DNA of 64,000 nt, taken from positions 9,674 through 73,673 of the forward strand of contig DATBJW010000015.1 in the NCBI GenBank assembly GCA_036556205.1. Direction: 5' to 3'. Of the stretch, positions 1 to 64,000 are shown piece by piece. Numbering within the stretch: position 1 is the stretch's first letter; every line of letters starts with the position of its first letter. The notes under the pieces are model-generated. The model saw only the letters and a list, made by a program, of their open reading frames with translations. It had not been told where the DNA came from and searched no databases. This stretch comes from Gemmatimonadota bacterium. Lineage in GTDB: Bacteria > Gemmatimonadota > Gemmatimonadetes > JACCXV01. The translations under genes were made by a program, and so were the position numbers.

Positions 1-816
1 CGCCCCGCGACAGACGAGCGTGGCGGCTCCCGCGTACCGGCGCGAGCCCGCGACGACCGCGAGGACGCCGTTCGAGCGCTTGTGCGCGCGGCGGCCGGGC
101 AGTGGCAGCAGGGCCTCGGCCTCGACGGGGTCGAGCGCGCGGGCGGAGTCCGGACGCCGCGCCGCCTCATCGAGGGCGACCGGGTCGAGTCCGATCTGGC
201 GCACGACGAGCTCTCCCGCGAGATCGGGGCCCTCGTTCAGCGCGTGGCCCAGCTTGGCGGCGCCGAAGGTCACCGTGAGAGTGGCGCGGGGCACGGGTCC
301 CAGAGCGTGCCCCGTGCGCAGGTCGAGCCCCGAGGGCGCGTCCACCGCCACGATCGGACCCTCGAAGGCCGCCGCCACCTCGAGCAGGTCGCGCAACGGG
401 CCGCGGACCTCGCCCCGTGTGCCGGTCCCGAGCAGCGCGTCGATGAGGAGATCCGAGCGCTCGAGCTCCGCGCGCAGCGACTCCGGGCCGCAGAGACTGA
501 CCGTCGCCCCGCCCGACTCGAGGTAGGCGAGCGCCGCCGCGCGCGCGTCACCGGCCAGCCGCCCGAGGTCGCCCGCCAGGCAGGCGATCACCGCGCCGAA
601 GCGGCCGCGCAGCTCGCGCGCGGCGACGAAGCCGTCGCCTCCGTTGTTCCCGGCGCCGCAGAGCACGACGACCCGCCACTCGGGCCGCGGCCACGCGCGC
701 CACGTCTCCTCGGCCACCGCACTTCCGGCGGAGTGCATGAGGACCGCTCCCGGCGTGCCGCCCTGGATCGTGCGCCGATCCACTTCCTGCATGCTCTCGG
801 GCGTCAGGAAGAGCAC
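1..816 (-). CDS. nnr: NAD(P)H-hydrate repair enzyme Nnr/YjeF, N-terminal part (C-terminus beyond left edge)
   Basis: Not in ORF track because there is no stop in the window. Manual reverse translation of 600-816 reads VLFLTPESMQEVDRRTIQGGTPGAVLMHSAGSAVAEETWRAWPRPEWRVVVLCGAGNNGGDGFVAARELRG. This contains the YjeF_N epimerase motif CGxGNNGGDG. A GTG at 816 overlaps the rsmE stop by 13 nt. Confidence 0.75.
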   Translation of the reverse strand, partial: MLFLTPESMQEVDRRTIQGGTPGAVLMHSAGSAVAEETWRAWPRPEWRVVVLCGAGNNGGDGFVAARELRGRFGAVIACLAGDLGRLAGDARAAALAYLESGGATVSLCGPESLRAELERSDLLIDALLGTGTRGEVRGPLRDLLEVAAAFEGPIVAVDAPSGLDLRTGHALGPVPRATLTVTFGAAKLGHALNEGPDLAGELVVRQIGLDPVALDEAARRPDSARALDPVEAEALLPLPGRRAHKRSNGVLAVVAGSRRYAGAATLVCRGA

Positions 817-1625
817 GGAGCCTCCCCGGCGGCGACGGCGAGCGCCGCGCGAACGTGGCAGGTCGCGACCACGGCCGCGGTCTCGAACCGCAGACGCCGC
901 TCCCCGAGATGCGCCGGCACGAACCCGGCGTCGGCGAGGGCGGCCTCCTCGTCGGGCAGGAACCCTCCCTCCGGACCCACGGCCAGCCGGTACGCTTCGT
1001 CGGGTCGCTCGGCCACGAGCGCCGCCAGCGCCCGCACGCCGGGCGCCGGAAACGCGAGGAGCAGCGAGCGCCCCTCGAACGGCCGGCGCGCCCACGCCCG
1101 CACGTCCTCGGGATCGGAGACCGCGGGCAGGTGCAAGCCTCGCGACTGCTTGAGCGCGGACACCGCCCGGGCGCGCACTCGGGCGGCGTAGCGCGCCCCG
1201 CCTTCGAGCGCCAGCGCCGAGCGCCGCTGGACCGTCGCCGTGAGGAGCGGCGACACGCGCGCGACCTCGAGCTCGGTGAGCTTCTCCACGCACCAGAGGA
1301 AGCGCTCGCGGCGGCCGGCTCCCACACCGACCTCGAGCCGGGGTCGCGGGGGAGGCGCGACGGCCTTCTCGAGCACCTCGGCCAGGCAGCGCCTGTCGGC
1401 GGGGACGAGACGCAGGCGGTAGCGTCCTCCCAGCCCGTCGGTGGCGGAAACGATCACGCCCGGCGGGAGCCGCAGGGCCCGCAGGGCGTGGCGCGCCTCT
1501 TCGGCCGAGAGCTCGACGGTCTCTCCAACCGCGGCCGGCGCGCTCAAGAGGAAGAACGTGGGCGCCTCGGCGTCCCGATCCTCGCGCGAGCGCCGGAGGC
1601 GGTTCGCGGGCGCCGGTCGCGACAT
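804..1625 (-). CDS. rsmE: 16S rRNA (uracil1498-N3)-methyltransferase RsmE
   Basis: 273-aa ORF. The C-terminal LAVGPEGGFLPDEE matches the GPEGG knot motif of the RsmE/DUF558 family. Lies directly after prmA, which is conserved synteny. Confidence 0.85.
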   Translation of the reverse strand: MSRPAPANRLRRSREDRDAEAPTFFLLSAPAAVGETVELSAEEARHALRALRLPPGVIVSATDGLGGRYRLRLVPADRRCLAEVLEKAVAPPPRPRLEVGVGAGRRERFLWCVEKLTELEVARVSPLLTATVQRRSALALEGGARYAARVRARAVSALKQSRGLHLPAVSDPEDVRAWARRPFEGRSLLLAFPAPGVRALAALVAERPDEAYRLAVGPEGGFLPDEEAALADAGFVPAHLGERRLRFETAAVVATCHVRAALAVAAGEAPCSS

Positions 1626-2570
1626 CTAGGCGCGCCTCGCCCGCGGTCGAGACGGGTCCGGTTCGAAGAGCGCGCTCCACCAGCCGGAGTCCGACGCGCG
1701 GCGACGCACGCGCAGCCCGTGCCGCGCCGCGGCCTCGACCAGCGCGAGCCGCTGCCCGACCGTGACGCCGGAGGCCACGAGACGCCCGGCGGGTGCGAGC
1801 GCCTGTCCGAGCTCGGGGAGAAGGGGAAGCAGGATCGGAGCCTCCAGGTTGGCCAGCACCACGTCGAACTCACGTCCCGGCGCCAACGCCGAAGGCGCCC
1901 CCGCCACCAGCGCCAGGCGTCCGGAACACGAGTTCAGCGACCGGTTCTCCGCTGCGTTGGCGAGCGCGTGCAGGTCCACGTCCAGGGCCGTCACCCGCGA
2001 CGCCCCCAGAGCGAGCGAGGCGATGGCCAGAATCCCGCTCCCCGTCCCGACGTCGAGAACCCGCGCCCCGCGCAGCGAAGCCGCCGCGGTCGCTCCACGA
2101 GCGCCGGCCGGCTCGCGAGCCCCGCCGTCTCCGGCCGGCGCGGCGCTTGTCAGGAGGCGCAGGGCGACCCGGGTCGTGGGATGGAGGCCGGTCCCGAACG
2201 CGCGTCCGGGATTGATGCGGATCGTGAGACGATCTTTCGGAGCCGCGACCCACGGCGGCCCGATCCAGAAGGGGCCCACCCGCGTTCCCCGGAAGGAGCC
2301 CCGGGCCCGGGTTCCCCAGTCGCGCTCGGGCTCCTCGAAGGCGCGCGGGGCAGCATCCGGCGCCCCTCCCAGACACAGCCACCGGGTGTGAAGGTCGCGC
2401 GCCGTTTCCCGCGGCGCCGTCGGCGGGATGTAAAGTCGATAGATGACCCCCTCGCCGGCCTCGCGCTGCTCGACCCCGGGGCTTCCCACTTCAGCGGCGA
2501 GGCGAGCCACCAGCTCCTCGTCCTCCGGGCGGCCCGCGATCTCGACGCCGCGGAAGACGCGCTCATCCAT
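1626..2570 (-). CDS. prmA: Ribosomal protein L11 methyltransferase PrmA
   Basis: RINPGRAFGTGLHPTTRVALRLL plus SAM motif I VLDVGTGSGILAIA. Follows dnaJ. Confidence 0.9.
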   Translation of the reverse strand: MDERVFRGVEIAGRPEDEELVARLAAEVGSPGVEQREAGEGVIYRLYIPPTAPRETARDLHTRWLCLGGAPDAAPRAFEEPERDWGTRARGSFRGTRVGPFWIGPPWVAAPKDRLTIRINPGRAFGTGLHPTTRVALRLLTSAAPAGDGGAREPAGARGATAAASLRGARVLDVGTGSGILAIASLALGASRVTALDVDLHALANAAENRSLNSCSGRLALVAGAPSALAPGREFDVVLANLEAPILLPLLPELGQALAPAGRLVASGVTVGQRLALVEAAARHGLRVRRRASDSGWWSALFEPDPSRPRARRA

Positions 2571-2594
2571 GCCTCGCCTCCCAGCCGCCGACGA

Positions 2595-3737
2595 TCAGGC
2601 GCTGAAGACCTCCTTCATCTTCTCCCAGAACGTGCCGCGCGCGGCGGGCGGCTTCAGGTTCTCGGAGCGCGACAGCTCGTCGAGCAGGCGCCGCTCCTCG
2701 GCGGAGAGCTTGGTCGGCGTCCACACGCGGACGTGCACGCGCAAGTCGCCCCGGCCTTTGGCCGACAGGCGCGGGATGCCGCGTCCCTTGAGGCTCAGGA
2801 CCTGGCCCGATTGGGTGCCGGCCGGCACGGCGAGCTCGGCGGGTCCCTCCAGAGTCGGAACCGTGATCGGGCCGCCCAGCGCGGCCGTGGTGAAGGGGAT
2901 CGTCTGCTCGAGCAGCACGTCGTCGTCGTCGCGTTGGAAGACCTCGTGGTCGAGCACCTCGACGACCACGATCACGTTTCCGTGCGGCCCGCCGTTGGCG
3001 CCCACGTTGCCCTGGCCTCGCAGCGTGAGGTAGTTCCCGGTCGCGACACCCGGCGGGATCTTGACCTTGACGCGCTTCTCCTTGCGCTGCCGGCCCTCCC
3101 CCGCGCAGGCCGGACACGGCTTCTCGACCGCGCGCCCGCTGCCTCCGCAGCGCGGGCACGTCGTCACGTTCACGAACTGGCCGAAGATCGAGCGCCGGGC
3201 CTGCCGGATCTCGCCCTCGCCGCCGCAGGTCGGGCAACGGATCCGCTCGCGCGTCTCCGAGCCCGTTCCCTCGCAGGCCGGGCAGGTCTCCAGGATGGCC
3301 AGGTTGAGCGTCTTCTCGGCGCCCGCGGCCACCTCCTCGAGCGAAAGGCGCACGCGGACCTGCACGTCGGAACCCCGCCGCGGCCCGGACGCCGCGCGGC
3401 GCGATTCGCCGCCACCGAAGAGCTCCTCGAACGCCCCCAGCCCGCCGAAGTCGCGCATGAACGCGCGCAGGGCGTCGGACAGGTCGAAGCCGTCGGCCCC
3501 GCCCGCGAAGCCGCCCCGCATCCCGGCGTGGCCGAAACGGTCGTAGGTGGAGCGCTTCTGAGGATCCCGCAGGACTTCGTAGGCCTCGGTCGCTTCCTTG
3601 AAGCTGGCTTCGGCCCGAGGGTCGCCGGGGTTACGGTCGGGATGGTGCTGCATCGCGAGGCGGCGGTACGCGCGCTTGATCTCTTCGGCGTCGGCCTCGC
3701 GCCCGACGCCGAGCACCTCGTAGTAGTCACGCGTCAC
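2595..3737 (-). CDS. dnaJ: Molecular chaperone DnaJ
   Basis: J domain (YYEVLGV...HPDRNPGD), a G/F-rich stretch, and four CxxCxGxG repeats (CPACEGTG, CPTCGGEG, CPRCGGSG, CPACAGEG). Confidence 0.97.
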   Translation of the reverse strand: MTRDYYEVLGVGREADAEEIKRAYRRLAMQHHPDRNPGDPRAEASFKEATEAYEVLRDPQKRSTYDRFGHAGMRGGFAGGADGFDLSDALRAFMRDFGGLGAFEELFGGGESRRAASGPRRGSDVQVRVRLSLEEVAAGAEKTLNLAILETCPACEGTGSETRERIRCPTCGGEGEIRQARRSIFGQFVNVTTCPRCGGSGRAVEKPCPACAGEGRQRKEKRVKVKIPPGVATGNYLTLRGQGNVGANGGPHGNVIVVVEVLDHEVFQRDDDDVLLEQTIPFTTAALGGPITVPTLEGPAELAVPAGTQSGQVLSLKGRGIPRLSAKGRGDLRVHVRVWTPTKLSAEERRLLDELSRSENLKPPAARGTFWEKMKEVFSA

Positions 3738-4813
3738 GCGCCACCGTCCTCCTCGAACACGTCGGAGATGAGGCGTGAGGTGTACTGCACGAGCGAGACG
3801 ATCTTCTCGTAGGGCATGCGGGTCGGACCCATCACGCCGATCGTCCCGCGCAGGGTCCCGATGTGGTAGTCGGCGGTGATCAGGCTGAACTCGGCCAGCG
3901 AGGGGAGCATGTTCTCGACTCCGATCGTGATCTTGAGGCCGGGCTCCCGCGAGGCCAGGGTCTCGGCCAGCCGGCTCCGCTCCTCGGTGAGGGTCAGGAG
4001 CGAGCGCAGACCCGTGTCGGAGGAGAACTCGGGCTGGGCGGCGAGCCCCGAGGTCGTTCCCAGCACGACCTGGTCGGCCTGAGAATCGGCCGCAAACAGG
4101 CGCTCAGCGGACTGCACGAAGATGTTGAGCAGCTCCACCTGCCCCGCCGGCGGGTCACCCACCCGGCGCGCGAACGTCGTGCGCAGCTCGCGCACCGTCA
4201 GCCCGGCCAGGCGATCGTTGAGCAGCGCCGTGACGTCCTGGAGTTGCTCGCCCGACACCTCGCTCGGGACGTCCACGAAGATCGTCTTCACCTGCGCGGA
4301 GTGCATGGTGAGGACCAGCAGCAGGCGGTCGGCCGCGACCGGGATCAGGTTGAGCCGCTCGAGCCGCGACTCCTCGAAGCTGGGGGCGAGAGCCACGCCC
4401 AGCTCCTGCGTCACGACGGAGAGGGCCTGCACGGCCCGCCCGATCACCCGCTCCCCGCGGCTGGCGGTCCCCTCGAGCCGCTCCTTGAGGAGCCGCATCT
4501 CCTCGCGCGAGAGAGCCTGCGCCCGCATGAGCCGGTCCACGTAGACCCGGTAGGCCCGGTCCGTGGGGATGCGCCCCGCGGACGTGTGCGGATGAAAGAG
4601 GAGTCCTTTCTCTTCCAGGTCTCGCATGACGTTGCGCAGGGTTGCCGGAGAGAGCCCGAAGTCGAACATGCGGGCGAGCGTGCGGCTCCCCGTCGGCTCG
4701 GCCGTCATCACGTAGAGACTGATGATGGCCTGTAGCACGAGAGCTTCGCGCTCGGTCAGGTGCGTCTCCGCCGGGGGCGCGGAGGAGCGGAGATTGGGGA
4801 GGCCCGGGTTCAT
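3734..4813 (-). CDS. hrcA: Heat-inducible transcription repressor HrcA
   Basis: N-terminal winged helix LTEREALVLQAIISLYVMTAEPTGSRTLA...LSPATLRNVMRDLEEKGLLFHPHTSAGRIPTDRAYRVYVD. 4-nt overlap with dnaJ. Confidence 0.93.
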   Translation of the reverse strand: MNPGLPNLRSSAPPAETHLTEREALVLQAIISLYVMTAEPTGSRTLARMFDFGLSPATLRNVMRDLEEKGLLFHPHTSAGRIPTDRAYRVYVDRLMRAQALSREEMRLLKERLEGTASRGERVIGRAVQALSVVTQELGVALAPSFEESRLERLNLIPVAADRLLLVLTMHSAQVKTIFVDVPSEVSGEQLQDVTALLNDRLAGLTVRELRTTFARRVGDPPAGQVELLNIFVQSAERLFAADSQADQVVLGTTSGLAAQPEFSSDTGLRSLLTLTEERSRLAETLASREPGLKITIGVENMLPSLAEFSLITADYHIGTLRGTIGVMGPTRMPYEKIVSLVQYTSRLISDVFEEDGGA

Positions 4814-4819
4814 AGCTTC

Positions 4820-4848
4820 ATTCTAATGCCAGGCGGCGGTCAGGTCAA
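4820..4848 (-). promoter_or_regulatory. Sigma-70-type promoter of hrcA operon (-35 TTGACC, 17-nt spacer, -10 TAGAAT), probably giving a leaderless mRNA
   Basis: Minus strand reads TTGACC-tgaccgccgcctggcat-TAGAAT-gaagct-ATG(hrcA). The -10 ends 6 nt before the start codon, and no Shine-Dalgarno sequence is possible. Confidence 0.5.
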
Positions 4849-4944
4849 TCCGCCAAGCCACTGATAGGATTCAACTTACATTCCGCCAAGAGGACAGACG
4901 GCTGATACCGCCGGGTGGGCGAAAAGGCGATCGAGGGGGAAGCT

Positions 4945-6087
4945 TCAGGAGGCGATCGTCAGGAGCCGCGTCACGACCTCGTCCAGGACCAGGTGGCCGC
5001 GGTCCGTGAGGACGACCCGCCCTCCCCCCTCGCGCGCGAGTCCGGCCCGGAGGAGCTCCTGCCGGAAGGCGAGCACACGGGTCGGCTCCCCGCGGAGCCT
5101 CTCGAGCTCGAGCCCGCGCCGCGAGCGAAGGCCCAGGTAGACGGCCTCGGCGTAGAGCGAGTCGGGGTCCTGGCACTCGTCGAGCTCGCGCGCGAGACGC
5201 CCGGACTCGACACCCGCCAACCAGCGCTCGAGCGACGCCGCGTTGGCCCAGCGGCGCCCTTCCCAGAAGGAATGGGCCGCCGGTCCCAGTCCCAGGTAGT
5301 CGGCTCCGCTCCAGTAGCGCCCGTTGTGCGCGGATTCGCGTCCGGGCAGCGCGAAGCTCGAGGTCTCGTAGTGCTCGTAGCCCGCGGCTTCGAGCCTGCT
5401 CGCGGCCCACAGGTACTCCTCGGCGTAGGCCTCGGGTGCCAGCAGCGCGAGCTCGCCGCGCGCCGCGCGCTTGCCGAACGCGGTGCGGGGCTCGAGCGTG
5501 AGGCCGTAGAGCGAAAGGTGTTCGGGCGCGAGCGCCAGCGCCGCCTCGACGTCGGCGCGCCAGCCCGACGCCGCCAGCTCGGGGGGAAGGTTGAAGATCA
5601 GGTCGAGGCTCACGTTGTCGAAGCCCGCCGCGCGCGCGTCGGAGACCGCGTTTCGGTTCTGCTCGGGCGTGTGCCAGCGCCCGAGGAAGGAGAGGCGCTC
5701 GGGCTGGAACGACTGGCAGCCCAGGCTCAGCCGGTTGGCCCCCGCCGCACGCAGGGCGCGGAGCGTCTCGGCCGTGAGCTCGCCGGGATTGGCCTCGACC
5801 GTGAACTCCGCTCCCGGCCTGACGTGAAAGACGTCGGCCAGTCCCTCGGCCAGGCTGGCCACCGAGTCGGCGCCGAGCAGCGACGGCGTCCCCCCGCCCC
5901 AGTAGACGGTCTCGACGTCCCGGTCCGCTGAAGCCAGCTCCTCGCGAAGGAGCGTCGCCTCGCGCGGCACCGCGCGGGTGAAGGCCAGCTCGCGGCCCTC
6001 GCCGTGCCGCACCTGATAGAAGTTGCAGTAGGGGCACGTGCGCGTGCAGAAAGGCACGTGAACGTAGAGTGAGAAGCTGCGGGGCAT
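4945..6087 (-). CDS. hemW: Radical SAM heme chaperone HemW (HemN-like, coproporphyrinogen-III oxidase family)
   Basis: N-terminal LYVHVPFCTRTCPYCNF carries the CxxxCxxC radical SAM cluster motif. 380 aa. Positioned upstream of hrcA as in Firmicutes. Confidence 0.9.
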   Translation of the reverse strand: MPRSFSLYVHVPFCTRTCPYCNFYQVRHGEGRELAFTRAVPREATLLREELASADRDVETVYWGGGTPSLLGADSVASLAEGLADVFHVRPGAEFTVEANPGELTAETLRALRAAGANRLSLGCQSFQPERLSFLGRWHTPEQNRNAVSDARAAGFDNVSLDLIFNLPPELAASGWRADVEAALALAPEHLSLYGLTLEPRTAFGKRAARGELALLAPEAYAEEYLWAASRLEAAGYEHYETSSFALPGRESAHNGRYWSGADYLGLGPAAHSFWEGRRWANAASLERWLAGVESGRLARELDECQDPDSLYAEAVYLGLRSRRGLELERLRGEPTRVLAFRQELLRAGLAREGGGRVVLTDRGHLVLDEVVTRLLTIAS

Positions 6088-6156
6088 CGAATCCGGGGCT
6101 GTGAGAACGTGCTCGGCGCGCGCGCCGCCGGAAGCCGGCGCGGCGCTCTGCGGCGC

Positions 6157-6528
6157 TCAGCAGGTCGAGTGGAACAAGCCGCCCACCGGCTCGGAAGCCG
6201 CGAGCCGGTTGTAAAGCGCCACCGCCGAGCGCGTCTCGGCGATGTGGACCGGTATGCCGAGCTCCTCGAGCAGGCTCAGCGTCTCGGGGCAGACGCCGAG
6301 TGCCGTCTGCATGCCGCGCGCGAGCACGATCACCCGACTTCCCTTCTCGAGCAGCTCGCGCACGTCGGAGGGCTGGATGCCGGGCACGTGCCGCGTGCCC
6401 GTCTCGCCCCAGTCCCAGGCGTGCCCGCCACCCGGGTAGAGCTTGAAGTCCTTCCCGGCGCCCACGTCCTCGACCTCCATGCGTCCCCAGGAGACGTGCG
6501 TGATTCGAGGCGAGCGGTCGCGCTGCAT
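6157..6528 (-). CDS. Mth938-like (DUF498) domain protein
   Basis: Trimmed from track ORF 6157..7140 to the internal Met, giving 123 aa. The C-terminus GIPVHIAETRSAVALYNRLAASEPVGGLFHSTC resembles the Mth938 family ending (T..A...YN.L......V....H.T). The upstream part of the track ORF is Arg/Ser-rich junk antisense to dprA. Confidence 0.6.
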   Translation of the reverse strand: MQRDRSPRITHVSWGRMEVEDVGAGKDFKLYPGGGHAWDWGETGTRHVPGIQPSDVRELLEKGSRVIVLARGMQTALGVCPETLSLLEELGIPVHIAETRSAVALYNRLAASEPVGGLFHSTC

Positions 6529-6571
6529 CGCGTTCACCTCCAGGCGTGAGCCGGCGCCGGACCCCGGCCGC

Positions 6572-8911
<2,340 letters not shown>

Positions 8912-8970
8912 GACGGGAGTTCTTGCTCGCGCTCGCGGGCGGCGGCGCCGATCTTCCCGCTGGAGAGCCA

Positions 8971-9699
8971 GTGACAATCCGCACGCGTCACCCGCGAAAC
9001 CGCACAACGCTCAGCGACCGTCCGCGACGGCGCGCGAGAGCGCGGTCGTTCCTGACGACGCTCCTGATATCGGCGGCGGCTGGTCAGGGCGCTTGCGCGC
9101 AGGCAAGGAGCGACCGGCCGCCGGCGGGTGGCGCCGGGCCTCCGCAGGCCTCGCGCGCGGACCTGGTCGACGCGCTCGCGCTGGACTCGACCTTCGTGCT
9201 CGACGTCCGGTACGCGACGCCGCGCAACTTCACGGGCCGCACGCTCTACCCGGTGGCGCGCTGCCTGCTGCGGGCGGACACCGCCGAGCGGCTCGTGCGC
9301 GTCCACGAACGTCTCCGCCGGGAGGGCCTGCGCCTGCGACTCTTCGACTGCTACCGGCCGCTCTCGATCCAGAGGGAGCTCTGGGCGCTCGTGCCCGACG
9401 AGCGCTACGTGGCCGATCCCGCCAAGGGCTCACGCCACAATCGTGCCGCTGCGGTGGATCTGACCCTGGCGGATTCCACGGGCGCGGCATTGCCCATGCC
9501 GAGCGAATATGACGAGTTCACCGAGCGGGCGCACCGCGACTACCTGGGCGGCACCGCCGACGAGCTCGGGAATCGCGCGCGCCTCGAGCGGGCGATGGCG
9601 GCGGAGGGGTTCGTGGGGCTGCCCACCGAGTGGTGGCACTTCGACGCCCCGGGCTGGGAGAGCTACCCCGTGCTCGACGTGCCGCTGGCCGCGAGGTGA
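8971..9699 (+). CDS. D-alanyl-D-alanine dipeptidase (VanX/DdpX, peptidase M15D), probably exported
   Basis: LDVRYATPRNFTG, CYRP, GSRHNRAAAVDLTL (S-x-H...D zinc site) and TEWWHFD. Start placed at the in-frame GTG 8971, which gives a basic n-region and hydrophobic segment FLTTLLISAAAGQGAC. The track start is 8923. Confidence 0.85.
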   Translation: MTIRTRHPRNRTTLSDRPRRRARARSFLTTLLISAAAGQGACAQARSDRPPAGGAGPPQASRADLVDALALDSTFVLDVRYATPRNFTGRTLYPVARCLLRADTAERLVRVHERLRREGLRLRLFDCYRPLSIQRELWALVPDERYVADPAKGSRHNRAAAVDLTLADSTGAALPMPSEYDEFTERAHRDYLGGTADELGNRARLERAMAAEGFVGLPTEWWHFDAPGWESYPVLDVPLAAR

Positions 9700-9703
9700 A
9701 CGC

Positions 9704-9723
9704 CTTGACGTTATAGCGTCAAG
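9704..9723. promoter_or_regulatory. Palindromic operator/promoter of the TA operon (CTTGACG-ttatag-CGTCAAG)
   Basis: Perfect 7-bp inverted repeat. It contains a TTGACG -35-like hexamer and ends 5-11 nt upstream of the antitoxin start. Confidence 0.5.
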
Positions 9724-9728
9724 TTGGG

Positions 9729-9968
9729 GTGATCATGCCACAGGAACCCCGCAGAGCCACGATCTACTTCGATCCCGAGGTTCACCGTACGCTGCGGCTC
9801 AAGTCCGTTGCCATGGACCGCTCCGTATCGGACCTGGTCAATGAAGCCGTGAAGCGGTCCCTGTCCGAGGATGCGGAGGACCTGACGGCATTCGAGGAAC
9901 GGGCCAGGGAGGCGAGTCTTGCGTTCGACGAGGTCGTCAAGGCCCTGAGGAGGCGTGGCAAGCTATAA
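9729..9968 (+). CDS. Type II antitoxin, ribbon-helix-helix (CopG/RelB/ParD-like)
   Basis: 79 aa. RATIYFDPEVHRTLRLKSVAMDRSVSDLVNEAV is a typical RHH strand-helix-helix, followed by an acidic C-terminal tail. Overlaps the toxin gene by 14 nt. The start could be ATG 9735. Confidence 0.8.
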   Translation: MIMPQEPRRATIYFDPEVHRTLRLKSVAMDRSVSDLVNEAVKRSLSEDAEDLTAFEERAREASLAFDEVVKALRRRGKL

Positions 9969-10218
9969 GCTCCTGATCAAGCCTTCGGCGGTGAAGGAGC
10001 TCGAGGCCGTCACGCGCAAGAAGGATCGTCAGCGTCTCGTCTCGCGCATCCAGGCGCTTTCCCACCACCCTCGTCCTGCCGGATGCGAGAAGCTCGCCGG
10101 TTCCGCCCCCCCATATCGCTTCCGCCAGGGACGCCATCGGATCGTCTACGCGATCGACGACGGCGGATCGATCGTGGAAGTGATCAAGATCGGCCACAGG
10201 AGAAACGTCTACCGCTGA
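9955..10218 (+). CDS. Type II toxin, RelE/ParE superfamily
   Basis: 87 aa. YKLLIKPSAVKELEAV...YRFRQGRHRIVYAIDDGGSIVEVIKIGHRRNVY is the canonical RelE/ParE C-terminal pattern (YR.R.G.YR..Y.I......V..I.HR...Y). Confidence 0.85.
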   Translation: MASYKLLIKPSAVKELEAVTRKKDRQRLVSRIQALSHHPRPAGCEKLAGSAPPYRFRQGRHRIVYAIDDGGSIVEVIKIGHRRNVYR

Positions 10219-11360
10219 CGCCCGGCCCGACGCGCGATTGCCTCCGCATAGACGGTCTCCGTCAGCTCGGCTGTCCTCTGGATCGTGAACTCCCGGCGCA
10301 CGAGATCGCGGCCGGCTGCCGCGAGCCGCGCCGCCAGCCCGCCGTCGGCCAGCAGGCTCTCCAGCTCCCTCGCCCAGGACGCGGGGTCCAGCGGGTGCGC
10401 GAGCAGACCCGTTTCTCCGTGCCGGACGAGCTCGGCGTTCCCGCCCGCCTCCGAGGCCAGGACCGGGAGACCGAGGGCCATGGCCTCCATCAAGGACTGC
10501 GAGAGCCCCTCGATCCTGGAAGGCAGCGCCGCGACGGAGGCCAGGGCGCAGAAGGCCGGAGCACTGGCCGTGAACGGCACGAACGCCACGCGGTGCCGCG
10601 CAGGAAGGGCGGCGGTCAGGCGCTCCAGCGTGGCGTCCGGCTCGATCCCCACCAGACCCAGCAGCACGGGCTGCTCGACCGAGGAAAGGGCCCGCAGCAG
10701 CACGTGCTGGTCCTTGCGTCGCGACACGACCACCACGACGCGCCGGCCCTGGACGTCACCGAGCGCTGCACGCGCCGCCGCGAGCTCCTCCCGTGACGGA
10801 GCCACGTCCAGTCGCGCGAGGTCGATCCCGTTGTGAACCACCCGCAAGCGCGGCAACGGATGCAGCCGGCGCGCCAGCGAGCGCGCCACGCCCCGGCTGA
10901 CGGCGATGGTGCGGTCGGCGGCCAAAGCCACGGGCAGCACCTCGAGCGGTGAGGTGAGCGGCATCGTGCGCCGCGTCACGACCAGCGCTCGCGGGAGTCG
11001 TCCCCGCCAGCGGAGCCAGGCCAGAGCGCGACGGTCTCGCGTGGCGTGGCTGTTGACCACGTCCACGCCGCGCGTCTCGATCACCTCCGCGATCGAGCCC
11101 GCGAGCGGCCGCAACCGATCGAAGGACAGCGGGATGACTTCGAGGCCGGCCCGGGCCGCGAGCTCCGCCAACTGGGTGCGCGGCCGGGAACCGACGAGCA
11201 CGCGGTGGCCGCGCCTGGCCAGATGGACGCTCAGGTCGAAGATGGAGCGGGTCGATCCCGATCCCTGACCTTGATGCGTGAGCTGAAGGACCGTGAGACG
11301 ATCTCCCGCGGCCCTGGCCGCCGGCGAGCTCTCGAGGCTGGACGAGGTCATGGCCGGCAA
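10209..11360 (-). CDS. Glycosyltransferase family 4 (GT-B, group 1)
   Basis: N-terminal QGSGSTRSIFDL. C-terminal LPSRIEGLSQSLMEAMALGLPVLASEAGGNAELV...GETGLL (E-x7-E region). Confidence 0.85.
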   Translation of the reverse strand: MPAMTSSSLESSPAARAAGDRLTVLQLTHQGQGSGSTRSIFDLSVHLARRGHRVLVGSRPRTQLAELAARAGLEVIPLSFDRLRPLAGSIAEVIETRGVDVVNSHATRDRRALAWLRWRGRLPRALVVTRRTMPLTSPLEVLPVALAADRTIAVSRGVARSLARRLHPLPRLRVVHNGIDLARLDVAPSREELAAARAALGDVQGRRVVVVVSRRKDQHVLLRALSSVEQPVLLGLVGIEPDATLERLTAALPARHRVAFVPFTASAPAFCALASVAALPSRIEGLSQSLMEAMALGLPVLASEAGGNAELVRHGETGLLAHPLDPASWARELESLLADGGLAARLAAAGRDLVRREFTIQRTAELTETVYAEAIARRAGRQR

Positions 11361-11460
11361 GCTACATCGCTCCCTCCGCAGCGGCTCCTCCAGGGACCCA
11401 CCGCGGCTTGCGTCGGCCGCGGGCGGCCGCGTAGCTTACGCCCTCACTCGGGAGGCGCCT

Positions 11461-11994
11461 TTGGGCAAGCAATACAACAAGATCGAGAAGGCCCGGCGCC
11501 GCATGCGCCGGCTCAAGCGCAAGAAGAAGGAAGCCGTCGAAGCGGGACTCCGCGCAGGCCGTCCCGTGCGGCCGCGTGCCACACCCCGTCCGGCCACCAC
11601 CCCCAAGCCCCGTCCCGCCATCCACGCGGGTGCCGGGAGTCAACCGGCTTCGGCCAAAGCCGCAGGCCCGGGCAGGGGATCCGGCAGGCCCTCCGCCGGC
11701 AGGCCCTCCGCGGGCGGCGCCGGAGGAGCCAGGCCGTCGGGGGCCGGCTCGCACAGGTCATCTTCCAGACCGCCAGCGAGACCGGCAGCGAGACCCTCCA
11801 CGGCGAGTGGGACGAAACCGCCGGCGGCGGGCGCAGGCGCGTCACAGCCCGGCGCGGGCGCCTCACAGCCCGGCGCGGGCGCCTCACAGCCCGGTTCGGG
11901 CGCATCCGCGACGAGCGCGGGGGCGGCGCAGGCGGCCGCTCCGAGTGCGGAGCCCGCCAAGCCGGTCCCCAGCGCAACCGAAGAAACCACGTGA
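11461..11994 (+). CDS. Hypothetical low-complexity protein (basic N-terminus, then Pro/Ala/Gly/Ser-rich tail)
   Basis: A TTG start lies 5 nt after GGGAGG. The N-terminus (M)GKQYNKIEKARRRMRRLKRKKKEAVEAG has good GC3. The stop overlaps the E1alpha GTG in a GTGA. The middle uses rare AGG/AGA codons, and another frame looks more coding-like there, so the frame or existence is uncertain. Confidence 0.3.
   Translation: MGKQYNKIEKARRRMRRLKRKKKEAVEAGLRAGRPVRPRATPRPATTPKPRPAIHAGAGSQPASAKAAGPGRGSGRPSAGRPSAGGAGGARPSGAGSHRSSSRPPARPAARPSTASGTKPPAAGAGASQPGAGASQPGAGASQPGSGASATSAGAAQAAAPSAEPAKPVPSATEETT
11830..11892. repeat. 3 x 21-bp tandem repeat (ggcgcrggcgcstcacagccc), encoding GAGASQP x3 in the 11461 frame
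   Basis: Read directly. Copies at 11830-11850, 11851-11871 and 11872-11892, with the last two identical. Confidence 0.9.
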
Positions 11995-13124
11995 CGGCGG
12001 CCGCCGAGCCCCTGCAGATCATCCGCGCGGATGGCAGCGTGGACGGTGGCGAGGCCCCCGAGATCCCGCCGGCCGAGCTCCAGCGGCTCTACCGCATCCT
12101 CATCCTCCAGCGGGCCTTCGACAAGCGGGCGCTGAACCTCCAGCGCCAGGGCCGGATCGGGTTCTACGTCTCGGCCATGGGGCAGGAGGCGGCACAGGTC
12201 GGGAGCGCCTACGCGCTTCAGAACGAGGACTGGATCTTCCCGGCCTACCGCGAGCTGGGAGCCGCCCTGGTGCGCGGCGTCCCGCTGCGGTCGATCCTGT
12301 CGCAGCTCTACGGGAACGAGAACGACGTCGGCAAGGGCCGCCAGATGCCCAACCACTACGGCTTCAAGCAGTACAACTTCGTGACCGCCTCGAGCCCCGT
12401 GGGGACGCAGATCCCGATCGCGGTCGGCGCGGCCTGGGCGGCCCGGATCCGCCACGACCCGATCGTCGCGATCGTGTACTTCGGCGACGGAGCCACGTCC
12501 ACGGGCGAGTTCCACGTCGGGATGAACTTCGCGGGCGTCTTCCGCGCGCCCACGATCTTCTTCTGCCAGAACAACCAGTGGGCGATCTCGGTGCCGCGCG
12601 AGCGGCAGACCGCTTCGGAGACGCTGGCCGTCAAGGCCGAAGCGTACGGCTTCGAGGGGGTCCGCGTGGACGGCAACGACCTGCTCGCGGTCTACAGCGC
12701 GACGAAGCGCGCGGTCGACAAGGCGCGCTCGGGAGGAGGTCCCACGATGATCGAAGCCATCACCTACCGGATGTCGGGGCACTCGACCGCCGACGACCCC
12801 CGGCGCTACCGCGAGGACAAGGAAGTCACGGCCTGGAGCGAGCGCGACCCGATCGTCAGGTTCCGCCGCTACCTCGAGGGCCGGAAGCTCTGGTCCGAGG
12901 GCGATGAGGCCGCGGCGCAGGCCGAGGCCGAGCGCGAGATCGAGAACATGATCCAGGCCGAGGAGGAGGCGGGGCCGCCTCCCATCGAGAGCATGTTCGA
13001 GGATGTCTACGCCAAGGTGCCCTGGCACCTGAGGGAGCAGCTCGAGGAGCTGCGCCGCCGCACCGAGCGGCGCAAAGCGCCCGGCGTAGGCCTCGTCGAG
13101 AAGCCGGAGGGGAGCTTCCCCTGA
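11991..13124 (+). CDS. 2-oxoacid dehydrogenase E1 component alpha subunit (TPP-dependent; PDH/BCKDH type)
   Basis: Trimmed to GTG 11991 from track ORF 11046..13124. LQRQGRIGFY and TPP motif GDGATSTGEFHVGMNFAGVFRAPTIFFCQNNQWAIS. Confidence 0.92.
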   Translation: MTAAAEPLQIIRADGSVDGGEAPEIPPAELQRLYRILILQRAFDKRALNLQRQGRIGFYVSAMGQEAAQVGSAYALQNEDWIFPAYRELGAALVRGVPLRSILSQLYGNENDVGKGRQMPNHYGFKQYNFVTASSPVGTQIPIAVGAAWAARIRHDPIVAIVYFGDGATSTGEFHVGMNFAGVFRAPTIFFCQNNQWAISVPRERQTASETLAVKAEAYGFEGVRVDGNDLLAVYSATKRAVDKARSGGGPTMIEAITYRMSGHSTADDPRRYREDKEVTAWSERDPIVRFRRYLEGRKLWSEGDEAAAQAEAEREIENMIQAEEEAGPPPIESMFEDVYAKVPWHLREQLEELRRRTERRKAPGVGLVEKPEGSFP

Positions 13125-14098
13125 TGTCCACGGTCACGCTGCTCCAGGCGCTCAACCAGACGCTTCACGCCGAGATGGAGCGCGACGACCGGGTCGTGGT
13201 CCTGGGCGAGGACGTCGGCAAGGTGGGCGGCGTCTTCCGCGTGACCGAGGGCCTGCAGGAGAAGTTCGGCGAGGAGCGGGTGATCGACACGCCGCTGGCC
13301 GAGAACGGCATCATCGGGACCGCGATCGGGATGGCGCTCTACGGACTGCGTCCGATCCCCGAGATCCAGTTCGTGGACTTCATCTATCCCGCCTTCGATC
13401 AGATCGTCTCCGAGCTCGCCAAGTTCCGGTTCCGCTCGGGCGGCCAGTACGCCGCCCCGATGGTCATCCGCACGCCCTACGGCGGAGGCATCAAGGGCGG
13501 GCACTACCACAGCCAGAGCCCCGAGTCGCTCTTCGTGCACACCGCCGGCCTGCAGGTCGTGATCCCCTCGACCCCGGTGGATGCCAAGGGACTCCTCACG
13601 AGTGCCATCCGCGGCGACGACCCGGTGCTGTTCCTCGAGCCCAAGCGACTCTACCGCACGCTCAAGGGCGAGGTGCCCGAGGGCGAGGTCACCGTACCCA
13701 TCGGCGAGGCGCGCGTCGTCACCGAGGGCTCGGACGTCACGCTCATCGGCTACGGAGCCATGATGCAGGAGTGCCTGGACGCGACCGAGCGGGCGGGCAA
13801 GGAGGGGATCGGAGTCGAGCTCATCGACCTGCGGACGCTCATGCCCTTCGACTGGGCGGCGATCCAGGCCTCGGTCGAGAAGACGGGTCGGGTGGTCATC
13901 GTCCACGAGGCGCCGCGCACCTGCGGCTTCGGAGCCGAGATCGCGGCACTCGTCGCCGAGCGCTGCATCCTCTCGCTCGAAGCCCCCGTCCGCCGCGTGT
14001 GCGGGCTCGACACGCCGTTCCCCTACACGCTCGAGAAGCTCTACATGCCCGACGCGCCGCGGGTGTTGGACGCAATCCGAGAGACCGCCGCGTTTTAG
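13124..14098 (+). CDS. 2-oxoacid dehydrogenase E1 component beta subunit
   Basis: VVVLGEDVGKVGGVFRVTEGLQEKFGEERVIDTPLAENGIIGTAIGMA. 1-nt overlap (TGATG) with E1alpha. Confidence 0.93.
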   Translation: MSTVTLLQALNQTLHAEMERDDRVVVLGEDVGKVGGVFRVTEGLQEKFGEERVIDTPLAENGIIGTAIGMALYGLRPIPEIQFVDFIYPAFDQIVSELAKFRFRSGGQYAAPMVIRTPYGGGIKGGHYHSQSPESLFVHTAGLQVVIPSTPVDAKGLLTSAIRGDDPVLFLEPKRLYRTLKGEVPEGEVTVPIGEARVVTEGSDVTLIGYGAMMQECLDATERAGKEGIGVELIDLRTLMPFDWAAIQASVEKTGRVVIVHEAPRTCGFGAEIAALVAERCILSLEAPVRRVCGLDTPFPYTLEKLYMPDAPRVLDAIRETAAF

Positions 14099-14107
14099 GA
14101 ACCTGCC

Positions 14108-15511
<1,404 letters not shown>

Positions 15512-15537
15512 GCAGCAGCGGCGGGGATGCCGCCGCG

Positions 15538-16695
15538 ATGCAGCCCCCGCAAAGCAGTCATCTCATGCCGCGCTCGAAGACCCTCGCTCCCGAACCGGGA
15601 CCCCTTCGCGTCCTCTCTCGCGAGGGCCGTCTCGAGGGGACGCCTCCGTCTCTCGAGTCCGCGGACCTCGAAGCCCTCTACCGGCTGATGCGAAAGCTGC
15701 GCGGCTTCGACCAGCGCATGATGAACCTCCAGCGCCAGGGTCGGATCGGTTTCTACGGCCCGGCGACCGGCCAGGAGGCCGCGACCGTCGGGAGCGCCTT
15801 CGCGCTCGAGCCGCGGGACTGGATCTTCCCCGCCCTGCGCGAGGCAGGGGCGCTCATGGTCCGCGGCTATCCCCTCCAGAAGATGCTGGCCCAGCTCTAC
15901 GGCAACCGGTTGGACGAGTCGCTCGGGCACCAGATGCCCTGCCACTACACCTCGCGCGAGCACCATTTCGTCGCGATGTCGTCGTGCATCGCCAACCAGC
16001 TGCCCGCGGCCGTGGGCGCCGCCTGGGCGGCGAAGATCCGCAAGGACCCGGTGGTCGTGATCGGCTACACCGGCGACGGCGGCACCTCCGAAGGAGACTT
16101 CCACGCCGCGCTGAACTTCGCCGGCGTGTTCAAGACGCCCTGCGTGATCTTCTGCCAGAACAACCGCTGGGCGATCTCGGTCCCGCTCGAGAAGCAGAGC
16201 GCGGTCACCGATCTCTACCGGAAGGCGACGGCCTACGGGATTCCGGGCGTGCAGGTGGACGGGAACGACGTGCTGGCCGTCTACGCGGTGACGCGGGCGG
16301 CGGTCGAGCGGGCACGCGCCGGGGGTGGCCCCACGTTCATCGAGGCGCAGACCTACCGCGTGGGGCCGCACACCACGTCCGACGACCCCACCCGTTATCG
16401 GGCCGGCGACGAGGCGCAGCGCTGGCCGGACCCGATCCCGCGCTACCGCGCCTACCTGGAGGAGGCGCAACTCTGGGACGCCGACCGCGAAGCCCTGCTC
16501 GAGGCCGAGCTCGAGCACGAGATCGAGCAGGCGGTACAGGAGGTGGAGTCGGCGCCTGCCCCCGAGCCGCGGAGCTTGATCGAAGGCGTGTTCGCCAGGC
16601 CGACCTGGATCCTGGAGGAGGAGCTGGAGGAGCTGCTGCGGCCGAGGCCTACCGGGATCCGTTCGCGAGGGCAACCAGGTAAGCGAGCAGGGTGA
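15538..16695 (+). CDS. Second, unpaired E1 alpha-subunit paralog (TPP-dependent)
   Basis: LQRQGRIGFYGPATGQEA and GDGGTSEGDFHAALNFAGVFKTPCVIFCQNNRWAIS. Clearly homologous to 11991..13124, but no beta subunit follows. Confidence 0.85.
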   Translation: MQPPQSSHLMPRSKTLAPEPGPLRVLSREGRLEGTPPSLESADLEALYRLMRKLRGFDQRMMNLQRQGRIGFYGPATGQEAATVGSAFALEPRDWIFPALREAGALMVRGYPLQKMLAQLYGNRLDESLGHQMPCHYTSREHHFVAMSSCIANQLPAAVGAAWAAKIRKDPVVVIGYTGDGGTSEGDFHAALNFAGVFKTPCVIFCQNNRWAISVPLEKQSAVTDLYRKATAYGIPGVQVDGNDVLAVYAVTRAAVERARAGGGPTFIEAQTYRVGPHTTSDDPTRYRAGDEAQRWPDPIPRYRAYLEEAQLWDADREALLEAELEHEIEQAVQEVESAPAPEPRSLIEGVFARPTWILEEELEELLRPRPTGIRSRGQPGKRAG

Positions 16696-16704
16696 GCTCG
16701 TCCC

Positions 16705-17262
16705 TCAACGCGCGTCGCGCAAGTACACGATCTTCCAGACTCCCTCGAACTCGAGCAGCCAGAGCTCGCTCGTCTCGCCGGATGCCGGTCGCGGATTCCC
16801 CGAGTCCCGGCAGGACTCGATCTCGATGTAGACCCGGGCCCACGTTCCCGCCCACGTGATCGCGAGCGGACCCGGCGCTCGCCGACCCGGCTCGCCGCAG
16901 GGGCCGGCCTTCTCAAACCAGCCGACGGACCTCGCCGACAAGCGCACGGGTCGCTCATGGGCCGGGCTCGATCCCGAGACCTCGAAGGGCGGCGGCCAGC
17001 GCGCGGCGACCTTGGCCGGCCAGAAATGGTTCTGGACATCGTTCCACTGGCGCGCGGCGAGATCGCGGTAGAAGAGCTCGACCTCCCGCACGACGGCCAC
17101 GGAATCCCGAGCGCTCTCCTCGGGACTGCCTCCGACCGGCTCGCCAGGGACCGGGCTCGTTCGGTCCGCCTCGCGGGGGTCCTGCTGAGCCGGAGTTGCG
17201 GTTGATACGACCATGAGCGCGGAAATCAGGGTCCCCGCGACCGACAATGAGCGACGGACCAT
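16705..17262 (-). CDS. Hypothetical exported protein
   Basis: Trimmed to the internal Met. Signal-like MVRRSLSVAGTLISALMVVSTATPAQQ. The rest is non-repetitive and ends ELWLLEFEGVWKIVYLRDAR. No family assigned. Confidence 0.5.
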   Translation of the reverse strand: MVRRSLSVAGTLISALMVVSTATPAQQDPREADRTSPVPGEPVGGSPEESARDSVAVVREVELFYRDLAARQWNDVQNHFWPAKVAARWPPPFEVSGSSPAHERPVRLSARSVGWFEKAGPCGEPGRRAPGPLAITWAGTWARVYIEIESCRDSGNPRPASGETSELWLLEFEGVWKIVYLRDAR

Positions 17263-17395
17263 GAAAAGCTCCAGCCGAAGAAGAGTGGGCTCCAAACCAG
17301 CGCGGGGCTCGCTTGAGGAATAACCCCGCCCGCAGGCTCGGCGTTCGCGAGGATCGGGCACATGGCCCTGCGGAAGCCATGCCGGGTCGCCCCGC

Positions 17396-18508
17396 CTAGA
17401 GCACCGCCAGCTTCTCCGCCTTCTTGATCGTCTCGCAGATCCGCTCCACCGCCGGCATGGGCAGCTCCGGGTAGATCGGGAGCGCCAGCGTGGTCTGCGC
17501 CCAGCGCTCGGCCACGGGCAGGGAGGGCGGCTCGCCCAGGTCGGCGAAGGCGGGCTGGAGGTGACACGGCAGGGCGTAATAGACCGCCGTGGAGATCCCG
17601 GCGGCCGTGAGCGCGTCGCGCAGCTGATCGCGTTGGGGGTGGGCGATCACGAACTGATGATAGACGTGCTCCCGGTCGGGCGGCGTCGGCAGAGTCTCGC
17701 AGCGCGTGCCGGCCAGGAGCTCCCGGTAGGCCTCCGCACGGAAGCGGCGCGATTCGTTCCACTCGTCCACGTGCGGCAGCTTCACGCGCAGGATCGCGGC
17801 CTGCAGCTCGTCGAGCCGGCTGTTGGTCCCGATCCTGTCGTGGAGGTAGCCTTCCACGCGCCCGTGGTCGCGGAGGCTCCGCACCTGCTCGGCCAGCTCG
17901 TCGTCGTCCGTGACGACCGCTCCCCCGTCCCCGTAGGCGGCCAGGTTCTTCGATGGATAGAAGCTGAACGTGCCGGCGTTGCCGATCGCACCCGCGGACT
18001 CGCCCTGGTAGGTGGCGCCGAAGGCCTGCGCGGCGTCCTCGATGAGCCGCAGGCCGTGATCTCCGCAGACTCGCACGAGCGGCTCCATGGGGGCCGGCTC
18101 GCCGAAGAGGTGAACGGGGATCACGGCGCGCGTGCGTGGCGTGACGGCTCGCTCGACGGCCTCGGGATCCACAAGGAAGCTGCCGGGCGCGCAATCCACG
18201 AATACCGGACGGGCTCCGGCCAGCGCCACCGACTCGGGTATGGCGATGAACGAGTAGGTGGGGACGATCACCTCGTCGCCGGATCCCACGTCGCAAGCAC
18301 GCAGTGCCAGGACCAGCGCATCGGTGCCGGAGTTCAGCGTCACGGCGTGCTCGACGCCCAGGTAGGCGGCCAGCTCCTCCTCGAAGGCCTCGACCTGTGG
18401 CCCCAGGATGAAGCGGCCGCTCGCCAGAACCTCGGCGATCGCCCGGTCGATCGGTTCCTGGAGCGCGCGGTACTGCTCGACCAGGTCGACCATCGGGATG
18501 CGTTCCAT
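17396..18508 (-). CDS. DegT/DnrJ/EryC1/StrS-family sugar aminotransferase (PLP)
   Basis: Trimmed to MERIPMVDL (start 18508, ATGA overlap with the upstream gene). Motifs LNSGTDAL, IEDAAQAFG and FSFYPSKNL (PLP lysine). Confidence 0.9.
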   Translation of the reverse strand: MERIPMVDLVEQYRALQEPIDRAIAEVLASGRFILGPQVEAFEEELAAYLGVEHAVTLNSGTDALVLALRACDVGSGDEVIVPTYSFIAIPESVALAGARPVFVDCAPGSFLVDPEAVERAVTPRTRAVIPVHLFGEPAPMEPLVRVCGDHGLRLIEDAAQAFGATYQGESAGAIGNAGTFSFYPSKNLAAYGDGGAVVTDDDELAEQVRSLRDHGRVEGYLHDRIGTNSRLDELQAAILRVKLPHVDEWNESRRFRAEAYRELLAGTRCETLPTPPDREHVYHQFVIAHPQRDQLRDALTAAGISTAVYYALPCHLQPAFADLGEPPSLPVAERWAQTTLALPIYPELPMPAVERICETIKKAEKLAVL

Positions 18509-19518
18509 CAGCCGCGCCTCGCTCGCCCATCCGTGGCCGACGCCAGCCCGATCTGCTCCGTGATCCGGTTCGCCACCTCGAGGGCCCGGCGCCCGTCGCG
18601 ACCGGTGACCGGCGGCTCCGACCGCGACGCCACGGCCTCGAGGAAGGCGTCGATCTCGAGCGCCAGCGCGTCGCTCTCGTCGTCCTCGAAGGAAACCTCC
18701 TGGCGGACGATCGCCGCCGCCGGCCCGCCGTCGGCGCCGCTTGCCAGGCCGGGCGTCGCTCCGACCTCGGCGGCCACGCGCCGCCGCACGACGGCCGCCG
18801 AGCGCCGCAGGAAGTCGATCGAGACGTAGGCGTCCGGCTGGAAAACACGGATCTTCCGCATCTTCTGAGCCGACACCCGGCTGGCGGTGATGTTCGCGAC
18901 GCAGCCGTCGGCGAACTGGATGCGCGCGTTGGCGATGTCCACACTGGAGGAGATCACGGGCACGCCCGCCGCGTGGATCGCGACCGCCTCGGAGCGCACG
19001 ACGTTGAGGATGATGTCGATGTCGTGGATCATGAGGTCGAGCACCACGTCCACGTCGGTCCCGCGCACGTTCCAGGGAGCCAGCCGGTGGGACTCGATGA
19101 ACCGGGGCTCGCGCAGGAACCCCGCGAGACGGCGGATGGCCGGGTTGAAGCGCTCCAGGTGCCCCACCTGCAGGATCCGGCCGCCGGCCTCGGCGGCGGC
19201 CACGAGCTCGTCGGCCTCGGCGACCGACGCGGCGATGGGCTTCTCGACCAGCACGTCCCGGCCGGAGCGCAGGAGGCCGCAGCCCACGTCGTGATGAAGC
19301 TGTGTCGGGACCGCCACCGACACGGCGCGCACGCCGGTCGGGAGCCGGGTCCAATCGGGCAGCCACACCGCGCCGAGTCGCCCGGCTACCTCACGGGCGG
19401 CGGGATCGGGGTCCACGAGCGCACGCAGGCGCGCCCGCGGGTGGGCGGCGTACTTCTCCGCGTGCAGGCGTCCCAGGTAGCCCACGCCCACGACCGCGAC
19501 GTCGATGGGTTCGCTCAC
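18508..19518 (-). CDS. Gfo/Idh/MocA-family NAD-dependent sugar oxidoreductase
   Basis: Rossmann motif VAVVGVGYLGRLHA, plus VLVEKPIA and QVGHLERFNP. Confidence 0.88.
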   Translation of the reverse strand: MSEPIDVAVVGVGYLGRLHAEKYAAHPRARLRALVDPDPAAREVAGRLGAVWLPDWTRLPTGVRAVSVAVPTQLHHDVGCGLLRSGRDVLVEKPIAASVAEADELVAAAEAGGRILQVGHLERFNPAIRRLAGFLREPRFIESHRLAPWNVRGTDVDVVLDLMIHDIDIILNVVRSEAVAIHAAGVPVISSSVDIANARIQFADGCVANITASRVSAQKMRKIRVFQPDAYVSIDFLRRSAAVVRRRVAAEVGATPGLASGADGGPAAAIVRQEVSFEDDESDALALEIDAFLEAVASRSEPPVTGRDGRRALEVANRITEQIGLASATDGRARRG

Positions 19519-19764
19519 GGGCGGTTCGGCCTCCCTGTCAGCGTCCCTGCCCCCACGCTATCTTGTCAGCGCTTGAGGATGACCTCGTAGGAAGGAAAAT
19601 CTCCCGCTCCTCCGGACCGGCGGCGCGGGGCCGGCAGTCTCACATCTGACAGACTTCGATCGGGAACTTCAAGGCGACTCTCCGTGCCGTCGGGTTTCGC
19701 GCCGAGCCTCCGTCCGCCCTCCCGCGACGCAAAAACTACCCCCTGCCCGGAGGGGGCGCAAACG

Positions 19765-20082
19765 ATGGCGGTGCATCGCGTCTCGTTTTCCCGGACGCAG
19801 CTGGCGGGCGTTCAACGAGGGATCGTGACCTGCGCGCTGCGGACGAACCTGATCGCGGCGCCGGGCGACATCCTGCTGGCGGGACTGCCCACCTTCCCCG
19901 CCCTCGTGCGGCTCAAGGTCACGGGCTTCCGCCGGCAGGTGCCGTTCCTGGGGCTCACGAAGCGCGAGCTCCAGCGCGCGGGGGTCGAGGAGCCGCAGAG
20001 CCGCGGCGAGGCGCTGGCCGAGCTCGGCATGGGCCCGAACCCGACCGTCAACGTCATCCACTTCCGGCTCATGAAGTCGTGA
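19765..20082 (+). CDS. Hypothetical small protein (possibly ASCH/PUA-like)
   Basis: Trimmed to ATG 19765, preceded by GGAGGGGG. 105 aa. Functional guess is weak. Confidence 0.4.
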   Translation: MAVHRVSFSRTQLAGVQRGIVTCALRTNLIAAPGDILLAGLPTFPALVRLKVTGFRRQVPFLGLTKRELQRAGVEEPQSRGEALAELGMGPNPTVNVIHFRLMKS

Positions 20083-20111
20083 GCGCCGGACAACCCTCAG
20101 CACCGACGCGC

Positions 20112-20333
20112 ATGTACTATCCCACGCCCGAGAGCCTGCCCGAGGATTTGCGGCGCGGCCTGCCCGAGGAGGCGCGCGAGCTCTACCGCCTGACCTTCAA
20201 CGCGGCCTACGTCGCCGAGAAGGCGGACGCCGAGCAGGCCGGCAAGATCGCCTGGAGCACGCTCACCACCCACTTCGACCGGCGTCCCGACGGCTCCTGG
20301 GCGCGCCGCCGCACGAATCCGCCCCGTATGTGA
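20112..20333 (+). CDS. ChaB-family protein
   Basis: MYYPTPESLPEDLRRGLPEEARELYRLTFNAAY...AGKIAWSTLTTHF...DGSW parallels E. coli ChaB (SDLPE..LP..AQ.IY..AFN.A...AHKVAW.AVK..Y....D.W). The track ORF starts at 20079. Confidence 0.7.
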   Translation: MYYPTPESLPEDLRRGLPEEARELYRLTFNAAYVAEKADAEQAGKIAWSTLTTHFDRRPDGSWARRRTNPPRM

Positions 20334-20692
20334 AGGCCTGGGAGTAGTCCCCACGGCCTACCCAGCCTGCGCGAGCGGTCGGATTGAGAGTGAGAAGGAG
20401 AGGGGGTAGTGTCCGACTGCCCCTCGCGCGCCGACCGGACCGGCGGTCGACGCGCGTCCCTCCACCTTCTCAAGCTCGGCGGCCCATGCAGTTCTGGGGC
20501 GTTCCGAAAGCTTTGAGCGCCTGGGACATCGGCCTGTCCAATAGCCGGGCGGGCACGTCCGAATACCGCTCGGATCCGCCGCTGTCCGAAGAGCTTGCCC
20601 AGCAGGCTAAGTCGTTTCCTGTCACTGTCTTACGGATTGCCGGCCTCCATCGCCGCCCGGCCGGTACGGCGCTTGCTCATCGAGCAAGCGCC

Positions 20693-21517
20693 ATGAACTC
20701 CAGGCCCCGATCCTTCGCGTACGTCCTGCCCGAGCTTCGGGCGATCGGCCTCTTCTCGCTCTTCGTGGGGGGTGCGTGGAGCGCCCTGCGAGCCACCTCG
20801 GGCACCGGCCTCGGGATGCTGATCGGTCCGCTCGCGGCCCAGCTCACGATGGCGCTCGTCATCTTCGTGGGCGCCCGTCTGGCGCTGCGGGCCCAGCCCG
20901 CGCCCGCGCGGACGCGGCCGCACCGCCGGCTCACGATGGCCCCGCTCGTGATCATCGCCTGCGGCGGGTTCATGATCCAGGCGGCCACGCTCGCCGGCAG
21001 CCGGCTCTTCGTGGCCGCCACGATCCCCGGGCTCGGTGGCCGCGCCGAGGTTCCGCTCGCGTGGACGGTTCTGGCGCTCACGTCGGTGGTCGGGGCGCCC
21101 CTGCTCGAGGAGCTCTTCTTCCGCGGGATGCTCCAGCCGCTGCTCTCCCGCCGGCACGTGGTGGCGGGCCTGCTGGCGACGGCGGCGCTCTTCGGGCTGG
21201 CGCACGGCTTCGAGATGCCGTTTCGCGCGATGCCCGCCTTCCTGCAGGGCCTGGTGCTGGGCGGCGTGACGCTGCTCACGGGTCGGCTGCGCGGTGCCGT
21301 GGTCGTGCACGCGCTCAACAACGCCTTCGTGCTGGCCGCGGCGACGATCGTGGCGTTGAATCCCGACCGCCTGATGCACGGCGTGCACGGCAGCGAGGCC
21401 GGATGGATGGGATCGGTCTTCGCGATGATCGGGATGGCCCTCGTGGGATGGGGCTTCGTCCGCATCCTGCGCGAGCCCCGCATCGGCCGCTTCGCAGCCG
21501 CCGCCTCGGCGGCCTAG
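20693..21517 (+). CDS. CPBP-family intramembrane glutamic endopeptidase (CAAX protease-like)
   Basis: Trimmed to ATG 20693. Polytopic, with motifs EELFFRGMLQ, FGLAHG and HALNN. Confidence 0.85.
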   Translation: MNSRPRSFAYVLPELRAIGLFSLFVGGAWSALRATSGTGLGMLIGPLAAQLTMALVIFVGARLALRAQPAPARTRPHRRLTMAPLVIIACGGFMIQAATLAGSRLFVAATIPGLGGRAEVPLAWTVLALTSVVGAPLLEELFFRGMLQPLLSRRHVVAGLLATAALFGLAHGFEMPFRAMPAFLQGLVLGGVTLLTGRLRGAVVVHALNNAFVLAAATIVALNPDRLMHGVHGSEAGWMGSVFAMIGMALVGWGFVRILREPRIGRFAAAASAA

Positions 21518-21539
21518 CCTCGGCCCTCCCCCCGCTCCT

Positions 21540-22181
21540 TCAAGTCCCCAGCCGGTACGCTCCCAGCTCGCTGTACGAGGGGCCCTTCGGACCCAGGCGG
21601 CTCTCGACCAACGCGAAGGCCTCGACGCGCCAGACGCCGCGTGGCGCTCCGGCCGCCGCCAGGGCCGCGCGGGCGTCCGTCGTTCCCCCGCGCAGGCGGC
21701 CGAGCGTGACGTGGGTGCGGAAAGCGCGATCCTCGGGCGGGTGCCCGAGTGCGGCGAGCTCGCGCTCCACGTCCGCCTGGAGTCGGCCCACCGCGCCCGA
21801 CGCATCCGCCAGCTCGACCACGATCACCCGCGCCGCGCGGTCGTTCGGGAAGGCCGTCAGCCGGCCGGGCTCCAGCACCGCCGGCTGGCCGCGCGCGGCG
21901 GCACGCTCGAGCGCCTGGCCCAGGAGCGGCACGGAGGCCCGCGGAACCTGCCCCAGGAACTTGAGCGTCAAGTGAAGGTTCGCGGGCTCGACCCACTTCA
22001 CGTCGCGCAGCGCGGCGAGCGCGCGTTGCGCGGCCAGGTACTCGGCGGCGAGCTGGCCGGGGAGCGGGATCCCCACGAAGGCGCGCAAGCGCGGCGCATC
22101 GCCCGTGCCCGCGTCCTTGCGCTCGACCTCGTGCCCGCGGGCCGTCGCGGCGCCGTCCGGCACGCTCCGCCCGCCCTTCAC
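21540..22181 (-). CDS. thpR: RNA 2',3'-cyclic phosphodiesterase ThpR/LigT (2H family)
   Basis: Two H-x-T-x motifs, HLTLKFLG and HVTLGRL. Confidence 0.85.
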   Translation of the reverse strand: MKGGRSVPDGAATARGHEVERKDAGTGDAPRLRAFVGIPLPGQLAAEYLAAQRALAALRDVKWVEPANLHLTLKFLGQVPRASVPLLGQALERAAARGQPAVLEPGRLTAFPNDRAARVIVVELADASGAVGRLQADVERELAALGHPPEDRAFRTHVTLGRLRGGTTDARAALAAAGAPRGVWRVEAFALVESRLGPKGPSYSELGAYRLGT

Positions 22182-23017
22182 GGGCAGCGCGCCTCGAGCC
22201 AGCCGACCAGGTCGGCCAGAACGTGGTCGCGCTCGGTCTCGTGGAAGACCTCATGGTAGAAGCGCGGGTAGACGATCACGTGCTTGTCGGCGGAGCCCGC
22301 GCGCTCGAAGACGTCGCGCAGCGCCATCGGGGAGACGACGGGGTCGTCCTCGCCGCCGAGCACGAGCAGCGGGACCTTGATCTCGGGCGCCCGAGCGCGC
22401 GCCTCCTCCATGGCGCGCATGACCTCGAGCAGCGCTCGCGGCGTCGCCCGGCGTTGGAAGAGCGGGTCGCGATCGCACTCCTCCGCGATCGCCACGTCGT
22501 GGGTCAGGTGCCGCGGGCGGATGCCGTGATCCATCGTCACCGTGGGCAGCAGGCGAACGAGCAACCTCGCCGCCGCGAGGCGTGAAGGGGCGATGGGAAG
22601 GCGCGGCGCGAAGGCGGGCGAGGAGAGTGCGACGCCCGCGAGGTCGGTCGGGCGCTCGGCGAGCAGGTAGTGGACCGCGATCAAGCCGCCCAGGCTGTGC
22701 CCCAGCAGGAAGCGCGGGCCGGGACGCCCCTGGTCCTCGACCACGCGGCGGAAGACGGCCAGGTCCTCGACGTGCTCCTCGAAGCGCTCGAGGTCGCCAC
22801 GCCGGCCGTCCGAGCGCCCGTGCCCCCGCAGGTCGAAGCCGACCGTGGCGAAGTCGGCCGCCGCGAGGCGACGGGCGAGTCGGCCGTGGCGCCCCGAGTG
22901 CTCGCCCAATCCCGGGACCACCAGGACCGTCCCGCGCGCGGCGGGCACTTCCCACGTCCGGAAGAAGAGCCGGGTGCTCCCTGACTTGAAGTAGTGCTCC
23001 CGGGCGCGGACGTTCAT
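22178..23017 (-). CDS. Alpha/beta hydrolase (lysophospholipase/monoacylglycerol lipase-like)
   Basis: Trimmed to [10 protein letters not shown] (start 23017, overlaps the cinA stop). Motifs PGLGEHSGR, nucleophile elbow GHSLGG and C-terminal YHEVFHE. Confidence 0.85.
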   Translation of the reverse strand: MNVRAREHYFKSGSTRLFFRTWEVPAARGTVLVVPGLGEHSGRHGRLARRLAAADFATVGFDLRGHGRSDGRRGDLERFEEHVEDLAVFRRVVEDQGRPGPRFLLGHSLGGLIAVHYLLAERPTDLAGVALSSPAFAPRLPIAPSRLAAARLLVRLLPTVTMDHGIRPRHLTHDVAIAEECDRDPLFQRRATPRALLEVMRAMEEARARAPEIKVPLLVLGGEDDPVVSPMALRDVFERAGSADKHVIVYPRFYHEVFHETERDHVLADLVGWLEARCP

Positions 23018-24321
23018 CGGCGGACGGTTCCGCCCGCGGCCACCGCTCGCTCCGCCGCCGAGGTCGAGCCTTCGAGCGTGCGGAGCAGCAGCAGGAGCGC
23101 CGACAGGGCGGCCCTGATCTTGATCGCGCGCCGATCCCCGGGCCAGTCGCGCCGCTCGAGCCGGACCTCGCCGCCCACGTCCACGCCGTAATGCACGAGC
23201 CCGACGGGCTTGGCCGGAGTTTCGCCGCCCGGCCCGGCGATCCCCGTGACCGCCACGGCGCAGTCGGCGCCGGTCCGCCGGCGGGCGCCGGCCAGCATCT
23301 GCGCGCACACCTCGGGGCTCACCGCGCCGTAGCTCGCGAGCGCTGCCTCCGAGACGCCCAGCACGTCACGCTTCAAGGCGTTCGAGTAGGCCACCACTCC
23401 ACCCAGGAAGTAGGCCGAGCTGCCGGGCACGTCGGTGAGCATGTCGCCGATCAGCCCGCCTGTGCACGACTCGGCCACCGCGAGCGTGCGCCCCGAGCTC
23501 GCGAGAGCGCGCCCGACGGCCTCGGCCAGCGTCTCCCGTCCCTGCCCGTAGACCCAGGGGGCCAGCCGCTCGGCGATCGCCGCCTCGAGCTCGACGAGCG
23601 CGCGCCCGGCCCTTTGATCGTCCATGCCGACCGCGGTGAGGCGAACGTCCACTCGGCCCCGGCCGGGCAGGTACGCCACGCGCAGGCCGTGAGGCGAGCG
23701 GACGAGATCGGCGATGCGCTCGGCGAGTGCGGACTCTCCGATCCCGGCCGTGCGGATCACGCGCTGCAGAAGCGGCGCGAGCTCGGGGCCGGCTCGCTCC
23801 CTCATGCGCGGGAGCACCTGCTCCCGGAACATGAGCTCCATCTCGGAGGGCACGCCCGGAAGCGCGAACAGGGTGGCCCGCTCGTCCTCGACGAGGATGC
23901 CGGGCGCCGTGCCGATCGGGTTCGGCAGGGCCGTCGCTCCCCGCGGAATCTCGGCCTGGACCCGATTGGCGGCCGGCATCACCTCGTACCCGAGGCGCCG
24001 GAACCTGCGCTTCAGCTCCTCCAGCAGCTCCGGATCGAGACCCAGCTCCCGCCCGAACACGGCGGCCAGGGCCCAGCGCGTGAGGTCGTCCGGCGTGGGA
24101 CCCAGGCCACCCGTCACGATCACGAACCCGCCGCGCTCGCGAGCCTCGGCCAACCCGATCCGCAAGGGCTCGGGGTCGTCGGGCAGCGTGGTCTTGCGAC
24201 GCACCTCGAAGCCCGCCTCCGCCGACGCCCGCGCGAGGAAAGCCGCGTTGGAGTCGAGCGTCTCCCCGAGCAGGAGCTCGTCGCCGACGGTGACGATCTC
24301 TACGAAGTGGCGCCGAGCCAT
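23014..24321 (-). CDS. cinA: CinA (competence/damage-inducible protein, nicotinamide-nucleotide amidase family)
   Basis: Trimmed to [20 protein letters not shown]. Motifs [15 protein letters not shown] and C-terminal ESCTGGLIG. Confidence 0.9.
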
Positions 24322-24770
24322 GGGAGCTGGAGGCCGAGCCAGCGCGGAAGCAGGAGCACGAGCGCCGCGCAGACGGCGGCGGCCACGTCGTCGGCGACGA
24401 CGCCGAGACCGCCGGGCAGACGCTGGAGCGCCGCGAGCGGCGGCGGCTTGAGGATGTCGAAGACACGGAAGAGGATGAAGGCGAGGACGTAGGCGCCCGG
24501 GCTGCGCGGAGCGGCGGACAGCGTGAGCAGCATCCCGGCAGCCTCGTCGATCGTGATGGCGCTCGCGTCGCGCCCCAGGGCGCGCTCCGCGGCGGCGGCC
24601 ACGGGCACTCCTGTCGCGGCCACCGCCAGTCCGGCGGCCGCCAGGACGACCGGGTCGGAGAGAGGGAGCGCGTACACGGCGATGGTCACCGCCGCGGACG
24701 TCAGCGTGCCGGGCCCCCAGGGCCAGCGCCCCAGCCCGCATGTCGTCGCCGCGACGAGCACCGGCCTCAC
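24300..24770 (-). CDS. pgpA: Phosphatidylglycerophosphatase A
   Basis: [16 protein letters not shown] and [11 protein letters not shown]. Confidence 0.85.
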
Positions 24771-25357
24771 GCGGGCTCACCTACCACGAGCGCTCGGTTG
24801 CGGTACAGGTAGTCGGCCAGCGACAGCAGCGTGAGCACGACCACGACCCAGATCAGGACCTCGACGCTGGCGCGCGCCACACGCTCGAGAAGCTGCACCC
24901 AACGCGAGGGGCCGGGCCCCGCGAGAACGCGGTCGAGGATGCGGGCGGCCAGCACCGTCCCCACCAGCCAGTTCTGGCTCAGCGTCTTGGCCTTCCCCAG
25001 CGGCGACGCCGAGATCACCCGCCCGCGCGAGAGGGCGAAGCGCCGGAAGAGGGTGATCACCAGCTCGCGCAGGAGCACCAGCAGGACGACCCAGAGCGGG
25101 ATCTCACCCAGCCAGCCGAGCGGGATCAGGGTGGCCGCGATCAGCAGCTTGTCGGCCAGCGGGTCGGCCAGCTCGCCGAAGGCCGTGATGCGGCGCGAGC
25201 GCCTGGCCAGGATCCCGTCGTAGACGTCGGAGAAGGCGGCCAGCAGGAACAGGACGAACGCCGCCACCCGCGCCCCGAGCGGAGCCAGCAGGATCAGGCC
25301 CGCGAGCACCGGGCAGGCCAGGATTCTCGCGAAGGTGATCTTGTTGGGCAGGTTCAT
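24767..25357 (-). CDS. pgsA: CDP-diacylglycerol--glycerol-3-phosphate 3-phosphatidyltransferase
   Basis: Trimmed to [15 protein letters not shown]-alcohol phosphatidyltransferase motif [27 protein letters not shown]. Confidence 0.92.
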
Positions 25358-25391
25358 CGGCTGGCGGACGGCAGCGCCGCTGCGCGAGACG

Positions 25392-26492
25392 TCAGGCCGG
25401 AGGGCGCGCCTCCACGGCCCGGCTGGGCGCGGCGAGCCCACGCGAGAGCGGAAGGCGCGACTGCGATGGCGGCTGCGCGCCGGGCGCGGGGGCGCCGCGG
25501 TCGAGTGTCGAGGGTGGGCGCTCGGTCTCGCGCCTCGACGGGCCGGCCGAGGGACCCAGGATCTCCTCGGCGGCATCGGGCGGCAGGCGCTCCTGCCAGT
25601 CGGGGACCCCCGGCTCGTTGGGATCCGTGCTGGTGAGCAGCAGGAAACGGCCGCTCCGCAGATCGTCCAGGAACACGTACATGTAGCCGGTCGAGAAGTA
25701 CTGCCAGACCTCGTACGGCTTGGCGAACTCGGTCGTCAGGGTCCGCGCTACGAGGCGGTCGGGCTTGCCGTACCTCAGGTAGATCCGGCCGCGGGCGGTG
25801 GCGGCTCCCGGCTCGCCCACCGCGCGGAAGCGGCTCTCGACGACCGTCAGGCGCTCCTCGACCTGGGTCCGGTACTCGTTCTGGGGCGTGCCCGGCGTGG
25901 GGTCGTGCTCGGCCCAGAAGTGCAGCAGGAACGCGCGCTTGCTCTCCAGCGGCAGCCCGGCGTACGCGGCGACCGCCGGCCGGGGCAGGAACACATCCAG
26001 CTGCCGGACGAGGGCGTCGAGCTGGGCCTCGGTCGCGTTCTCGTAGGTCGCCGAGCCCACGAGTGTGGGCGGGCCGACCTCGATCGAGGGGTTCTCATCG
26101 ACGACCAGCGAGTCGCCCGCGTAGTCGAACCGCATGTCGGACGCCACGCGGAAGTCCTGACGGACGTCGTCGCGCTCTCTCGAGGCCACCAGCCGGAACT
26201 GGTAGGTGAAGCCGTCGTAGAGGTAGAGGATCTTGGTCTCGCCGGGCCGCAGGCGGCCCGTGAACGTCGTGGCGGTGCCCAGGTGCTGCAGGGCGGCGGG
26301 CTCGATCTCGATCAGCCGCTCCTCCTCGGTCGTGTTGCGCACCTCTACGATCCGCGGATGGGCGGGGCTGCGGATCGTGGAGATGGGGGCGCTGCAGCCC
26401 GAGGCCCAGGCGGCCGCGAGGACGACGAGCGCGGCCTTGCCCGGCCCGTGGGCTGCGGGACATGACGCGCGACGTCGCAGGGATCGAGGCAT
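25392..26492 (-). CDS. GWxTD-domain lipoprotein
   Basis: Lipobox LAAAWASGC. The C-terminal half (FLLHFWAEHDPTPGTPQNEYRTQVEERL...ATARGRIYLRYGKPD...YEVWQY) fits the GWxTD domain pattern. Confidence 0.7.
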   Translation of the reverse strand: MPRSLRRRASCPAAHGPGKAALVVLAAAWASGCSAPISTIRSPAHPRIVEVRNTTEEERLIEIEPAALQHLGTATTFTGRLRPGETKILYLYDGFTYQFRLVASRERDDVRQDFRVASDMRFDYAGDSLVVDENPSIEVGPPTLVGSATYENATEAQLDALVRQLDVFLPRPAVAAYAGLPLESKRAFLLHFWAEHDPTPGTPQNEYRTQVEERLTVVESRFRAVGEPGAATARGRIYLRYGKPDRLVARTLTTEFAKPYEVWQYFSTGYMYVFLDDLRSGRFLLLTSTDPNEPGVPDWQERLPPDAAEEILGPSAGPSRRETERPPSTLDRGAPAPGAQPPSQSRLPLSRGLAAPSRAVEARPPA

Positions 26493-26650
26493 GCGCCGGA
26501 TGGGCCGTGGTCGAAGGGGAACGGAGGCCTAGAATAACACGGCGGGCCACGGGGCGACCAGCAGGTTGTGCCATCGGGGCCGCGGCCCGACGCCGGCCCC
26601 GCCTGTAATGAAGACGGCAGCACCGCGAAGAATTCGCCTCGAAGCCTGCC

Positions 26651-26853
26651 GGTGCCGCGAAATCTCCCCTCATATAGTTGGGGACTCGCGAAGCCGCCGG
26701 TCCGAGGGCTCCGCTCGAGGACCGGCCCCGCCCCTCGCGCAGCCCCCGCGCGGCAGGTGCCGCGAAATCTCCCCTCATATAGTTGGGGACTCGCGAAGCC
26801 GCCGGTCCGAGGGCTCCGCCCGAGGACCGGCCCCGCCCCTCGCGCAGCCCCCG
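26651..26853. repeat. Tandem direct repeat, 2 x 98 bp (period 105 bp), one mismatch; each unit carries two hairpins
   Basis: Copies at 26651-26748 and 26756-26853 differ only at one position (T/C within ccgcTcgagg versus ccgcCcgagg). Hairpin 1 is CCGGTCC..GGGC-gga-GCCC..GGACCGG. Hairpin 2 is TCCCC-tcatatagtt-GGGGA. Confidence 0.9.
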
Positions 26854-26860
26854 TCTACGA

Positions 26861-27439
<579 letters not shown>

Positions 27440-27466
27440 GGGCTGCGGTCTCCTCCTGCGCCCCCG

Positions 27467-27961
27467 CTATTCGCGGAACAGGTTGTCGATCTCGTCCTCG
27501 GCCTCACTCGTGAACTCGCCGCCCAGGCCGGAGCGGCGCGTCGCGCTCTCCGACTGGGCGAAGATCTCACCGAAGATCACGTCCAGCTCCTTGACCGCCC
27601 GTTTCACCCGCAGGCGCACGAGCCCGAGCGTGGTGCGGTCGTCGAACAGGACGACCAGGATCACCCGCTTGCGGATGTCGGCCAGGTACATGCTCTCGCG
27701 CTCCCCCTGGTGGTAGAGCGAAGAAAACTCGGTCTCGCCGATCAGTGAGGCCAGATGGTCGTTGGCCGCGAAGTCCGCGGCCGAGAGCGAGGCGAAGGCG
27801 TTCGTGTCGAAACGCGGCTCCTCGCCCGAGAAGGCGATCATCTGGCCGTTCCGATCCACGAGCATCGTCGTGCGGGCGCTCGCCGAGCTCGTGAGCTGGC
27901 TCAGCTGGCGGGCGATCCGCTGGTAGTCGTCCTCGAGGAAGCTCCAGTTCCCGGCGCTCAT
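27467..27961 (-). CDS. mglB: MglB (Roadblock/LC7 domain, GAP of MglA)
   Basis: Trimmed to MSAGNWSF (start 27961), 164 aa. Roadblock-like core (ARTTMLVDRNGQMIAFSG...ASLSAADFAAN...VILVVLFDD) with an acidic C-terminal tail. Lies immediately upstream of mglA, as in the Myxococcus mglBA operon. Confidence 0.8.
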   Translation of the reverse strand: MSAGNWSFLEDDYQRIARQLSQLTSSASARTTMLVDRNGQMIAFSGEEPRFDTNAFASLSAADFAANDHLASLIGETEFSSLYHQGERESMYLADIRKRVILVVLFDDRTTLGLVRLRVKRAVKELDVIFGEIFAQSESATRRSGLGGEFTSEAEDEIDNLFRE

Positions 27962-28007
27962 CGGCCCATCCGCGGGCTGGGGGTGTTGCCGATCGCTCGG
28001 AGACGGC

Positions 28008-28595
28008 TCACAGCTCGCGCCTTCCCTCGAGCGCCTCGCCGATCGTGACCTCGTCCACGAACTCGATGTCGCCGCCCATCGGGATCCCGCGGGCGATGCG
28101 CGACACGCGGACGCCGTGCGGCTGCAGGCGCCGCAGCAGGTAGAGCGCGGTGGCCTCCCCCTCGACATCCGGGTTCGTGGCCAGGATGACCTCCGACACG
28201 CCCCCCTCGGTCACCCGGCGCTCGAGCAGGTCCACCGTGAGCGAATCGGGCCCCCGGCCTTCCAGGGGGTTCAGGCGCCCCTGCAGGACGTGGTAGAGCC
28301 CTCGGAACCCGCCGCTCCTCTCGATGATCCGGATGTCACTGGCCTCCTCGACCACGCAGATCACGGCCGGGTTCCTTCGCGGATCACGGCAAATTCGGCA
28401 AAGTTCGTCTTCGGAGACGTTGGCGCACCGCGAGCAGAACACGACCTTTTCGGTCACATCCTGAATGGCGCGCGAGAGACGGAGCGCTTCCTCGCGCGGT
28501 CGTTTGAGCAAGAAAAACGCCAGCCGGCCGGCGGTCTTCCGGCCGATTCCGGGCAGCCGCGCGAACTCGTCAACGAGTGTTTCGATAGCATCCAT
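28008..28595 (-). CDS. recR: Recombination protein RecR
   Basis: HhH LPGIGRKTAGRLAFFLL, Cys4 finger CSRCANVSEDELCRIC and Toprim VCVVEEASDI. Confidence 0.95.
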   Translation of the reverse strand: MDAIETLVDEFARLPGIGRKTAGRLAFFLLKRPREEALRLSRAIQDVTEKVVFCSRCANVSEDELCRICRDPRRNPAVICVVEEASDIRIIERSGGFRGLYHVLQGRLNPLEGRGPDSLTVDLLERRVTEGGVSEVILATNPDVEGEATALYLLRRLQPHGVRVSRIARGIPMGGDIEFVDEVTIGEALEGRREL

Positions 28596-28643
28596 GAGCG
28601 TATATATCTAAAAGTAGTCAACAATCTATAAATCGTGCGCAGG

Positions 28644-28955
28644 TCAAAGCAGCCCCGGCAGGCTCATTCCGCCCGTGATCTTCCGCATCTCCTCGGCAGC
28701 GAGCTCCCCCGCGCGCCCCATGGCCTCGTTGACGGCCGCCAGGATCAGATCCTCGAGCATCTCCACGTCGTCGGGGTTCACGACTTCGCGTTCGAGCTTG
28801 AGAGCCACGAGCTCCTGCTTGCCGTTCACGATCGCCGTCACCATCCCGCCCCCCGCCGAAGCCTCGATGCGCCGGTCCGCCAGCTCGGCCTGCATCTGGC
28901 TGACACGGGCCTGCATCTTCTGAGCTTGCTTCAAGAGATTCTGGAAGTTGTTCAT
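28644..28955 (-). CDS. ybaB: Nucleoid-associated protein YbaB/EbfC
   Basis: 103 aa. MNNFQNLLKQAQKMQARVSQMQAEL...ASAGGGMVTAIVNG is typical of the family. Confidence 0.93.
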   Translation of the reverse strand: MNNFQNLLKQAQKMQARVSQMQAELADRRIEASAGGGMVTAIVNGKQELVALKLEREVVNPDDVEMLEDLILAAVNEAMGRAGELAAEEMRKITGGMSLPGLL

Positions 28956-28995
28956 GTCCGATCCTTCGGGCGCGGGTGGTGGTGGTCGGGCCGCG

Positions 28996-30702
28996 CTAGC
29001 TCACGTAGTCGGCGTCGAAGACCTCGAGCACGCGCTGGACCAGTGGGTCGTCGCGGTCCAAGCGCCGGAAGGCGGTGGCCGCGCCGGCCGCGGAGCGGTC
29101 CGCCGAGCCCACCTCCAGGCGCAGGCGGCGAGCGCCCGGCCAGAGGGACACGAGGACCTCCTCGAGCAGGGTCTTGTTCCTGGCCTCGCGCAGGGCCTCG
29201 GCCACGAAGGCCTGGTCGCCCGGCACGTTGAGGACGAGCTCGTCGCCCTGGAGGGCCGGGTGGTCGAGCCCGGCCAGCATCCCGGCCAGGCTCGCTTTCC
29301 GGCGCGAAACGCTGTCCAGAACTGCCTCCCACGGCTCGTCCGCGGCGACGCGCGTCGGCCCCGCCGGCACGGATGCGGGGATGCTCGCCACGACGGCGGG
29401 CGGGTCGGCTTCGACCAGGCGCGGGCCGACGGGACCCTCGGGCGGAGCGGTCGGGGCCGCCGCAACGGGTCGGCCCGTGCCGGAGCCCCCACGCGGCGCG
29501 GGCCTGTCCGCCCCCGTGCGCGCGGTCCGCTTCCCCCTCGACGCCGACGTCGCGGCACCGCCCTCGTCGCCGCCCGAGCGCACCTCCGCCAGCAGCTCGG
29601 CCACGTCGGCGGTCTTCTCCAGCAGCGCCAGCCGCACGAGCAGGAACTCCAGCATGTATTCGGGGTGGCTCGTGCCGCGGAAGGCGAACTCGTAGTCGGT
29701 CAGGATCTGGGTGGCGCGCAGCAGGTCCTCGAACCCGATCGCCTCGGCGGTCTCGCGGTAGGCGGCGTGGAAGTCGGCCGGCACGCTGGCGGCGGCCTCG
29801 CCGCCCGGCAGCCCGAAGAGCATGAGGTTCCGCAGGTGCTCGTAGAGCCCGCCGTAGAAGTCGAGCAGGTCGATCCCGTCCTCCACCAGCCCGCGCACGA
29901 AGCGGATCGCGGCGGCCGGGTCGCGCCGGCGCACGGCGTCCGTCGCCGCGAAGAAGAGGTCCAGGCCCGCGAGCCCCAGCACGTCACGCACGCGCTGCGC
30001 GTCCACCGCCCCCGCCTCGCCCAGCGCCAGGACTTGATCCAGCATGCCGAGGGCGTCGCGCAGGCTGCCGTCGGACCGCTTGGCGATCAGGAACACGGCC
30101 TCGGGCGTGATCGCGTGCCCCTCGATCTCGCAGATCTCGCGCAGGCGGGCCTCGACGTCCTTCAGCGGGATGCGCTTGAAGTCGAAGCGCTGGCAGCGCG
30201 AGACGACCGTGGGCAGGACTTTCTGCGGGTCGGTCGTGGCGAAGACGAAGACCACGTGCGGCGGCGGCTCCTCGATCGTCTTGAGGAGCGCGTTGAAGGC
30301 GTCCTTGGAGAGCATGTGGACCTCGTCCACGATGTAGATCTTCTTGCTCCCCTGAACCGCCGCGTAGCCCACGCGCTCGCGCAGCTCGCGCACATCCTCG
30401 ATCCCGCGGTTGGAGGCGGCGTCGATCTCGATCACGTCGAGGGATCGCCCGGAGAGGATCGACACGCAGAGGTCGCAGACGCCACAGGGCTCCCCGTCGC
30501 GCAGGTCGGTGCAGTTGACGGCGCGGGCCAGCAGCCGGGCGGTCGTGGTCTTGCCGCTCCCGCGCGGTCCGGCGAAGAGGTAGGCCGAGGCGACGCGTCC
30601 GCCGCGCAGGGCGTTGCGCAGCGTCTCGGTCACATGGCGCTGCCCGACGACCTGCTCGAACGTGCGGGGCCGGTACTTGAGCGCCAGCGGAATCCGGCTC
30701 AT
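28996..30702 (-). CDS. dnaX: DNA polymerase III subunits gamma/tau
   Basis: Trimmed to MSRIPLALKYRPRTFEQVVGQ. Walker A GPRGSGKTT, zinc module CGVCDLC and IVDEVHMLS. Confidence 0.93.
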   Translation of the reverse strand: MSRIPLALKYRPRTFEQVVGQRHVTETLRNALRGGRVASAYLFAGPRGSGKTTTARLLARAVNCTDLRDGEPCGVCDLCVSILSGRSLDVIEIDAASNRGIEDVRELRERVGYAAVQGSKKIYIVDEVHMLSKDAFNALLKTIEEPPPHVVFVFATTDPQKVLPTVVSRCQRFDFKRIPLKDVEARLREICEIEGHAITPEAVFLIAKRSDGSLRDALGMLDQVLALGEAGAVDAQRVRDVLGLAGLDLFFAATDAVRRRDPAAAIRFVRGLVEDGIDLLDFYGGLYEHLRNLMLFGLPGGEAAASVPADFHAAYRETAEAIGFEDLLRATQILTDYEFAFRGTSHPEYMLEFLLVRLALLEKTADVAELLAEVRSGGDEGGAATSASRGKRTARTGADRPAPRGGSGTGRPVAAAPTAPPEGPVGPRLVEADPPAVVASIPASVPAGPTRVAADEPWEAVLDSVSRRKASLAGMLAGLDHPALQGDELVLNVPGDQAFVAEALREARNKTLLEEVLVSLWPGARRLRLEVGSADRSAAGAATAFRRLDRDDPLVQRVLEVFDADYVS

Positions 30703-30768
30703 CCGGGGGTGGGTGCGTGCCTGCGGGAGGAAGGTTGGGGTCGCGGAGCGGGCCACGTCGGCCGCGTG

Positions 30769-30868
30769 AACCCCCCAGGCTGGCCGTAGCGGCTCGAAGC
30801 TCTACGTGCCGCTGCTACCTTCCGGTCCTGACGGGGTTTGTAGTTTCAAACCCTACGGGCCCGGGGGG
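30769..30868 (-). ncRNA. ffs: Signal recognition particle RNA (small/4.5S type)
   Basis: Minus strand contains CCCCGTCAGGACCGGAAGGTAGCAGCGG, which matches the conserved domain IV sequence GUCAGGUCCGGAAGGAAGCAGC with its GGAA tetraloop. Flanking arms pair (CCCCCCGGGC/GCCTGGGGGG and CCGTAG/CTACGG), giving a roughly 100-nt hairpin. Sits upstream of dnaX, the classic ffs-dnaX-ybaB-recR synteny. The 5' end could extend to about 30890. Confidence 0.75.
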
Positions 30869-30900
30869 ATGGAGCAGAGTAGCTACGGCCTCCGGCCATG

Positions 30901-33900
30901 TCAAGCCGGATCGGGGCTTTTCCCAAGCCACAAAAGCACTTCCGCCCCCTGCTCCCAGTTCCGGGCCTCGATCGTACCGCCCCACGACTCCACGATCCGG
31001 CGGGCGATGGCGAGCCCCAGCCCGGTGCCGCGCGTCTTGGTCGAGAAATAGGGCTGGAAGAGCCGCGGCAGGTCGTCGGCCGGGATCCCCGGCCCGCTGT
31101 CGCGGACGCGGACCAGGACCCGTCCCGGGGCCGCGTCGTAGTCCAGCTCCACGCGCACCGTTTCCCGTCCCGGGCTTCCGCCGTCCATCGCCTCGCGCGC
31201 GTTCTCGAACAGGTTCACGAGCACCTTCTTGAGCCCGTCGGCCTCGGCCATGACCGCCGCCGGCCGGCCCCTGACCTCGAGCTCGTAGCGCAGCCCTCCG
31301 CCCTGCTGGGCGTAGAGGTCCACCACCTCGCGCAGCGTGCCCGCGGGCTCCAACGGCTCGGGCGCCCCGCTCACCGCGCCGAAGCGGCTGAACTCGCCGG
31401 CGATGCGCTCGAGGCGGCCGATCTCGGCCAGCACGAGGTCCAGGTTCCGCTGCAGCACCGCGGCGAAGTCCGGCGGCGGTTCCGACTGCAGCCGGCGCAG
31501 GTGCTGGAGGGAGAGCTTGATGGGGGTGAGCGGGTTCTTGAGCTCGTGCGCGACCTGCCGCGCCATCTCTTCCCAGGCCAGCGCGCGCTGCGAGGCCAGG
31601 ACGTCCGAGATGTCCTCGAAGACGATGACCAGCCCGCGGCGCTCGCCGCCCTCGCCGTGGAGCGGGGCGAAGGCGAGGTGCAGGATGCGTCCGCCCTGCG
31701 GACCCGGGAGCCGCACCTCGTCCTCGCGGCGCTGGGCCAGCCTCAGGGCGCGCGCCACGCGCCGCCAGAATTCGGCCGGCGCCAGGTCCGGCGCGCGCTT
31801 CCCGATGGCGTCGGGGGTCAGGCTCAGCAGGTCGCGCGCGGCGTCGTTGGCCAGCTGGAGGCGCCCTTCGCTGTCGAGGGCCACGACCCCCGCCCCGGTG
31901 CTGGAGAGGATGGCCTGGATGCGCTCCTTCTCCGCCAGCAGCTCGCCGCGCGAGACCTGGAGCCCGGCCGCCATCGTGTTGAAGGCCGAGAACAGCCGAC
32001 CGAACTCGTCGCTCCGGTCGGGGTCGCGCAGCCGGTAGGCGAGCTCTCCCGTGGCGATGCGGTCGGAACCTTCCTTGAGTGCCGCGAGCGGGCTCGAGAG
32101 CTGGCGCGACACGAGCCAGCTGAAGAGCCCCAGCGCCAGCAGCGAGAGCGCGAAGAGAACGAACAGGACCTGCAGGAGGTCGCGCATGTCGCGCGAGATG
32201 TGGTCGTCGCGCAGCAGCAGGGGGCTGGCCAGGATGTAGGGCGCTCCGCCTTCCGACCACGGGGTCCTGAGGTAGGCGATCAGCACGTCGCGCCGGCCGA
32301 CCGCGGAGCGCTCGGTGGCCAGCCGCTCGTTGCCGTAGCGCAGGCGCCGGTAGAGGTCGCCCGGCATCCGCCGCGAGAAGAGGTTCGCCTGGAAGATCTC
32401 CGGCCGGTTCGAGCCGGCGACCTCGCCGCCCACGAAGACGATCAGGTCCTGGCCCACCACGCGCGCGGCCTCGGGCAGGATCGCCTCGAGCTCGGCTTCG
32501 CCCCCCGCCTCGAGCCGCGGGCCCAGGTAGGCCATGGCTGTCCGCAGCGACTCCTCGGCCAGCGCCCGCGTGGCGGTCTCGATCTGGTGCCGCGTGGTGT
32601 GAAAGCTGATCCAGGAGTAGACGGCGACGGGAACGGCCACGAAGGCCAGCAGCACGCTGAAGACGCGCCCGCGGAAGCTGGCCAGCGGGTTGCGCCAGCT
32701 CCCCGGCCAGGGGACCGGCGAGGATCCCAGCAAGGCATGGTAGAGGACGAGCAGGGCCAGCGCCGCGCCGAGCGTGGTCAGGCACAAGCTCAGATCGTCG
32801 AGGACGTCGGGCAGGTAGGGGGCGAGCGGCAGCGACATCCAGAGCCGGTCGTCGCCCGCACCCGAGGCCAGCGTGAGCGAGGGCTCCGGCGCGGGCGCCG
32901 CCTCGCCGCGATGCACGGCGAAGAGGTAGGGATCGGTCTCGCCCGAGAAGAACACGTCGCGCAGGAAGTAGCCCGCACTCTCCTCCCCGAGCGCGGGCTC
33001 GAGGGACTCCGCCACGAGGGCCACGGCGTAGCGCGCCTCGCCGTCGGGCGAGCGCAAGGGTGCCGTGGTGAAGAGCAGCGTGCGATCGGTCTCGGTCTGG
33101 ACGCGCGTCACGGCACCCAGCGGAACGCGGAGCGCGGCGCGCGCGATCCGCGGCAGCAGGTCCAGGTCGCGGGGCGGGAGCAGCGAGAAGCGGCTCTCGA
33201 TGGCCCCCGACTCGTCCACGACCACCAGGGCCGAAGGGAACGGCAGGTCGCGCAGCGGGGTGCGGGTCCAGGCCGCGAAGGCCGCCGCCTCGCGTCCCGC
33301 GCCCAGATCCTCGAGCGTGGTCGAGCCGCCGGTCAGCCGCTCGCCCGTGAGCTCCAGGTTGTACTCCAGCCACTGGCTCGACGAGCTGCCCACCTCGACG
33401 AGCCGCGCCTCCATGTACTGGCGCAGAGCCCACACCCGCCCCCCGCCGTGCGCGGTGGTGGCCGCGAGCCCCGCCAGCACGCCCGCCACCACCGCGGGGG
33501 CCAGGATCGAGCGCGTCCAGCCGCGGACCGCGAGCGCGGGCTCGAGCGAGAGTCCGGCCAGCCCGAGGCCTCCGGCCATGAGCGAGCTCCAGAGCGCCGC
33601 CGCCAGCAGCGGGCCCGAGGCGCTGGCGGCCGCGCGCAGCAGGTAGACGGCCGCCGCGACCGAGACGAGCACGGCCAGCCCGCAGGCCCACGGCCAGAGC
33701 CGGGCGGCGAGTGCCGCGCCCGCGCCGCTCCGGTCGGCACGCGCCGCGAGCACCACGAGCGTGGCCGCCGAGACCACGATCGCGGCCGCCGCCGCGGCCA
33801 GAGCGGCGAAGAGAAACGCTCCCTCGGGGGTGGAGTAGAGGTACGGCCTGAAGAGGAGCTGGGTCGACGTGTCGCGGATCAGGATCGCGCCGGCGTGGAG

Positions 33901-35235
33901 CAGACGCCGGTCGGCCAGGATCCCCGCCGCGATCAGGAGCAGCGTGACGACCACCGGGGCGGGGGCCGTGACCCTGCGCAGGGCGCCGCCCTCGGGCGCT
34001 GAGGAGCCCGCGGCGGCGCCGGCCGGCCGCGGCACGGTGCGGAAGGCGTCGAGCGCCAGAACGCAGGCGAAGAGTGCCGTGACGAGCAGGTCGGCGGGCG
34101 AGCTCGCGAAGGGTCCGAGGACGCGCGAGGCGAAGAGGAGCGGCGAGGAGAGCGAGCCGGGCAGCAGCGCCCGCAGCAGGTCGCCGGCGCTGATGAGCCA
34201 GCGCGCGACAACGAGGACCAGGGACTTCCCGGCCAATGCCAGCAGCCAGGCGGCCAGGCCGCCGCGCCTCACCGCCGCACCTGCACCCACTCCACCCTCG
34301 ACGAGGCGCCAGACCTCGCGCAGGAGGAGTGCCAGGGCCACCAGCGCGCAGGCCGCGGCGAGGCGCAGCCAGACGCTGCCGCCCGCCGCCGCGGCCGGCA
34401 GGAGCTCCACCGATCCGACGCGCCGCCCGGCCAGGCGCAGCGGCGCGCTGGGGCCGGCCACGGGTGCCGTGGTCACGCCGGGCGCGACGGGGGCACCGGG
34501 CGCGCCCCCGGAGACACCGCGATCGATGAGCACCCGCACGCCGTGCCGCCGCTCGAGCTCGGCCAGCCAACCCCTGGGCGGCAGCCCGAGCGCTTCGATC
34601 GGCGAGCGGCGCAGCCAGGGATCCTCGAGCGCGATCCCCCAGTCGCGCGACAGGGACCAGAGGACGACGCCGGCGCCGTTGGCATCCACGACGAGCGTCG
34701 CCCGCGACGGCGCGCTCGTGAGCCGCAGGCGGGTCGCGCCCCGCTGCGCGTCCAGCGTCTCGCCATACCACGCGACGAGCTCGCCCGTGGGCCCGAAGAG
34801 CTTGACGCCGCGCCCGGCCAGCGGCCGCTCGCGGTCGAGCCGGGCCAGCGCGGCGAAGGCGCCCCTGGGGTTGGCCGGCGAGACCTCGGCGCCCAGGCCG
34901 CGCACGACGGCGCCCAGGAGGGCCGCGTCCTCGCCGAGCCGCTGCTCGAGGGAGCCCGCGATGCGGGCCGCCCGGTCGGACGGCCGGTCGCTCCCGCCGC
35001 CGACGACGGGCAACAGGTGGGTGAAGAGGAGCAGCGCCGCCACGACCGCGAGCGCGCGGCAGAGACGGCCCGAGCCCGAGTCGCCGCGCCAGCCGAGGGC
35101 CGCCAGCGGGATCGCGAGGAGAGCCAGTACGAGGGTCTCGGGCGCCGGATCCGCGAAGGCGGGTACCAGCGCCAGCACCGCCCCGGCGCGCGTCAGGCGC
35201 CGGTCCCGCAGCCCGGCAAGGACCCGCTTCAGCAT
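30901..35235 (-). CDS. Giant polytopic sensor histidine kinase (NtrY-like HAMP-PAS-HisKA-HATPase C-terminus)
   Basis: 1444 aa. About 13 hydrophobic segments and two or three large extracytoplasmic loops fill the first roughly 950 aa. Then HAMP (SSPLAALKEGSDRIATGELAYRL), PAS (ILSSTGAGVVALDSEGRLQLAN), H-box HELKNPLTPIKLSLQHL, N-box NLFENAREAM, G1 VRDSGPGIP and G2 GTGLGLAIARRIV. Confidence 0.9.
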   Translation of the reverse strand: MLKRVLAGLRDRRLTRAGAVLALVPAFADPAPETLVLALLAIPLAALGWRGDSGSGRLCRALAVVAALLLFTHLLPVVGGGSDRPSDRAARIAGSLEQRLGEDAALLGAVVRGLGAEVSPANPRGAFAALARLDRERPLAGRGVKLFGPTGELVAWYGETLDAQRGATRLRLTSAPSRATLVVDANGAGVVLWSLSRDWGIALEDPWLRRSPIEALGLPPRGWLAELERRHGVRVLIDRGVSGGAPGAPVAPGVTTAPVAGPSAPLRLAGRRVGSVELLPAAAAGGSVWLRLAAACALVALALLLREVWRLVEGGVGAGAAVRRGGLAAWLLALAGKSLVLVVARWLISAGDLLRALLPGSLSSPLLFASRVLGPFASSPADLLVTALFACVLALDAFRTVPRPAGAAAGSSAPEGGALRRVTAPAPVVVTLLLIAAGILADRRLLHAGAILIRDTSTQLLFRPYLYSTPEGAFLFAALAAAAAAIVVSAATLVVLAARADRSGAGAALAARLWPWACGLAVLVSVAAAVYLLRAAASASGPLLAAALWSSLMAGGLGLAGLSLEPALAVRGWTRSILAPAVVAGVLAGLAATTAHGGGRVWALRQYMEARLVEVGSSSSQWLEYNLELTGERLTGGSTTLEDLGAGREAAAFAAWTRTPLRDLPFPSALVVVDESGAIESRFSLLPPRDLDLLPRIARAALRVPLGAVTRVQTETDRTLLFTTAPLRSPDGEARYAVALVAESLEPALGEESAGYFLRDVFFSGETDPYLFAVHRGEAAPAPEPSLTLASGAGDDRLWMSLPLAPYLPDVLDDLSLCLTTLGAALALLVLYHALLGSSPVPWPGSWRNPLASFRGRVFSVLLAFVAVPVAVYSWISFHTTRHQIETATRALAEESLRTAMAYLGPRLEAGGEAELEAILPEAARVVGQDLIVFVGGEVAGSNRPEIFQANLFSRRMPGDLYRRLRYGNERLATERSAVGRRDVLIAYLRTPWSEGGAPYILASPLLLRDDHISRDMRDLLQVLFVLFALSLLALGLFSWLVSRQLSSPLAALKEGSDRIATGELAYRLRDPDRSDEFGRLFSAFNTMAAGLQVSRGELLAEKERIQAILSSTGAGVVALDSEGRLQLANDAARDLLSLTPDAIGKRAPDLAPAEFWRRVARALRLAQRREDEVRLPGPQGGRILHLAFAPLHGEGGERRGLVIVFEDISDVLASQRALAWEEMARQVAHELKNPLTPIKLSLQHLRRLQSEPPPDFAAVLQRNLDLVLAEIGRLERIAGEFSRFGAVSGAPEPLEPAGTLREVVDLYAQQGGGLRYELEVRGRPAAVMAEADGLKKVLVNLFENAREAMDGGSPGRETVRVELDYDAAPGRVLVRVRDSGPGIPADDLPRLFQPYFSTKTRGTGLGLAIARRIVESWGGTIEARNWEQGAEVLLWLGKSPDPA

Positions 35236-35284
35236 CGCTCGCGCCCGGGTCGTCCCGCTCGCACGTCGGAGAGACCGCGCCCCG

Positions 35285-36475
35285 TCAGGAGTCTCCGCGG
35301 GCGGTGCCCGGCCCGGCCGAGGGCGGCGAATCCGCCGCGCCTTCGTCGTCCGCCGCGCCCGCTGCCCCGTTTCCCCCCGAGCGTCCGGGCCGGCCCGCCT
35401 CGGCCGCCCCGCGCGCCGGCGGGAACTCGTTGAAGTAGAAGTTGCCCTGGATCACGAGCTTGGGATCCGGGAACCCGGTCGGCAGAGGCTCGAAGTCGGC
35501 CGACCCGGAGACGGCGTCCGGCGCCACGTGACGCAGCTCGAGCACGCCCTGGTGGCCGACGATCGCGACCGACTCCAGCTGCCCGCTGGGCAGGATCGTG
35601 AAGCGCACCTGGGTCGTCCAGGCGGCGATCCCGTACCAGAAGGCGCTGGGGAGTATCGTCCACGTGTAGTCCTCGATCTGCCGCTTGAGCCGCGTCATGT
35701 AAGGCGCGTAGTCCCAGGCGTACGTGCTCAAGCTGAAGTCCTCGTCGAAGCGCGCGCGCGTCAGGCGGTTGTCCACCTGCGGCAGGCCCCGGCGACCCGT
35801 GCCGGGGGCGCCCGCGTTCCGCGGCGGCGCGCTGGCGGGCGGCAGGGTCACTTCGTGGCGCGGGAGGGCGAGGCGACTGTCCCCGAGCGATGAGCCCGTC
35901 CCCACCGGGGGCGCCTGAGCGAGCCGGCTCGGATCCGCTCCCTGGGCCAGCTCGCCCGAGCTGCCGGGCTCGACACCGCTCGCCGCGTCCGGCTGGTCGG
36001 CGGCCCCCGGCGCCTCTGCCTGCGCGCCCCCGGCTGCCGGCGGGCGAGCCTCCTGCGAGGCCCTGGCGGGCGGCTGGGCGCCGGGAGCGGCCCGCTCACG
36101 CGGACCGTCGTCGCGGCCGCCCTCCCCGGGTGTCGGGTTCGGCAGGCTCGTCTCGCCGCGGTTGAACGGGTCGCCTTCGGGAAGGTCGCGCGGGCCGCGG
36201 TCGGCCGCCCGCGAGTCGCGCTCGGAGACCAGGTTCGTGGGCTCCTCGGGCGCCCGCTCCGGGGCGCCGGAGGCGTCCACCAGCATCCTGGGCGCCTCCG
36301 CGGGGTTCAGGAGCCGCACGTTGACCGGCTCGGGGTTCGGGAAGAGCTCGGCCAGCCTCGCCGTCGCGCCCTCGTCCCTGGGCGCGGCGAACCCCGTGAC
36401 CACGAGCACCAGGATCAGCGCGTGGAGCAGGAGCGAGAAGACGAAGGGCGAGATGCGGCCGTCGCGTCGGAGCAT
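35285..36475 (-). CDS. TonB-like protein (N-terminal anchor, Pro/Ala/Gly-rich linker, TonB_C-like domain)
   Basis: N-terminus ISPFVFSLLLHALILVLVV, then a long low-complexity proline-rich spacer. The C-terminus TTQVRFTILPSGQLESVAIVGHQGVLELRHVAPDAVSGSADFEPLP resembles a TonB C-terminal fold. Confidence 0.5.
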   Translation of the reverse strand: MLRRDGRISPFVFSLLLHALILVLVVTGFAAPRDEGATARLAELFPNPEPVNVRLLNPAEAPRMLVDASGAPERAPEEPTNLVSERDSRAADRGPRDLPEGDPFNRGETSLPNPTPGEGGRDDGPRERAAPGAQPPARASQEARPPAAGGAQAEAPGAADQPDAASGVEPGSSGELAQGADPSRLAQAPPVGTGSSLGDSRLALPRHEVTLPPASAPPRNAGAPGTGRRGLPQVDNRLTRARFDEDFSLSTYAWDYAPYMTRLKRQIEDYTWTILPSAFWYGIAAWTTQVRFTILPSGQLESVAIVGHQGVLELRHVAPDAVSGSADFEPLPTGFPDPKLVIQGNFYFNEFPPARGAAEAGRPGRSGGNGAAGAADDEGAADSPPSAGPGTARGDS

Positions 36476-36656
36476 GACCCGCGGGGGTGAAGGGCCCCTG
36501 CCGGGCGCGCGGGCGCGCGCGAAAGGGGCCTCCCGGGCAATATAGCGCCCGGGGGACCCGTCAGCTTCCGTACCGAGGCTGGGGTCGCCGGTTCCCTCGG
36601 CGCGCGTCTCGTCGGGGAACCGGCGGAGGATCGAAGGTCGGGAAGGGCGCGGCCGC

Positions 36657-38138
36657 TCAGAACCCTCCGGCGTGGGCCTCTTCGGCCTTGCCGGGCGCGT
36701 TGCCCTCCACGAAGTAGCTCTGGCAGGCGCGATCCAGCAGGGTCTTCGACAGCACGGCCGGGACGCCGTAGAAGTTGGCGTAGTCCACGAGCTGGTCCAT
36801 CAGGTCGCGCGGGTGGCAGGAGCGTGGCTGGAGGCCCATCTCGCCGTAGTAGCGCTTGTACAGGTAGGTCACCGCCTCGGGGACGAACTTGATCGCCTTC
36901 GCGCGGCAGACGTTGAACAGGATCTGGCTGAACTCTTCGCGGGTCGGGTCGTCGGCCTTGACCTTGTAGCGGATGCGACGGAAGAAGGCCTCGTCCACCA
37001 GCTCGTCGGGGTCCAGGTTCGTCGCGAAGATGAGCAGGCAGTCGAAGGGCACCGGGAACTTCTTCCCGGTGTGCAGCGTGAGGTAGTCCACGCGCTTCTC
37101 GAGCGGCACGATCCAGCGGTTCAGCAGGTCGACCGGCTGCACCAGCTGGCGCCCGAAGTCGTCCAGGATGAACACGCCCCCGTTCGACTTCACCTGGAAG
37201 GGCGCCTCGTAGAACTTGGCGATCGGGTTGTAGCGCAGGTCCAGCATGTTCAGAGTGAGCTCGCCCCCGGTGAAGACCGTGGGCCGTCGGGTGTGGCACC
37301 AGCGCGGGTCGGTGGACTCGCGGCCGCCCTTCCAGAGCCCCGTGGACGGCACCTCGCCTTCCTCGGGGTCGCTCTCCTGGTGGTAGACGGGATCGAAGAC
37401 CTTGATGATCTGGCCTCCCACCTCGATCGCGTACGGCACGTAGATCTCGCCCCCCAGGAGGCCCGCGATCGTCTCCGCCACGAGCGTCTTCCCGTTCCCG
37501 GCCGGCCCGTAGAGGAACAGCGACTTCCCGGAGTTCACCGCCGGGCCGAGCATCATCAGGAAGCGGTTCGAGAGCACCAGGTGCGAGAACCCGCGCCGCA
37601 GGTCGTCCCACGAGATGCGGGTCGTGTTCACGGTCTGGCGGCGCACCCAATCCGCGTAGACGTCCAGCGGCACCGGCGCGGGCCCCACGTACTGGCAGCG
37701 ATCCAGGGCCTCGCGCGCGCGATCGCGCCCGTGGCCGGTGATCGCGTAGCGGTAGAAGGCGCGACCGTTTCCGTCCACGGTCTTCACCTCCACCTCCTTC
37801 TCACGCTTCAGGTGCTCGAGCAGCGCGTCCACGACGGTGAACGGGAGTGCCATCTGCTGCGACGCCTGCAGGGCGTTCAGGTCGCCCTGGGAATAGAAGG
37901 TCTTGATCAAGAGCTCGAGGACCAGATCCTCGGGAAGCCCGGTCTCCTCGAACGTGCGCGGGGCCTGCGGGAAGTCCGCCGCCTCGATCGCGAAGTCGAC
38001 GGCCGTAGGCAGCGGAGGGTCGCCGAGAACGGGACCCGCGTCGAAGTCCGAGGCGGACGCGGCAGGGGGCCGTTCGGATGTCGGAGCGGAGGGGCGGCCG
38101 GCAACGGCGGCCAGCTGACGGACGGCTTCGGGGGTCAT
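36657..38138 (-). CDS. AAA+ ATPase (MoxR/AAA_5-like core with N-terminal helical domain), translationally coupled to the Tad TPR gene
   Basis: Trimmed to MTPEAVRQ (start 38138, ATGA overlap with the upstream gene). Walker A LYGPAGNGKTLVAE, Walker B VFILDDFGRQ, then LLNRWIVPLEKRVDYLTLHTGKKFPVPFDCLLIFATNLDP..LVDEAFFRRIRYKV. No hydrophobic segments. Confidence 0.8.
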   Translation of the reverse strand: MTPEAVRQLAAVAGRPSAPTSERPPAASASDFDAGPVLGDPPLPTAVDFAIEAADFPQAPRTFEETGLPEDLVLELLIKTFYSQGDLNALQASQQMALPFTVVDALLEHLKREKEVEVKTVDGNGRAFYRYAITGHGRDRAREALDRCQYVGPAPVPLDVYADWVRRQTVNTTRISWDDLRRGFSHLVLSNRFLMMLGPAVNSGKSLFLYGPAGNGKTLVAETIAGLLGGEIYVPYAIEVGGQIIKVFDPVYHQESDPEEGEVPSTGLWKGGRESTDPRWCHTRRPTVFTGGELTLNMLDLRYNPIAKFYEAPFQVKSNGGVFILDDFGRQLVQPVDLLNRWIVPLEKRVDYLTLHTGKKFPVPFDCLLIFATNLDPDELVDEAFFRRIRYKVKADDPTREEFSQILFNVCRAKAIKFVPEAVTYLYKRYYGEMGLQPRSCHPRDLMDQLVDYANFYGVPAVLSKTLLDRACQSYFVEGNAPGKAEEAHAGGF

Positions 38139-39316
38139 CACGGACCTTGGGGTCGGAGGGTGGACGGAGCGGCGGCCGGCGGCGACTCGCGCCGCGCGCC
38201 CACCTTGGCGGGCTGCGCCGAGTGCGGGACCGCGGCGCCGCTCTCGGGCGCGGCCTCGCCGGAGGCGCCGGCGGGCACGGTCGGTTCGGGCTCGACGGCC
38301 GGGGCGGAAAGCGCTTGCAGCGCGCGCTCGTCGGAGAGGCGGCGGCGGGCGTCCCGCAGGTTGCGGGCGATCTCGCGGTCGCCGGGGGCTATGACGGCGG
38401 CCTTCTCGAAGGCCAGCGCCTCGGCTTCGGTCTCGCCACGGAAGCGGTGCACGAGGCCCAGGTTGTTCCAGGCCTGCGCTTCGGGGCCCGCCCGGCGGAA
38501 GGCGGCCAGGGCGCTGTCGGGGAGGCCCTGATAGCCGGCCGCCAGGCCCAGGTTGTTGAGCAGGGCCGGCTCGCCGGGCGCCAGGGAGAGGCCGCGCGCG
38601 AACTCGTCGGCGGCCTGCGCGTAGCGCTCCTGGAGCAGCAGGTTCCAGCCCAGGTTGTTGGCGTAGTCCCAGCGCCGGGGATCGAGCTCCACGGCCTCGC
38701 GCAGGGCGTCCTCGGCCTCGGGGTAGCGCTTCAGGAGGTCCAGGGCGATCCCGCGGTAGCTCCAGGCCAGCGCGTCGCCGGGCGTCACGCGGCACGCCTC
38801 TTCCAGGTACGGCAGGCCGAGCTCCGGCGCCCCCGCGTCCACCCACAGGCGGCCCATCTCGCGGCCGATCTCGGGGTTGCGGGGGTCGAGAGAGAGCGCC
38901 TCCTCGTAGTGGCGCAGGGCCAGGTCGTAGATGCGCTCGCGGTGGTAGGCGCGGGCGAGGGCGAGCTGGGCCGCGCCGCTATGCGGGTCGCCCGCCGCTT
39001 GCGAACGCGCGTCGGTGACCGCAGGCGTGTCGGCGCCGCCCGACTGGGCGGGGCGGATCTTCACCTTGCCGTCTTCGTCCTTGAGCTCGACCAGCTGCTC
39101 GTCCGTGAGGCCCGGCTCCGCCGACGAGACGGCCACGGCCGCGCTCGAATCGGCGGGCCCGGCCGCCGGGGTCTCGGCGGGGGCCGCGTTCGCTGGGCGC
39201 TTTCCTTCGGGGAGGGGGGTAATGAAGGGAGAGCGCTCCAGCTCCACCCGCTTCGTGCACCCGACGGCCAATGCCGCGCCGATCACGAGAGCCATCCTGA
39301 CTTTGCGCTGCATCAT
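38138..39316 (-). CDS. TPR-repeat lipoprotein (TadD-like position)
   Basis: Trimmed to MMQRKVRMALVIGAALAVGC (lipobox). Several TPR units (ALARAYHRERIYDLALRHYEEALSLDPRNPE..., AWSYRGIALDLLKRYPEAEDALREAVELDP...). Follows tadC. Confidence 0.65.
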   Translation of the reverse strand: MMQRKVRMALVIGAALAVGCTKRVELERSPFITPLPEGKRPANAAPAETPAAGPADSSAAVAVSSAEPGLTDEQLVELKDEDGKVKIRPAQSGGADTPAVTDARSQAAGDPHSGAAQLALARAYHRERIYDLALRHYEEALSLDPRNPEIGREMGRLWVDAGAPELGLPYLEEACRVTPGDALAWSYRGIALDLLKRYPEAEDALREAVELDPRRWDYANNLGWNLLLQERYAQAADEFARGLSLAPGEPALLNNLGLAAGYQGLPDSALAAFRRAGPEAQAWNNLGLVHRFRGETEAEALAFEKAAVIAPGDREIARNLRDARRRLSDERALQALSAPAVEPEPTVPAGASGEAAPESGAAVPHSAQPAKVGARRESPPAAAPSTLRPQGP

Positions 39317-39363
39317 GCCCCCCCGAGCAAGATGAGTTGACGCCCGACGTCCGCGCCCGCGGT

Positions 39364-40299
39364 CTACTTCACGACGCCCGACAGCTGCTCCAGGATGTGC
39401 AGGATCGCCGGGCCCAGGATGACCACGAACATGGCCGGGAAGATGAAGATCACGAGCGGGAACACGAGCTTGATCGTGGTCTTGGCGGCGGCCTCCTCGG
39501 CGCGCTGCCGGCGCTTCGTGCGCAGCGTGTCGGAGTGGACCCGCAGCGACTGGGCGATGCTGGTTCCGAAGCGATCGGTCTGGATCAGCATGGCCACCAG
39601 CGCCTGCAGATCCTCCACACCCGTGCGCTCGGACAGGTGCCGCAGCGCGTCGGGCCGCGACGTGCCGGCGCGCATCTCCAGGTTCACGAGCCCGAACTCC
39701 TCGGCGATGGGCGGGCACGCGTGCGACATCTCTTCGGCCACGCGGATCAGCGCCTGGTTCAGGCCCAGGCCGGCCTCGACGCAGATCACGAGCAGGTCGA
39801 GCGCGTCGGCGAGGCCCAGCCGGATCGCCTCCTGGCGCTTGCGGATGCGGCTCTTGAGCAGGAAGCGCGGCAGGAAGTACCCGAGCCCGGCGCTGACCAG
39901 GAGCAGCGGCGTCGCGCGCAGCACGGCGGTATGGAGCGCCACACCCATCAGCACGACCAGCGCCGGCATCAGGAGCGCTCCCAGGATGCGCGCGCCGTAG
40001 TAGAGCGCTGGACCCTCCTCCTGGCGGATGCCGGCCCGCACCAGGGCCTTGCGCGTCTCGCCCAGGTCCTTGCGCGTGCTCGCCGCGCGCTTGCCCAGCG
40101 TGCGCAGCATGCCCTCGAGCTTGTCGCGCTGGGCGCGCCGGCGGTGGACGGCCGCCACGGACTCGGTGAAGGGCCCCAGGTTCTGGATCTCGGCCAGCCG
40201 GCCGCGCAGCGCCGTGGGACGGGGGCTCAGCGAGATGACCACGCCGTAGGCGAGGGTCGCGACGGTGGCGAAGACAAGAAAGGCGATCAGGACGAGCAT
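39364..40299 (-). CDS. tadC: Tad pilus platform protein TadC (T2SS F family)
   Basis: 311 aa. N-terminal TM, a cytoplasmic GspF-like domain, and C-terminal TMs (KLVFPLVIFIFPAMFVVILGPA). Confidence 0.85.
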   Translation of the reverse strand: MLVLIAFLVFATVATLAYGVVISLSPRPTALRGRLAEIQNLGPFTESVAAVHRRRAQRDKLEGMLRTLGKRAASTRKDLGETRKALVRAGIRQEEGPALYYGARILGALLMPALVVLMGVALHTAVLRATPLLLVSAGLGYFLPRFLLKSRIRKRQEAIRLGLADALDLLVICVEAGLGLNQALIRVAEEMSHACPPIAEEFGLVNLEMRAGTSRPDALRHLSERTGVEDLQALVAMLIQTDRFGTSIAQSLRVHSDTLRTKRRQRAEEAAAKTTIKLVFPLVIFIFPAMFVVILGPAILHILEQLSGVVK

Positions 40300-40308
40300 G
40301 CGCGCTCC

Positions 40309-41285
40309 TCAGACCTTGATGCGAATGATCTTGCGGATGATGAAGAACCCCGTGATCTGCATGATCGCCGCCCCCGCGATCATCACGCGCCCGATCTCCT
40401 TCCGGAACAGGATCATCATGTACTCGTGGTTCATGGCCGCGATGACCACGCCCAACAGGATCGGCAGGCAGCCCAGCAGGTAGCCCGTGAGCCGGCCCTG
40501 GGCGGTGTAGACTCGCACCTGGCGCAGGATCTTGAACCGCTCGCGGATCGTGTAGGCGATCTTGTCCAGGATCTCGGCCAGGTTGCCGCCGACCTCGCGC
40601 TGGATCAGCACGGCGGTGACGAAGATGCGCAGGTCCACCAGGTCGATGCGCTCCATCAGGTTCAGGAGCGAGTCCTTGAGCGCCAGACCGAACTTCTGCT
40701 CCTCGAAGCAGCGCCGGAACTCCTCGCCGACGGGGTCCGGGCACTCCTCCCCCACCAGCTGGAAGCCGGTCGAGAACGCGTGCCCCGCGCGGATGGCGCG
40801 GGAGAGCAGGTCGATGGCCTCGGCGAAGTTGGCCTCGAAGGCCTCGATGCGCTTCTTCTTGCGCCGCAGCAGCCACATGTAGGGCAGGACGCCGGCCCCG
40901 GCCGCCGCCACCATCGGGAAGATGACCGGCAGGTGCAGGAGCAGCGTCACCAGGCAGGCGACCGTCGCCAGCGCCAGCGACAGCAGGTAGAAGGACCCCA
41001 CCTTCATCCGCACCGCGCCCTGCTCCATCAGGATTCGCAGGTCTTCGACCTTGGGCACCGCCTTGAGGATCAGGCGCATGAGCGGCACGTCGGAGAGCTG
41101 CTCCTCGCGCAGGATCTTCACGAGCCCCTCTTCCTCCATGAAGCTCTCGAAGGAGAGGTTGCGCATGCGGTCGGCGACCTTGCTCCGCATCGCCTTCTCC
41201 TTGCGCGCCTCGCGCAATCCGAAGAGGACGTAGACCAGACAGGCCATGAACAGCCCGCCCAGGAGCGGCACCAGCCAGGTCGTCA

Positions 41286-41286
<1 letters not shown>
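40309..41286 (-). CDS. tadB: Tad pilus platform protein TadB (T2SS F family)
   Basis: 325 aa with the same architecture. Immediately downstream of tadA with a 1-nt overlap. Confidence 0.85.
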
Positions 41287-42894
<1,608 letters not shown>

Positions 42895-42905
<11 letters not shown>

Positions 42906-44190
42906 GGGCGGCTACCTCCTCGCGCTCGCGCGGCTCGACCGCGGCCTTCGCGCGGCGGCTGAAGAGCTTGCCGAGCACGCTCGGCTTGGCCCCGTTGGCG
43001 GGTGCCGCGGCCCCGTCCCCGGCTGCCCGCGCCAGGCCCACGTCGCGCGCCAGGGCCTCGCCCAGGGACGTGACCTCCCGGGCGATCGGCGCGTCGGAAA
43101 CGGCGGCGAAGGGCTCGCCCGTGTTGATGGAGTGGATGACGGTGTTGTAGTCGTTCGACAGGACGTGAAAGAGGGGGAAGCTCAGGGTCTGCTCGATCTG
43201 GTCCAGCTTGATCGGCCCCCGCGTCGAGTAGCGGTTCACGATCAGCTTGATGGACTCCTTGGCGTAGCCCAGGCGGTCCAGCACGTGGAAGCAACGCTGC
43301 GTGTTGCGCAGGCTGGGCAGGTCCACGTTCGCGACCAGGCAGATGCGGTCGGCCTGGTCGAAGGCCGAGAGCGTGTAGTCGTAGAACGCGTTCGAGGTGT
43401 CCACGACCACGCAGTCGAACTTGGACTTGAGGAAGTTGAAGATCTGCCGGATCTGCTCGGGCGTGAGGGTCTCGCTGCGCTCCGGATTGGCGGGCGCGGC
43501 GAGGAGCTGGATCCCGGAGGGGTGCTCGACCAGGAAGCTCATCAGCAGGTTCTCGTCGATCCGGTGCAGGTTCTTCGAGAGGTCGAGGATGTTGTACTTG
43601 GGCTTGAGGCCCAGGAACAGCGCCACGTCGCCCATCTCGAGGTCCAGGTCCACCAGCACCACGCGCTTGCCGCTCTTCCTGTGCAGGGCCACGGCGGTAT
43701 TCGCGGCGACCATGGTGGCGCCGCTCCCGCCCTTGGTGCTGAAGAAGGCCAGGATCTGGCCCGCCGAGCTGCGCGCCGCCGGGACCGCGATCTTGGTCGC
43801 GGCCCGGTCCAGCGCCTCGTTCAGCGCGGCCTTGTCGAACGGCAGCGTGAAGTACTCCGAGATCCCGGCCCGCATGGCCTGCAGCAGCAGCTCCTGCGAT
43901 GTCGAGCTGCCCACGCCGAAGACGCGCCCGCCGTGCCCGGCCGACCGGTCGGCCAGCATGTGCGCCAGCTCGAGCGCGCTCTTGCGGTCAGAATCGAGGT
44001 CGAGGAAGACGACGCCGGGCTTGAGGACCTTGATGTCCTCGAGGTACCCGGCGTCGATCATCGTGAAGGGATGCGTGAGCTCGACGTCGAGCCGCACGTC
44101 GGAACGGTCGGCCAGGTGCTCGCGCACCGCCTCCCGCAACTCACGGCGCGGGCTGATGACGACGGCGGACACCTGGAGCGACTCGTCCAT
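42895..44190 (-). CDS. tadZ: TadZ/CpaE (receiver-like N-domain + ParA/MinD-type ATPase)
   Basis: Deviant Walker [17 protein letters not shown], plus [11 protein letters not shown]. The N-terminal roughly 120 aa are CheY-like. Confidence 0.85.
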
Positions 44191-44229
44191 TGCGCGGCTC
44201 CCGTCGAAAGGGTCGGGGTCGGCGGCGGC

Positions 44230-45594
44230 CTAGGGCCGGGCGCCGTCGGTGTGCCCCATCTTGCCCTGGAAGCCCTCCGTGTTGCCCTTGAAGTTCTCGT
44301 TGAACTGCGGCAGCTCGGGCACCGGCGACTCCCCGCTCACGATGTAGGGGGTCACGAGCACGACCAGCTCGGTCTGGCGCAGGCGGAACTGCCGGCTCTT
44401 GAACAGCCAGCCCAGGATCGGGATGTCGCCCAGGACGGGCAGCTTGTCGATGACCTCGGCCTGCTCGTTCCCGATCAGACCTGCGATCGAGAAGGTCTGG
44501 CCGTCGCGCAGCTCGACCGTGGTGGAGGCGCGACGCGTGTTCAGGGCCGGGATCACGAAGCCCGCGAAGTTCAGACCGTTCGCGAAGTCGAGCTGGCTCA
44601 CCTCGGGGGCGACCCGCAGGTTGATGAGCCCGTTGCCGACCAGCAGCGGCGTGAAGTTCAGCCGGATACCGAACTCCTTGAACTCGATCGTGGTCGTGAA
44701 CGTGGTCCCCGACGGCTGCACGATCGGGTACGGGAACTCGCCGCCCACGAGGAAGCTCGCCGAGTCGCCGTTGGCCGCGACCAGGTTGGGCTCGGCCAGC
44801 ACCTGCAGGAGGCCCCTCTCCGAGAGCGCGCGGATGAACAGGCCCACGGCGGCGTCGGGCTCGAAGAAGTAGAGGTTCAGAGCGTCCGAGAAGGCCTGGT
44901 CCGGGCCCGGGGGGTTGTTCAGGAAGTTGCCGCCCGTGCCGCCCGGCAGGGCCATGCCGATGTGACCCTCGGTGTCGCCGCGCAGGTTGAACGGATCGAT
45001 GCGCGTGGCCTTGAGGCCCCACTCCTGGAGCTCCTGGCGGTTGACCTCGGCGATTCGCACCTGGAGCAGGATCTGGCGCGAGTCCGTGACCTCGAAGGCA
45101 TTGATGACCCGGGTCGAGTCGGCCGCGTAGGTGCGGGCCAGCTGCATCGCCCTCGAGACGGTGTAGGGATCGCTCACCGGCCCCGACAGCACGACCAGGT
45201 CGCGGTCCACCTGCACCTGGATCGGCTGGCCGGGGAACATCTCGGCGATGCGCGCCTGCAGGAGCTGGGCGTCGTTGCTCACCACGACGTCGTAGATGCG
45301 GTTCGAGCCCCCGCCCGAGAGGATCAGGCTGGTCACGCCGGGCTTCTTGCCGTTCACCAGGACCTCGCGCGGCGTGAGCACGACCGCGTCGAGGACCTCG
45401 GGGTTGCCCACCGAGACCCGGGCCAGGCCCTGGGGGAAGGACACGATCGAGGACTTGCCGGCGGTGATCTCGAGCGTCTGCCCAATGGGCTGCTCGACGA
45501 TGGCGGGCTCCTGCGACCGGAGCCCCGCCGGCGCGAGGGCGAGCAGCAGGGCGACGAGCGCCCCGCGGACGGGTTTCGCGAACCTGCGCTGCAT
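44230..45594 (-). CDS. cpaC: Tad secretin CpaC/RcpA
   Basis: Start trimmed to MQRRFAKPVRGALVALLLALAP (signal peptide). BON-like and secretin N domains. C-terminal secretin core LPVLGDIPILGWLFKS...ELVVLVTP. Confidence 0.9.
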   Translation of the reverse strand: MQRRFAKPVRGALVALLLALAPAGLRSQEPAIVEQPIGQTLEITAGKSSIVSFPQGLARVSVGNPEVLDAVVLTPREVLVNGKKPGVTSLILSGGGSNRIYDVVVSNDAQLLQARIAEMFPGQPIQVQVDRDLVVLSGPVSDPYTVSRAMQLARTYAADSTRVINAFEVTDSRQILLQVRIAEVNRQELQEWGLKATRIDPFNLRGDTEGHIGMALPGGTGGNFLNNPPGPDQAFSDALNLYFFEPDAAVGLFIRALSERGLLQVLAEPNLVAANGDSASFLVGGEFPYPIVQPSGTTFTTTIEFKEFGIRLNFTPLLVGNGLINLRVAPEVSQLDFANGLNFAGFVIPALNTRRASTTVELRDGQTFSIAGLIGNEQAEVIDKLPVLGDIPILGWLFKSRQFRLRQTELVVLVTPYIVSGESPVPELPQFNENFKGNTEGFQGKMGHTDGARP

Positions 45595-45669
45595 GCGAGA
45601 GGTCCTTTCCAAGGCTAGAGAGTCAGCTTCCAGAAACTCCCCCACCGGCGCCCGACCGTGCGCGCCGGA

Positions 45670-46503
45670 TCAGAACGTCTCCTTCGTCTTCTTGTCGCCC
45701 AGGATGACCTCGACCTGCGTCGAGGGTCGCGGGGCGACGACCCGCCGCGGCGCGTTCGCCGCCGGGGCCGGCCGGCTGGGCTCGCTGACGAGCTCGGCGG
45801 CCTGGATGCCCTCCGTCGAAACCGAGTCCATATCCATCGCGTTGCGCAGCGCCATCTGGATCTTCCCCTCGGTCGACGCGAGCGTGAGCTTCTCGGACTC
45901 CTCGGGCGTCACCAGCAGCGTGATCACGGTCACGGTCTGCGGCTTGCCTTCCGCGTCCTTCTCGATCTTCTGGCCGGAGGCCAGCACCTTCACGTTCTGC
46001 AGGATCAAACGGGTCGTGGCGGGCTTCTGCGAGTCTCCTTCCGTCTCCGGGTTGAGGGTGACCAGCACGTCGACGCGCGTGCCGGGGAGCACGAAGCCGG
46101 CGACGCCGACGACCTCGTCGACTTTGACGCTGACCGCCCGCTTGCCTTCGGGGATCACGACCGGCAGCCCGCCGCCGGCGCCTTCCGGGGCGAGCTTGGA
46201 GGAGAGGATCGGCTCGTTGGCGGCCACGTCCACGATCAGGCCGCGTCCGACCACGTCCTTCTCGGTGGCGAAGTAGCCGTCAGGCAGGGTGCCCGTGGTC
46301 CAGGCCACCGTCTTGACGTGCCCTTCGGTGAGGAACGTGCCCAGCGGAATCTGCGCGGCAGCCACGACCACGGTTCCAGTTGGGGTTTGCTCCGCGGCGA
46401 CGGCCGGCAGCGGGCGCTTCAAGTAGTTGAAGGTCAGCATGCTGGCCGCAAGGCCGGTGATGCCCGCTACGACGAGGGCGACCAGGAGCTTCTTGCGGTT
46501 CAT
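45670..46503 (-). CDS. cpaB: Flp pilus assembly protein CpaB/RcpC
   Basis: N-terminal anchor MNRKKLLVALVVAGITGLAA, a SAF-like domain and a beta-rich C-terminal region. Confidence 0.85.
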   Translation of the reverse strand: MNRKKLLVALVVAGITGLAASMLTFNYLKRPLPAVAAEQTPTGTVVVAAAQIPLGTFLTEGHVKTVAWTTGTLPDGYFATEKDVVGRGLIVDVAANEPILSSKLAPEGAGGGLPVVIPEGKRAVSVKVDEVVGVAGFVLPGTRVDVLVTLNPETEGDSQKPATTRLILQNVKVLASGQKIEKDAEGKPQTVTVITLLVTPEESEKLTLASTEGKIQMALRNAMDMDSVSTEGIQAAELVSEPSRPAPAANAPRRVVAPRPSTQVEVILGDKKTKETF

Positions 46504-46518
46504 CTGAAGGTGCCCTCC

Positions 46519-47046
46519 TCAGAGGTTGCCGAGATGGGACGCGAAGGTGAACGCCATCCCGCCCGCGATCGCCAGCCCGTAGGGCAGCACGATCCCGCGG
46601 CTCGATCCCAGGCTCACTGCCGGACAGGGAATGAGCCCGCGCCCACGCCAGTGCAGGAACAGGGTCCACAGGTTGTGAGCGGTCATGGCCCAGGCCCGGC
46701 GCAAAACGATACATGCCAGAGCCATGCCGCCGCCCACGAGCGCCGTGGCGACGAGCAGCTGCAGGCCGGCCTCCGGGCCGAGGAGCGCCCCACAGCCGGC
46801 CAAGAGCTTCACGTCGCCCCCGCCCATCGCCTTGAGGCGGAAGAGGATCAGCGCCGGAAAACCGGCGGCGAAGGCGCCCACCACACCCACCGCGAGGTCC
46901 GCAGGGCCGTGCAGCAGCGTGCGCAGCGCCAGGCCCGCGGCCAGGGTCCCGAGGGTCAGCCAGTTCGGGATCCGGCGCGAGCGCAGGTCGAGGCCGGCGG
47001 CCAGGGTGGCGGCGAGCAGCGCGATCCAGAGCAGCAGAGGGTCCAC
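46519..47046 (-). CDS. cpaA: Prepilin peptidase CpaA/TadV (A24 family)
   Basis: 175 aa and polytopic. LDLRSRRIPNWL and GGGDVKLLAG carry the two catalytic Asp motifs. Confidence 0.85.
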   Translation of the reverse strand: MDPLLLWIALLAATLAAGLDLRSRRIPNWLTLGTLAAGLALRTLLHGPADLAVGVVGAFAAGFPALILFRLKAMGGGDVKLLAGCGALLGPEAGLQLLVATALVGGGMALACIVLRRAWAMTAHNLWTLFLHWRGRGLIPCPAVSLGSSRGIVLPYGLAIAGGMAFTFASHLGNL

Positions 47047-47070
47047 GTGAGGCGGTCCGGTGAACGGACG

Positions 47071-47115
47071 GAGAAAAACGTCGCGGCCGGTCCGCGGCAG
47101 GACCGGCTCGCGACG
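47071..47115 (-). terminator. Intrinsic terminator/attenuator after the flp genes
   Basis: Minus strand reads CGTCGCG(A)GCCGGTCC-tgccgc-GGACCGGCCGCGACG followed by TTTTTC, located 25 nt after the flp stop. Confidence 0.6.
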
Positions 47116-47139
47116 GGAAGTGAGTTCGACGGCGGCGAG

Positions 47140-47310
47140 CTACGGCGTGACGAGCTTGCCCGTGATGTCGTTGAAGACCGTCTGAACCTGGCCGCCCAGC
47201 GCGGCCACAGCGGTGATCACCACGAGAGCGATCAGGGCGATCAGGAGGGCGTACTCCGCCAGGTCCTGGCCCTCGTCGTCGCGCAGAAGGTTCATGAAAA
47301 GCTGCAGCAT
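47140..47310 (-). CDS. flp: Flp-family type IVb pilin (56 aa)
   Basis: Below the track size cutoff, so translated manually: MLQLFMNLLRDDEGQDLAEYALLIALIALVVITAVAALGGQVQTVFNDITGKLVTP. G/QDLAEY is the Flp prepilin cleavage motif (G/XXXXEY). RBS AGGAGG lies 6 nt upstream. Confidence 0.88.
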   Translation of the reverse strand: MLQLFMNLLRDDEGQDLAEYALLIALIALVVITAVAALGGQVQTVFNDITGKLVTP

Positions 47311-47345
47311 CGGTCGTCCTCCTGGGGGAGGTTGGGGTTGAACGT

Positions 47346-47522
47346 TCAGCTCCCGAACGGAAGCGTGGCCACGATGTTGTTGTAGAATCCGACCAGTCCG
47401 CCGCCGAACGCGGCGACTGCGCCGATAACGGCGATGGCGATCAGCCCGATCAGCAACGCGTACTCGGCCAGGTCCTGGCCAGACTCGTCTGCCACGAGGT
47501 TCCCAGCCTGCGGGCCAGCCAT
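47346..47522 (-). CDS. flp: Flp-family type IVb pilin (58 aa)
   Basis: Trimmed from track ORF 47346..47705: MAGPQAGNLVADESGQDLAEYALLIGLIAIAVIGAVAAFGGGLVGFYNNIVATLPFGS. Same G/QDLAEY motif. RBS GGAGG upstream. Confidence 0.88.
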   Translation of the reverse strand: MAGPQAGNLVADESGQDLAEYALLIGLIAIAVIGAVAAFGGGLVGFYNNIVATLPFGS

Positions 47523-47634
47523 GGGACCTCCGGAGCGAGGTTGAATCTGAACAGCCGGCCCCACGGAGCTCATCCGTTCTGTGCGAGCGAAAAGCGACTG
47601 GATGCGGCGGCGGTTCATCTCGGCAGGGTCCAGA

Positions 47635-47650
47635 AGCAACGGGCGTGCCC
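47635..47650 (-). promoter_or_regulatory. Sigma-54-type (-24/-12) promoter upstream of flp genes
   Basis: Minus strand reads ctGGGCACGcccgTTGCTtc versus consensus TGGCACG-N4-TTGCW. GG and GC are correctly spaced, with only the first T mismatched. Lies about 110 nt upstream of the first flp ATG. Confidence 0.45.
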
Positions 47651-48010
47651 AGGACACCACGGAAGAGGGGGGAGGGAGCGGCCGGGGAGGCTCCGGGCCG
47701 TCCAAAACCCGGTCATTCTCGATTTGCGGGGCGCCTCAGGGCGATCCGGGTTCGCCGATAGGGCGTTGAAACAAGAGGAGTTGTCCACATTAGAGGAAAT
47801 CGCCTTCCCGGGCCGCCCGGAGGGGGCCCGAAAAAGTCTTTCGAGGCGGGTCGCCGGGGCCTCGCAAACCCGCCTCCCGGCGGCTCGAAGGGGGTCGGGG
47901 ACCGAGAGTTTTGCAACCTCGGTCGCACATTGCCACCTGGCCGCGAGGGTCCGAAACGCGGCCGCAGCGCCCCTTCCGGAAAGCCCTTTGCGGGCGCTGT
48001 TCCGGCCACG

Positions 48011-48044
48011 AAAAAAGGCCCGCCGGGCGGATGCCCGACGGGCC
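48011..48044 (-). terminator. Rho-independent terminator of the regulator gene
   Basis: Minus strand reads GGCCCGTCGGGC-atcc-GCCCGGCGGGCC followed by TTTTTT. The stem is 12 bp with one G-U pair. Confidence 0.8.
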
Positions 48045-48086
48045 GCGTGTCACACGACGCCGCGCTGCAGTCGGCGCGCGTCGGCG

Positions 48087-49040
48087 TCAGTTGTCGAGCC
48101 GGTAGTCGCGAACCTTGTTCAGCAGCGACTTGTAGCTCACACCCAGCTCCAGCGCCGCCGCTTTCTTGTTCCAGCGCGTGCGCTCGAGCACGCGCTGGAT
48201 CGCGCGGGCCTCGGCCTTCTGAGCGGCGACCTTCGAGATCTCGGCCAGCTTGGTCCCCTCGGGATAGTCCTCGGTGTCGTAGCCGTTGCGCGACTGGCGG
48301 TGCCAGATCTTCTCCTCGAGCTCGCGGCGGATCGTGCTCTCGTCTTCCATCACCAGGAAGCGGCGGATGACGCGCTCGAGCTCGCGCACGTTGCCCGGCC
48401 AGGAGTACAGCTTGAAGAGATCGATGAGGCTCGCCCGCAGCTGCTTGATCTTGCTCGAGTAGAAGGGCGAATAGAGCTGCATGATGTGCTGCGCGAGCAG
48501 GCCGATGTCCTCGGGGCGCTGGCGCAGGGGCGGGAGCGTGACGGCGACCGCGGCACGCTCCTCGGCGATGCCGCGCAGCAGCTTCTTGACGGCGCCCTCG
48601 TGGTCGGGCGTCTCGCTGGAGAAGATGAGCCGCGGGGCTTCGTCCGGCGGGTCGCCGTCGAAGAGCGCGAGCGTGGTCCCGAAGCGCTCGCAGACCTCGG
48701 GGCTGAAGGTCTCGACACCGTTGACGAACAGTGTGCCGCGGCGCGCGCGCTCGAAGGGTGTCGTGGCCTCGGGCGCGTGACCGAAGAGCTCCGTGCCGAG
48801 CTGCCCGCGCGGGACCACGTAGCAGTTCACGCGTACGAAGGAGCCCGCCGAGCGCGGCGAGAGCCGGTGCAGCGTGTGCGCGAGCGCCTCCTTGCCGAGA
48901 CCCTTCTCACCCGTGAGCACGACCGGCACGCGGGTGGGTGCCACCTCCATCAGCTTGTCTCGGATCTGGAGCACCCGGTCGTTGACCGAGAGCAGAAAAT
49001 CGGGATGGGCGCCTTCGTCCCAGTAGGATGTCGATTCCAT
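48087..49040 (-). CDS. Sigma-54 activator-like (bEBP-like) Fis-family regulator with degenerate AAA+ core, no sensory domain
   Basis: Trimmed to MESTSYW (start 49040). The AAA+ core aligns to the NtrC family (VVLTGEKGLGKEALAHTLH, ELFGH, PPLRQRPEDI, WPGNVRELE). The C-terminal HTH_8 is RTRWNKKAAALELGVSYKSLLNKV. GAFTGA is absent (ELFGHAPEATTPFERA), and Walker B is LFVNGV instead of LFLDEI. Confidence 0.85.
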   Translation of the reverse strand: MESTSYWDEGAHPDFLLSVNDRVLQIRDKLMEVAPTRVPVVLTGEKGLGKEALAHTLHRLSPRSAGSFVRVNCYVVPRGQLGTELFGHAPEATTPFERARRGTLFVNGVETFSPEVCERFGTTLALFDGDPPDEAPRLIFSSETPDHEGAVKKLLRGIAEERAAVAVTLPPLRQRPEDIGLLAQHIMQLYSPFYSSKIKQLRASLIDLFKLYSWPGNVRELERVIRRFLVMEDESTIRRELEEKIWHRQSRNGYDTEDYPEGTKLAEISKVAAQKAEARAIQRVLERTRWNKKAAALELGVSYKSLLNKVRDYRLDN

Positions 49041-49111
49041 CAACGACGTCGTGTGCGGGTGGGTGGAAGCCGATTTCAGGAAGGGAGAACAGCAAGAACG
49101 ATGCCCGAAAT

Positions 49112-49148
49112 GGAACGAGGGAGCCCACTTTTGGGGCTCCCTCGTTCC
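49112..49148 (-). terminator. 15-bp perfect-stem hairpin downstream of the Phe-rich protein gene
   Basis: GGAACGAGGGAGCCC-acttttg-GGGCTCCCTCGTTCC. On the minus strand it is followed by ATTTCGGG. Confidence 0.55.
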
Positions 49149-49224
49149 CACGGTCTGTCTTCGGTTTCGCCGGCGAAGTGGCTTCCTCGTCCGGTCCGCC
49201 GGGACTCTACGGCCGTCCCCCGCT

Positions 49225-50742
49225 TCAGCTTCCCAGCGTCTGCCTCAGCAACCTGTCGGCGTAGGGCTCCGCACCCACGCCGCTCAGCAGGGAGCGCGCG
49301 GCGTCGAGCTCGCCGCTGAACAGATACAGGACACCCAGGTCGAAGCGGCCGTCCAGATCGTCCGCCCGGTGCCGCACGTAGTCCTCGAGGCGACCCTGCA
49401 CCTCCCGGAAGGCGGTGCGCGATCCGAAGAGCGCGGGGGCGTCGAACACGACGACCTCGTCGGGCGCGTAGTCGTCCACCCCGCGCCGGAAGGCGACCGC
49501 CGCGTCGCCGTAGCGGCCGAGCGCCAGCAGGGCCATCCCGCTCGCCAGCTCGCCGCGCCCGTCGTCGGGCGCTTCGCGCGCGAAGGCGTCGAAGGCCGAG
49601 AGCGCGGCCGCGAAGCGTCCCGCCGCCATCTGTCGCCGGCCCTCGTCGAAGCGGGCCGAGGCGGGGAACGCGGCACCCGGAGGAGCGTAGCCGTAGTCGG
49701 GCTCAGCGTAGCCCTGGAGATCCATGCCGTAGCCGGCGCTCGAGCCGTTCTCGACCCCCGACGAATAGCCTTGGTTGAAACCGTTCTGGTATCCGTTCGC
49801 GTAGTCGAGGCCGGAGTTGTAGTAGGACGACGTCCAGAAGCCCGGCCAGCCCCAGTAGAGGCTCCAGTACCCCGGGCCGAAGAAGACCGGCCGCCCGAAG
49901 CCGAACCGGTAATTGAAGAAGAAGGGATCGCCGTAGACGAAGCGGTGGCCGAAGAAGAACGGATCGCCGTAGAAGAACGATCCCCCGACGAAGAAGCCGC
50001 CGTTGAAGAAGAAGGGATCGGCCACGAAGAACGGATCGAACACCACGACCGTGTTGCCGTGATGGTGCAGGCTTCGCTTGTGCCAGTCGCTGGAGTCCCA
50101 GCCGTGCACGGGCAGCGTTCCCGCCGGCAGGAAGCGCTTGCCGCCGGCGCCGGAAAGTGAGCCGCGGCCCGAGCTGGAGCCGGAGCTGGAAAGGGAGCCG
50201 CGGCCGGAGCCGGAAAGCGAGCGGCGACCGGAGCTGGAAAGGGAGACTCGTCCCGAGACGGCCTGATCGGACCCGGCGAGCGCCAGCGTCGTAACCGCAC
50301 GACCGCGCGTCGTCGGGAACTGCGGCGAGAGCGTGCTCACTCCAGGAGGCACGGCCTTCAGCCCGCTGCTGCCCTGGCCGGCGGTCCACATCCCCAGGGT
50401 CGCCGGGGCACTGGCCACGCGCCCGCGACCGGGGAAGCTCGGGGAGAGCGTGGGCGCGTTCAGAGCCGGCCGGCCGCCGGAGGATCCAAGTGTGGCGAGC
50501 CCGCTCGGCGAGCGCGGCGCCGCGGCGGAGCTCATGCGCCCCGAGGATGACCGGCCGAAAGAGCCCGACGAGCGGGGTGCCGTGACCGGACCCATGCGTC
50601 CCGCGGAAGACCCGCCGAAGGAGCCCGACGAGCGGCCGCCGCGCGAGCCCATCGTGGACTTCTGTGCCTCGAGCGTGGCGGCGAAAGCGGCGACGAGAGC
50701 GAGCGCGAGCGTCGCGCGGCGGGCGAAGCGGGAACGGCTCAT
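49225..50742 (-). CDS. Secreted low-complexity protein: Ser/Gly/Arg-rich region, DPFFF aromatic repeats, Tyr/Gly/Asn-rich region, TPR-like C-terminus
   Basis: Trimmed from track ORF 49225..52128 to MSRSRFARRATLALALVAAFAATLEAQ (signal peptide). High GC3 throughout. See findings. Confidence 0.75.
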   Translation of the reverse strand: MSRSRFARRATLALALVAAFAATLEAQKSTMGSRGGRSSGSFGGSSAGRMGPVTAPRSSGSFGRSSSGRMSSAAAPRSPSGLATLGSSGGRPALNAPTLSPSFPGRGRVASAPATLGMWTAGQGSSGLKAVPPGVSTLSPQFPTTRGRAVTTLALAGSDQAVSGRVSLSSSGRRSLSGSGRGSLSSSGSSSGRGSLSGAGGKRFLPAGTLPVHGWDSSDWHKRSLHHHGNTVVVFDPFFVADPFFFNGGFFVGGSFFYGDPFFFGHRFVYGDPFFFNYRFGFGRPVFFGPGYWSLYWGWPGFWTSSYYNSGLDYANGYQNGFNQGYSSGVENGSSAGYGMDLQGYAEPDYGYAPPGAAFPASARFDEGRRQMAAGRFAAALSAFDAFAREAPDDGRGELASGMALLALGRYGDAAVAFRRGVDDYAPDEVVVFDAPALFGSRTAFREVQGRLEDYVRHRADDLDGRFDLGVLYLFSGELDAARSLLSGVGAEPYADRLLRQTLGS

Positions 50743-50805
50743 GGGCGGCACCGGAAGAGGTCGTGGCGACACAACAAATATACGTGCCAGGCCCCCGCAT
50801 GTTCC

Positions 50806-52152
50806 ATGAGGATGCGACCGGCCTCCCCGGGAGACCTTTTTCCAGCCCGCCGCGGGGGGGCGGTCCGCTGGCGCCACCCTCCCGGCGACCCCATTTTGGG
50901 CCGCGTGACCAACCCCCTCGCGCCCGGCGCGGCACTCGTGGCGGCGCTCTGCCTGGCCGCCCCCGCGCGCCCCGCGCTCGCCCAGGCCAATGCGCTCGTC
51001 TCTCAGGCGCGCGAAGTCCAGCGCGCCGTCGAGGAGATCCGCGAGCTCGCCTTTCAGCACGCCGTGCCCATGCAGGTCGCCGACCGCGCGGCCATCCGCG
51101 CCTACGCCGTGGCACGGCTGGATCACGAGTACTCGCCCGCCGAGTTCCGCGCCAAGTCGGAGTCGCTCATCGCCTGGGGCTTCGTCCAGCGTCCCTTCGA
51201 CATGCGGACCTTCTACGAGGAGCTGCTCTCGGAGCAGATCGGGGGCTACTACGACCCCTTCCAGGGCGTGTTCTTCATCGCCGACTGGCTTCCGGCCATG
51301 CTCCAGAAGCCGATCATGGCTCACGAGCTGACCCACGCGCTGCAGGACCAGCACTTCCAGCTCCGGCCGCTCCTGCTGGGCGTCAAGTCGAACGACGACG
51401 CCTCGCTCGCGGGCACGGCGGTCGTCGAGGGCGAGGGCCTGGCGGTCATGATCGACTACGCGCTGCGTCCGGTCGGAATCGTTTTCGAGAGCGTCCCGAA
51501 CCTGGAGTCGCTGATCGACAGCCGCTTCCCGGCCGACAGCGCCGGGTACAGGGTCTTCGCGAGCGCCCCGCCGCTCGTCAAGCAGACGCTGCTCTTCCCC
51601 TACCTGCAGGGGCTCCTGTTCGTGCGCGCCGCCAAGCTGCACGGCGGCTGGCCCGCCGTCTCCGCGCTCTACGACTCGCTGCCCGCCTCGACGGAGGAGG
51701 TGCTGTGGCCGGAGCGGTACTTCGAGACGCGCGACCGTCCGACCCCCGTGACGCTCCCGGACCTGGCTCACGTGCTGGGGTCGGGCTGGCGGCATCTCGA
51801 CACGAACGTGCTGGGAGAGCTCGCCGTCAGGGTGATGCTCGAGCGGGCGCTTCCGACCGCCGAGGCCCTGGAGGCGGCGCGGGGATGGGACGGCGACCGC
51901 TACGACCTGTACGAACGGCGGCGGGGCGAGACGGCGCTGGTGAGCGTCTCGGTCTGGGATACGGAGGCCGACGCCGAGGACTTCGAGCGCGGCTGGCGGC
52001 GGGTGCTCGAGGCCGATCCCGGAACGCGCGGGGCCTACGCTCTCCGGCGCGACGGAGCCGGGGTGACGGGCCTGCTCCATGTGCCGGGCGGCAAGGTCGA
52101 AGCGGTCTTCCGCGCCCTCGCCAAGCACGCGCCCGTGGCGGCCGTTCCGTGA
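50806..52152 (+). CDS. Putative secreted zinc metallopeptidase (HExxH)
   Basis: Signal-like APGAALVAALCLAAPARPALAQA. Motif IMAHELTHALQDQ, with downstream VVEGEG as a possible third ligand. Family not assigned. The start may be GTG 50905. Confidence 0.55.
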   Translation: MRMRPASPGDLFPARRGGAVRWRHPPGDPILGRVTNPLAPGAALVAALCLAAPARPALAQANALVSQAREVQRAVEEIRELAFQHAVPMQVADRAAIRAYAVARLDHEYSPAEFRAKSESLIAWGFVQRPFDMRTFYEELLSEQIGGYYDPFQGVFFIADWLPAMLQKPIMAHELTHALQDQHFQLRPLLLGVKSNDDASLAGTAVVEGEGLAVMIDYALRPVGIVFESVPNLESLIDSRFPADSAGYRVFASAPPLVKQTLLFPYLQGLLFVRAAKLHGGWPAVSALYDSLPASTEEVLWPERYFETRDRPTPVTLPDLAHVLGSGWRHLDTNVLGELAVRVMLERALPTAEALEAARGWDGDRYDLYERRRGETALVSVSVWDTEADAEDFERGWRRVLEADPGTRGAYALRRDGAGVTGLLHVPGGKVEAVFRALAKHAPVAAVP

Positions 52153-53507
52153 CCGGCCGCCGGGTCGCCCTCGCGCTGGCCGCCTGCCTGCTCGGCGTCC
52201 CCGGCGCCGGCCACGCGCAGGGGGTGGGCGAGCGCTTCACGCTCGCGGCCGGAGCGCGCGACCTCTCCCTCGACGAGGCGGTCTCGATCGCCCTCGAGGA
52301 CAATCCGGACGTCCGCTCCTCGCGCTTCCGCTTCGACGCCACCCGGGCCGGCCTGTGGGAGGCGTACGGCAACTTCCTGCCGCGGCTGAACCTGTTCGGG
52401 GCGATCCAGAAGAGCGGCGCCGGCCAGTTCGTGGTGGGCGGCATCACGGTCCCCAACCCGCAGACCTACACCACCTTCTACGAGTTCGACTTCACGCACC
52501 GTCTGTTCGACGCCGGGCGCGACTTCTTCCGGGTGGACATCGCGCACGCGGAGCGCCGGGCGGCCGACGCGCAGCTCGAGGCCGACCGGCTGCGCATCGC
52601 GAGCGACGTCAAGCGCGCGTACGTGGCCGCTCTCGCGGCCGAGGCCCTGCGGCAGGAGCGCGAGCAAGAGATCGAGGAGCGCAAGACGCGGCTGGAGCTG
52701 GCCCGCGCGCGCTTCGACCTGGGCTCCGTGACGCGCTCCGACGTGCTCCAGGCGCAGATCGCCGTCTCGCAGGCCGAGGTGGACCGCGTGAATGCCCAGA
52801 AGGAGGTCCAGACCGCCAAGCTCGATCTGCTGCGCACGATGGGCGTCAGCGCGGATCCCGACTCCGTGCGGCTGGCGCAGGGACTGGCGGTCTTCGAGCC
52901 CACCTGGGACGCGGACTCGCTGGTGACGCTGGCGTTGACCGAGAACCCGGCCCTCACCCGCCTGCGCGCCCTGCGCGACCAGCGCGACAGCGAGAACTGG
53001 ATCGCCAAGACCTCCTACCTCCCCACTCTGGAGGCTGGCGCCTCGTTCTCGCACAGCGTGTCGGACACGACCGAGCTCCTGTTCCAGGATTTCGAGTACC
53101 GGTCCTTCTACAGCCTGAGCCTGAACTGGGAGCTCTTCGGCGGCTTCTCGCGCATGAACGAGACGAGCCGCGCGAAGGCCGAGCTGCGCGCCGCCGAGGA
53201 GGCGCTGCGGGGAGGCGAGCTGGCCACCGAGGCCGATGTGCGCCAGGCGCACTTGAACCTGCTCGCGGCCTACCAGACGCATCTGGCCAGGAAGGCGAGC
53301 GTGGAGCTGGCGCGGACGGAGCTGGACCTGGCGCAGGAGCGCTACCGCATCGGCGCGCTCTCGTTCCCGGACCTGCTGGCCTCGCAGGTCACGCTGACGA
53401 TCGCCGAAACGGACTTCATCCGCTCGGGCTTCGACTTCTTCACGGCCCTGATCGCGCTCGAGGAAGCCTCCGGCCAGGCGCTGGTTCCCTCCCGGACGGC
53501 ACCATGA
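52149..53507 (+). CDS. TolC-family outer membrane efflux protein
   Basis: GTG 52149 overlaps the previous stop (GTGA). Signal peptide ALALAACLLGVPGAGHAQ. Typical LSLDEAVSIALEDNPD start and two coiled repeat halves. Confidence 0.88.
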   Translation: MTGRRVALALAACLLGVPGAGHAQGVGERFTLAAGARDLSLDEAVSIALEDNPDVRSSRFRFDATRAGLWEAYGNFLPRLNLFGAIQKSGAGQFVVGGITVPNPQTYTTFYEFDFTHRLFDAGRDFFRVDIAHAERRAADAQLEADRLRIASDVKRAYVAALAAEALRQEREQEIEERKTRLELARARFDLGSVTRSDVLQAQIAVSQAEVDRVNAQKEVQTAKLDLLRTMGVSADPDSVRLAQGLAVFEPTWDADSLVTLALTENPALTRLRALRDQRDSENWIAKTSYLPTLEAGASFSHSVSDTTELLFQDFEYRSFYSLSLNWELFGGFSRMNETSRAKAELRAAEEALRGGELATEADVRQAHLNLLAAYQTHLARKASVELARTELDLAQERYRIGALSFPDLLASQVTLTIAETDFIRSGFDFFTALIALEEASGQALVPSRTAP

Positions 53508-54775
53508 CGCACAAACGCCGGTACTGGATCGGAGGCGGGACGCTGCTCCTGCTGGCGGCCGTGGCCGCGGTCGTCGTCGCGCGACGGCGGGCCGCCGACA
53601 CGGTGAAGGTCGAGGTGGAGTCGCTCCAGCGCCGGCCCCTGGTGGCCGTCGTGACCGCCTCCGGCGAGATCCAGCCCGTCAAGTCGGTGAACGTGAACGC
53701 CAACGTGAATGGAACCGTGGACACGGTCGCGGTGAAAGAAGGTCAGGCCGTCGAGCAGGGCGACCTGCTGCTGCGGATCGACCCCATCCCCGCCGAAGCC
53801 GCCGCCGAGGCTCAGGCGGCCCAGGTGCGCTCGAGCGAGGGGGACGTGGAGGCCCTGCGCGCGGACCTCGCGCAGGCCCAGCGCGATCTGGAGCGCGGGC
53901 GCCAGCTCGCCTCGCGCGATCTGATCTCCAAGGAGGAGCTGCAGCGCCTCGAGACGACCCGGGCCCAGGCGCGGGCCCGCCTCTCGGCCGCGCAGGCGCG
54001 CGTGGAGTCGGCCCGCGCGAGCCTCAAGAGCAGCCAGCACGAGCTGTCCAAGGTCACGGTCACGGCACCCGCCTCGGGTGTGATCACGCGACTCGACGTC
54101 GAGCAGGGGGAGTTCGCCTTCACGGGTCTCAACCCCACCCTGCTGCTCACGATCGCCAACCTCTCGACGCTGCAGGCGGAGATCGAGGTGGACGAGACCG
54201 ACGTCGTCAACGTTCAGCCCGGGCAGCCGGCCAGGGTCACGGTGGACGCCTTCCCCGACACGACCTTCACCGGCGAGGTCACCGAAGTGGGAACGAGTCC
54301 CATCGTCAAGGCCGGCGCCGAGGCGACGCGGGAGGACGAGGAGGTGAAGGACTTCAAGGTCGTGGTGACGCTGAACCAGTCGCTCCCGGCCGTGCGCGCC
54401 GGTCTCTCGGCGACCGCCGACATCGAGACCGCGCGACGGGAGAGCGCGCTGGCCCTGCCCATCCAGTCGCTGGTCGTCCGCGAGCAGCCCCGGCCGAAGA
54501 TCGGCGAGGCTCCGCCGGACACGCTGGGCCCCGGTGAGGAGACGGAGGGCGTGTTCGTCGTGCGCGCGGGGCATGCCCGCTTCGTCCCCGTGCGCGTGGG
54601 GATCGCGGGCGACCGCTTCTTCGAGGTCCTGAGCGGCGTCCAGCCCGGCGACAGCGTGGTGACCGGCAGCTACGAAGCGCTGCGCGAGCTCGAGGACGGC
54701 GATCGGATCAAGATCGAGAAGCCCGAAGCCAAGAAGGATCACCGCCGGGGCGTGGCCGAGGCGCAGGCGGGCTGA
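53504..54775 (+). CDS. Periplasmic adaptor (HlyD/MacA-type membrane fusion protein)
   Basis: ATGA overlap. N-terminal anchor, lipoyl-like hairpin (VNANVNGTVDTVAVKEGQAVEQGDLLLRID), coiled coil, and ITAPASG-like VTAPASGVITRL. Confidence 0.88.
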   Translation: MTHKRRYWIGGGTLLLLAAVAAVVVARRRAADTVKVEVESLQRRPLVAVVTASGEIQPVKSVNVNANVNGTVDTVAVKEGQAVEQGDLLLRIDPIPAEAAAEAQAAQVRSSEGDVEALRADLAQAQRDLERGRQLASRDLISKEELQRLETTRAQARARLSAAQARVESARASLKSSQHELSKVTVTAPASGVITRLDVEQGEFAFTGLNPTLLLTIANLSTLQAEIEVDETDVVNVQPGQPARVTVDAFPDTTFTGEVTEVGTSPIVKAGAEATREDEEVKDFKVVVTLNQSLPAVRAGLSATADIETARRESALALPIQSLVVREQPRPKIGEAPPDTLGPGEETEGVFVVRAGHARFVPVRVGIAGDRFFEVLSGVQPGDSVVTGSYEALRELEDGDRIKIEKPEAKKDHRRGVAEAQAG

Positions 54776-54778
54776 GCC

Positions 54779-55474
<696 letters not shown>

Positions 55475-55484
55475 CCGGTCTTCC

Positions 55485-56429
55485 CTATTCCCCCTGCGGA
55501 GGGGTCGCCACCTCCCGAGCGCGGCCTTCCGCCGCCGGCCCGGCGCGGACCTTCCGCACCAGCGCCACCCCGCCCAAGATGGCCGCCGTTCCCGCCGGGT
55601 GGAGCCACGTCGGCCGCTCTCCCAGCGTGACCCACGCGATCAGGAGCGCCGCCACCGGGATCGTGTTCGAGATGACGGCCGTGCGGCTGCTCCCCACGCG
55701 CTCCACGCTGGCGTACCAGAGGACGTAGGCGACCGCGATCGAGAGCAGCCCGCTGAAGATCAGCGCCGCCCACGCGGCCGGCCGCACCCGCGACCAGTCC
55801 TGAGCCGCGAGCGCCGGCAGCGAGACCGCGAGCAGACCCGCCGTGCCGATCCAGAGCGTGGCCGCGGTCACGGGCAGGGCGCCGTAGCGCCTCACGAGCC
55901 CGCTCGAGCCCACCGTATAGGCCGACCAGGCGACCGCGGCGACCAGCATCGTCGCGTCGCCGCGCAGCGTGGCGGTGCCAAACCGCACCGCCTTGGCGCC
56001 CCCCAGGACGACGAGCGCGATGCCCGCGACCGAGAGCGCCACCCCTACCCAGGCGGCCGGGCCCGGCTCCTCGTGCCGCAGGCCCGTCGAGAGCAGCATC
56101 ACGAAGACGGGCGTCGTCGAGAGCAGCAGCGACGCGTTCCCGGCCAGGGTCCAGTCCAGGCCGTAGATGAAGAGGATCTGATAGACGGTGTTGCCGAGGA
56201 GCCCCAGGGCGACGAGGCCCCTCCAGTGCCGGGGCTCGAAGCCGAGCCGGGCGTGGGTGCCGCGCAGGAAGGCCAGGAGCGCCACCGAGGCCACGAGGAA
56301 GCGCAGTGCGTTGAAGGCCAGCGGGTGGAACTCGGCGAGCGCGGCCTTCACGACCGAGAAGTTGGCCGCCCAGATGAAGACCAGGAGCCACAGGCTGAGC
56401 GTTTCTCGCGAGGGCCGCCGCAGGCGCAC
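55485..56429 (-). CDS. EamA/DMT-family transporter
   Basis: Trimmed to in-frame GTG 56429 (VRLRRPSRETLSLWLLVFIWAANFSVVK). Ten hydrophobic segments in two EamA halves. Confidence 0.8.
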   Translation of the reverse strand: MRLRRPSRETLSLWLLVFIWAANFSVVKAALAEFHPLAFNALRFLVASVALLAFLRGTHARLGFEPRHWRGLVALGLLGNTVYQILFIYGLDWTLAGNASLLLSTTPVFVMLLSTGLRHEEPGPAAWVGVALSVAGIALVVLGGAKAVRFGTATLRGDATMLVAAVAWSAYTVGSSGLVRRYGALPVTAATLWIGTAGLLAVSLPALAAQDWSRVRPAAWAALIFSGLLSIAVAYVLWYASVERVGSSRTAVISNTIPVAALLIAWVTLGERPTWLHPAGTAAILGGVALVRKVRAGPAAEGRAREVATPPQGE

Positions 56430-56608
56430 TTCGGGTCCCTTCCGTGTCAGGTTTCGCGGCACCCGCCGCGAGGCCCCGGACGATGTCCCGGCGCCCGAGT
56501 GTCGCGCAATTGTTGTGGCCGCGGGCGGCCGCTGTCCCGGCTCGCGGGCTCCGTGTAGCTTTGGTGGAACGGCGCTGACCGGCCTCCGGCGGCGGCGCGC
56601 CTCTGCGA

Positions 56609-57784
56609 TTGGACTCTGAAATGACCGGCATCTACCTGGATCACAACGCCACGACCCCGACCGCCCCCGAGGTGGTCGCGGCCATGCTGCCCTACTTCGG
56701 GGAGCGGTTCGGCAACGCCTCGAGCGTGCACGCCGTGGGGCGCGAGGCGCGCTCGGCCGTGGACGAGGCGCGCCGGGCCGTGGCCGAGCTCGCGGGCTCC
56801 GCACCCGACGAGGTCGTGTTCACGAGCGGGGGAACCGAGAGCGACAACCTGGCCCTGCGCGGCGTCATGACGCGCGCGGCCGCGCGCGGCCGCGACGTCC
56901 TGGTCGTCTCGGCGATCGAGCACCCGGCGGTGCTGCGCGCCGCCGAGCAGCTCGCGAAGGAGGGCGTGCGGGTGGTGCTCTTGCCGGTGGACGGCGACGG
57001 CGTGGTTCGCGTCACCGACCTGCGCGACGCCCTCGCCTCGCATACGGTGGGGCTGGTCTCGATCATGACCGCCAACAACGAGACGGGGAGCCTCCAGCCG
57101 GTGGCCGAGCTGGCCGCCGCCTCTCGCGAGGCCGGAGCGCCGTTCCACACCGACGCCGTGCAGGCCGCGGGCAAGGTCCCGCTCGCGTTCGCTGCCCACG
57201 ACATCGACCTGATGTCGCTCTCGGCCCACAAGTTCTACGGACCGATGGGTGTCGGAGCCCTGATCGTGCGCCGGGGACTGCGCGTCTCGCCCACCGCTCT
57301 CGGCGGCAAGCAGGAGAAGACCCGCCGCGCCGGCACCGAGAACCTGCCCGCGATCGTGGGCATGGGCGTTGCCGCCCGGACGGCGCTGGCCGAGCTCGCC
57401 ACCGAGCCCGCGCGTCTGGCGGCGCTCAAGCGCCAGCTCTGGGAAGGCATCTCGCGCTCGATTCCCGGCGCTCACTTGAACGGCGCGCTGGAGCGCACGC
57501 TGCCCTCCACGCTGAACGTCTCCTTCGAGGGCGTGGACGGTGAGGCGCTGATCCTGGGCCTGGACCTGGAGGGCATCCGTGTCTCCTCGGCCTCGGCCTG
57601 CTCCTCGGGATCGGTCGAGCCCTCCCACGTCCTGACCGCGATGGGACGCGACTTCGACCTGGCCCGATCCTCGGTCCGCATCAGCCTCGGGCGCTCGAAC
57701 GACCGCGCCCAGATCGAGCGCGTGCTCCAGGTCTTGCCTCAGGTCGTCGCTCGCATCCGCTCGATCGCGCTGGTGAGCCCGTGA
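56609..57784 (+). CDS. iscS: Cysteine desulfurase (NifS/IscS class)
   Basis: IYLDHNATTP, GGTESDN, PLP lysine SAHKFYGP and active-site SSASACSSGS. Confidence 0.92.
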   Translation: MDSEMTGIYLDHNATTPTAPEVVAAMLPYFGERFGNASSVHAVGREARSAVDEARRAVAELAGSAPDEVVFTSGGTESDNLALRGVMTRAAARGRDVLVVSAIEHPAVLRAAEQLAKEGVRVVLLPVDGDGVVRVTDLRDALASHTVGLVSIMTANNETGSLQPVAELAAASREAGAPFHTDAVQAAGKVPLAFAAHDIDLMSLSAHKFYGPMGVGALIVRRGLRVSPTALGGKQEKTRRAGTENLPAIVGMGVAARTALAELATEPARLAALKRQLWEGISRSIPGAHLNGALERTLPSTLNVSFEGVDGEALILGLDLEGIRVSSASACSSGSVEPSHVLTAMGRDFDLARSSVRISLGRSNDRAQIERVLQVLPQVVARIRSIALVSP

Positions 57785-58995
57785 TCCGCCCCGCCGGCTC
57801 CAACCACCGGCCCGACCGGGGTCCGCTCCCGGCCGCCAGGGGGATTGCGGTCTCCGCGCTGCCCGACGTGCGCGGCCGCCGCGTGGTCGTCGCCATGAGC
57901 GGCGGCGTGGACAGCTCGGTGGCGGCCGCTCTCCTGGCCCGCGCGGGGGCGGAGGTCGTGGGCGTCACCATGAAGAACTTCTGCTACTCGCGGCTGCCCG
58001 AGGAGTCGGCGGCGGCGAGCTGCTGCTCGCTGGAGGCCATCGAGGACGCGCGCCGTGTGGCCGCCCGGATCGGCTTCCCGCATTACGTGCTCGACTTCGA
58101 GGAGGTCTTCGGGCGCGCCGTGATCGACGACTTCGTCGCCGAGTACGCGGCCGGCCGCACGCCCAACCCCTGCGTGCGCTGCAACCGGCTGGTGCGCTTC
58201 CCGCACCTGCACGCCCGGGCGCAGGCGCTGGGGGCGGACCTGGTGGCCACAGGACACTACGCGCGCATGGTTCGCGGCGCCGGGGGCCGCCCGCGGCTCT
58301 TGCGCGGCGCCGATCCGGACAAGGACCAGGCCTACTACCTCTGGGGGATCACGCGGAAGCTGCTCGACCGCACCCTCTTCCCCGTGGGCCATCTCACCAA
58401 GCGGGCGGTGCGCGCGGTCGCGGCCGAGCTCGGGCTCGAGGTGGCCTCGAAGCCCGAGAGCATGGAGGTCTGCTTCATCCCCGACGGTGACGTGCGCGGG
58501 TTCCTCGAGCGCGAGGCGGCCGCGCGGGAGATGTCGCCCGCAGCGCTCGCGCGCCTGCGGCCGGGGCCCGTCGTCTCGACCTCGGGCGAGGTCCTGGGCG
58601 AGCACCCGGGCAGCGCCTTCTTCACGATCGGCCAGCGCCGGGGCCTGGGCGTGGCGGCCGGAGCCCCGCGCTACGTGGTGGCGCTCCGGGACGCGAACAC
58701 GGTCGTGCTCGGCGAGCGCGACGAGCTCCTGGCCGACCGCTTCGAGCTGGAGCAGGTCAGCTGGATCGCGGGCTCGGCTCCCGACGGCGGCCAGGCCGGA
58801 GACGTCCTGGTCCAGATCCGCCATCGCCAGCGCCCGGTCCGCGCGCGGGTGATCCCGCGCGGGACGGCCGGAGCCGCCGGAGCCACTGTCGAGCTGGCCG
58901 AGCCCCTGCGAGCCGTGGCACCCGGCCAGTCGGCCGTCGTCTACCGCGGGGATGAGGTGCTGGGGGGCGGGGTGATCCGGAGCGCGCTCGGCTGA
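57781..58995 (+). CDS. mnmA: tRNA 2-thiouridine(34) synthase MnmA
   Basis: GTGA overlap with iscS. PP-loop VAMSGGVDSSVAA, NPCVRCN and GHYAR. The true start may be slightly downstream. Confidence 0.92.
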   Translation: MIRPAGSNHRPDRGPLPAARGIAVSALPDVRGRRVVVAMSGGVDSSVAAALLARAGAEVVGVTMKNFCYSRLPEESAAASCCSLEAIEDARRVAARIGFPHYVLDFEEVFGRAVIDDFVAEYAAGRTPNPCVRCNRLVRFPHLHARAQALGADLVATGHYARMVRGAGGRPRLLRGADPDKDQAYYLWGITRKLLDRTLFPVGHLTKRAVRAVAAELGLEVASKPESMEVCFIPDGDVRGFLEREAAAREMSPAALARLRPGPVVSTSGEVLGEHPGSAFFTIGQRRGLGVAAGAPRYVVALRDANTVVLGERDELLADRFELEQVSWIAGSAPDGGQAGDVLVQIRHRQRPVRARVIPRGTAGAAGATVELAEPLRAVAPGQSAVVYRGDEVLGGGVIRSALG

Positions 58996-59023
58996 GAGCG
59001 CTGGCGGCGACCGTCGGGGAGAA

Positions 59024-59089
59024 GCCGGCGGCAGTCTCGCCTGGCGAGCCGTTGGTTTTCCTCGGCACGCGGGCGAGACTGCCGCCGGC
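59024..59089. terminator. Perfect 18-bp inverted repeat between convergent genes (possible bidirectional terminator)
   Basis: GCCGGCGGCAGTCTCGCC (59024-59041) and GGCGAGACTGCCGCCGGC (59072-59089), separated by a 30-nt loop. No clear U-tract. Confidence 0.45.
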
Positions 59090-59122
59090 ATGTCGCAAAC
59101 GGTCGGCTTCGGGACGGCGGGC

Positions 59123-60922
59123 CTAGCTCGGCTCCAGCAGACAGTTCGCATCCACCAGGATGAGCTTCTCCGTCTCGAGGGCGGCGCAGCGCTCCGCCAT
59201 CCCCTCGAGCGCCGGCCTCTCCCCCCGCTCCATCCGTGACGCGAGCTCCTCCACCAGCGGACGGTACTGCCGCACCCACGAGTCCCGCAGCAGCCAGCGC
59301 GGCCTGAACGACCAGCGGTCGAGCAGGATGAAGTCCACCCCGCTCGCGCGGATGTACTCGCGCAGCACGCGCGGGTCCTCCGCGTACTCCGCCCGCAGCA
59401 GGTCCAGGACGCGGCGCCGGAACGGCTCGTAGTAGCCGAGCTGATAGGGGATCGCGAAGAGCGGCCCGGCCGTGACCGATCGCCGGGCGAAGGTCGGAAG
59501 GTTGTCGGCCTCGGGCGAGAGCGTCGCCACGAGCGCGTCTTTCGGCTGCGCGGCGAGGTAGCGATAGAGCGCGGGCGACTCGCCAGCCACGTAGGATCCT
59601 CCCGGGCGCTGAAAGAAGGGCGTCAGGATGAAGGCGGTGGCCGCAGCGGCCGCGGCGAGGAGCGCCGCCATACGGCCGGGGCCGCGGCGTGGAAGGCGCC
59701 GCAGGAGAGCATCCCCGAGGATCGTCCAGGTCGCGGCACTCGCCGCGGCCAGCACCACGCGCGCGCTGAAGCGCGAGTACCGGCTCGGCAGGTGCAACTC
59801 GAAGAGCAGCGCGTGGGCGGCGGCGAAGAGGAGCAGCGAAGCCAGACCCGCTCGCAGCAGGACGCCCGCCGTCGGGGTCACGCGCGAGACCAGCGGGAAG
59901 GTCCGGCTCGCCGCACCGGGGAACGCGCGGCGCACGGCCAGCAGGACCGGCAGCAGCAGCCCGCCCCACAGCATCGGCCGTCCGGCGTACACGTAGGGCC
60001 CGGCCGCGCGGAAGAATTTCGCCAGGAAGCCGCTCCGCATGTCGTTCACCCAGCGGTCCACCGCACTCTCGTGAAGGTCGAAGAAGGGCGCGCGCCCGCC
60101 CGCGAAGAACTCGGGCATGCGTCGCGCGGCTTCGGCGGTGACGGTGGGGCCGTAGCGCGAGGCGGAGAGCGCGAAGGGCAGCACGCTGGCGGCGGCGGTC
60201 GCGAGCCCGGCCGCGCAAAGGAGCCAGTCCGAGCGCTCCCGCGAGAGGCGCGGCCGGCCGCCCTCGAGACGCACGAGGCCCAGGACGAGCGTGCCGCAGG
60301 AGACGAGCAGGACGTGCGGATAGACGAGTCCCTGCAAGGCCAGGCAGACGAGTGACGCCTTCTTCGCGCCGCGAGCCAGGTAGTAGAGGAAGGCGGCGAG
60401 GAGCGGGACCGCGAAGGAGTGCGGCGAGCCGGCCGGCAGCTCGTCGGTGAGCCAGAGCTGCTGGCTCAGGAAGAGCGCCGCGGTGAAGGCCGCGACGGGG
60501 CTGGGCAGGACGCGCGCGGCGAGCCCGAACGCGTAGCCCGCGGATACGACCGCGAGCGGCAGGGGCAGCAGCTTTCCGAAGACCACGGGGTCCAGGCCCG
60601 CCGCCGCCGCGGCGCGGTAGAGGAGCGCGTAGCCGGCCGGTGCCACGTCCTGGAAGTAGTCCGCGATCGGGTCGTGCGGGAAGAGTGCCGGATCCACGAA
60701 GCGCCGCGTCCAGAACGCGTGCTGGCGCGCGTCGTCCTGAACCACGTAGGGGCCGCTGAAGGCCACCCGCAGGTCGGGCGCGCCGTAGAGTGCGGCCAGC
60801 GCGAGCGCCAGCCCGAACGCCGCGCCCCAGGCCACGCGCCGCGATCCTGCCGGCGCAGCCCGGAGCGCGCGCCGCGACCACGCGGGAGCGGGTCCTGCGG
60901 CGCCACTCACCTCAGCAGGCAC
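59123..60922 (-). CDS. Polytopic membrane protein, paralog 1 of 3 (GT-C glycosyltransferase-like architecture; family unknown)
   Basis: 599 aa. About 11-13 hydrophobic segments, an acidic first-loop motif YVVQDDARQH, and a roughly 150-aa soluble C-terminal domain with a conserved Cys pair. Confidence 0.8.
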   Translation of the reverse strand: MPAEVSGAAGPAPAWSRRALRAAPAGSRRVAWGAAFGLALALAALYGAPDLRVAFSGPYVVQDDARQHAFWTRRFVDPALFPHDPIADYFQDVAPAGYALLYRAAAAAGLDPVVFGKLLPLPLAVVSAGYAFGLAARVLPSPVAAFTAALFLSQQLWLTDELPAGSPHSFAVPLLAAFLYYLARGAKKASLVCLALQGLVYPHVLLVSCGTLVLGLVRLEGGRPRLSRERSDWLLCAAGLATAAASVLPFALSASRYGPTVTAEAARRMPEFFAGGRAPFFDLHESAVDRWVNDMRSGFLAKFFRAAGPYVYAGRPMLWGGLLLPVLLAVRRAFPGAASRTFPLVSRVTPTAGVLLRAGLASLLLFAAAHALLFELHLPSRYSRFSARVVLAAASAATWTILGDALLRRLPRRGPGRMAALLAAAAAATAFILTPFFQRPGGSYVAGESPALYRYLAAQPKDALVATLSPEADNLPTFARRSVTAGPLFAIPYQLGYYEPFRRRVLDLLRAEYAEDPRVLREYIRASGVDFILLDRWSFRPRWLLRDSWVRQYRPLVEELASRMERGERPALEGMAERCAALETEKLILVDANCLLEPS

Positions 60923-62670
60923 GTCGCGTCCACCACGATCATGCGCTCGGTCTCGAGCGCCTTGCAGCCCTCCGCCAGCGTCTCCAGCGCCGGCTTGCTC
61001 CCGCGCTCCATGCGCCCCGCGAGCTCCTCCACGAGCGGCCGGTACTGCCGCACCCAGGAGTCCAGCAACAGGTAGCGAGGCCGGAACGACCAGCGATCGA
61101 GCAGGATGAAGTCCACGCCGTAGGCGCGCACGAAGGCGCGCAGCTCGGCGGGATCCTCGGCGTATTCCGCGCGCAGCAGATCGGTCACGCGGCTGTGGAT
61201 CCGGCGGTAGTAGCCGAGCTGGTAGGGGACGGCGTGCAGGCGGCTCACGAGCACCGAGCGGCGCGAGAAGATCGGGATGTTGTCGGCCTCGGGCGAGACC
61301 GAGGCCACGAGAGCGTCCGGCGGCTGGCGCTCGAAGAAGCGGTAGAGCGCCGGCTCATCGCCCACGATGTAGGCCCCACCCGGCTCCTGGACGAGCGGCA
61401 ACGCCAGGAATCCCGACACCGCGACGATCCCGAGCGCGGCGAGGCCCCGGCGAAGGACGGAGAAGGCGCGGCCGCCGCGCCGGAGGCGGCGGCCCACGAC
61501 GTCGGCCACGATCACCAGCACGGCCCCCGCGGCCACCGCCAGGACGATGCGGATGCTGAACATCGCGTAGCGGCTCGGCAGGTGCAGCCGGAAAACGAGC
61601 GCGTGCGCGGCGGCGAAGAGGAGCAGCGAGGCGAGGCCCAGTCGGGCCAGCAGCCCCGCGTCACGCGTGACGCGACCCGCCAGGGGGAACGCGCGGGGCA
61701 ACGCCGTCAGGATCGGGAGCAGCATGCCGCCCAGCATGGGCACACCGGCCCAGATGAAAGGCCCCGATGCCGAGAAGAACTTGCCCAGCAGTCCGCTCCG
61801 GTGGGCGACGATCCAGAAGGTCCAGGGGTCGCGGTCGAAGAAGCGGGCCCGTCCGCCGCGGAAGAACTCGGGCATCCCCCGCGCCACGCCTTCCGTAACG
61901 GTCGGCCCGAACCGCGACGAGGCGAGCGCGAATGGGAGCAGCGACGCCGCGGCGGCGGCGAGACCGGCGGCGGCGAGGATCCAATCGCGTCGCTCACGCG
62001 CGAGGCGCGGCCGACCGCCTTCCAGGCGGAGGAGCCAGAGGACCAGCGTCCCGCACGAGACGAGCAGGATCTGCGGGTAGAAGAGACCCTGCAGCGCGAG
62101 GGCGAGCGCGCACCCGAGCGCGGCACGCCGGGACAGAAGATAGAGGAAGGCGGCCAGGAGGGGGATCGCAAACGCGTGCGGCGTCCCCGAGGCGAGCTCG
62201 TCCGTGAGCCACAGGTGCTGGCTCAGGAGCGCCGAGGCGGCGAACGCCGCCGCCGGGTGCGGCAGAACCCGGGCGGCGAATGCGAACGTGCACCCCACCG
62301 CCACGAGCGCCAGGGCAACGGGCAGGAGCTTGCCGAAGAGCACCGGATCGAGCCCGACGGCCGCGGCCGCCCGGTAGAGGAGCGTGTAGCCGCTGGGGGC
62401 GACGGCCTGGAAGTAATCGGCGATCAGGTCGTGCGGGAAAAGAGCCGCGTCCTCGAAGCGGCGCGCCCAGAAGACGTGCTGGCGGGCGTCGTTCTGAACC
62501 ACGTAGGGGCCGCTGAACGCCACCCGCAGGTCGGGCAACGCATAGAGGACGGCCAGCGCCATGGCCGCCGTGAACGAAGCCCTCCACGAGGCGCCATTCG
62601 CGGCGGACGGACCCCGCCCGCCCTCGCTGGAACGGGGTCCCACGGCTCCCCCCGGATCAGGACGCGCCAC
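60907..62670 (-). CDS. Polytopic membrane protein, paralog 2 of 3
   Basis: 587 aa. Colinear with paralog 1, with long identical runs (PDLRVAFSGPYVVQ, GVDFILLDRWSFRPR, DSWVRQYRPLVEELA). Confidence 0.8.
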   Translation of the reverse strand: MARPDPGGAVGPRSSEGGRGPSAANGASWRASFTAAMALAVLYALPDLRVAFSGPYVVQNDARQHVFWARRFEDAALFPHDLIADYFQAVAPSGYTLLYRAAAAVGLDPVLFGKLLPVALALVAVGCTFAFAARVLPHPAAAFAASALLSQHLWLTDELASGTPHAFAIPLLAAFLYLLSRRAALGCALALALQGLFYPQILLVSCGTLVLWLLRLEGGRPRLARERRDWILAAAGLAAAAASLLPFALASSRFGPTVTEGVARGMPEFFRGGRARFFDRDPWTFWIVAHRSGLLGKFFSASGPFIWAGVPMLGGMLLPILTALPRAFPLAGRVTRDAGLLARLGLASLLLFAAAHALVFRLHLPSRYAMFSIRIVLAVAAGAVLVIVADVVGRRLRRGGRAFSVLRRGLAALGIVAVSGFLALPLVQEPGGAYIVGDEPALYRFFERQPPDALVASVSPEADNIPIFSRRSVLVSRLHAVPYQLGYYRRIHSRVTDLLRAEYAEDPAELRAFVRAYGVDFILLDRWSFRPRYLLLDSWVRQYRPLVEELAGRMERGSKPALETLAEGCKALETERMIVVDATCLLR

Positions 62671-64000
62671 GCCCGGACTCGTTCTCGGCCCCGGCCACGC
62701 AGTCCGCCCCGAGCACGACCAGGTTACGCTCGTGCAGCAGAGCGCAGCGTTCCAGTGCGCGGGCCAGAGCCGGGACGCTTCCGCTCTCCAGCCGGGCGAC
62801 GATCTGGTCCGACAAGGGGTGGAACTGACGAATCCAGGCCTGCCGCACCCAGGGCGCGGCGAAGGCGTCGCTCTCGACCAGGAAGAAGTCCGGCCGGTAG
62901 CGGCGCACGAACGCCGCCAGCTCCGCCGGGTCCTCCGCGTACTCGGCGCTGAGCAGGGCCAGCGCGCGCTCCCTGACCGGCCGGTAGTAGCCCAGCTGAT
63001 ACGGGACCGCGTTCAGCCGCCCGACCAGGACCGAGCGGCGGGAGAAGACCGGCAGGTTGTCGGCCTCCAGGGAGAGTGTCGCGATCCGCGCGCCGACCGG
63101 CTGGGCCGCGAAAAAGCGGTAGACGGCCGGGTACTTCCCCACCAGGTAGTAGCCCGCCGGCTCCTGGACGAAGAAGATCGCGACGTAGATCGCCAGGCCA
63201 AGCGCCGCCGCACCTGCCAGCGCGCCCCGGAGAGCCCGGCGCGTCCTCGGGATCCGGCGCCAAACCGCGTCCGCCACGATCACCAGCGCGATTCCGCCCG
63301 CCAGCGCCAGCACCACCCGCATGCTGTACATCGAGTAGCGGCTCGGCAGGTGCAGCCGGAAGAGGAGCGCGTGCGCGGAGAGGAAGAGCCCCAGCGAGGC
63401 CAGGGCCAGCCGCCCCAGGAGGCCCACGGCGGGCGTCACGCTCGAGGCCAGCGGGAAGAGGCGCGGGGCGGCGAGGAGCAGCGGCAACAGGAAGCCGGCT
63501 CGCATCGGCACGCTGGCGTAGACGAACGTGCCGCCGGACCAGAAGAACTTGGCCAGGAAGCCGCTGCGGCGGTCGCTGACCCAGAACTCCTCGGGCGTGC
63601 GCTCGAAGAACTGCGCGCGGCCACCCTGCAGGAACTCGGGCAGACTCCGCGCCTGGTCGGCCGTCACGGCGGGTCCGAAGCGTGAAGTCGCGTGGTGGTA
63701 GGGGAGCAGAAGGGCGACGGCAAGCGCGAGTCCCTCGAGGCAGAGCGAGAGGTCGCCGCGGTCACGCGTGATGCGCAGCCGGCCGTCCTCGAGCCGCACG
63801 AGCCCGAGCGCCAGCGTGACGCCCGAGACCAGCAGGATGTGAGGGTAGATCAGGCCTTGGAGCAGGAGACAGACGAGCACGCTTACCCGGGAACGGCGCG
63901 AGAGGTAATAGAGGAAGGCCGCCAGGAGCGGGACGGCGAAGGCGTGAGGCGTCCCCGAGGGGAGATCGTCCGTGAGCCAGTTGGCCTGGCTCACGAGCAG
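62657..64000 (-). CDS. Polytopic membrane protein, paralog 3 of 3 (N-terminus beyond right edge)
   Basis: The reading frame stays open to the window end (..LLVSQANWLTDDLPSGTPHAFAVPLLAAFLYYL..). Colinear with residues from about 150 onward of paralogs 1 and 2, and more divergent. Confidence 0.78.
   Translation of the reverse strand: MLVSQANWLTDDLPSGTPHAFAVPLLAAFLYYLSRRSRVSVLVCLLLQGLIYPHILLVSGVTLALGLVRLEDGRLRITRDRGDLSLCLEGLALAVALLLPYHHATSRFGPAVTADQARSLPEFLQGGRAQFFERTPEEFWVSDRRSGFLAKFFWSGGTFVYASVPMRAGFLLPLLLAAPRLFPLASSVTPAVGLLGRLALASLGLFLSAHALLFRLHLPSRYSMYSMRVVLALAGGIALVIVADAVWRRIPRTRRALRGALAGAAALGLAIYVAIFFVQEPAGYYLVGKYPAVYRFFAAQPVGARIATLSLEADNLPVFSRRSVLVGRLNAVPYQLGYYRPVRERALALLSAEYAEDPAELAAFVRRYRPDFFLVESDAFAAPWVRQAWIRQFHPLSDQIVARLESGSVPALARALERCALLHERNLVVLGADCVAGAENESGRGAS

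Follow-up and report, generated by a model that had tools for sequence, protein, structure and literature searches.

A Tad/Flp pilus operon with no TadE, TadF or TadG gene nearby and an AAA+ ATPase gene at its 3' end in a Gemmatimonadota bacterium

Genes of the locus

The window studied here (i.e., the whole 64-kb stretch of Gemmatimonadota DNA that was analyzed) carries on its minus strand the series flp-flp-cpaA-cpaB-cpaC-tadZ-tadA-tadB-tadC-TPR lipoprotein-AAA+-TonB-like-kinase, an order that the original prediction had proposed and that was confirmed gene for gene and position for position (Table 1). The series includes most of the parts by which Tad/Flp systems are recognized: an Flp major pilin with a class-III signal G|XXXXE(Y/F), here in two genes, a TadA/CpaF ATPase, a platform made of the single-domain proteins TadB and TadC, TadZ/CpaE, an RcpA/CpaC secretin, RcpC/CpaB and a TadV/CpaA peptidase. 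It resembles the Tad/Flp systems of Aggregatibacter actinomycetemcomitans, Caulobacter crescentus (Cpa) and Pseudomonas aeruginosa, with which it shares Flp pilins bearing G|XXXXEY, a short A24 peptidase, CpaB/RcpC, the secretin, the TadA ATPase, the split TadB/TadC, a TPR lipoprotein and a TadZ with an atypical receiver, and its gene order is Caulobacter-like. Unlike those systems, it has no TadE/TadF minor pilins or TadG within the 64-kb window, neither RcpB nor CpaD was seen, and the 3' end of the operon carries an additional, coupled AAA+ gene; no AAA+ gene of this kind was found in tad loci described in the searchable literature.

Table 1. Genes and features of the tad locus, in minus-strand order
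Feature	Position	Strand	Description
Sigma-54 enhancer-binding-protein-like regulator	48087..49040	-	Receiver-less; just upstream of flp
Sigma-54-type promoter-like site GGGCACGCCCGTTGCT	47635..47650	-	-24 GG / -12 GC
flp, 1 of 2	47346..47522	-	58 aa; cleavage motif ESG|QDLAEYALL
flp, 2 of 2	47140..47310	-	56 aa; motif DEG|QDLAEYALL; Flp_Fap E = 2.2e-8, above cut-off
cpaA/tadV prepilin peptidase	46519..47046	-	175 aa; sole Pfam match Peptidase_A24, E = 9e-19
cpaB/rcpC periplasmic alignment protein	45670..46503	-	RcpC E = 5.9e-33, SAF
cpaC/rcpA outer-membrane secretin	44230..45594	-	Secretin E = 1.4e-46, T2SS-T3SS_pil_N, BON
tadZ/cpaE	42895..44190	-	ParA/MinD-type ATPase (CbiA/AAA_31 E ~4e-10); N-terminal Response_reg E = 3e-4
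tadA/cpaF pilus motor ATPase	41286..42905	-	T2SSE E = 2e-65
tadB platform protein	40309..41286	-	T2SSF E = 6.7e-18
tadC platform protein	39364..40299	-	T2SSF E = 1.9e-22
TPR lipoprotein, TadD-like candidate secretin pilotin	38138..39316	-	TPR_1, TPR_2, TPR_16 and others
AAA+ ATPase	36657..38138/38141	-	494 aa; N-terminal winged-helix domain; cytoplasmic
TonB-like protein	35285..36475	-	396 aa; membrane anchor, Pro/Ala/Gly-rich spacer, conserved C-terminal domain
Sensor histidine kinase	30901..35235	-	1444 aa; ~12 hydrophobic segments, then HAMP-PAS-HisKA-HATPase_c

Two of the core matches fall short of their model cut-offs: the first flp product reaches E = 1.8e-6 with Pfam Flp_Fap (28.1 bits, under the 32.2-bit cut-off), and the tadA product lies just below the cut-off of the NCBIfam TadA-family ATPase model (E = 3.6e-103; 345 vs. 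373 bits). The cpaB/rcpC product has a single hydrophobic segment, at its N-terminus. Read by eye, the receiver-like N-terminus of TadZ is missing the acidic pair and the conserved lysine, and the N-terminus of the TPR lipoprotein ends in AVGC, a lipobox-like motif. The top NCBIfam match of the TPR lipoprotein, among models none of which is TadD-specific, is PilW, below cut-off. Its gene occupies the same position in L088 and L089, two close relatives, as well as in L001/L003 (L-numbers denote related loci), and is missing from that position in most other relatives.

Upstream of flp, the sigma-54-type promoter-like site lies 113 nt before the first flp ATG, and its position and strand fit such a role. 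It is the sole match in the window at up to one mismatch where 0.8 are expected, so that the count is at chance, and the flp upstream regions of relatives yielded no comparable site; we put it forward tentatively as the flp promoter. The regulator encoded farther upstream matches Sigma54_activat over profile positions 5–109 of 168 only, along with AAA_lid_14 and HTH_8; it has no GAFTGA motif, and LFVNGV replaces the expected LFLDEI (read by eye). Apparently degenerate, it is a candidate regulator of flp. A strong terminator (48017–48044) follows its gene, and a weak terminator-like hairpin (47082–47096) lies 3' of the second flp gene.

The TPR and AAA+ genes had been predicted to be coupled by an ATGA overlap. 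The overlap stands and the literal ATGA does not: the junction reads GTGATGA, with the TPR stop codon TGA at 38140–38138 and an AAA+ start at either the ATG at 38138 (probably the true start) or the GTG at 38141, giving an overlap of 1 or 4 nt. On the AAA+ protein, which has the Walker A motif GNGKT and contains no hydrophobic segment, all Pfam and NCBIfam models stay below their cut-offs. Its confident AF2 model (pLDDT 82) has as top Foldseek matches 8p49, the LonB ATPase domain, RuvB and BchI, all covering the AAA+ domain alone, and some members of its family also carry an FHA or HDOD input domain as a fusion. Two familiar identities were considered and rejected, namely a sigma-54 enhancer-binding protein (Sigma54_activat at 16.4 bits vs. 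a 20.2-bit cut-off; family consensus without GAFTGA) and a MoxR/Mg-chelatase/ComM protein of the COG0606 type (Mg_chelatase at 16.1 vs. 20.3 bits). As fold matches, BchI and ComM are weak only (TM-score ~0.3).

The TonB-like protein has a TonB-type layout, with residues 8–26 as its sole hydrophobic segment, though its TonB_C match stays under the Pfam cut-off (E = 0.0025; 18.7 vs. 24.6 bits) and the AF2 model of its C-terminal domain was unusable, at pLDDT 35 from a three-sequence alignment (two homologues from a word-based search). In layout it is like the TonB of TonB-ExbB-ExbD systems. Unlike in those systems, no ExbB or ExbD gene adjoins it or was found among the called genes of the window, within the Pfam matches listed. 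Because its orthologue in L007 (50% identity) sits beside ExbB and a 139-aa ExbD-sized gene, an adjacency seen in L007 only, the protein looks like an ordinary TonB. Between the AAA+ stop codon and the TonB-like gene lie 181 nt that include a strong hairpin; since the search for intrinsic terminators 3' of the AAA+ gene revealed none with a U-tract, transcripts may extend through the TonB-like gene and the kinase. The latter, originally described simply as a 1444-aa kinase, can be refined to a two-component sensor histidine kinase (HisKA 2.3e-7, HATPase_c 4.2e-23), with AtoS as its top NCBIfam match, far under cut-off, and with no response regulator gene adjoining it.

The AAA+ gene beside tad operons across phyla

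As for a conserved linkage of these downstream genes with tad loci, the part concerning the AAA+ gene held up and the part concerning the TonB-like gene and kinase did not. The AAA+ gene lies directly 3' of the tad genes (i.e., of tadC, a DUF192 gene or the TPR gene) in 26/26 genome-collection loci of Gemmatimonadota and Acidobacteriota, comprising 15 Gemmatimonadota labeled Gemm, 2 Longimicrobia, 1 Benthicola and 8 Acidobacteriota, and in 28/28 when the duplicate copies L001 and L002 of a single metagenome contig are added; linkage was counted only for loci with enough upstream sequence. At most three genes upstream of it, tadB or tadC was present in every group (15/15 Gemmatimonadota, 2/2 Longimicrobia, 1/1 Benthicola and 8/8 Acidobacteriota), and in L001 and L002 as well. 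Neighboring genes were taken from codon-bias gene calls, raw six-frame ORFs being contaminated by antisense ORFs in this high-GC DNA. Overlap of the AAA+ gene with the preceding gene is common, many of the junctions being 4 nt, and identity to the AAA+ protein of the window is 46–54% in the Gemmatimonadota and Acidobacteriota tad loci and 81–96% in close relatives, with 96% in GCA_973515355.1.

The TonB-like gene and kinase, on the other hand, are found 3' of the AAA+ gene in one Gemmatimonadota subclade only (L004, L007, L088, L089 and one JGI contig). A kinase follows the AAA+ gene only in L004, L007, L009, L089 and one JGI contig, and in L009 it does so alone. Both are subclade-specific neighbors, and the TonB-like gene is probably not part of the Tad machine.

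The operon as a whole has the same core order and terminal AAA+ gene as the Gemmatimonadota and Acidobacteriota tad operons L003, L006–L012, L018–L045, L071 and L073. Unlike most of these, it has a TPR gene before the AAA+ gene and no TadE, TadG-like or DUF192 gene, and the TPR-AAA+ arrangement without TadE/TadG is shared only with L001 and L003. Judged by gene neighborhood, the AAA+ gene is a conserved companion of tad operons in two phyla, and apparently one without an earlier description; the literature searched, on Tad in Gemmatimonadota and on partners of tad loci of the AAA+ or DUF192 kind, offered nothing relevant.

Outside these two phyla the association looks different. The AAA+ family is ~50% identical in Chloroflexota and Nitrospirota, where a tad operon stands beside the AAA+ gene in 0/29 and 0/6 loci, respectively, and the neighbors are instead recJ, ligA-like, GT2, GDPD, ABC-transporter and purU genes. 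Because no tad operon accompanies it there and the AAA+ tree follows taxonomy, the basic job of the protein may be unrelated to pili. Taken further, these data would be consistent with a vertically inherited housekeeping gene whose adjacency to tad is conserved gene order without any pilus role, as would its ~50% identity over at least four phyla and the size of the family (at least 1405 clusters at 50% identity, with no Pfam model). We regard this as unlikely, if still a serious alternative: the adjacency outlasts rearranged surroundings in which the TPR, DUF192, TadE/TadG and downstream genes all vary, the junction with the preceding tad-operon gene is often an overlap of 4 nt, and partial tad links occur outside both phyla, with an orphan tadA immediately 3' of the AAA+ gene in L044 (Chloroflexi) and tadC 9 kb upstream of it in L074 (Nitrospirota).

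Minor pilins in the window and in relatives

TadE, TadF and TadG had been reported missing between 30.9 and 47.5 kb, and this absence was borne out and extends to the whole window: a motif scan, Pfam and lineage HMMs yielded no TadE/TadF/TadG or vWA gene in 64 kb. Specifically, a six-frame scan of the 64 kb for the class-III signal motif matched only the two flp genes, and HMMs built from the TadE, TadG-like and DUF192 proteins of relatives found no such protein among all six-frame ORFs of the window, the matches to the TadE model being the two flp N-termini only (E = 0.003–0.01). With Pfam, no TadE, Tad, Tad_C or VWA match was obtained for the called genes taken one by one, for 67 ORFs in 30–50.5 kb that are not genes and measure at least 60 aa, or for eight genes that were scanned again with the masking families left out. 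For twelve further genes, in 1–15.5 kb, the Pfam view comprised the best 25 of 39 families, so that the absence there is based on the signal-motif scan and the HMMs from relatives. The Pfam search of 83 extra ORFs, which gave that same view, was repeated without the annotated genes in order to expose weak TadE matches, and none appeared.

Most relatives have TadE between cpaA and cpaB, a TadG-like gene in the cpaC-tadZ interval, and a DUF192 gene that precedes the AAA+ gene. TadE, TadG-like and AAA+ genes share one operon in at least nine loci (L007, L008, L023, L026, L030, L035, L040, L042 and L045), TadE/TadG lie immediately 3' of the AAA+ gene in L012 and L033, and a second cluster, flp-tadE-tadG, lies 8 kb downstream in L007. 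Six loci (L001/L003, L018, L034, L043 and L073) are also without TadE/TadG, as scored within 10 kb on each side or to the nearer contig end, and because of these a Tad system truly without minor pilins may exist. We assume that the minor pilins of this bacterium are probably encoded elsewhere in its genome. Exact matches to its tadB protein came only from metagenome contigs no longer than 20 kb, and the AAA+ protein, taken from the GTG start, had no exact match on record. The Tad-like Kil system of Myxococcus xanthus similarly distributes its core and pilin/minor-pilin genes over several loci, and its three extra TadEFG-like Tip clusters, apart from the kil loci, are a precedent for a core without local minor pilins (PMC12075869); the MacSyFinder Tad model likewise permits multi-locus systems (PMC6668835). 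Unlike the window, Kil cluster II retains one TadEFG-like set, Kil functions in predation, and no AAA+ partner of this family has been reported for it.

Relative to most relatives, then, three genes are gone (TadE, TadG and DUF192), which could also mean that the locus is decaying and that pili are no longer made. We consider this improbable, as the eleven core genes are all intact with a strong coding signal (GC3 0.87–0.97 where measured), the junctions are tight and free of gene remnants (15 nt for cpaA-cpaB, 39 nt for cpaC-tadZ), and the tadB-tadC-TPR-AAA+ segment, in part together with the TonB-like gene and kinase, is found again in several relatives.

Nor do we give much credence to the interpretation offered in the original prediction, i.e., a minor-pilin-free Tad variant in which the AAA+, TonB-like and kinase genes form an energy-transducing and signaling set that functionally replaces TadE/F/G. 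Besides the absence of these genes from the 64 kb, it could draw on the TPR-AAA+-TonB-like-kinase order kept in close relatives at 83–96% AAA+ identity, on the orientation shared throughout, and on the failure to find a U-tract terminator between the genes. It fails because most related operons that carry the AAA+ gene also encode TadE (PF07811) and a TadG-like protein (PF13400 and Tad_C); indeed, L007 holds the AAA+, TonB-like, ExbB, ExbD-sized and kinase genes together with TadE and TadG, and most AAA+-carrying tad loci are without the TonB-like gene and the kinase. Pilins at the tip are not physically replaceable by a cytoplasmic ATPase and a kinase, and the energy-transducing label does not suit a soluble AAA+ protein and what resembles an ordinary TonB.

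An ATPase gene beside a TPR or TonB-like gene is also seen in the type IV filament loci of ExeA/ExeB (GspA/GspB) and MshM/MshN, where ExeA is an AAA ATPase, ExeB is TonB-like and the gene neighboring mshN is the ATPase gene mshM. The consecutive TPR, AAA+ and TonB-like genes of the window, and the homology of TadD to MshN (PMC6668835), might recall a module of this type that helps the secretin cross the peptidoglycan, but we deem this highly improbable for an ATPase with no AAA_22 or peptidoglycan-binding match at E <= 0.01, no membrane segment and fold matches to LonB-, RuvB- and BchI-type AAA+ domains, and for a gene pair whose TonB-like partner most loci do not have and L007 has as part of a set that includes ExbB.

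A pilus machine and its putative ATPase partner

The account that we favor, with moderate confidence, is that of a functional type IVc (Tad/Flp) pilus operon whose minor pilins are probably encoded elsewhere and which is accompanied by a lineage-typical cytoplasmic AAA+ partner. In such an operon, the CpaA peptidase would cleave the two Flp prepilins at their G|XXXXEY signals, and the machine, assigned by homology, would consist of the TadA motor, the TadB/TadC platform, TadZ, the CpaB conduit and the CpaC secretin, with the TPR lipoprotein in the role of TadD (pilotin). The AAA+ protein would be co-translated with the Tad proteins and may act in the cytoplasm as a signal-responsive remodeling or regulatory ATPase for the machine or its expression, not as a minor-pilin substitute. 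TadE/TadG-type pilins priming pilus assembly would be supplied from another genomic locus, and the TonB-like gene and histidine kinase would probably form a transcription unit of their own, outside the machine.

A bolder and more tentative suggestion, possible in our view without being the likelier outcome, is that the winged-helix AAA+ protein is a new Tad component or regulator in both phyla, a second, signal-responsive ATPase that remodels the cytoplasmic TadZ/TadA/TadBC complex or switches tad expression, and that together with the TPR pilotin might run a Tad system without local TadE/TadG.

These data bear on how Tad systems are recognized and controlled. In these lineages TadE/TadG may lie within the operon, follow it, form a second cluster or be absent from the surrounding 10 kb, and such variable placement warns against calling Tad systems incomplete from a single locus. 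Described Tad pili have one bifunctional motor, CpaF/TadA. If the AAA+ adjacency is inert, the locus is just an ordinary Tad operon; as it stands, a second ATPase gene, strongly conserved and unannotated, is coupled to tad operon ends in two phyla that are abundant in soil, and this gene is a testable candidate for the control of Tad extension, retraction and placement.

AAA+ Genes at the 3' End of tad Operons

The gene order of the original prediction is borne out by codon-bias gene calling and Pfam/NCBIfam scans: on the minus strand, a tad operon running from two flp genes to a TPR lipoprotein gene is followed by genes for an AAA+ ATPase, a TonB-like protein and a kinase (see table). In GTGATGA the stop codon of the TPR gene overlaps the start codon of the AAA+ gene, and ~12 hydrophobic segments precede the HAMP, PAS, HisKA and HATPase_c domains of the kinase (Pfam and hydrophobic-segment scan). 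The window has 67–77% G+C, and its proteins have their nearest relatives in Gemmatimonadota metagenome-assembled genomes. Downstream of the kinase gene lie dnaX, ybaB, recR, mglB and mglA. Myxococcus is the best-known home of the mglA/mglB polarity module; in this Gemmatimonadota genome an mglA/mglB-like pair lies only a few kb away from the pilus genes and directly 3' of dnaX-ybaB-recR, an order shared with the related locus L004. The scanned remainder of the window is housekeeping, except for three large genes at 59–64 kb whose coding signal is good and which match no Pfam family at E ≤ 0.001.

Features of the window and of related loci carrying an AAA+ homologue (L numbers)
Feature	Locus	Position	Strand	Remark
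Three consecutive large genes	window	59123-60835, 60907-62562, 62657-64000	-	570, 551 and >447 aa
Enhancer-binding-protein-like gene	window	48087-49040	-	receiver-less; GGGCACGCCCGTTGCT just downstream
Strong terminator	window	48017-48044	-	12-bp stem; ends the preceding gene
Candidate sigma-54-type -24/-12 site, GGGCACGCCCGTTGCT	window	47635-47650	-	113 nt upstream of first flp gene
flp pilin gene	window	47346-47522	-	class-III signal G|QDLAEY
flp pilin gene	window	47140-47310	-	class-III signal G|QDLAEY
cpaA, cpaB, cpaC (secretin), tadZ, tadA, tadB, tadC	window		-	Pfam/NCBIfam
TPR lipoprotein	window	38138-39316	-	
AAA+ ATPase	window	36657-38141	-	
Strong GC-rich hairpin, CCGGUUCCC...GGGAACCGG	window	36590-36625	-	~20 nt past AAA+ stop; no U-tract
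TonB-like protein	window	35285-36475	-	
Kinase	window	30901-35235	-	1444 aa; two-component histidine kinase
mglB-like	window	27467-27961	-	Roadblock/LC7 protein
mglA-like	window	26861-27439	-	small GTPase (Arf-family match)
Second flp-TadE-TadG cluster	L007	19503-21284		directly downstream of histidine kinase
DUF192 (example)	L033	9423-9929		
AAA+, orphan tadA, moaD/moaE-like genes	L044	1063-4063		Chloroflexi contig; 287 nt between AAA+ and tadA
~490-aa membrane family	L018, L034, L043, L060	14932-16416, 9498-10961, 13560-14323, 6482-8029		
~490-aa membrane family	L073, L023, L036, L074	11518-11877, 12155-13576, 12034-13422, 5948-7489		

The AAA+ protein scores below threshold with every Pfam and NCBIfam model and has thousands of homologues (at least 1405 clusters at 50% identity; E ≤ 1e-30). 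One genome per GTDB species was scanned, giving 80 loci whose genes were mapped with BLAST, clustering and HMMs. The linkage to tad operons is real: among genome-collection loci whose upstream sequence is long enough, the tad operon ends with the AAA+ gene in 26/26 from Gemmatimonadota and Acidobacteriota (Gemmatimonadota 15/15, Longimicrobia 2/2, Benthicola 1/1, Acidobacteriota 8/8), often with a 4-nt overlap with the preceding gene. Outside this count, L001 and L002, two copies of one metagenome contig, show a tad operon that ends in the same way. As far as we searched the literature, this linkage is undescribed. The AAA+ gene does not adjoin a tad operon in Chloroflexota (0/29 loci) or Nitrospirota (0/6), where its neighbors are recJ, GT2, GDPD, ABC-transporter or purU genes; the exceptions outside the two phyla are L044, where tadA (its product shares 55% identity with the window TadA) stands as an orphan directly after the AAA+ gene with no tadB or tadC on the contig, and L074 (Nitrospirota), with tadC 9 kb upstream.

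Because its neighbor-joining tree follows taxonomy, the AAA+ gene has been inherited vertically, and its place beside tad could be inert conserved gene order, a reading to which we give perhaps a quarter of the weight. The conserved synteny in two phyla, together with the overlapping junctions, suggests instead a Tad-related role.

Minor Pilins in the Window and in Related Loci

Three independent tests agree that TadE/TadF/TadG-type minor pilins are absent from the whole 64 kb, as originally predicted. A six-frame scan for E(F/Y)A(L/I/V/M) followed by a hydrophobic helix returned the two flp genes and no further pilin candidate. Lineage HMMs, built from the TadE, TadG-like and DUF192 proteins that related loci encode and run with filters off against all six-frame ORFs of the window, gave a weak TadE match to the flp N-termini only (E = 0.003–0.01), no TadG-like match at E ≤ 1 and non-significant DUF192 scores (best E = 0.039). 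Pfam found no TadE, Tad, Tad_C or VWA match in the individually scanned genes, 67 non-gene ORFs of ≥60 aa at 30–50.5 kb and eight genes rescanned apart; for the other twelve genes (1–15.5 kb), motif scan and lineage HMMs found no minor pilin, and the Pfam result covers the best 25 of 39 families. A decaying locus would also lack such genes; beside the full series from flp to the TPR gene, we think this improbable. Nor is the window alone: L001/L003, L018, L034, L043 and L073 have no TadE/TadG within 10 kb on each side or to the nearer contig end, and L001/L003 (tadC-DUF192-TPR-AAA+) most resemble the window in layout.

The commonest layout among relatives is flp-cpaA-TadE-cpaB-cpaC-TadG-tadZ-tadA-tadB-tadC-DUF192-AAA+, and Pfam supports their TadE (PF07811, E = 3e-17), TadG-like (PF13400 and Tad_C) and DUF192 assignments. 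TadE/TadG lie directly 3' of the AAA+ gene in L012 and L033, and L007 combines an internal set with a second flp-TadE-TadG cluster; the placement of TadE/TadG shifts within this lineage. Because related loci carry both, the AAA+ gene accompanies TadE/TadG. The proposal that the AAA+, TonB-like and kinase genes replaced the minor pilins, suggested by the window's lack of them, is thereby refuted, and we leave it only a very small probability. DUF192 (PF02643) is encoded either between tadC and AAA+ or immediately 3' of AAA+ in 28 tad-linked loci (L006–L045 and others) and is missing from the window; our literature search found no paper tying it to Tad function.

Neighboring Genes, flp Regulation and the AAA+ Protein

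Genes 3' of the AAA+ gene vary among related loci: a 219-aa membrane protein in many Gemmatimonadota, J-domain proteins, PAP2, PEMT-like and opposite-strand genes, and one recurring large membrane protein family. The predicted TonB-like/kinase tail is present in the window, but its genes are lineage-specific neighbors, confined to one subclade (AAA+ identities: L089 and one JGI contig, 83–84%; L004, 81%; L007, 54%; L009, kinase only, 53%). L088 (96%), of the same subclade, is a short contig whose last gene is a 134-aa fragment lying 181 nt past the AAA+ gene, at the TonB-like gene's place in the window. L007 reads AAA+, J-domain-like, CHRD, TonB-like, ExbB, a 139-aa ExbD-sized gene and kinase, so the TonB-like gene probably belongs to an ordinary TonB-ExbB-type set. 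The L007 kinase has pilus genes on both sides, a flanking that may reflect a regulatory kinase–Tad link in the subclade with the TonB-like gene. The window's 181-nt gap after the AAA+ stop codon yielded no terminator with a U-tract; its hairpin and a TATATT string further in could be a terminator and a promoter that set the TonB-like gene apart from the tad operon.

The ~490-aa polytopic membrane family recurs directly 3' of the AAA+ gene (between tadC and AAA+ in L074) in three phyla, mostly in loci without local TadE/TadG. Absent from the window and without a Pfam match, it resembles a GT-C-type glycosyltransferase and could be a pilin-modifying enzyme.

Upstream of flp, GGGCACGCCCGTTGCT is the sole window match with ≤1 mismatch to a sigma-54-type site; the window-wide count of such sites is at chance level and none was found upstream of flp in relatives, making it a tentative lead. 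The neighboring enhancer-binding-protein-like gene (Walker B LFVNGV; GAFTGA loop absent by eye) looks degenerate, and may be a degenerate activator that has become a different kind of regulator.

The AlphaFold2 model of the AAA+ protein is confident (pLDDT 82), with a predicted ~55-residue disordered N-terminus, a winged helix (residues ~60–150) and an AAA+ module with beta-hairpin inserts. Foldseek's top PDB matches (an uncharacterized Pyrococcus hexamer, 8p49; LonB ATPase domain; RuvB; BchI; NtrC1) are domain-level only, since TM-scores on the query are 0.44 or less, and matches from PDB sequence search were confined to the Walker A and sensor regions of classic AAA proteins. Hydrophobic segments are absent from the protein, and an ExeA/ExeB-like secretin-assembly pair, suggested by an ATPase gene beside a TonB-like one, is the least credible reading of all. 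In some family members (P0171, P0168 and P0181) an FHA or HDOD domain replaces the disordered N-terminus, which points to a signal-regulated ATPase and suggests control via phospho-threonine or second-messenger-type signaling.

A Tad Machine With Probably Distant Minor Pilins

We favor, with fair though far from full confidence, a functioning Tad pilus operon. Judged by homology, the two Flp prepilins would be substrates of CpaA and, once cleaved, would be polymerized by the TadA-TadB/C motor with TadZ in positioning; the pilus would exit via CpaB and the secretin CpaC, with the TPR lipoprotein as pilotin. According to Pelicic's review, minor pilins are present in all known type IV filaments (PMC10191384), and those priming this pilus would be supplied from another locus, for which the Myxococcus Tip clusters (PMC12075869) and a Tad model that allows multi-locus systems (PMC6668835) are precedents. 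The TonB-like and kinase genes would be neighbors outside the machine, and the AAA+ protein a partner made along with it, acting either at the cytoplasmic face of that machine or on how it is expressed.

Follow-up and report, generated by a model that had tools for sequence, protein, structure and literature searches.

Two genes, one for an AAA+ ATPase and one for a TonB-like protein, lie behind a tad pilus operon in a 64,000-nucleotide stretch of DNA from a Gemmatimonadota bacterium (hereafter, the window), and the question they raise is whether they belong to the pilus machine and to each other. The original prediction saw in them a two-part secretin-assembly module in the manner of GspA/GspB. 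As in the GspA/ExeA and GspB/ExeB systems of type II secretion (Aeromonas, Vibrio), a P-loop ATPase gene here adjoins a gene for a bitopic, Pro-rich protein of TonB topology at a secretin-containing type IV filament locus. Both genes were found where they had been placed, on the minus strand (AAA+, 36657-38141; TonB-like, 35285-36475), with coding-like codon-position GC (GC3 of 0.93 and 0.92, respectively) and strong homologues for each.

The operon upstream of them, likewise on the minus strand, is complete, with Pfam matches for every component, and the predicted Tad operon with a secretin was thereby borne out. It encodes all the parts of a Tad (type IVc) pilus: two Flp pilins (47140-47310 and 47346-47522; Flp_Fap), a prepilin peptidase (46519-47046; Peptidase_A24), CpaB/RcpC (45670-46503; RcpC, 6e-33), the CpaC/RcpA secretin (44230-45594; Secretin, 1e-46, with T2SS-T3SS_pil_N and BON), the ParA-like TadZ/CpaE (42895-44190; CbiA and AAA_31), the TadA/CpaF secretion ATPase (41286-42905; T2SSE, 2e-65), the platform proteins TadB (40309-41286) and TadC (39364-40299), both matching T2SSF, and a TadD-like TPR lipoprotein (38138-39316; TPR_1 and TPR_2, 1e-22), a candidate pilotin whose sequence reads as a signal peptide with an AVGC lipobox. 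On the far side of the TonB-like gene, also on the minus strand, Pfam identifies a multi-TM HAMP-PAS histidine kinase of 1,444 aa (30901-35235). A terminator and promoter scan of 34900-39600 gave nothing informative between the genes.

The AAA+ gene is the last of the operon. Its junction with the TPR gene reads ccGTGATGAcc, the TGA at 38140-38138 being the TPR stop, and translation may start at GTG 38141 (494 aa, a 4-nt GTGA overlap with that stop) or at ATG 38138 (493 aa, a 1-nt overlap); the start/stop overlap that had been predicted is therefore present, but it is not literally ATGA. A 4-nt overlap with the preceding gene recurs in the related loci L084, L086, L088 and L089. Wherever a Gemmatimonadota or Acidobacteriota locus had enough flank, the AAA+ gene came last in the Tad operon, on the same strand and most often behind TadC or DUF192 and less often behind the TPR gene; the gap from TadC ranges from -12 to about 590 nt, and is about 1.8-1.9 kb where the TPR gene intervenes. 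In one close relative, L085, the tad operon is otherwise syntenic but has no AAA+ gene at the corresponding position. Judged from these gene orders and overlaps, the AAA+ gene closes the tad operon in Gemmatimonadota and Acidobacteriota and is translationally coupled to it, and its predicted tie to the operon is upheld by the overlap here together with the shared terminal position. Clustering of the flanking ORFs revealed no conserved gene downstream of it, the apparent clusters being overlapping-frame artefacts. What actually follows it differs from locus to locus (small ORFs, a membrane J-domain protein, a TM protein).

The AAA+ protein is soluble. It has no TM segment, as the original prediction stated, because its best 19-residue Kyte-Doolittle window reaches only 1.15, whereas the TonB-like protein scores 2.61 in its anchor, and Pfam gives no PG_binding match that would indicate a peptidoglycan-binding domain. 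In the AlphaFold model, which is of moderate quality overall (pLDDT 72) and poor in insert regions, about 55 disordered residues are followed by a winged-helix-like domain (residues 57-150, 37689-37970; pLDDT 91-95, order helix-helix-helix-strand-strand-helix) and then by linker helices. For this region the original prediction had proposed a helical domain of roughly 170 aa. The motifs named in the prediction were all found: Walker A GPAGNGKT (residues 211-218, 37485-37508), Walker B ILDDFGRQ (residues 324-331, 37146-37169), LLNRWIVPLEKRVDYLTL (residues 338-355) and IFATNLDP (residues 370-377). Among 37 family members, G211, G214, N215, G216 and K217 of Walker A are invariant, as are D326 and D327 of Walker B, where Asp replaces the usual catalytic Glu. 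The same holds for T373, N374, R387 and R388 of the sensor 1 and arginine-finger region, IFATNLDP...EAFFRRI (residues 370-389, 36972-37031), which can be aligned with the SRH (second region of homology) of spastin and Vps4. At the position equivalent to pore loop 1 or GAFTGA lies a hairpin, VFTGGEL (residues 288-294, 37257-37277), with V288, G291, G292, E293 and L294 invariant and F289 and T290 not.

These invariant motifs and a Foldseek probability of 1.0 to many rings place the protein in the AAA+ superfamily, although its Walker B is DD. No Pfam model reaches its cut-off, and the commonest sub-threshold matches among the 37 members are AAA_16 (37/37), Sigma54_activat (35/37) and AAA (27/37). 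The label MoxR-like used in the original prediction is only loosely right: bpMoxR matches below threshold in 16/37, AAA_3 does not match, and no MoxR protein is among the top 50 PDB fold matches. MoxR ATPases usually have a VWA-domain partner gene, and no VWA gene adjoins the AAA+ gene in the window. A PDB sequence search, with the single sequence and with the family profile, produced only Walker-A/SRH-level matches to classical AAA proteins, and therefore no family was assigned. Membership of IteA/IetA was not assigned, the NCBIfam and PADLOC matches being only partial and far below threshold, and a viral fold library returned generic AAA+ matches only. The best PDB fold matches are 8p49, RuvB, LonB and Cdc48/26S. 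The first of these (Q8U0N8, an uncharacterised protein of Pyrococcus furiosus) is matched at E 8e-11 over the whole target and has the same layout, a flexible N-terminal domain and a single AAA+ ring with no Pfam assignment, but at only 14-15% identity and a TM-score of only 0.34-0.50. It was found experimentally to be hexameric with a flexible N-domain, its function not being given (bioRxiv 10.1101/2023.06.09.544317), and no function can therefore be transferred from it.

The family is covered by no Pfam or NCBIfam model, and it comprises at least 1,397 clusters at 50% identity and at least 8,000 homologues, those in other phyla being 45-55% identical. Outside Gemmatimonadota and Acidobacteriota its proximity to Tad genes takes other forms. 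In Geomonas the AAA+ gene and a tad operon with its sigma-54 activator point away from each other, as do, in a Dehalococcoidia MAG, the AAA+ gene and a tad cluster that lacks a secretin; in Chloroflexia it adjoins an orphan TadA-like ATPase gene in 3 loci, the order in Roseiflexus being TPR, DUF6812, AAA+ and the orphan gene. Most orthologues in Anaerolineae (Chloroflexota), Nitrospirota and Myxococcota have no tad gene within 10 kb and sit among unrelated neighbours (GDPD, GH3, RecJ, ABC transporters, Fic); the family is therefore not strictly Tad-dependent. A Geomonas homologue also adjoins Pvc16, sheath and tube genes of a contractile injection system, and since no such genes occur at other loci this was taken as chance adjacency. 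FHA or HDOD domains are present at the N-terminus of some family members and point to regulation by signalling; the Tad-like Kil system of Myxococcus is similarly FHA-rich (PMC8460266). In the literature searched, no description of an AAA+ component of Tad loci was found.

The TonB-like gene encodes a bitopic membrane protein of 396 aa. Its N-in TM anchor (residues 8-31, 36383-36454; Kyte-Doolittle 2.61) contains S14xxxH18, with S14 and H18 invariant in 14/14 members as in the SxxxH anchors of the TonB family, and fewer than 10 residues remain on the cytoplasmic side. The linker is 15.5% Pro and 16% Ala, so that both the N-terminal anchoring and the long Pro-rich linker of the original prediction agree with what was found. 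As for the TonB_C-like end foreseen there, the C-terminal TonB/TolA-like domain (residues ~250-348, 35432-35728) is modelled as helix-strand-strand-helix-strand (pLDDT 70-87) and its top fold matches are the C-terminal domains of TonB, HasB, FusB and TolA, but none is significant (E >= 0.07) and TonB_C remains below threshold in 14/14 members (best 5e-5; 18.7 against a cut-off of 24.6 for the window protein). In anchor, spacer and C-domain order the protein resembles TonB and TolA; it differs from them in these weak matches, in extra conserved motifs (LVSERDxRAAD...GEGGR), in its pairing with a giant histidine kinase and in that inspection of window ORFs by eye showed no candidate ExbB/ExbD or TolQ/TolR. 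Its 14 homologues all fall in one narrow clade, and a profile search returned the same 14. In L084-L087 the gene directly precedes that of a histidine kinase of ~1,450 aa, the spacing running from a 4-nt overlap to 65 nt. L085 keeps the order TPR, TonB-like, kinase without the AAA+ gene, and in L086 a gene for 749 aa is inserted between the AAA+ and TonB-like genes. Judged from its sequence and gene order, the TonB-like protein appears to be a divergent, clade-restricted TonB-family bitopic protein that travels with the kinase and merely abuts the tad operon.

That the two proteins form a pair like GspA/GspB (ExeA/ExeB), which would aid assembly of the CpaC secretin through peptidoglycan, is consistent with the adjacency of the genes behind a secretin-containing operon and with the ExeB-like topology of the TonB-like protein (N-in anchor, Pro/Ala-rich spacer, periplasmic globular end), yet we consider it highly improbable, and the co-occurrence data largely refute it. 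The pair is not conserved, 14 TonB-like homologues in a single clade standing against thousands of AAA+ proteins, and even within that clade L085 and L086 do not have the two genes side by side. The TonB-like gene belongs with the neighbouring sensor kinase instead, and the AAA+ and TonB-like proteins are therefore not an ExeA/ExeB-style pair. The AAA+ gene, for its part, usually follows TadC or DUF192 rather than the TPR gene, and it also occurs beside the secretin-less Tad cluster and the orphan TadA-like genes of Chloroflexota, unlike GspA. ExeA sits in the membrane, binds peptidoglycan through a periplasmic domain and has an ATPase of AAA_22 type, whereas the ATPase here is soluble, lacks a peptidoglycan-binding domain and is of another AAA+ lineage: AAA_22 (PF13401) has no match in the window protein at E <= 0.1 and is sub-threshold in only 9/37 family members (best 5e-4). 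With so short a cytoplasmic part in the TonB-like protein, the two barely share a compartment. A Pfam scan of 14/14 TonB-like members at E <= 0.1 for homology to GspB gave only TonB_C, TonB_2 and HutF_N. Moreover, a candidate pilotin is already encoded here in the TPR lipoprotein, and according to published work the pilotin of the Tad secretin is of TadD type (PMC10499894). The original prediction hence fails as to the module, on co-occurrence, kinase linkage and the solubility of the ATPase, and its caveat that the sequences are not obviously homologous to ExeAB was right.

Two other readings concern the AAA+ protein alone. It might be a bEBP-like, transcription-type regulator of flp/tad with a putative DNA-binding winged-helix N-domain, which might serve as a complement to the degenerate sigma-54 activator-like protein whose gene lies upstream of those for the pilins. 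The core does recall bEBPs (Sigma54_activat; NtrC, PspF) in its motif order, its insertion between Walker A and B at the GAFTGA site, its pre-sensor-1 hairpin and its "ATN...(F)RR" region; Sigma54_activat is the commonest specific sub-threshold match (best 5e-6), and hhalign places VFTGGE on the GAFTGA of a Geomonas sigma-54 activator, weakly (E 0.005, probability only 6.7%). About 115 nt before flp1, at 47650-47635, stands a sigma-54-like -24/-12 element, GGGCACGCCCGTTGCT. The match of the regulator at 48087-49151 to the Sigma54_activat profile covers only 5-109 of its 168 positions, and by eye the regulator lacks GAFTGA and an acidic Walker B; tblastn of this protein against the loci was uninformative on co-occurrence. 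Unlike a bEBP, however, the AAA+ protein scores 16.4 bits against a Sigma54_activat cut-off of 20.2, has VFTGGE for GAFTGA, with F289 and T290 variable, and DD rather than DE in Walker B, and lacks a C-terminal HTH (no HTH_8), its winged-helix-like domain being N-terminal instead. Promoter-like matches with <=2 mismatches occur in the window at chance level (15 found, 15.2 expected), and the family is abundant in Chloroflexota, many of which probably lack sigma-54. We regard a role of this kind as unlikely. Less unlikely, but still improbable, is a general housekeeping role in which the protein remodels a partner that has nothing to do with pili, its place behind tad being inherited synteny without functional meaning. 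Such a role is favoured by the size and strong conservation of the family (about 50% identity between phyla), by an NJ tree that largely tracks taxonomy and so suggests vertical descent, and by the unrelated neighbours at most loci outside Gemmatimonadota and Acidobacteriota. Against it, the start codon of the AAA+ gene overlaps the stop codon of the tad gene before it in several loci, the AAA+ gene stays last although what directly precedes it changes (TadC, DUF192 or TPR), and proximity to Tad or TadA genes recurs independently, in different arrangements, in Geomonas, Dehalococcoidia and Chloroflexia.

We therefore think it probable, though by no means certain, that the AAA+ protein is an accessory ATPase of the cytoplasmic face of the Tad machine and that the TonB-like gene is a separate matter. 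Most likely it would assemble there into a hexameric ring and regulate or remodel TadA/CpaF, TadZ or the TadB/C platform. Gene structures, domain content, family size and gene neighbourhoods are what the analysis shows; that the protein is a hexamer, which partner it has and whether it affects pili is what we infer. The DD-type Walker B suggests a slow, switch-like ATPase over a fast motor. By analogy only, ArlH/FlaH of the archaellum, a second, slow ATP-binding protein that modulates the co-encoded motor ArlI/FlaI, a secretion-ATPase-family protein of a type IV filament machine, might offer a parallel, although ArlH is RecA/KaiC-like and not homologous to the protein described here. In a more speculative form, which we put forward tentatively and hold to be possible rather than probable, the family would be a dedicated second ring ATPase in the cytoplasm, so far unrecognised, that serves a widespread Tad (type IVc) subclass, docking through its winged-helix N-domain on TadA/CpaF or TadB/C and gating assembly, retraction or turnover of the machine. 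This subclass would take in Acidobacteriota, Gemmatimonadota, and some Chloroflexota and Desulfobacterota, and, to judge from the FHA-fused relatives, Ser/Thr phosphorylation may possibly control the gating.

The negative result on the pair keeps an attractive but wrong ExeA/ExeB analogy out of annotation. A single bifunctional ATPase, CpaF/TadA, is believed to drive Tad pili, and a further conserved AAA+ protein whose gene closes tad operons in two phyla abundant in soil would be a concrete candidate for a new regulator or remodeller. Its link to Tad would also give the first functional handle on a very large family that Pfam and NCBIfam do not yet model.

The AAA+ gene (36657-38141, minus strand) lies in a run of minus-strand genes that was delimited by codon-position GC content and Pfam matches in a window of about 72% GC, whose proteins have their closest relatives in Gemmatimonadota MAGs. 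The run comprises a sigma-54-activator-like regulator (48087-49151), two Flp pilins (47346-47522 and 47140-47310), a prepilin peptidase (46519-47046), CpaB/RcpC (45670-46503), the CpaC secretin (44230-45594), TadZ (42895-44190), TadA/CpaF (41286-42905), TadB (40309-41286), TadC (39364-40299) and a TPR lipoprotein whose lipobox reads AVGC (38138-39316). After the AAA+ gene come the TonB-like gene (35285-36475), a multi-TM HAMP-PAS histidine kinase gene (30901-35235; 1,444 aa) and, at the end of the run, dnaX, ybaB and recR, all again on the minus strand. The TPR/AAA+ junction reads ccGTGATGAcc, with the TPR stop TGA at 38140-38138. The coupling-type overlap claimed in the original prediction thus exists, only not literally as 'ATGA': it spans 4 nt if the AAA+ gene starts at GTG, the choice of gene calls in close relatives, or 1 nt if it starts at ATG. 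Just downstream of dnaX-ybaB-recR are paired minus-strand genes for an MglA-like small GTPase (26861-27439, an Arf-family match) and a Roadblock/LC7 (MglB-like) protein (27467-27964), a synteny kept in three relatives (L084, L085, L087). Elsewhere, at 59123-63994 (minus strand), three paralogous genes with products of about 450-600 aa overlap in tandem; the N-terminal motif PDLRVAFSGPYVVQ-DARQH-FW-RRF is common to the first two, and a Pfam scan of the first gave no match.

GTDB species genomes were scanned for the AAA+ gene, and the best 80 of at least 589 loci were analysed for nearby tad genes by tblastn, using the Tad proteins of the window as queries. Among these 80, every Gemmatimonadota and Acidobacteriota locus with enough upstream flank had a complete same-strand tad operon, with the AAA+ gene immediately after its end. 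The distance from TadC to the AAA+ gene was -12 to 104 nt at seven Acidobacteriota loci and one Gemmatimonadota locus, about 400-590 nt at most others, where a DUF192 gene is found in between, and about 1.8-1.9 kb at loci with an intervening TPR gene. An independent check of five Pfam-annotated contigs likewise placed the AAA+ gene at the end of the tad operon, with several 4-nt overlaps. Since the gene between TadC and the AAA+ gene varies while the position at the tad end stays, the conserved trait of the AAA+ gene is to close the tad operon rather than to accompany a TPR gene or a secretin. The DUF192 (PF02643) gene, seen in this place in many tad operons (L001, L003, L088, L089 and others), often shares 1-4 nt with each neighbour and is absent from the window.

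A Roseiflexus MAG (L071, 8216-12754) carries TPR, DUF6812 and AAA+ genes followed by an orphan TadA-like T2SSE ATPase gene, with no other tad genes nearby, and the AAA+/TadA-like adjacency recurs at two further Chloroflexota loci (L058 and L073), one of them from Herpetosiphonaceae. In a Dehalococcoidia MAG, the AAA+ gene and a tad cluster point away from each other, and within this cluster CpaB directly adjoins TadZ, so that no secretin gene would fit between them. The homologue of Geomonas paludis Red736 (48% identity; L068, 9815-16638, NZ_BLXY01000003.1) is flanked on one side by a tad operon, divergently oriented and accompanied by its sigma-54 activator, and on the other by a contractile-injection-system locus (Pvc16_N, sheath, tube), genes of which were present at no other AAA+ locus examined. 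From this gene context, the best-supported role of the AAA+ protein would be to assist or regulate the Tad machine as a cytoplasmic ATPase, because its constant neighbours are inner-membrane and cytoplasmic components and because its companion in Chloroflexia is an orphan TadA-like ATPase. The protein is probably hexameric, and its likeliest targets would be TadA, TadZ or the TadB/C platform. By tblastn, no tad gene was detected within 10 kb at about 45 loci of Anaerolineae and other Chloroflexota, nor at Nitrospirota and Myxococcota loci, and at these the AAA+ gene has unrelated neighbours. We regard the main rival, a general remodeller merely syntenic with tad genes, as unlikely.

As originally predicted, the AAA+ protein lacks a TM segment (top Kyte-Doolittle window, 1.15), and every AAA+ motif quoted at that time was found in its sequence. 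No Pfam or NCBIfam model attained its cut-off; the recurrent sub-threshold Pfam matches among 37 members were to AAA_16 (37), Sigma54_activat (35), AAA (27), AAA_5 (25) and bpMoxR (16). An AlphaFold model based on 37 homologues (mean pLDDT 72) consists of about 55 disordered residues, a confident winged-helix-like domain (57-150) and a single AAA+ module, in which hairpins are inserted between the two Walker motifs and ahead of sensor 1. Its closest PDB folds were 8p49, RuvB, LonB, and the Cdc48 and proteasome ATPases, 8p49 being a Pyrococcus hexamer that is itself uncharacterised, has a flexible N-domain and lacks a Pfam assignment (bioRxiv 10.1101/2023.06.09.544317). No MoxR structure is among the top 50 folds, and on these fold and Pfam results the label 'MoxR-like' is too specific. 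Invariant in the family are G211/G214-K217 (Walker A), D326-D327 (DD Walker B), T373-N374, R387-R388, a PRxCHPRD motif in the lid and a V-x-x-G-G-E-L loop (VFTGGEL, 288-294) at the pore loop 1 position of other AAA+ proteins. Cys and His residues that are invariant or nearly so (H253, H356, C411, C441, H442 and C472), of which C441/H442 fall in the lid motif (residues 438-445; 36804-36827, minus strand), could form a putative metal or redox site.

In sigma-54 activators, the pore loop 1 position is occupied by GAFTGA, and its hhalign alignment with VFTGGEL is weak (E 0.005, probability 6.7%). A lesser rival sees in the AAA+ protein a bEBP-like transcription factor. In its favour are the sigma-54-type -24/-12 element GGGCACGCCCGTTGCT (47635-47650, minus strand; one mismatch to TGGCAC-N5-TTGCW), about 115 nt upstream of flp1, and a degenerate activator encoded upstream. 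The match of this activator-like regulator (48087-49151) to the 168-position Sigma54_activat profile is confined to positions 5-109; it also matches AAA_lid_14 and HTH_8, and on inspection by eye has neither GAFTGA nor an acidic Walker B (LFVNGVE instead). We consider such a transcription factor quite improbable and keep a Tad-associated accessory or regulatory ATPase as the likelier reading.

The family is large: a word-indexed search gave at least 8,000 homologues, those listed bearing no name more specific than 'ATP-binding protein' or 'predicted ATPase with chaperone activity', and an exhaustive profile search gave 1,397 clusters (50% identity, E <= 1e-30). Its neighbour-joining tree mostly tracks taxonomy. 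In a search of representatives, a few members (P0189, P0185, P0197) had N-terminal FHA or HDOD domains; several others carry unannotated extensions, either N-terminal (100-380 aa) or C-terminal (roughly 100-200 aa).

By comparison of single-sequence and profile searches, which agree, the TonB-like protein has only 14 relatives, all in the narrow clade of the window. Its anchor (residues 8-31, N-in) contains an invariant S14xxxH18; SxxxH is the TonB signature. Past the anchor, the conserved stretch LVSERDxRAAD...GEGGR leads into a spacer of variable sequence rich in Ala, Pro, Arg and Gly; the C-terminal domain, again conserved, is modelled as helix-strand-strand-helix-strand. TonB_C matched all 14 members below threshold (best 5e-5), and the top fold neighbours, none significant, were the C-terminal domains of TonB, HasB, FusB and TolA. 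No ExbB/ExbD candidates were seen among the ORFs of the window inspected by eye. In all five contexts the TonB-like gene directly precedes the giant kinase gene, with gaps of 49 nt in the window, 11 nt in L084, 65 nt in L086 and 5 nt in L087, and a 4-nt overlap in L085. Its adjacency to the AAA+ gene is broken in two close relatives: L085 (8800-11008) has TPR, TonB-like and kinase genes and no AAA+ gene there, and in L086 (3987-8987) a 749-aa spermine-synthase/methyltransferase-like gene intervenes. On a more distant Gemmatimonadota contig (L088, 10428-11063), the place taken by the TonB-like gene in the window, after AAA+ and ahead of the kinase-dnaX-ybaB-recR block, is filled by a gene for a membrane-anchored J-domain (DnaJ) protein, overlapping the AAA+ stop by 4 nt; DnaJ-domain genes also occur a few kb from the AAA+ gene in L001 and L003.

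The two proteins had been proposed as a possible ExeA/ExeB-like pair assisting CpaC secretin assembly. This analogy fails on co-occurrence, topology, domain content and context: the two genes are found together only in one narrow clade; the ATPase is soluble and fewer than 10 residues of the TonB-like protein are cytoplasmic; the AAA+ protein is devoid of AAA_22, a TM segment and a peptidoglycan-binding domain; and the ATPase also occurs beside a Tad cluster that lacks a secretin and beside orphan TadA-like genes. According to a published study, the Tad secretin has a TadD-type pilotin (PMC10499894), and the TadD-like TPR lipoprotein already encoded in the window could be a candidate for this function.

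In the literature on Tad and Tad-like systems, we found no AAA+ component described, and the Myxococcus Kil system is explicitly stated to have a single ATPase (PMC8460266). The locus is therefore not the ExeA/ExeB-like mechanism first proposed; it is a variant of the Tad operon that includes an additional conserved ATPase, whose family is uncharacterised.

Follow-up and report, generated by a model that had tools for sequence, protein, structure and literature searches.

An exported, aromatic-rich TPR protein family encoded between a tad pilus locus and a divergent DUF8575 operon in Gemmatimonadota

The TPR pilotins of Tad and type IV pilus secretins (TadD/CpaO, PilF/PilW and Tgl) are exported TPR proteins encoded with a pilus locus, and the same can be said of the 505-aa protein described here, which is encoded in a 64,000-nucleotide stretch of Gemmatimonadota DNA (the window). 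Pilotins carry neither an aromatic nor a cationic low-complexity region, unlike the 505-aa protein, and to our knowledge the well-studied Tad systems manage without any such aromatic-rich TPR protein. A fragment 73% identical to the TPR domain of the window protein bears the automatic JGI label 'Flp pilus assembly protein TadD'. Identity with TadD was rejected, as the window protein contains no Cys residue, and therefore no lipobox, and its gene lies upstream of the regulator. The place after tadC (38141-39316) is taken by another TPR protein, a TadD-like lipoprotein with the lipobox LAVGC; its best NCBIfam matches are of the PilW, MamA and Tgl types, and it has only generic TPR similarity to the 505-aa protein (E 0.006). 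No TadD chain was found among the PDB matches at E up to 1. Literature searches on DUF8575, Gemmatimonadota Tad pili and phenylalanine-rich exported TPR proteins turned up nothing on the 505-aa protein family.

The stretch at 49225-50742 is a real, conserved coding gene of an uncultured member of the Gemmatimonadota (Table 1). Its translation gave the protein that a first-pass annotation had outlined from the DNA letters, with all four regions present: a Ser/Gly/Arg-rich part, an aromatic block, a Tyr/Gly/Asn-rich segment and a C-terminal TPR-like domain. That annotation had taken a high GC3 as a sign of real coding, which the present results bear out: GC3 is 0.88 in the frame of the gene compared to 0.63-0.80 for overlapping ORFs, gene-wide dN/dS is 0.33 against an 87%-identical homologue and 0.30 against a 62%-identical one, and every indel between the window gene and its closest homologue is a multiple of three. 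The reading frame is thus kept under purifying selection. Of the outcomes by which the first-pass annotation would have been refuted, neither applies, as homologues exist and the frame is conserved. In addition, the protein P0001, on a JGI metagenome contig, is identical to the 505-aa product of the window.

Table 1. Positions in the window of the 505-aa protein gene, the modules it encodes and the flanking elements
Feature	Position	Strand	Basis or remark
Bacterial enhancer-binding protein (EBP) gene (AAA+ domain and HTH_8, 317 aa), downstream	48087..49040	-	Pfam
Candidate terminator: GC-rich hairpin of 15-16 bp, then AUUUCGGG	49112..49148	-	77 nt past the stop codon
Whole gene, exported aromatic-rich TPR protein	49225..50742	-	505 codons + stop; translation
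C-terminal TPR domain, aa 361-505, signature D-A-P-A-L-F-G-S-R…RFDLGVLYLFSGE	49228..49662	-	Pfam, AlphaFold2
Acidic Tyr-rich linker, aa 336-360	49663..49737	-	pLDDT <50
GxxxG-repeat segment, aa 305-335 (…GYQNGFNQGYSSGVENG)	49738..49830	-	Invariant glycines
Aromatic core, aa 233-304, ending in invariant WPGFW	49831..50046	-	Four DPFF motifs
Basic, His-rich junction, aa 201-232 (GKRFLPAGTLPVHGWDSSDWHKRSLHHHGNTV)	50047..50142	-	Alignment
Cationic Ser/Gly/Arg low-complexity tail, aa 28-200, predicted disordered	50143..50661	-	Composition, pLDDT ~30
Linear motif copy 2, TLSPQFPTTRGR, aa 137-148	50299..50334	-	Window's sub-clade only
Linear motif copy 1, TLSPSFPGRGR, aa 98-108	50419..50451	-	Alignment of members
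Signal peptide, aa 1-26 (MSRSRFARRATLALALVAAFAATLEA)	50665..50742	-	Predicted SPI site between LEA and QKST, by sequence reading
TATATT, putative -10-like box within the CGTATATTG motif	50777..50782	-	35 nt upstream of the ATG
Divergent operon: DUF8575 (HExxH, signal peptide), OEP, MFP, ABC ATPase	50806..55474	+	Pfam on orthologous loci

Homologues of the protein were recovered, giving a family of ten members, all on Gemmatimonadota-type contigs. At E <1e-30, the family has 6 representatives in a set of 1.84 billion proteins, and 2 loci were found in 185,579 species genomes; the family is best explained as limited to one Gemmatimonadota clade. We define this 'QKSTI…WPGFW…TPR' family by a signal peptide with an AQK[ST]xI junction, a [ST]-[LIV]-[SA]-P-x-F-P motif, an aromatic core that closes with WPGFW, a GxxxG repeat and a C-terminal TPR domain with RF-x-LG-x-x-Y-x-x-x-GE, and the window protein shares every one of these features with the nine other members. 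In the outgroup locus L015, the corresponding slot encodes a shorter orthologue of 296 aa (36% identity, E 8e-14), which has a signal peptide and shares the TPR subtype but contains neither the DPFF block nor the Ser/Gly/Arg tail.

The signal peptide, as read from the sequence, runs from a basic n-region through a hydrophobic core to A-x-A, and the AQK-T junction at the predicted cleavage site is invariant in all nine aligned members. Searches with Pfam and NCBIfam profiles found no beta-barrel or C-terminal sorting domain in the protein. Nothing recognisable in its sequence would direct it across the outer membrane, and the periplasm is therefore its default location. Members of the other sub-clade have a pair of Cys residues 18-22 residues apart within the core, both missing in the window's sub-clade, and this pair is compatible with a disulfide in an oxidising compartment.

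The mature protein begins with a tail composed of 25% S, 20% G and 10% R, in which 19 K+R face a single D+E (net charge ~+18). The tail evolves quickly, with 30% identity and 43% gapped positions between sub-clades and a dN/dS of 0.35-0.45, and it includes a tandem DNA duplication with a period of 36 nt (50143-50214). Within this otherwise fast-evolving tail, the motif [ST]-[LIV]-[SA]-P-x-F-P-x-[RK]-G-R was found in 10/10 members, with P101, F103, G107 and R108 of its first copy invariant; a second copy occurs only in the window protein, P0002, P0003 and P0004. The junction that follows contains the invariant residues K202 and R223 and is replaced by an Arg/Asp-rich segment in the other sub-clade.

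The 72-aa aromatic core consists of 31% F, 18% G and 10% P, with DPFF motifs starting at aa 236, 242, 260 and 272. Four or more DPFF motifs appeared in 0/100,000 shuffles of the aromatic block, and the only four matches to DP[FYW][FYW] in all six frames of the window lie inside the gene. The repeats stem from DNA tandem duplications with a period of 36 nt (49915-50038, 3.4 copies, 12-aa unit F-x-Y-G-D-P-F-F-F-G-H-R), by which the core has been enlarged to four DPFF motifs in the window's sub-clade. Across the ten members, 17 of the 72 core columns do not vary, so that invariant positions are denser here than in the TPR domain (25/145), and core dN/dS is 0.30 against the 87%-identical and 0.18 against the 62%-identical homologue. 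The core is conserved position by position and is therefore more than a compositional feature. The core had no match in Pfam, NCBIfam or PDB. AlphaFold2, run twice (on the full-length window protein and on a trimmed member of sub-clade B carrying the Cys pair) with input alignments of only 8-9 sequences, gave a pLDDT of ~25 for the core, as for all parts except the signal peptide and the TPR domain.

The Tyr/Gly/Asn segment (aa 305-360) is made up of a GxxxG part and an acidic linker. Residues 317-333 follow the pattern G-x3-G-x3-G-x3-G-x3-G, Y318, G321, G325, G329 and G333 are invariant, and the AlphaFold2 models place a helix here with low confidence. Helices with glycine repeats of the GxxxG type are found in FliH, YscL and Yae1 (PMC2674601). 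The Yae1_N match to this segment is below threshold (E 0.0028, 17.8 bits against a cutoff of 27.5), and FliH models reach 10-13.5 bits, with cutoffs at 180-260; what is shared with these proteins is the glycine periodicity and not the family, and they are cytoplasmic whereas the window protein is exported. The linker is poorly conserved between sub-clades (23% identity, 33% gapped positions). The C-terminal region reaches 31.8 bits with PF14559 TPR_19 at aa 372-428 (Pfam cutoff 25), scores slightly under the respective Pfam cutoffs with TPR_16, TPR_14 and TPR_2, and is modelled in two independent AlphaFold2 runs as 8 helices over aa 363-503 with a pLDDT of 80-96. With a profile score above threshold and stacked helices in the predicted structure, aa 361-505 belongs to the TPR superfamily, and the domain is best explained as a four-repeat docking domain of a distinct subtype. 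Its best Foldseek matches were consensus TPR (CTPR), TTC0263, MamA, PEX5 and OGT (probability 1.0, E ~3e-3), the fold matching peptide-binding TPR proteins alone, and the PDB sequence search and the fold search returned nothing beyond generic TPR proteins. Word-indexed searching for the wider TPR subtype gave only 13 matches with no useful names. The domain has a dN/dS of 0.14-0.19. The earlier description of a secreted, non-enzymatic, modular protein with a TPR C-terminus is thereby supported.

The gene had been placed between the Tad regulator and a divergently transcribed protease/efflux operon, and locus maps confirm this position. It lies between the tad pilus locus/EBP and the DUF8575-OEP-MFP-ABC operon, and is thereby linked to tad genes, in 8/8 loci with usable flanks (the window, L001, L002, L003, L004/L005, L008, L014 and L016), with L008 judged from ORF sizes and one HMM match only. 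Beyond the EBP gene, flp and then the tad genes extend from 47520 down to 38141. On the other side, the DUF8575 protein matches the NCBIfam Hvo_1808 family (E 1e-43) and has an invariant HELTH motif; the gap between the two divergent transcription units is 34 to ~200 bp at every locus, according to gene calls. The CGTATATTG motif is found upstream of the gene in the window, L001, L002 and L003. A sigma-54 promoter at 50774-50789 (TGGCACGTATATTTGT, 2 mismatches) was considered and rejected: L002 and L003 do not retain its TGGCAC half, CGTATATTG is the sole part of the site common to the loci, and matches to the sigma-54 consensus across the window occur at chance frequency (15 found, 15.2 expected). 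The hairpin past the stop codon (-37.7 kcal/mol, z -5.5, with 0/200 shuffles as stable) is kept in L001 and L002, and its role as a terminator is only putative because the T-tract is weak. The EBP gene has its own GGGCAT-N5-TTGC box at 49091-49106, invariant in four loci. With its own -10-like box, and with the hairpin ahead of a separately promoted EBP gene, the gene appears to be monocistronic and therefore not co-transcribed with tad.

Housekeeping flanks (MnmA and a cysteine-desulfurase-like gene) are also conserved in four loci, which makes the synteny weaker as evidence, as inertia of gene order is broken by one outgroup locus only. In that locus, L015, the DUF8575 protein is only 46% identical and the outer flanks differ (TrkH/TrkA), and the orthologue still occupies the same slot. 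DUF8575 proteins of 40-42% identity have unrelated neighbourhoods, and a metagenome scan with the DUF8575 profile returned only 3 distant loci, 0/3 of which contained a family member. Because every informative locus has both neighbours, linkage to tad and linkage to DUF8575 are not separable.

We favour, tentatively and as one possibility among several, a reading in which the 505-aa protein associates with itself in the periplasm and acts there as a scaffold or adaptor for an envelope island linked to Tad. Where the protein sits, how it self-associates, what it binds and what it does are inferred as follows. A non-enzymatic envelope protein would be exported via Sec and signal peptidase I and would then remain periplasmic or lie against the inner face of the outer membrane. 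Its TPR domain may bind an extended peptide, for which the family's own linear motif, a Tad/secretin component and the HExxH neighbour are candidates. The aromatic core and the GxxxG helix could serve oligomerisation, or contact with the membrane or with the hydrophobic Flp pilin, and the Arg-rich tail might anchor the protein to anionic envelope polymers. The conserved island (tad pilus, EBP, the gene and, divergently, DUF8575, OEP, MFP and ABC) suggests a part in surface adhesion related to pili, or in how the envelope is organised.

There are several other potential explanations for these observations. It is unlikely, though in keeping with several features, that the protein is extracellular and that its aromatic block and Arg-rich tail form a surface amyloid-like, hydrogel or coacervate assembly complementing Tad-pilus adhesion. 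The gene adjoins an adhesion-pilus locus, and the Arg/Gly/Ser tail and the Phe/Tyr-rich and Tyr/Gly/Asn/Gln/Ser segments suit cation-pi-driven assembly, as does the Arg/Tyr-rich core of the other sub-clade (e.g. RYRYFDRYRYF). Additionally, among four regions rated on an aggregation scale, the core came out with the highest mean. An aromatic stretch also recurs beside the TPR subtype in other lineages: 40 aa with at least 33% F/W/Y were present in 10 of the 15 exported proteins of other lineages with this subtype and in 2/129 other TPR matches, an enrichment open to ascertainment bias because the search profile itself included the aromatic block. This pattern speaks for the favoured scaffold reading as well. 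The dominant residue varies between F, Y and W across these lineages, which suggests that composition matters. However, conservation of the block is positional and not compositional alone, and its 28% Pro+Gly, an Asp-Pro ahead of each Phe run and hydrophobic runs of mostly 3-4 residues (the longest run lacking P, G, D, E, K and R has 6 residues) make it unlike classical cross-beta cores. The AlphaFold2 models, which say little on fibril formation, contain no beta-rich prediction, and TPR domains are typical of periplasmic proteins.

The neighbours on the two sides bear on the remaining explanations. The protein could be a partner or substrate of the divergent operon and not of tad, with DUF8575 cleaving it, for example at FP-x-RGR, or with OEP-MFP-ABC expelling the protein or a fragment across the outer membrane. 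The short divergent promoter region shared with the DUF8575 operon at every locus, the hairpin and separate promoter that set the gene apart from tad, the pairing with DUF8575 kept in L015 and the conserved dibasic-like motif within the disordered tail are all consistent with this, but tad is equally conserved on the opposite side, no permease gene lies beside the ABC ATPase, and around the more distant DUF8575 genes (35-42% identity) both the efflux genes and a TPR neighbour are missing. The protein substrates known for MacB-type systems are small peptides, compared to 505 aa here, and we regard such a partnership as distinctly doubtful. It is also unlikely that this is a generic TPR protein of the periplasm, with low-complexity parts that expanded in a lineage-specific and largely neutral manner and with a place next to tad that reflects conserved gene order in a narrow clade and not function. 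That would agree with a tiny family, a fast-evolving and indel-rich tail and linker, the origin of the DPFF array in recent tandem duplication, the outgroup orthologue that has neither tail nor DPFF block, and the syntenic housekeeping flanks; it would not account for a core under purifying selection with its 17 invariant columns across ~40%-identical sequences, for the conservation of the linear motif and the mature N-terminus, or for a slot retained in L015 despite different outer flanks.

Should the protein act together with the Tad pilus island, a widespread adhesion machine would gain a new accessory part, in a poorly studied, mostly uncultured phylum. If the link is one of gene order only, it would be a lineage-specific TPR protein with inflated low-complexity regions. 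In several lineages, exported proteins join this one TPR subtype to a segment of extreme aromatic content, which may reflect a rule of envelope-protein design that has yet to be described; the segment could then act as a built-in ligand, in oligomerisation or as a source of cohesion. A bolder version, which we consider highly doubtful, is an unrecognised class of envelope protein in which an aromatic 'sticker' core, an Arg-rich disordered tail and a specialised TPR domain would form a periplasmic or surface gel or condensate through cation-pi and aromatic contacts, cementing or organising pilus adhesion, in a design recurring in other phyla with Tyr or Trp for Phe.

Compared to functional amyloids (curli CsgA, Fap, TasA and chaplins), the window protein is similarly exported and repetitive, with an aggregation-prone composition and a surface-adhesion context. 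However, the functional-amyloid, adhesive or phase-separating character suggested by the first-pass annotation was not supported: no curlin, Fap, TasA or chaplin-type match was obtained from Pfam or NCBIfam even at E up to 10, the locus yielded no partners of the CsgG/E/F/B, FapF or T9SS type and no sorting signal, and the block is Pro/Gly/Asp-rich and lacks Gln/Asn ladder repeats. Self-association driven by composition, via the Arg-rich tail and the aromatic core, may be part of the protein's behaviour. Eukaryotic cohesive low-complexity domains include the FG-nucleoporins and the FUS-type prion-like domain with its RGG region. These are alike in composition only, in their Phe/Gly motifs, Ser/Tyr/Gly/Asn/Gln segment and Arg/Gly/Ser region; the window protein differs in its far higher Phe density (31%), its block conserved by position and its bacterial envelope setting, and there is no homology. 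Exported, uncharacterised proteins from other lineages (e.g. P0135, P0107, P0123, P0027, P0057 and P0094) offer a further comparison; the two gene neighbourhoods retrieved for this group lie on contigs too short to be informative. None of these is named or of known function, the identity of their TPR domains to that of the window protein is 26-35%, and their aromatic parts, with Tyr or Trp instead of Phe, are unalignable. Their layout, however, is that of the window protein: a signal peptide, a low-complexity region that is often cationic or Pro-rich, a 40-aa stretch with 33-55% F/W/Y, and then a TPR domain of ~140 aa with the common signature …[FL]YGDP..F..Q...LE.YV..HP.D..ARFLL.Y.Y.FSG….

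Stop-free translation of the gene beside the tad pilus locus gave 505 aa and reproduced the exported protein of the first-pass annotation, with every region it described present (signal peptide, Ser/Gly/Arg region, DPFF block, Tyr/Gly/Asn segment and helical TPR C-terminus). High G+C content artificially extends the listed ORF to 52128; the start at 50742 is supported by an N-terminus common to the homologues. The called frame has a GC3 of 0.88; the four overlapping ORFs have 0.63-0.80 and neighbouring genes 0.92-0.97. Overall dN/dS is 0.33 against the orthologue at locus L001 (87% amino acid identity), with indels of 3, 3, 9 or 12 nt only, all multiples of three, and 0.30 against the orthologue at locus L002 (62%). 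The proposed coding in this frame is therefore real, and neither outcome named against it (no homologues, or a frame that is not conserved) holds: the gene is under selection and encodes an exported protein.

Coordinates of features in the window, the 505-aa protein and outgroup locus L015
Feature	Position	Strand	Description
TonB-like ORF	35285-36475		Follows the ATPase ORF
AAA-type ATPase ORF	stop at 36657		3' of TPR lipoprotein
TPR lipoprotein	38141-39316	-	Directly after tadC; lipobox LAVGC; ~100-aa Pro/Ala/Ser-rich linker
flp	47346-47520	-	Single clear Flp pilin ORF (…ESGQDLAEYALLIGLIAIAV…)
Box before flp	47635-47650		GGGCACGCCCGTTGCT
EBP regulator	48087-49040	-	Receiver-less
Sigma-54-type box	49091-49106	-	GGGCAT-N5-TTGC
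Hairpin	49112-49148		-37.7 kcal/mol, z -5.5
505-aa gene	49225-50742	-
36-nt tandem unit	49915-50038		12-aa unit; its duplication gave rise to the DPFF array
Second 36-nt repeat	50143-50214		GRGSLSSSGSSS part
Gln at +1, 505-aa protein	50662-50664		LEA/QKST
-10-like box (predicted)	50777-50782		TATATT
DUF8575 gene	50806-52152	+	Signal peptide; HELTHALQDQ
Gln at +1, DUF8575	about 50983		ALA/QAN
OEP-MFP-ABC operon	52150-55474	+	ATPase of 231-238 aa only
Signal peptide	aa 1-26		Basic n-region, Ala/Leu core, A-x-A site then QKST
Ser/Gly/Arg region (tail)	aa 28-200		S 25%, G 20%, R 10%; 19 K+R vs 1 D+E; dN/dS 0.35 (L001), 0.45 (L002)
Aromatic block	aa 233-304		F 31%, G 18%, P 10%; DPFF at 236, 242, 260, 272; dN/dS 0.30 (L001), 0.18 (L002)
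Tyr/Gly/Asn segment	aa 305-360		G 20%, Y 16%, S 12%, N 9%; dN/dS 0.98 (L001), 0.35 (L002)
TPR domain	aa 361-505		Helical; dN/dS 0.14 (L001), 0.19 (L002)
L015 TPR protein	6361-7251		296 aa
L015 DUF3108 gene	7285-8004	+	Between TPR gene and DUF8575

Five clusters came out of a word-indexed search, at 100, 87, 62, 60 and 43% identity; one carries the name 'MAG: tetratricopeptide repeat protein [Gemmatimonadetes bacterium]'. When 1.84 billion representatives were searched exhaustively with a profile, six matched at E <1e-30 and only generic TPR proteins lay beyond them. Scanning 185,579 species genomes yielded two loci, each in a Gemmatimonadota MAG. With one further member from locus L014, the family is tiny, at ten members from uncultured organisms only, split into two sub-clades. 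Sub-clade A (the window protein and P0002-P0004) has a Phe-rich core with 4-6 DP[FYWL] motifs, two linear-motif copies and no Cys pair; sub-clade B (P0005-P0009 and L014) has an Arg/Tyr-rich core (…RYRYFDRYRYFGGFGCGFYDRYF…DPCFS…), one linear-motif copy and a Cys pair 18-22 residues apart. Both Cys are missing from sub-clade A, which fits a candidate disulfide and hence a putatively extracytoplasmic protein. All ten members have the AQK[ST]xI junction, the linear motif [ST]-[LIV]-[SA]-P-x-F-P-x-[RK]-G-R, the GxxxG register, the TPR domain and many common Gly, Pro, Asp and aromatic core positions, up to an invariant WPGFW. The layout is modular, with a conserved core and linear motif and a TPR domain of the peptide-binding type.

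The aromatic core is without described counterpart, with no known match in Pfam, NCBIfam or PDB searches or in the AlphaFold2/Foldseek comparison. Pfam returned TPR profiles only (TPR_19 above cutoff; TPR_16, TPR_14 and TPR_2 just under theirs), apart from a sub-threshold Yae1_N match on the GxxxG repeat; NCBIfam gave weak matches to TPR (MamA, YbgF, PrsT) and FliH models, and profile comparison with the full set of PDB sequences yielded generic TPR proteins (best E 3e-4). AlphaFold2, using a 9-sequence family alignment, modelled the signal-peptide helix and eight helices in the C-terminal region (pLDDT 80-96), while residues 26-360 fell below pLDDT 50; the picture was unchanged when a trimmed sub-clade B member was modelled. 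Foldseek matched the TPR model to designed consensus TPRs, TTC0263, MamA, PEX5 and OGT in the PDB. Among non-family matches of the 1.84-billion search, 15 have a single C-terminal TPR domain scoring at least 50 bits over at least 105 positions of an HMM built from that domain only (signature …[FL]YGDP..F..Q...LE.YV..HP.D..ARFLL.Y.Y.FSG…). A 40-aa stretch of at least 33% F/W/Y occurs in 10 of the 15 versus 2 of 129 other TPR matches (Fisher p 2e-10), a provisional enrichment, partly produced by the search itself, whose profile already contained the aromatic block. The stretches are Tyr-rich in P0135 and P0107 (53-55%), Trp-rich in P0123 (47%) and Trp/Asn-rich, after Pro/Arg-rich repeats, in P0027, P0057, P0122 and P0138; N-terminal signal peptides occur in the members of this set whose sequences were read.

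As initially described, the gene lies between the Tad regulator and a divergent protease/efflux operon. The EBP gene is next on the minus strand, followed by flp, prepilin peptidase, RcpC/CpaB, secretin, TadZ, TadA, TadB, TadC and the TPR lipoprotein; DUF8575, OEP, MFP and ABC ATPase genes diverge on the other side. This arrangement, whose linkage to tad had been left for checking, is kept in L001, L002, L003, L004/L005, L008, L014 and L016, giving the gene a fixed place in the island. At outgroup locus L015, the most informative one, where DUF8575 is only 46% identical and the outer flanks differ (TrkH/TrkA), the same slot holds a protein with a signal peptide, a TPR domain that aligns with aa 361-499 of the 505-aa protein at 36% identity (E 8e-14) and a modest Trp/Phe/Tyr stretch, without the Ser/Gly/Arg tail or DPFF, so slot and TPR module predate the low-complexity elaborations. 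Two adjacent flp genes are called in each of L001, L002, L004 and L016, versus one clear ORF in the window.

Upstream of the gene, only CGTATATTG, containing the -10-like box, is common to four loci; a sigma-54-like TGGCAC was not conserved across them. The downstream hairpin is retained in L001 and L002 and is followed by the sigma-54-type box that precedes the EBP gene, invariant in the window, L001, L002 and distant L004; flp is preceded by a similar box. Its own -10-like box, the hairpin and the separate EBP box make the gene look monocistronic, so that it would have a control region in common with the divergent operon and would not be co-transcribed with tad. The EBP itself has a degenerate GAFTGA loop (ELFGHAPEATTPF) and Walker B (LFVNGV replaces D-E).

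We tentatively read the protein as a periplasmic self-associating scaffold or adaptor, which is possible rather than probable. TPR domains are common among periplasmic proteins, and this, with a signal peptidase I (SPI) signal and the absence of any lipobox, barrel or sorting domain, suggests that the exported protein would reside in the periplasm, where three potential self-association elements combined with a docking domain could act as a scaffold or adaptor. The extracellular adhesive, amyloid or condensate originally proposed seems unlikely, and classical amyloid is disfavoured: Pfam showed no amyloid family and the neighbouring genes no amyloid partner, Pro+Gly make up 28% of the block, Asp-Pro stands before every Phe run, and most hydrophobic runs span 3-4 residues. 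Also unlikely is a generic TPR protein whose low-complexity expansions are near-neutral and whose position reflects conserved gene order. Housekeeping genes past the efflux operon are also syntenic in four loci, so the linkage partly reflects gene order kept in a narrow clade, and between sub-clades the tail is 30% identical with 43% gapped positions. The TPR domain is 50% identical between sub-clades (25/145 columns invariant); the core, at 42% identity with 17/72 columns invariant, is therefore sequence-specific and not just compositional. Nor is the DPFF array a chance of composition, since shuffling the block 100,000 times never produced four or more copies; all four DP[FYW][FYW] matches in six frames of the window fall inside this gene.

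We consider it quite improbable that the protein instead serves the divergent HExxH/efflux operon as a partner or substrate. The two are neighbours throughout the conserved arrangement; in the contexts examined, distant DUF8575 genes (35-42% identity) either follow selB or belong to a Pup-proteasome locus, and efflux, TPR and tad genes are absent from their surroundings. DUF8575 identities are 64-100% in 14 clusters and then fall abruptly to at most 46%, which delimits the clade; the protein resembles the archaeal 'Hvo_1808 family surface protein' of NCBIfam (E 1e-43, below cutoff). Across the clade this exported HExxH protein is 66-92% identical, with HELTHALQDQ invariant. No FtsX/MacB-type permease gene adjoins the ABC ATPase in six loci (window, L001, L002, L004, L014 and L015), so the pump's membrane component is encoded elsewhere or unconventional.

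Among known systems, the Bacteroidetes 'Q-rule' offers an anecdotal likeness: Gln was read by eye at +1 of the predicted SPI site in four exported locus proteins (the 505-aa protein and DUF8575, plus OEP, GHA/QGV, and secretin, LRS/QEP), and the L015 orthologue also has it (ARA/QVV). By its abstract, the Q-rule paper (PMC5837995) finds that the rule does not extend to the FCB group as a whole, and Gemmatimonadetes are not named in the paper's text. Identity with TadD/CpaO was rejected, as the 505-aa protein differs in lacking a lipobox and in its position, and the locus encodes a pilotin-like lipoprotein separately; the TPR lipoprotein after tadC is likely the true TadD/pilotin. The 'TadD' label that JGI gives to a fragment reflects generic TPR annotation. 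No comparable component occurs in current Tad-machine models (PMC13170226). The protein fits best with the TPR-containing envelope proteins whose genes lie next to pilus loci; its composition and conservation are unusual and testable.
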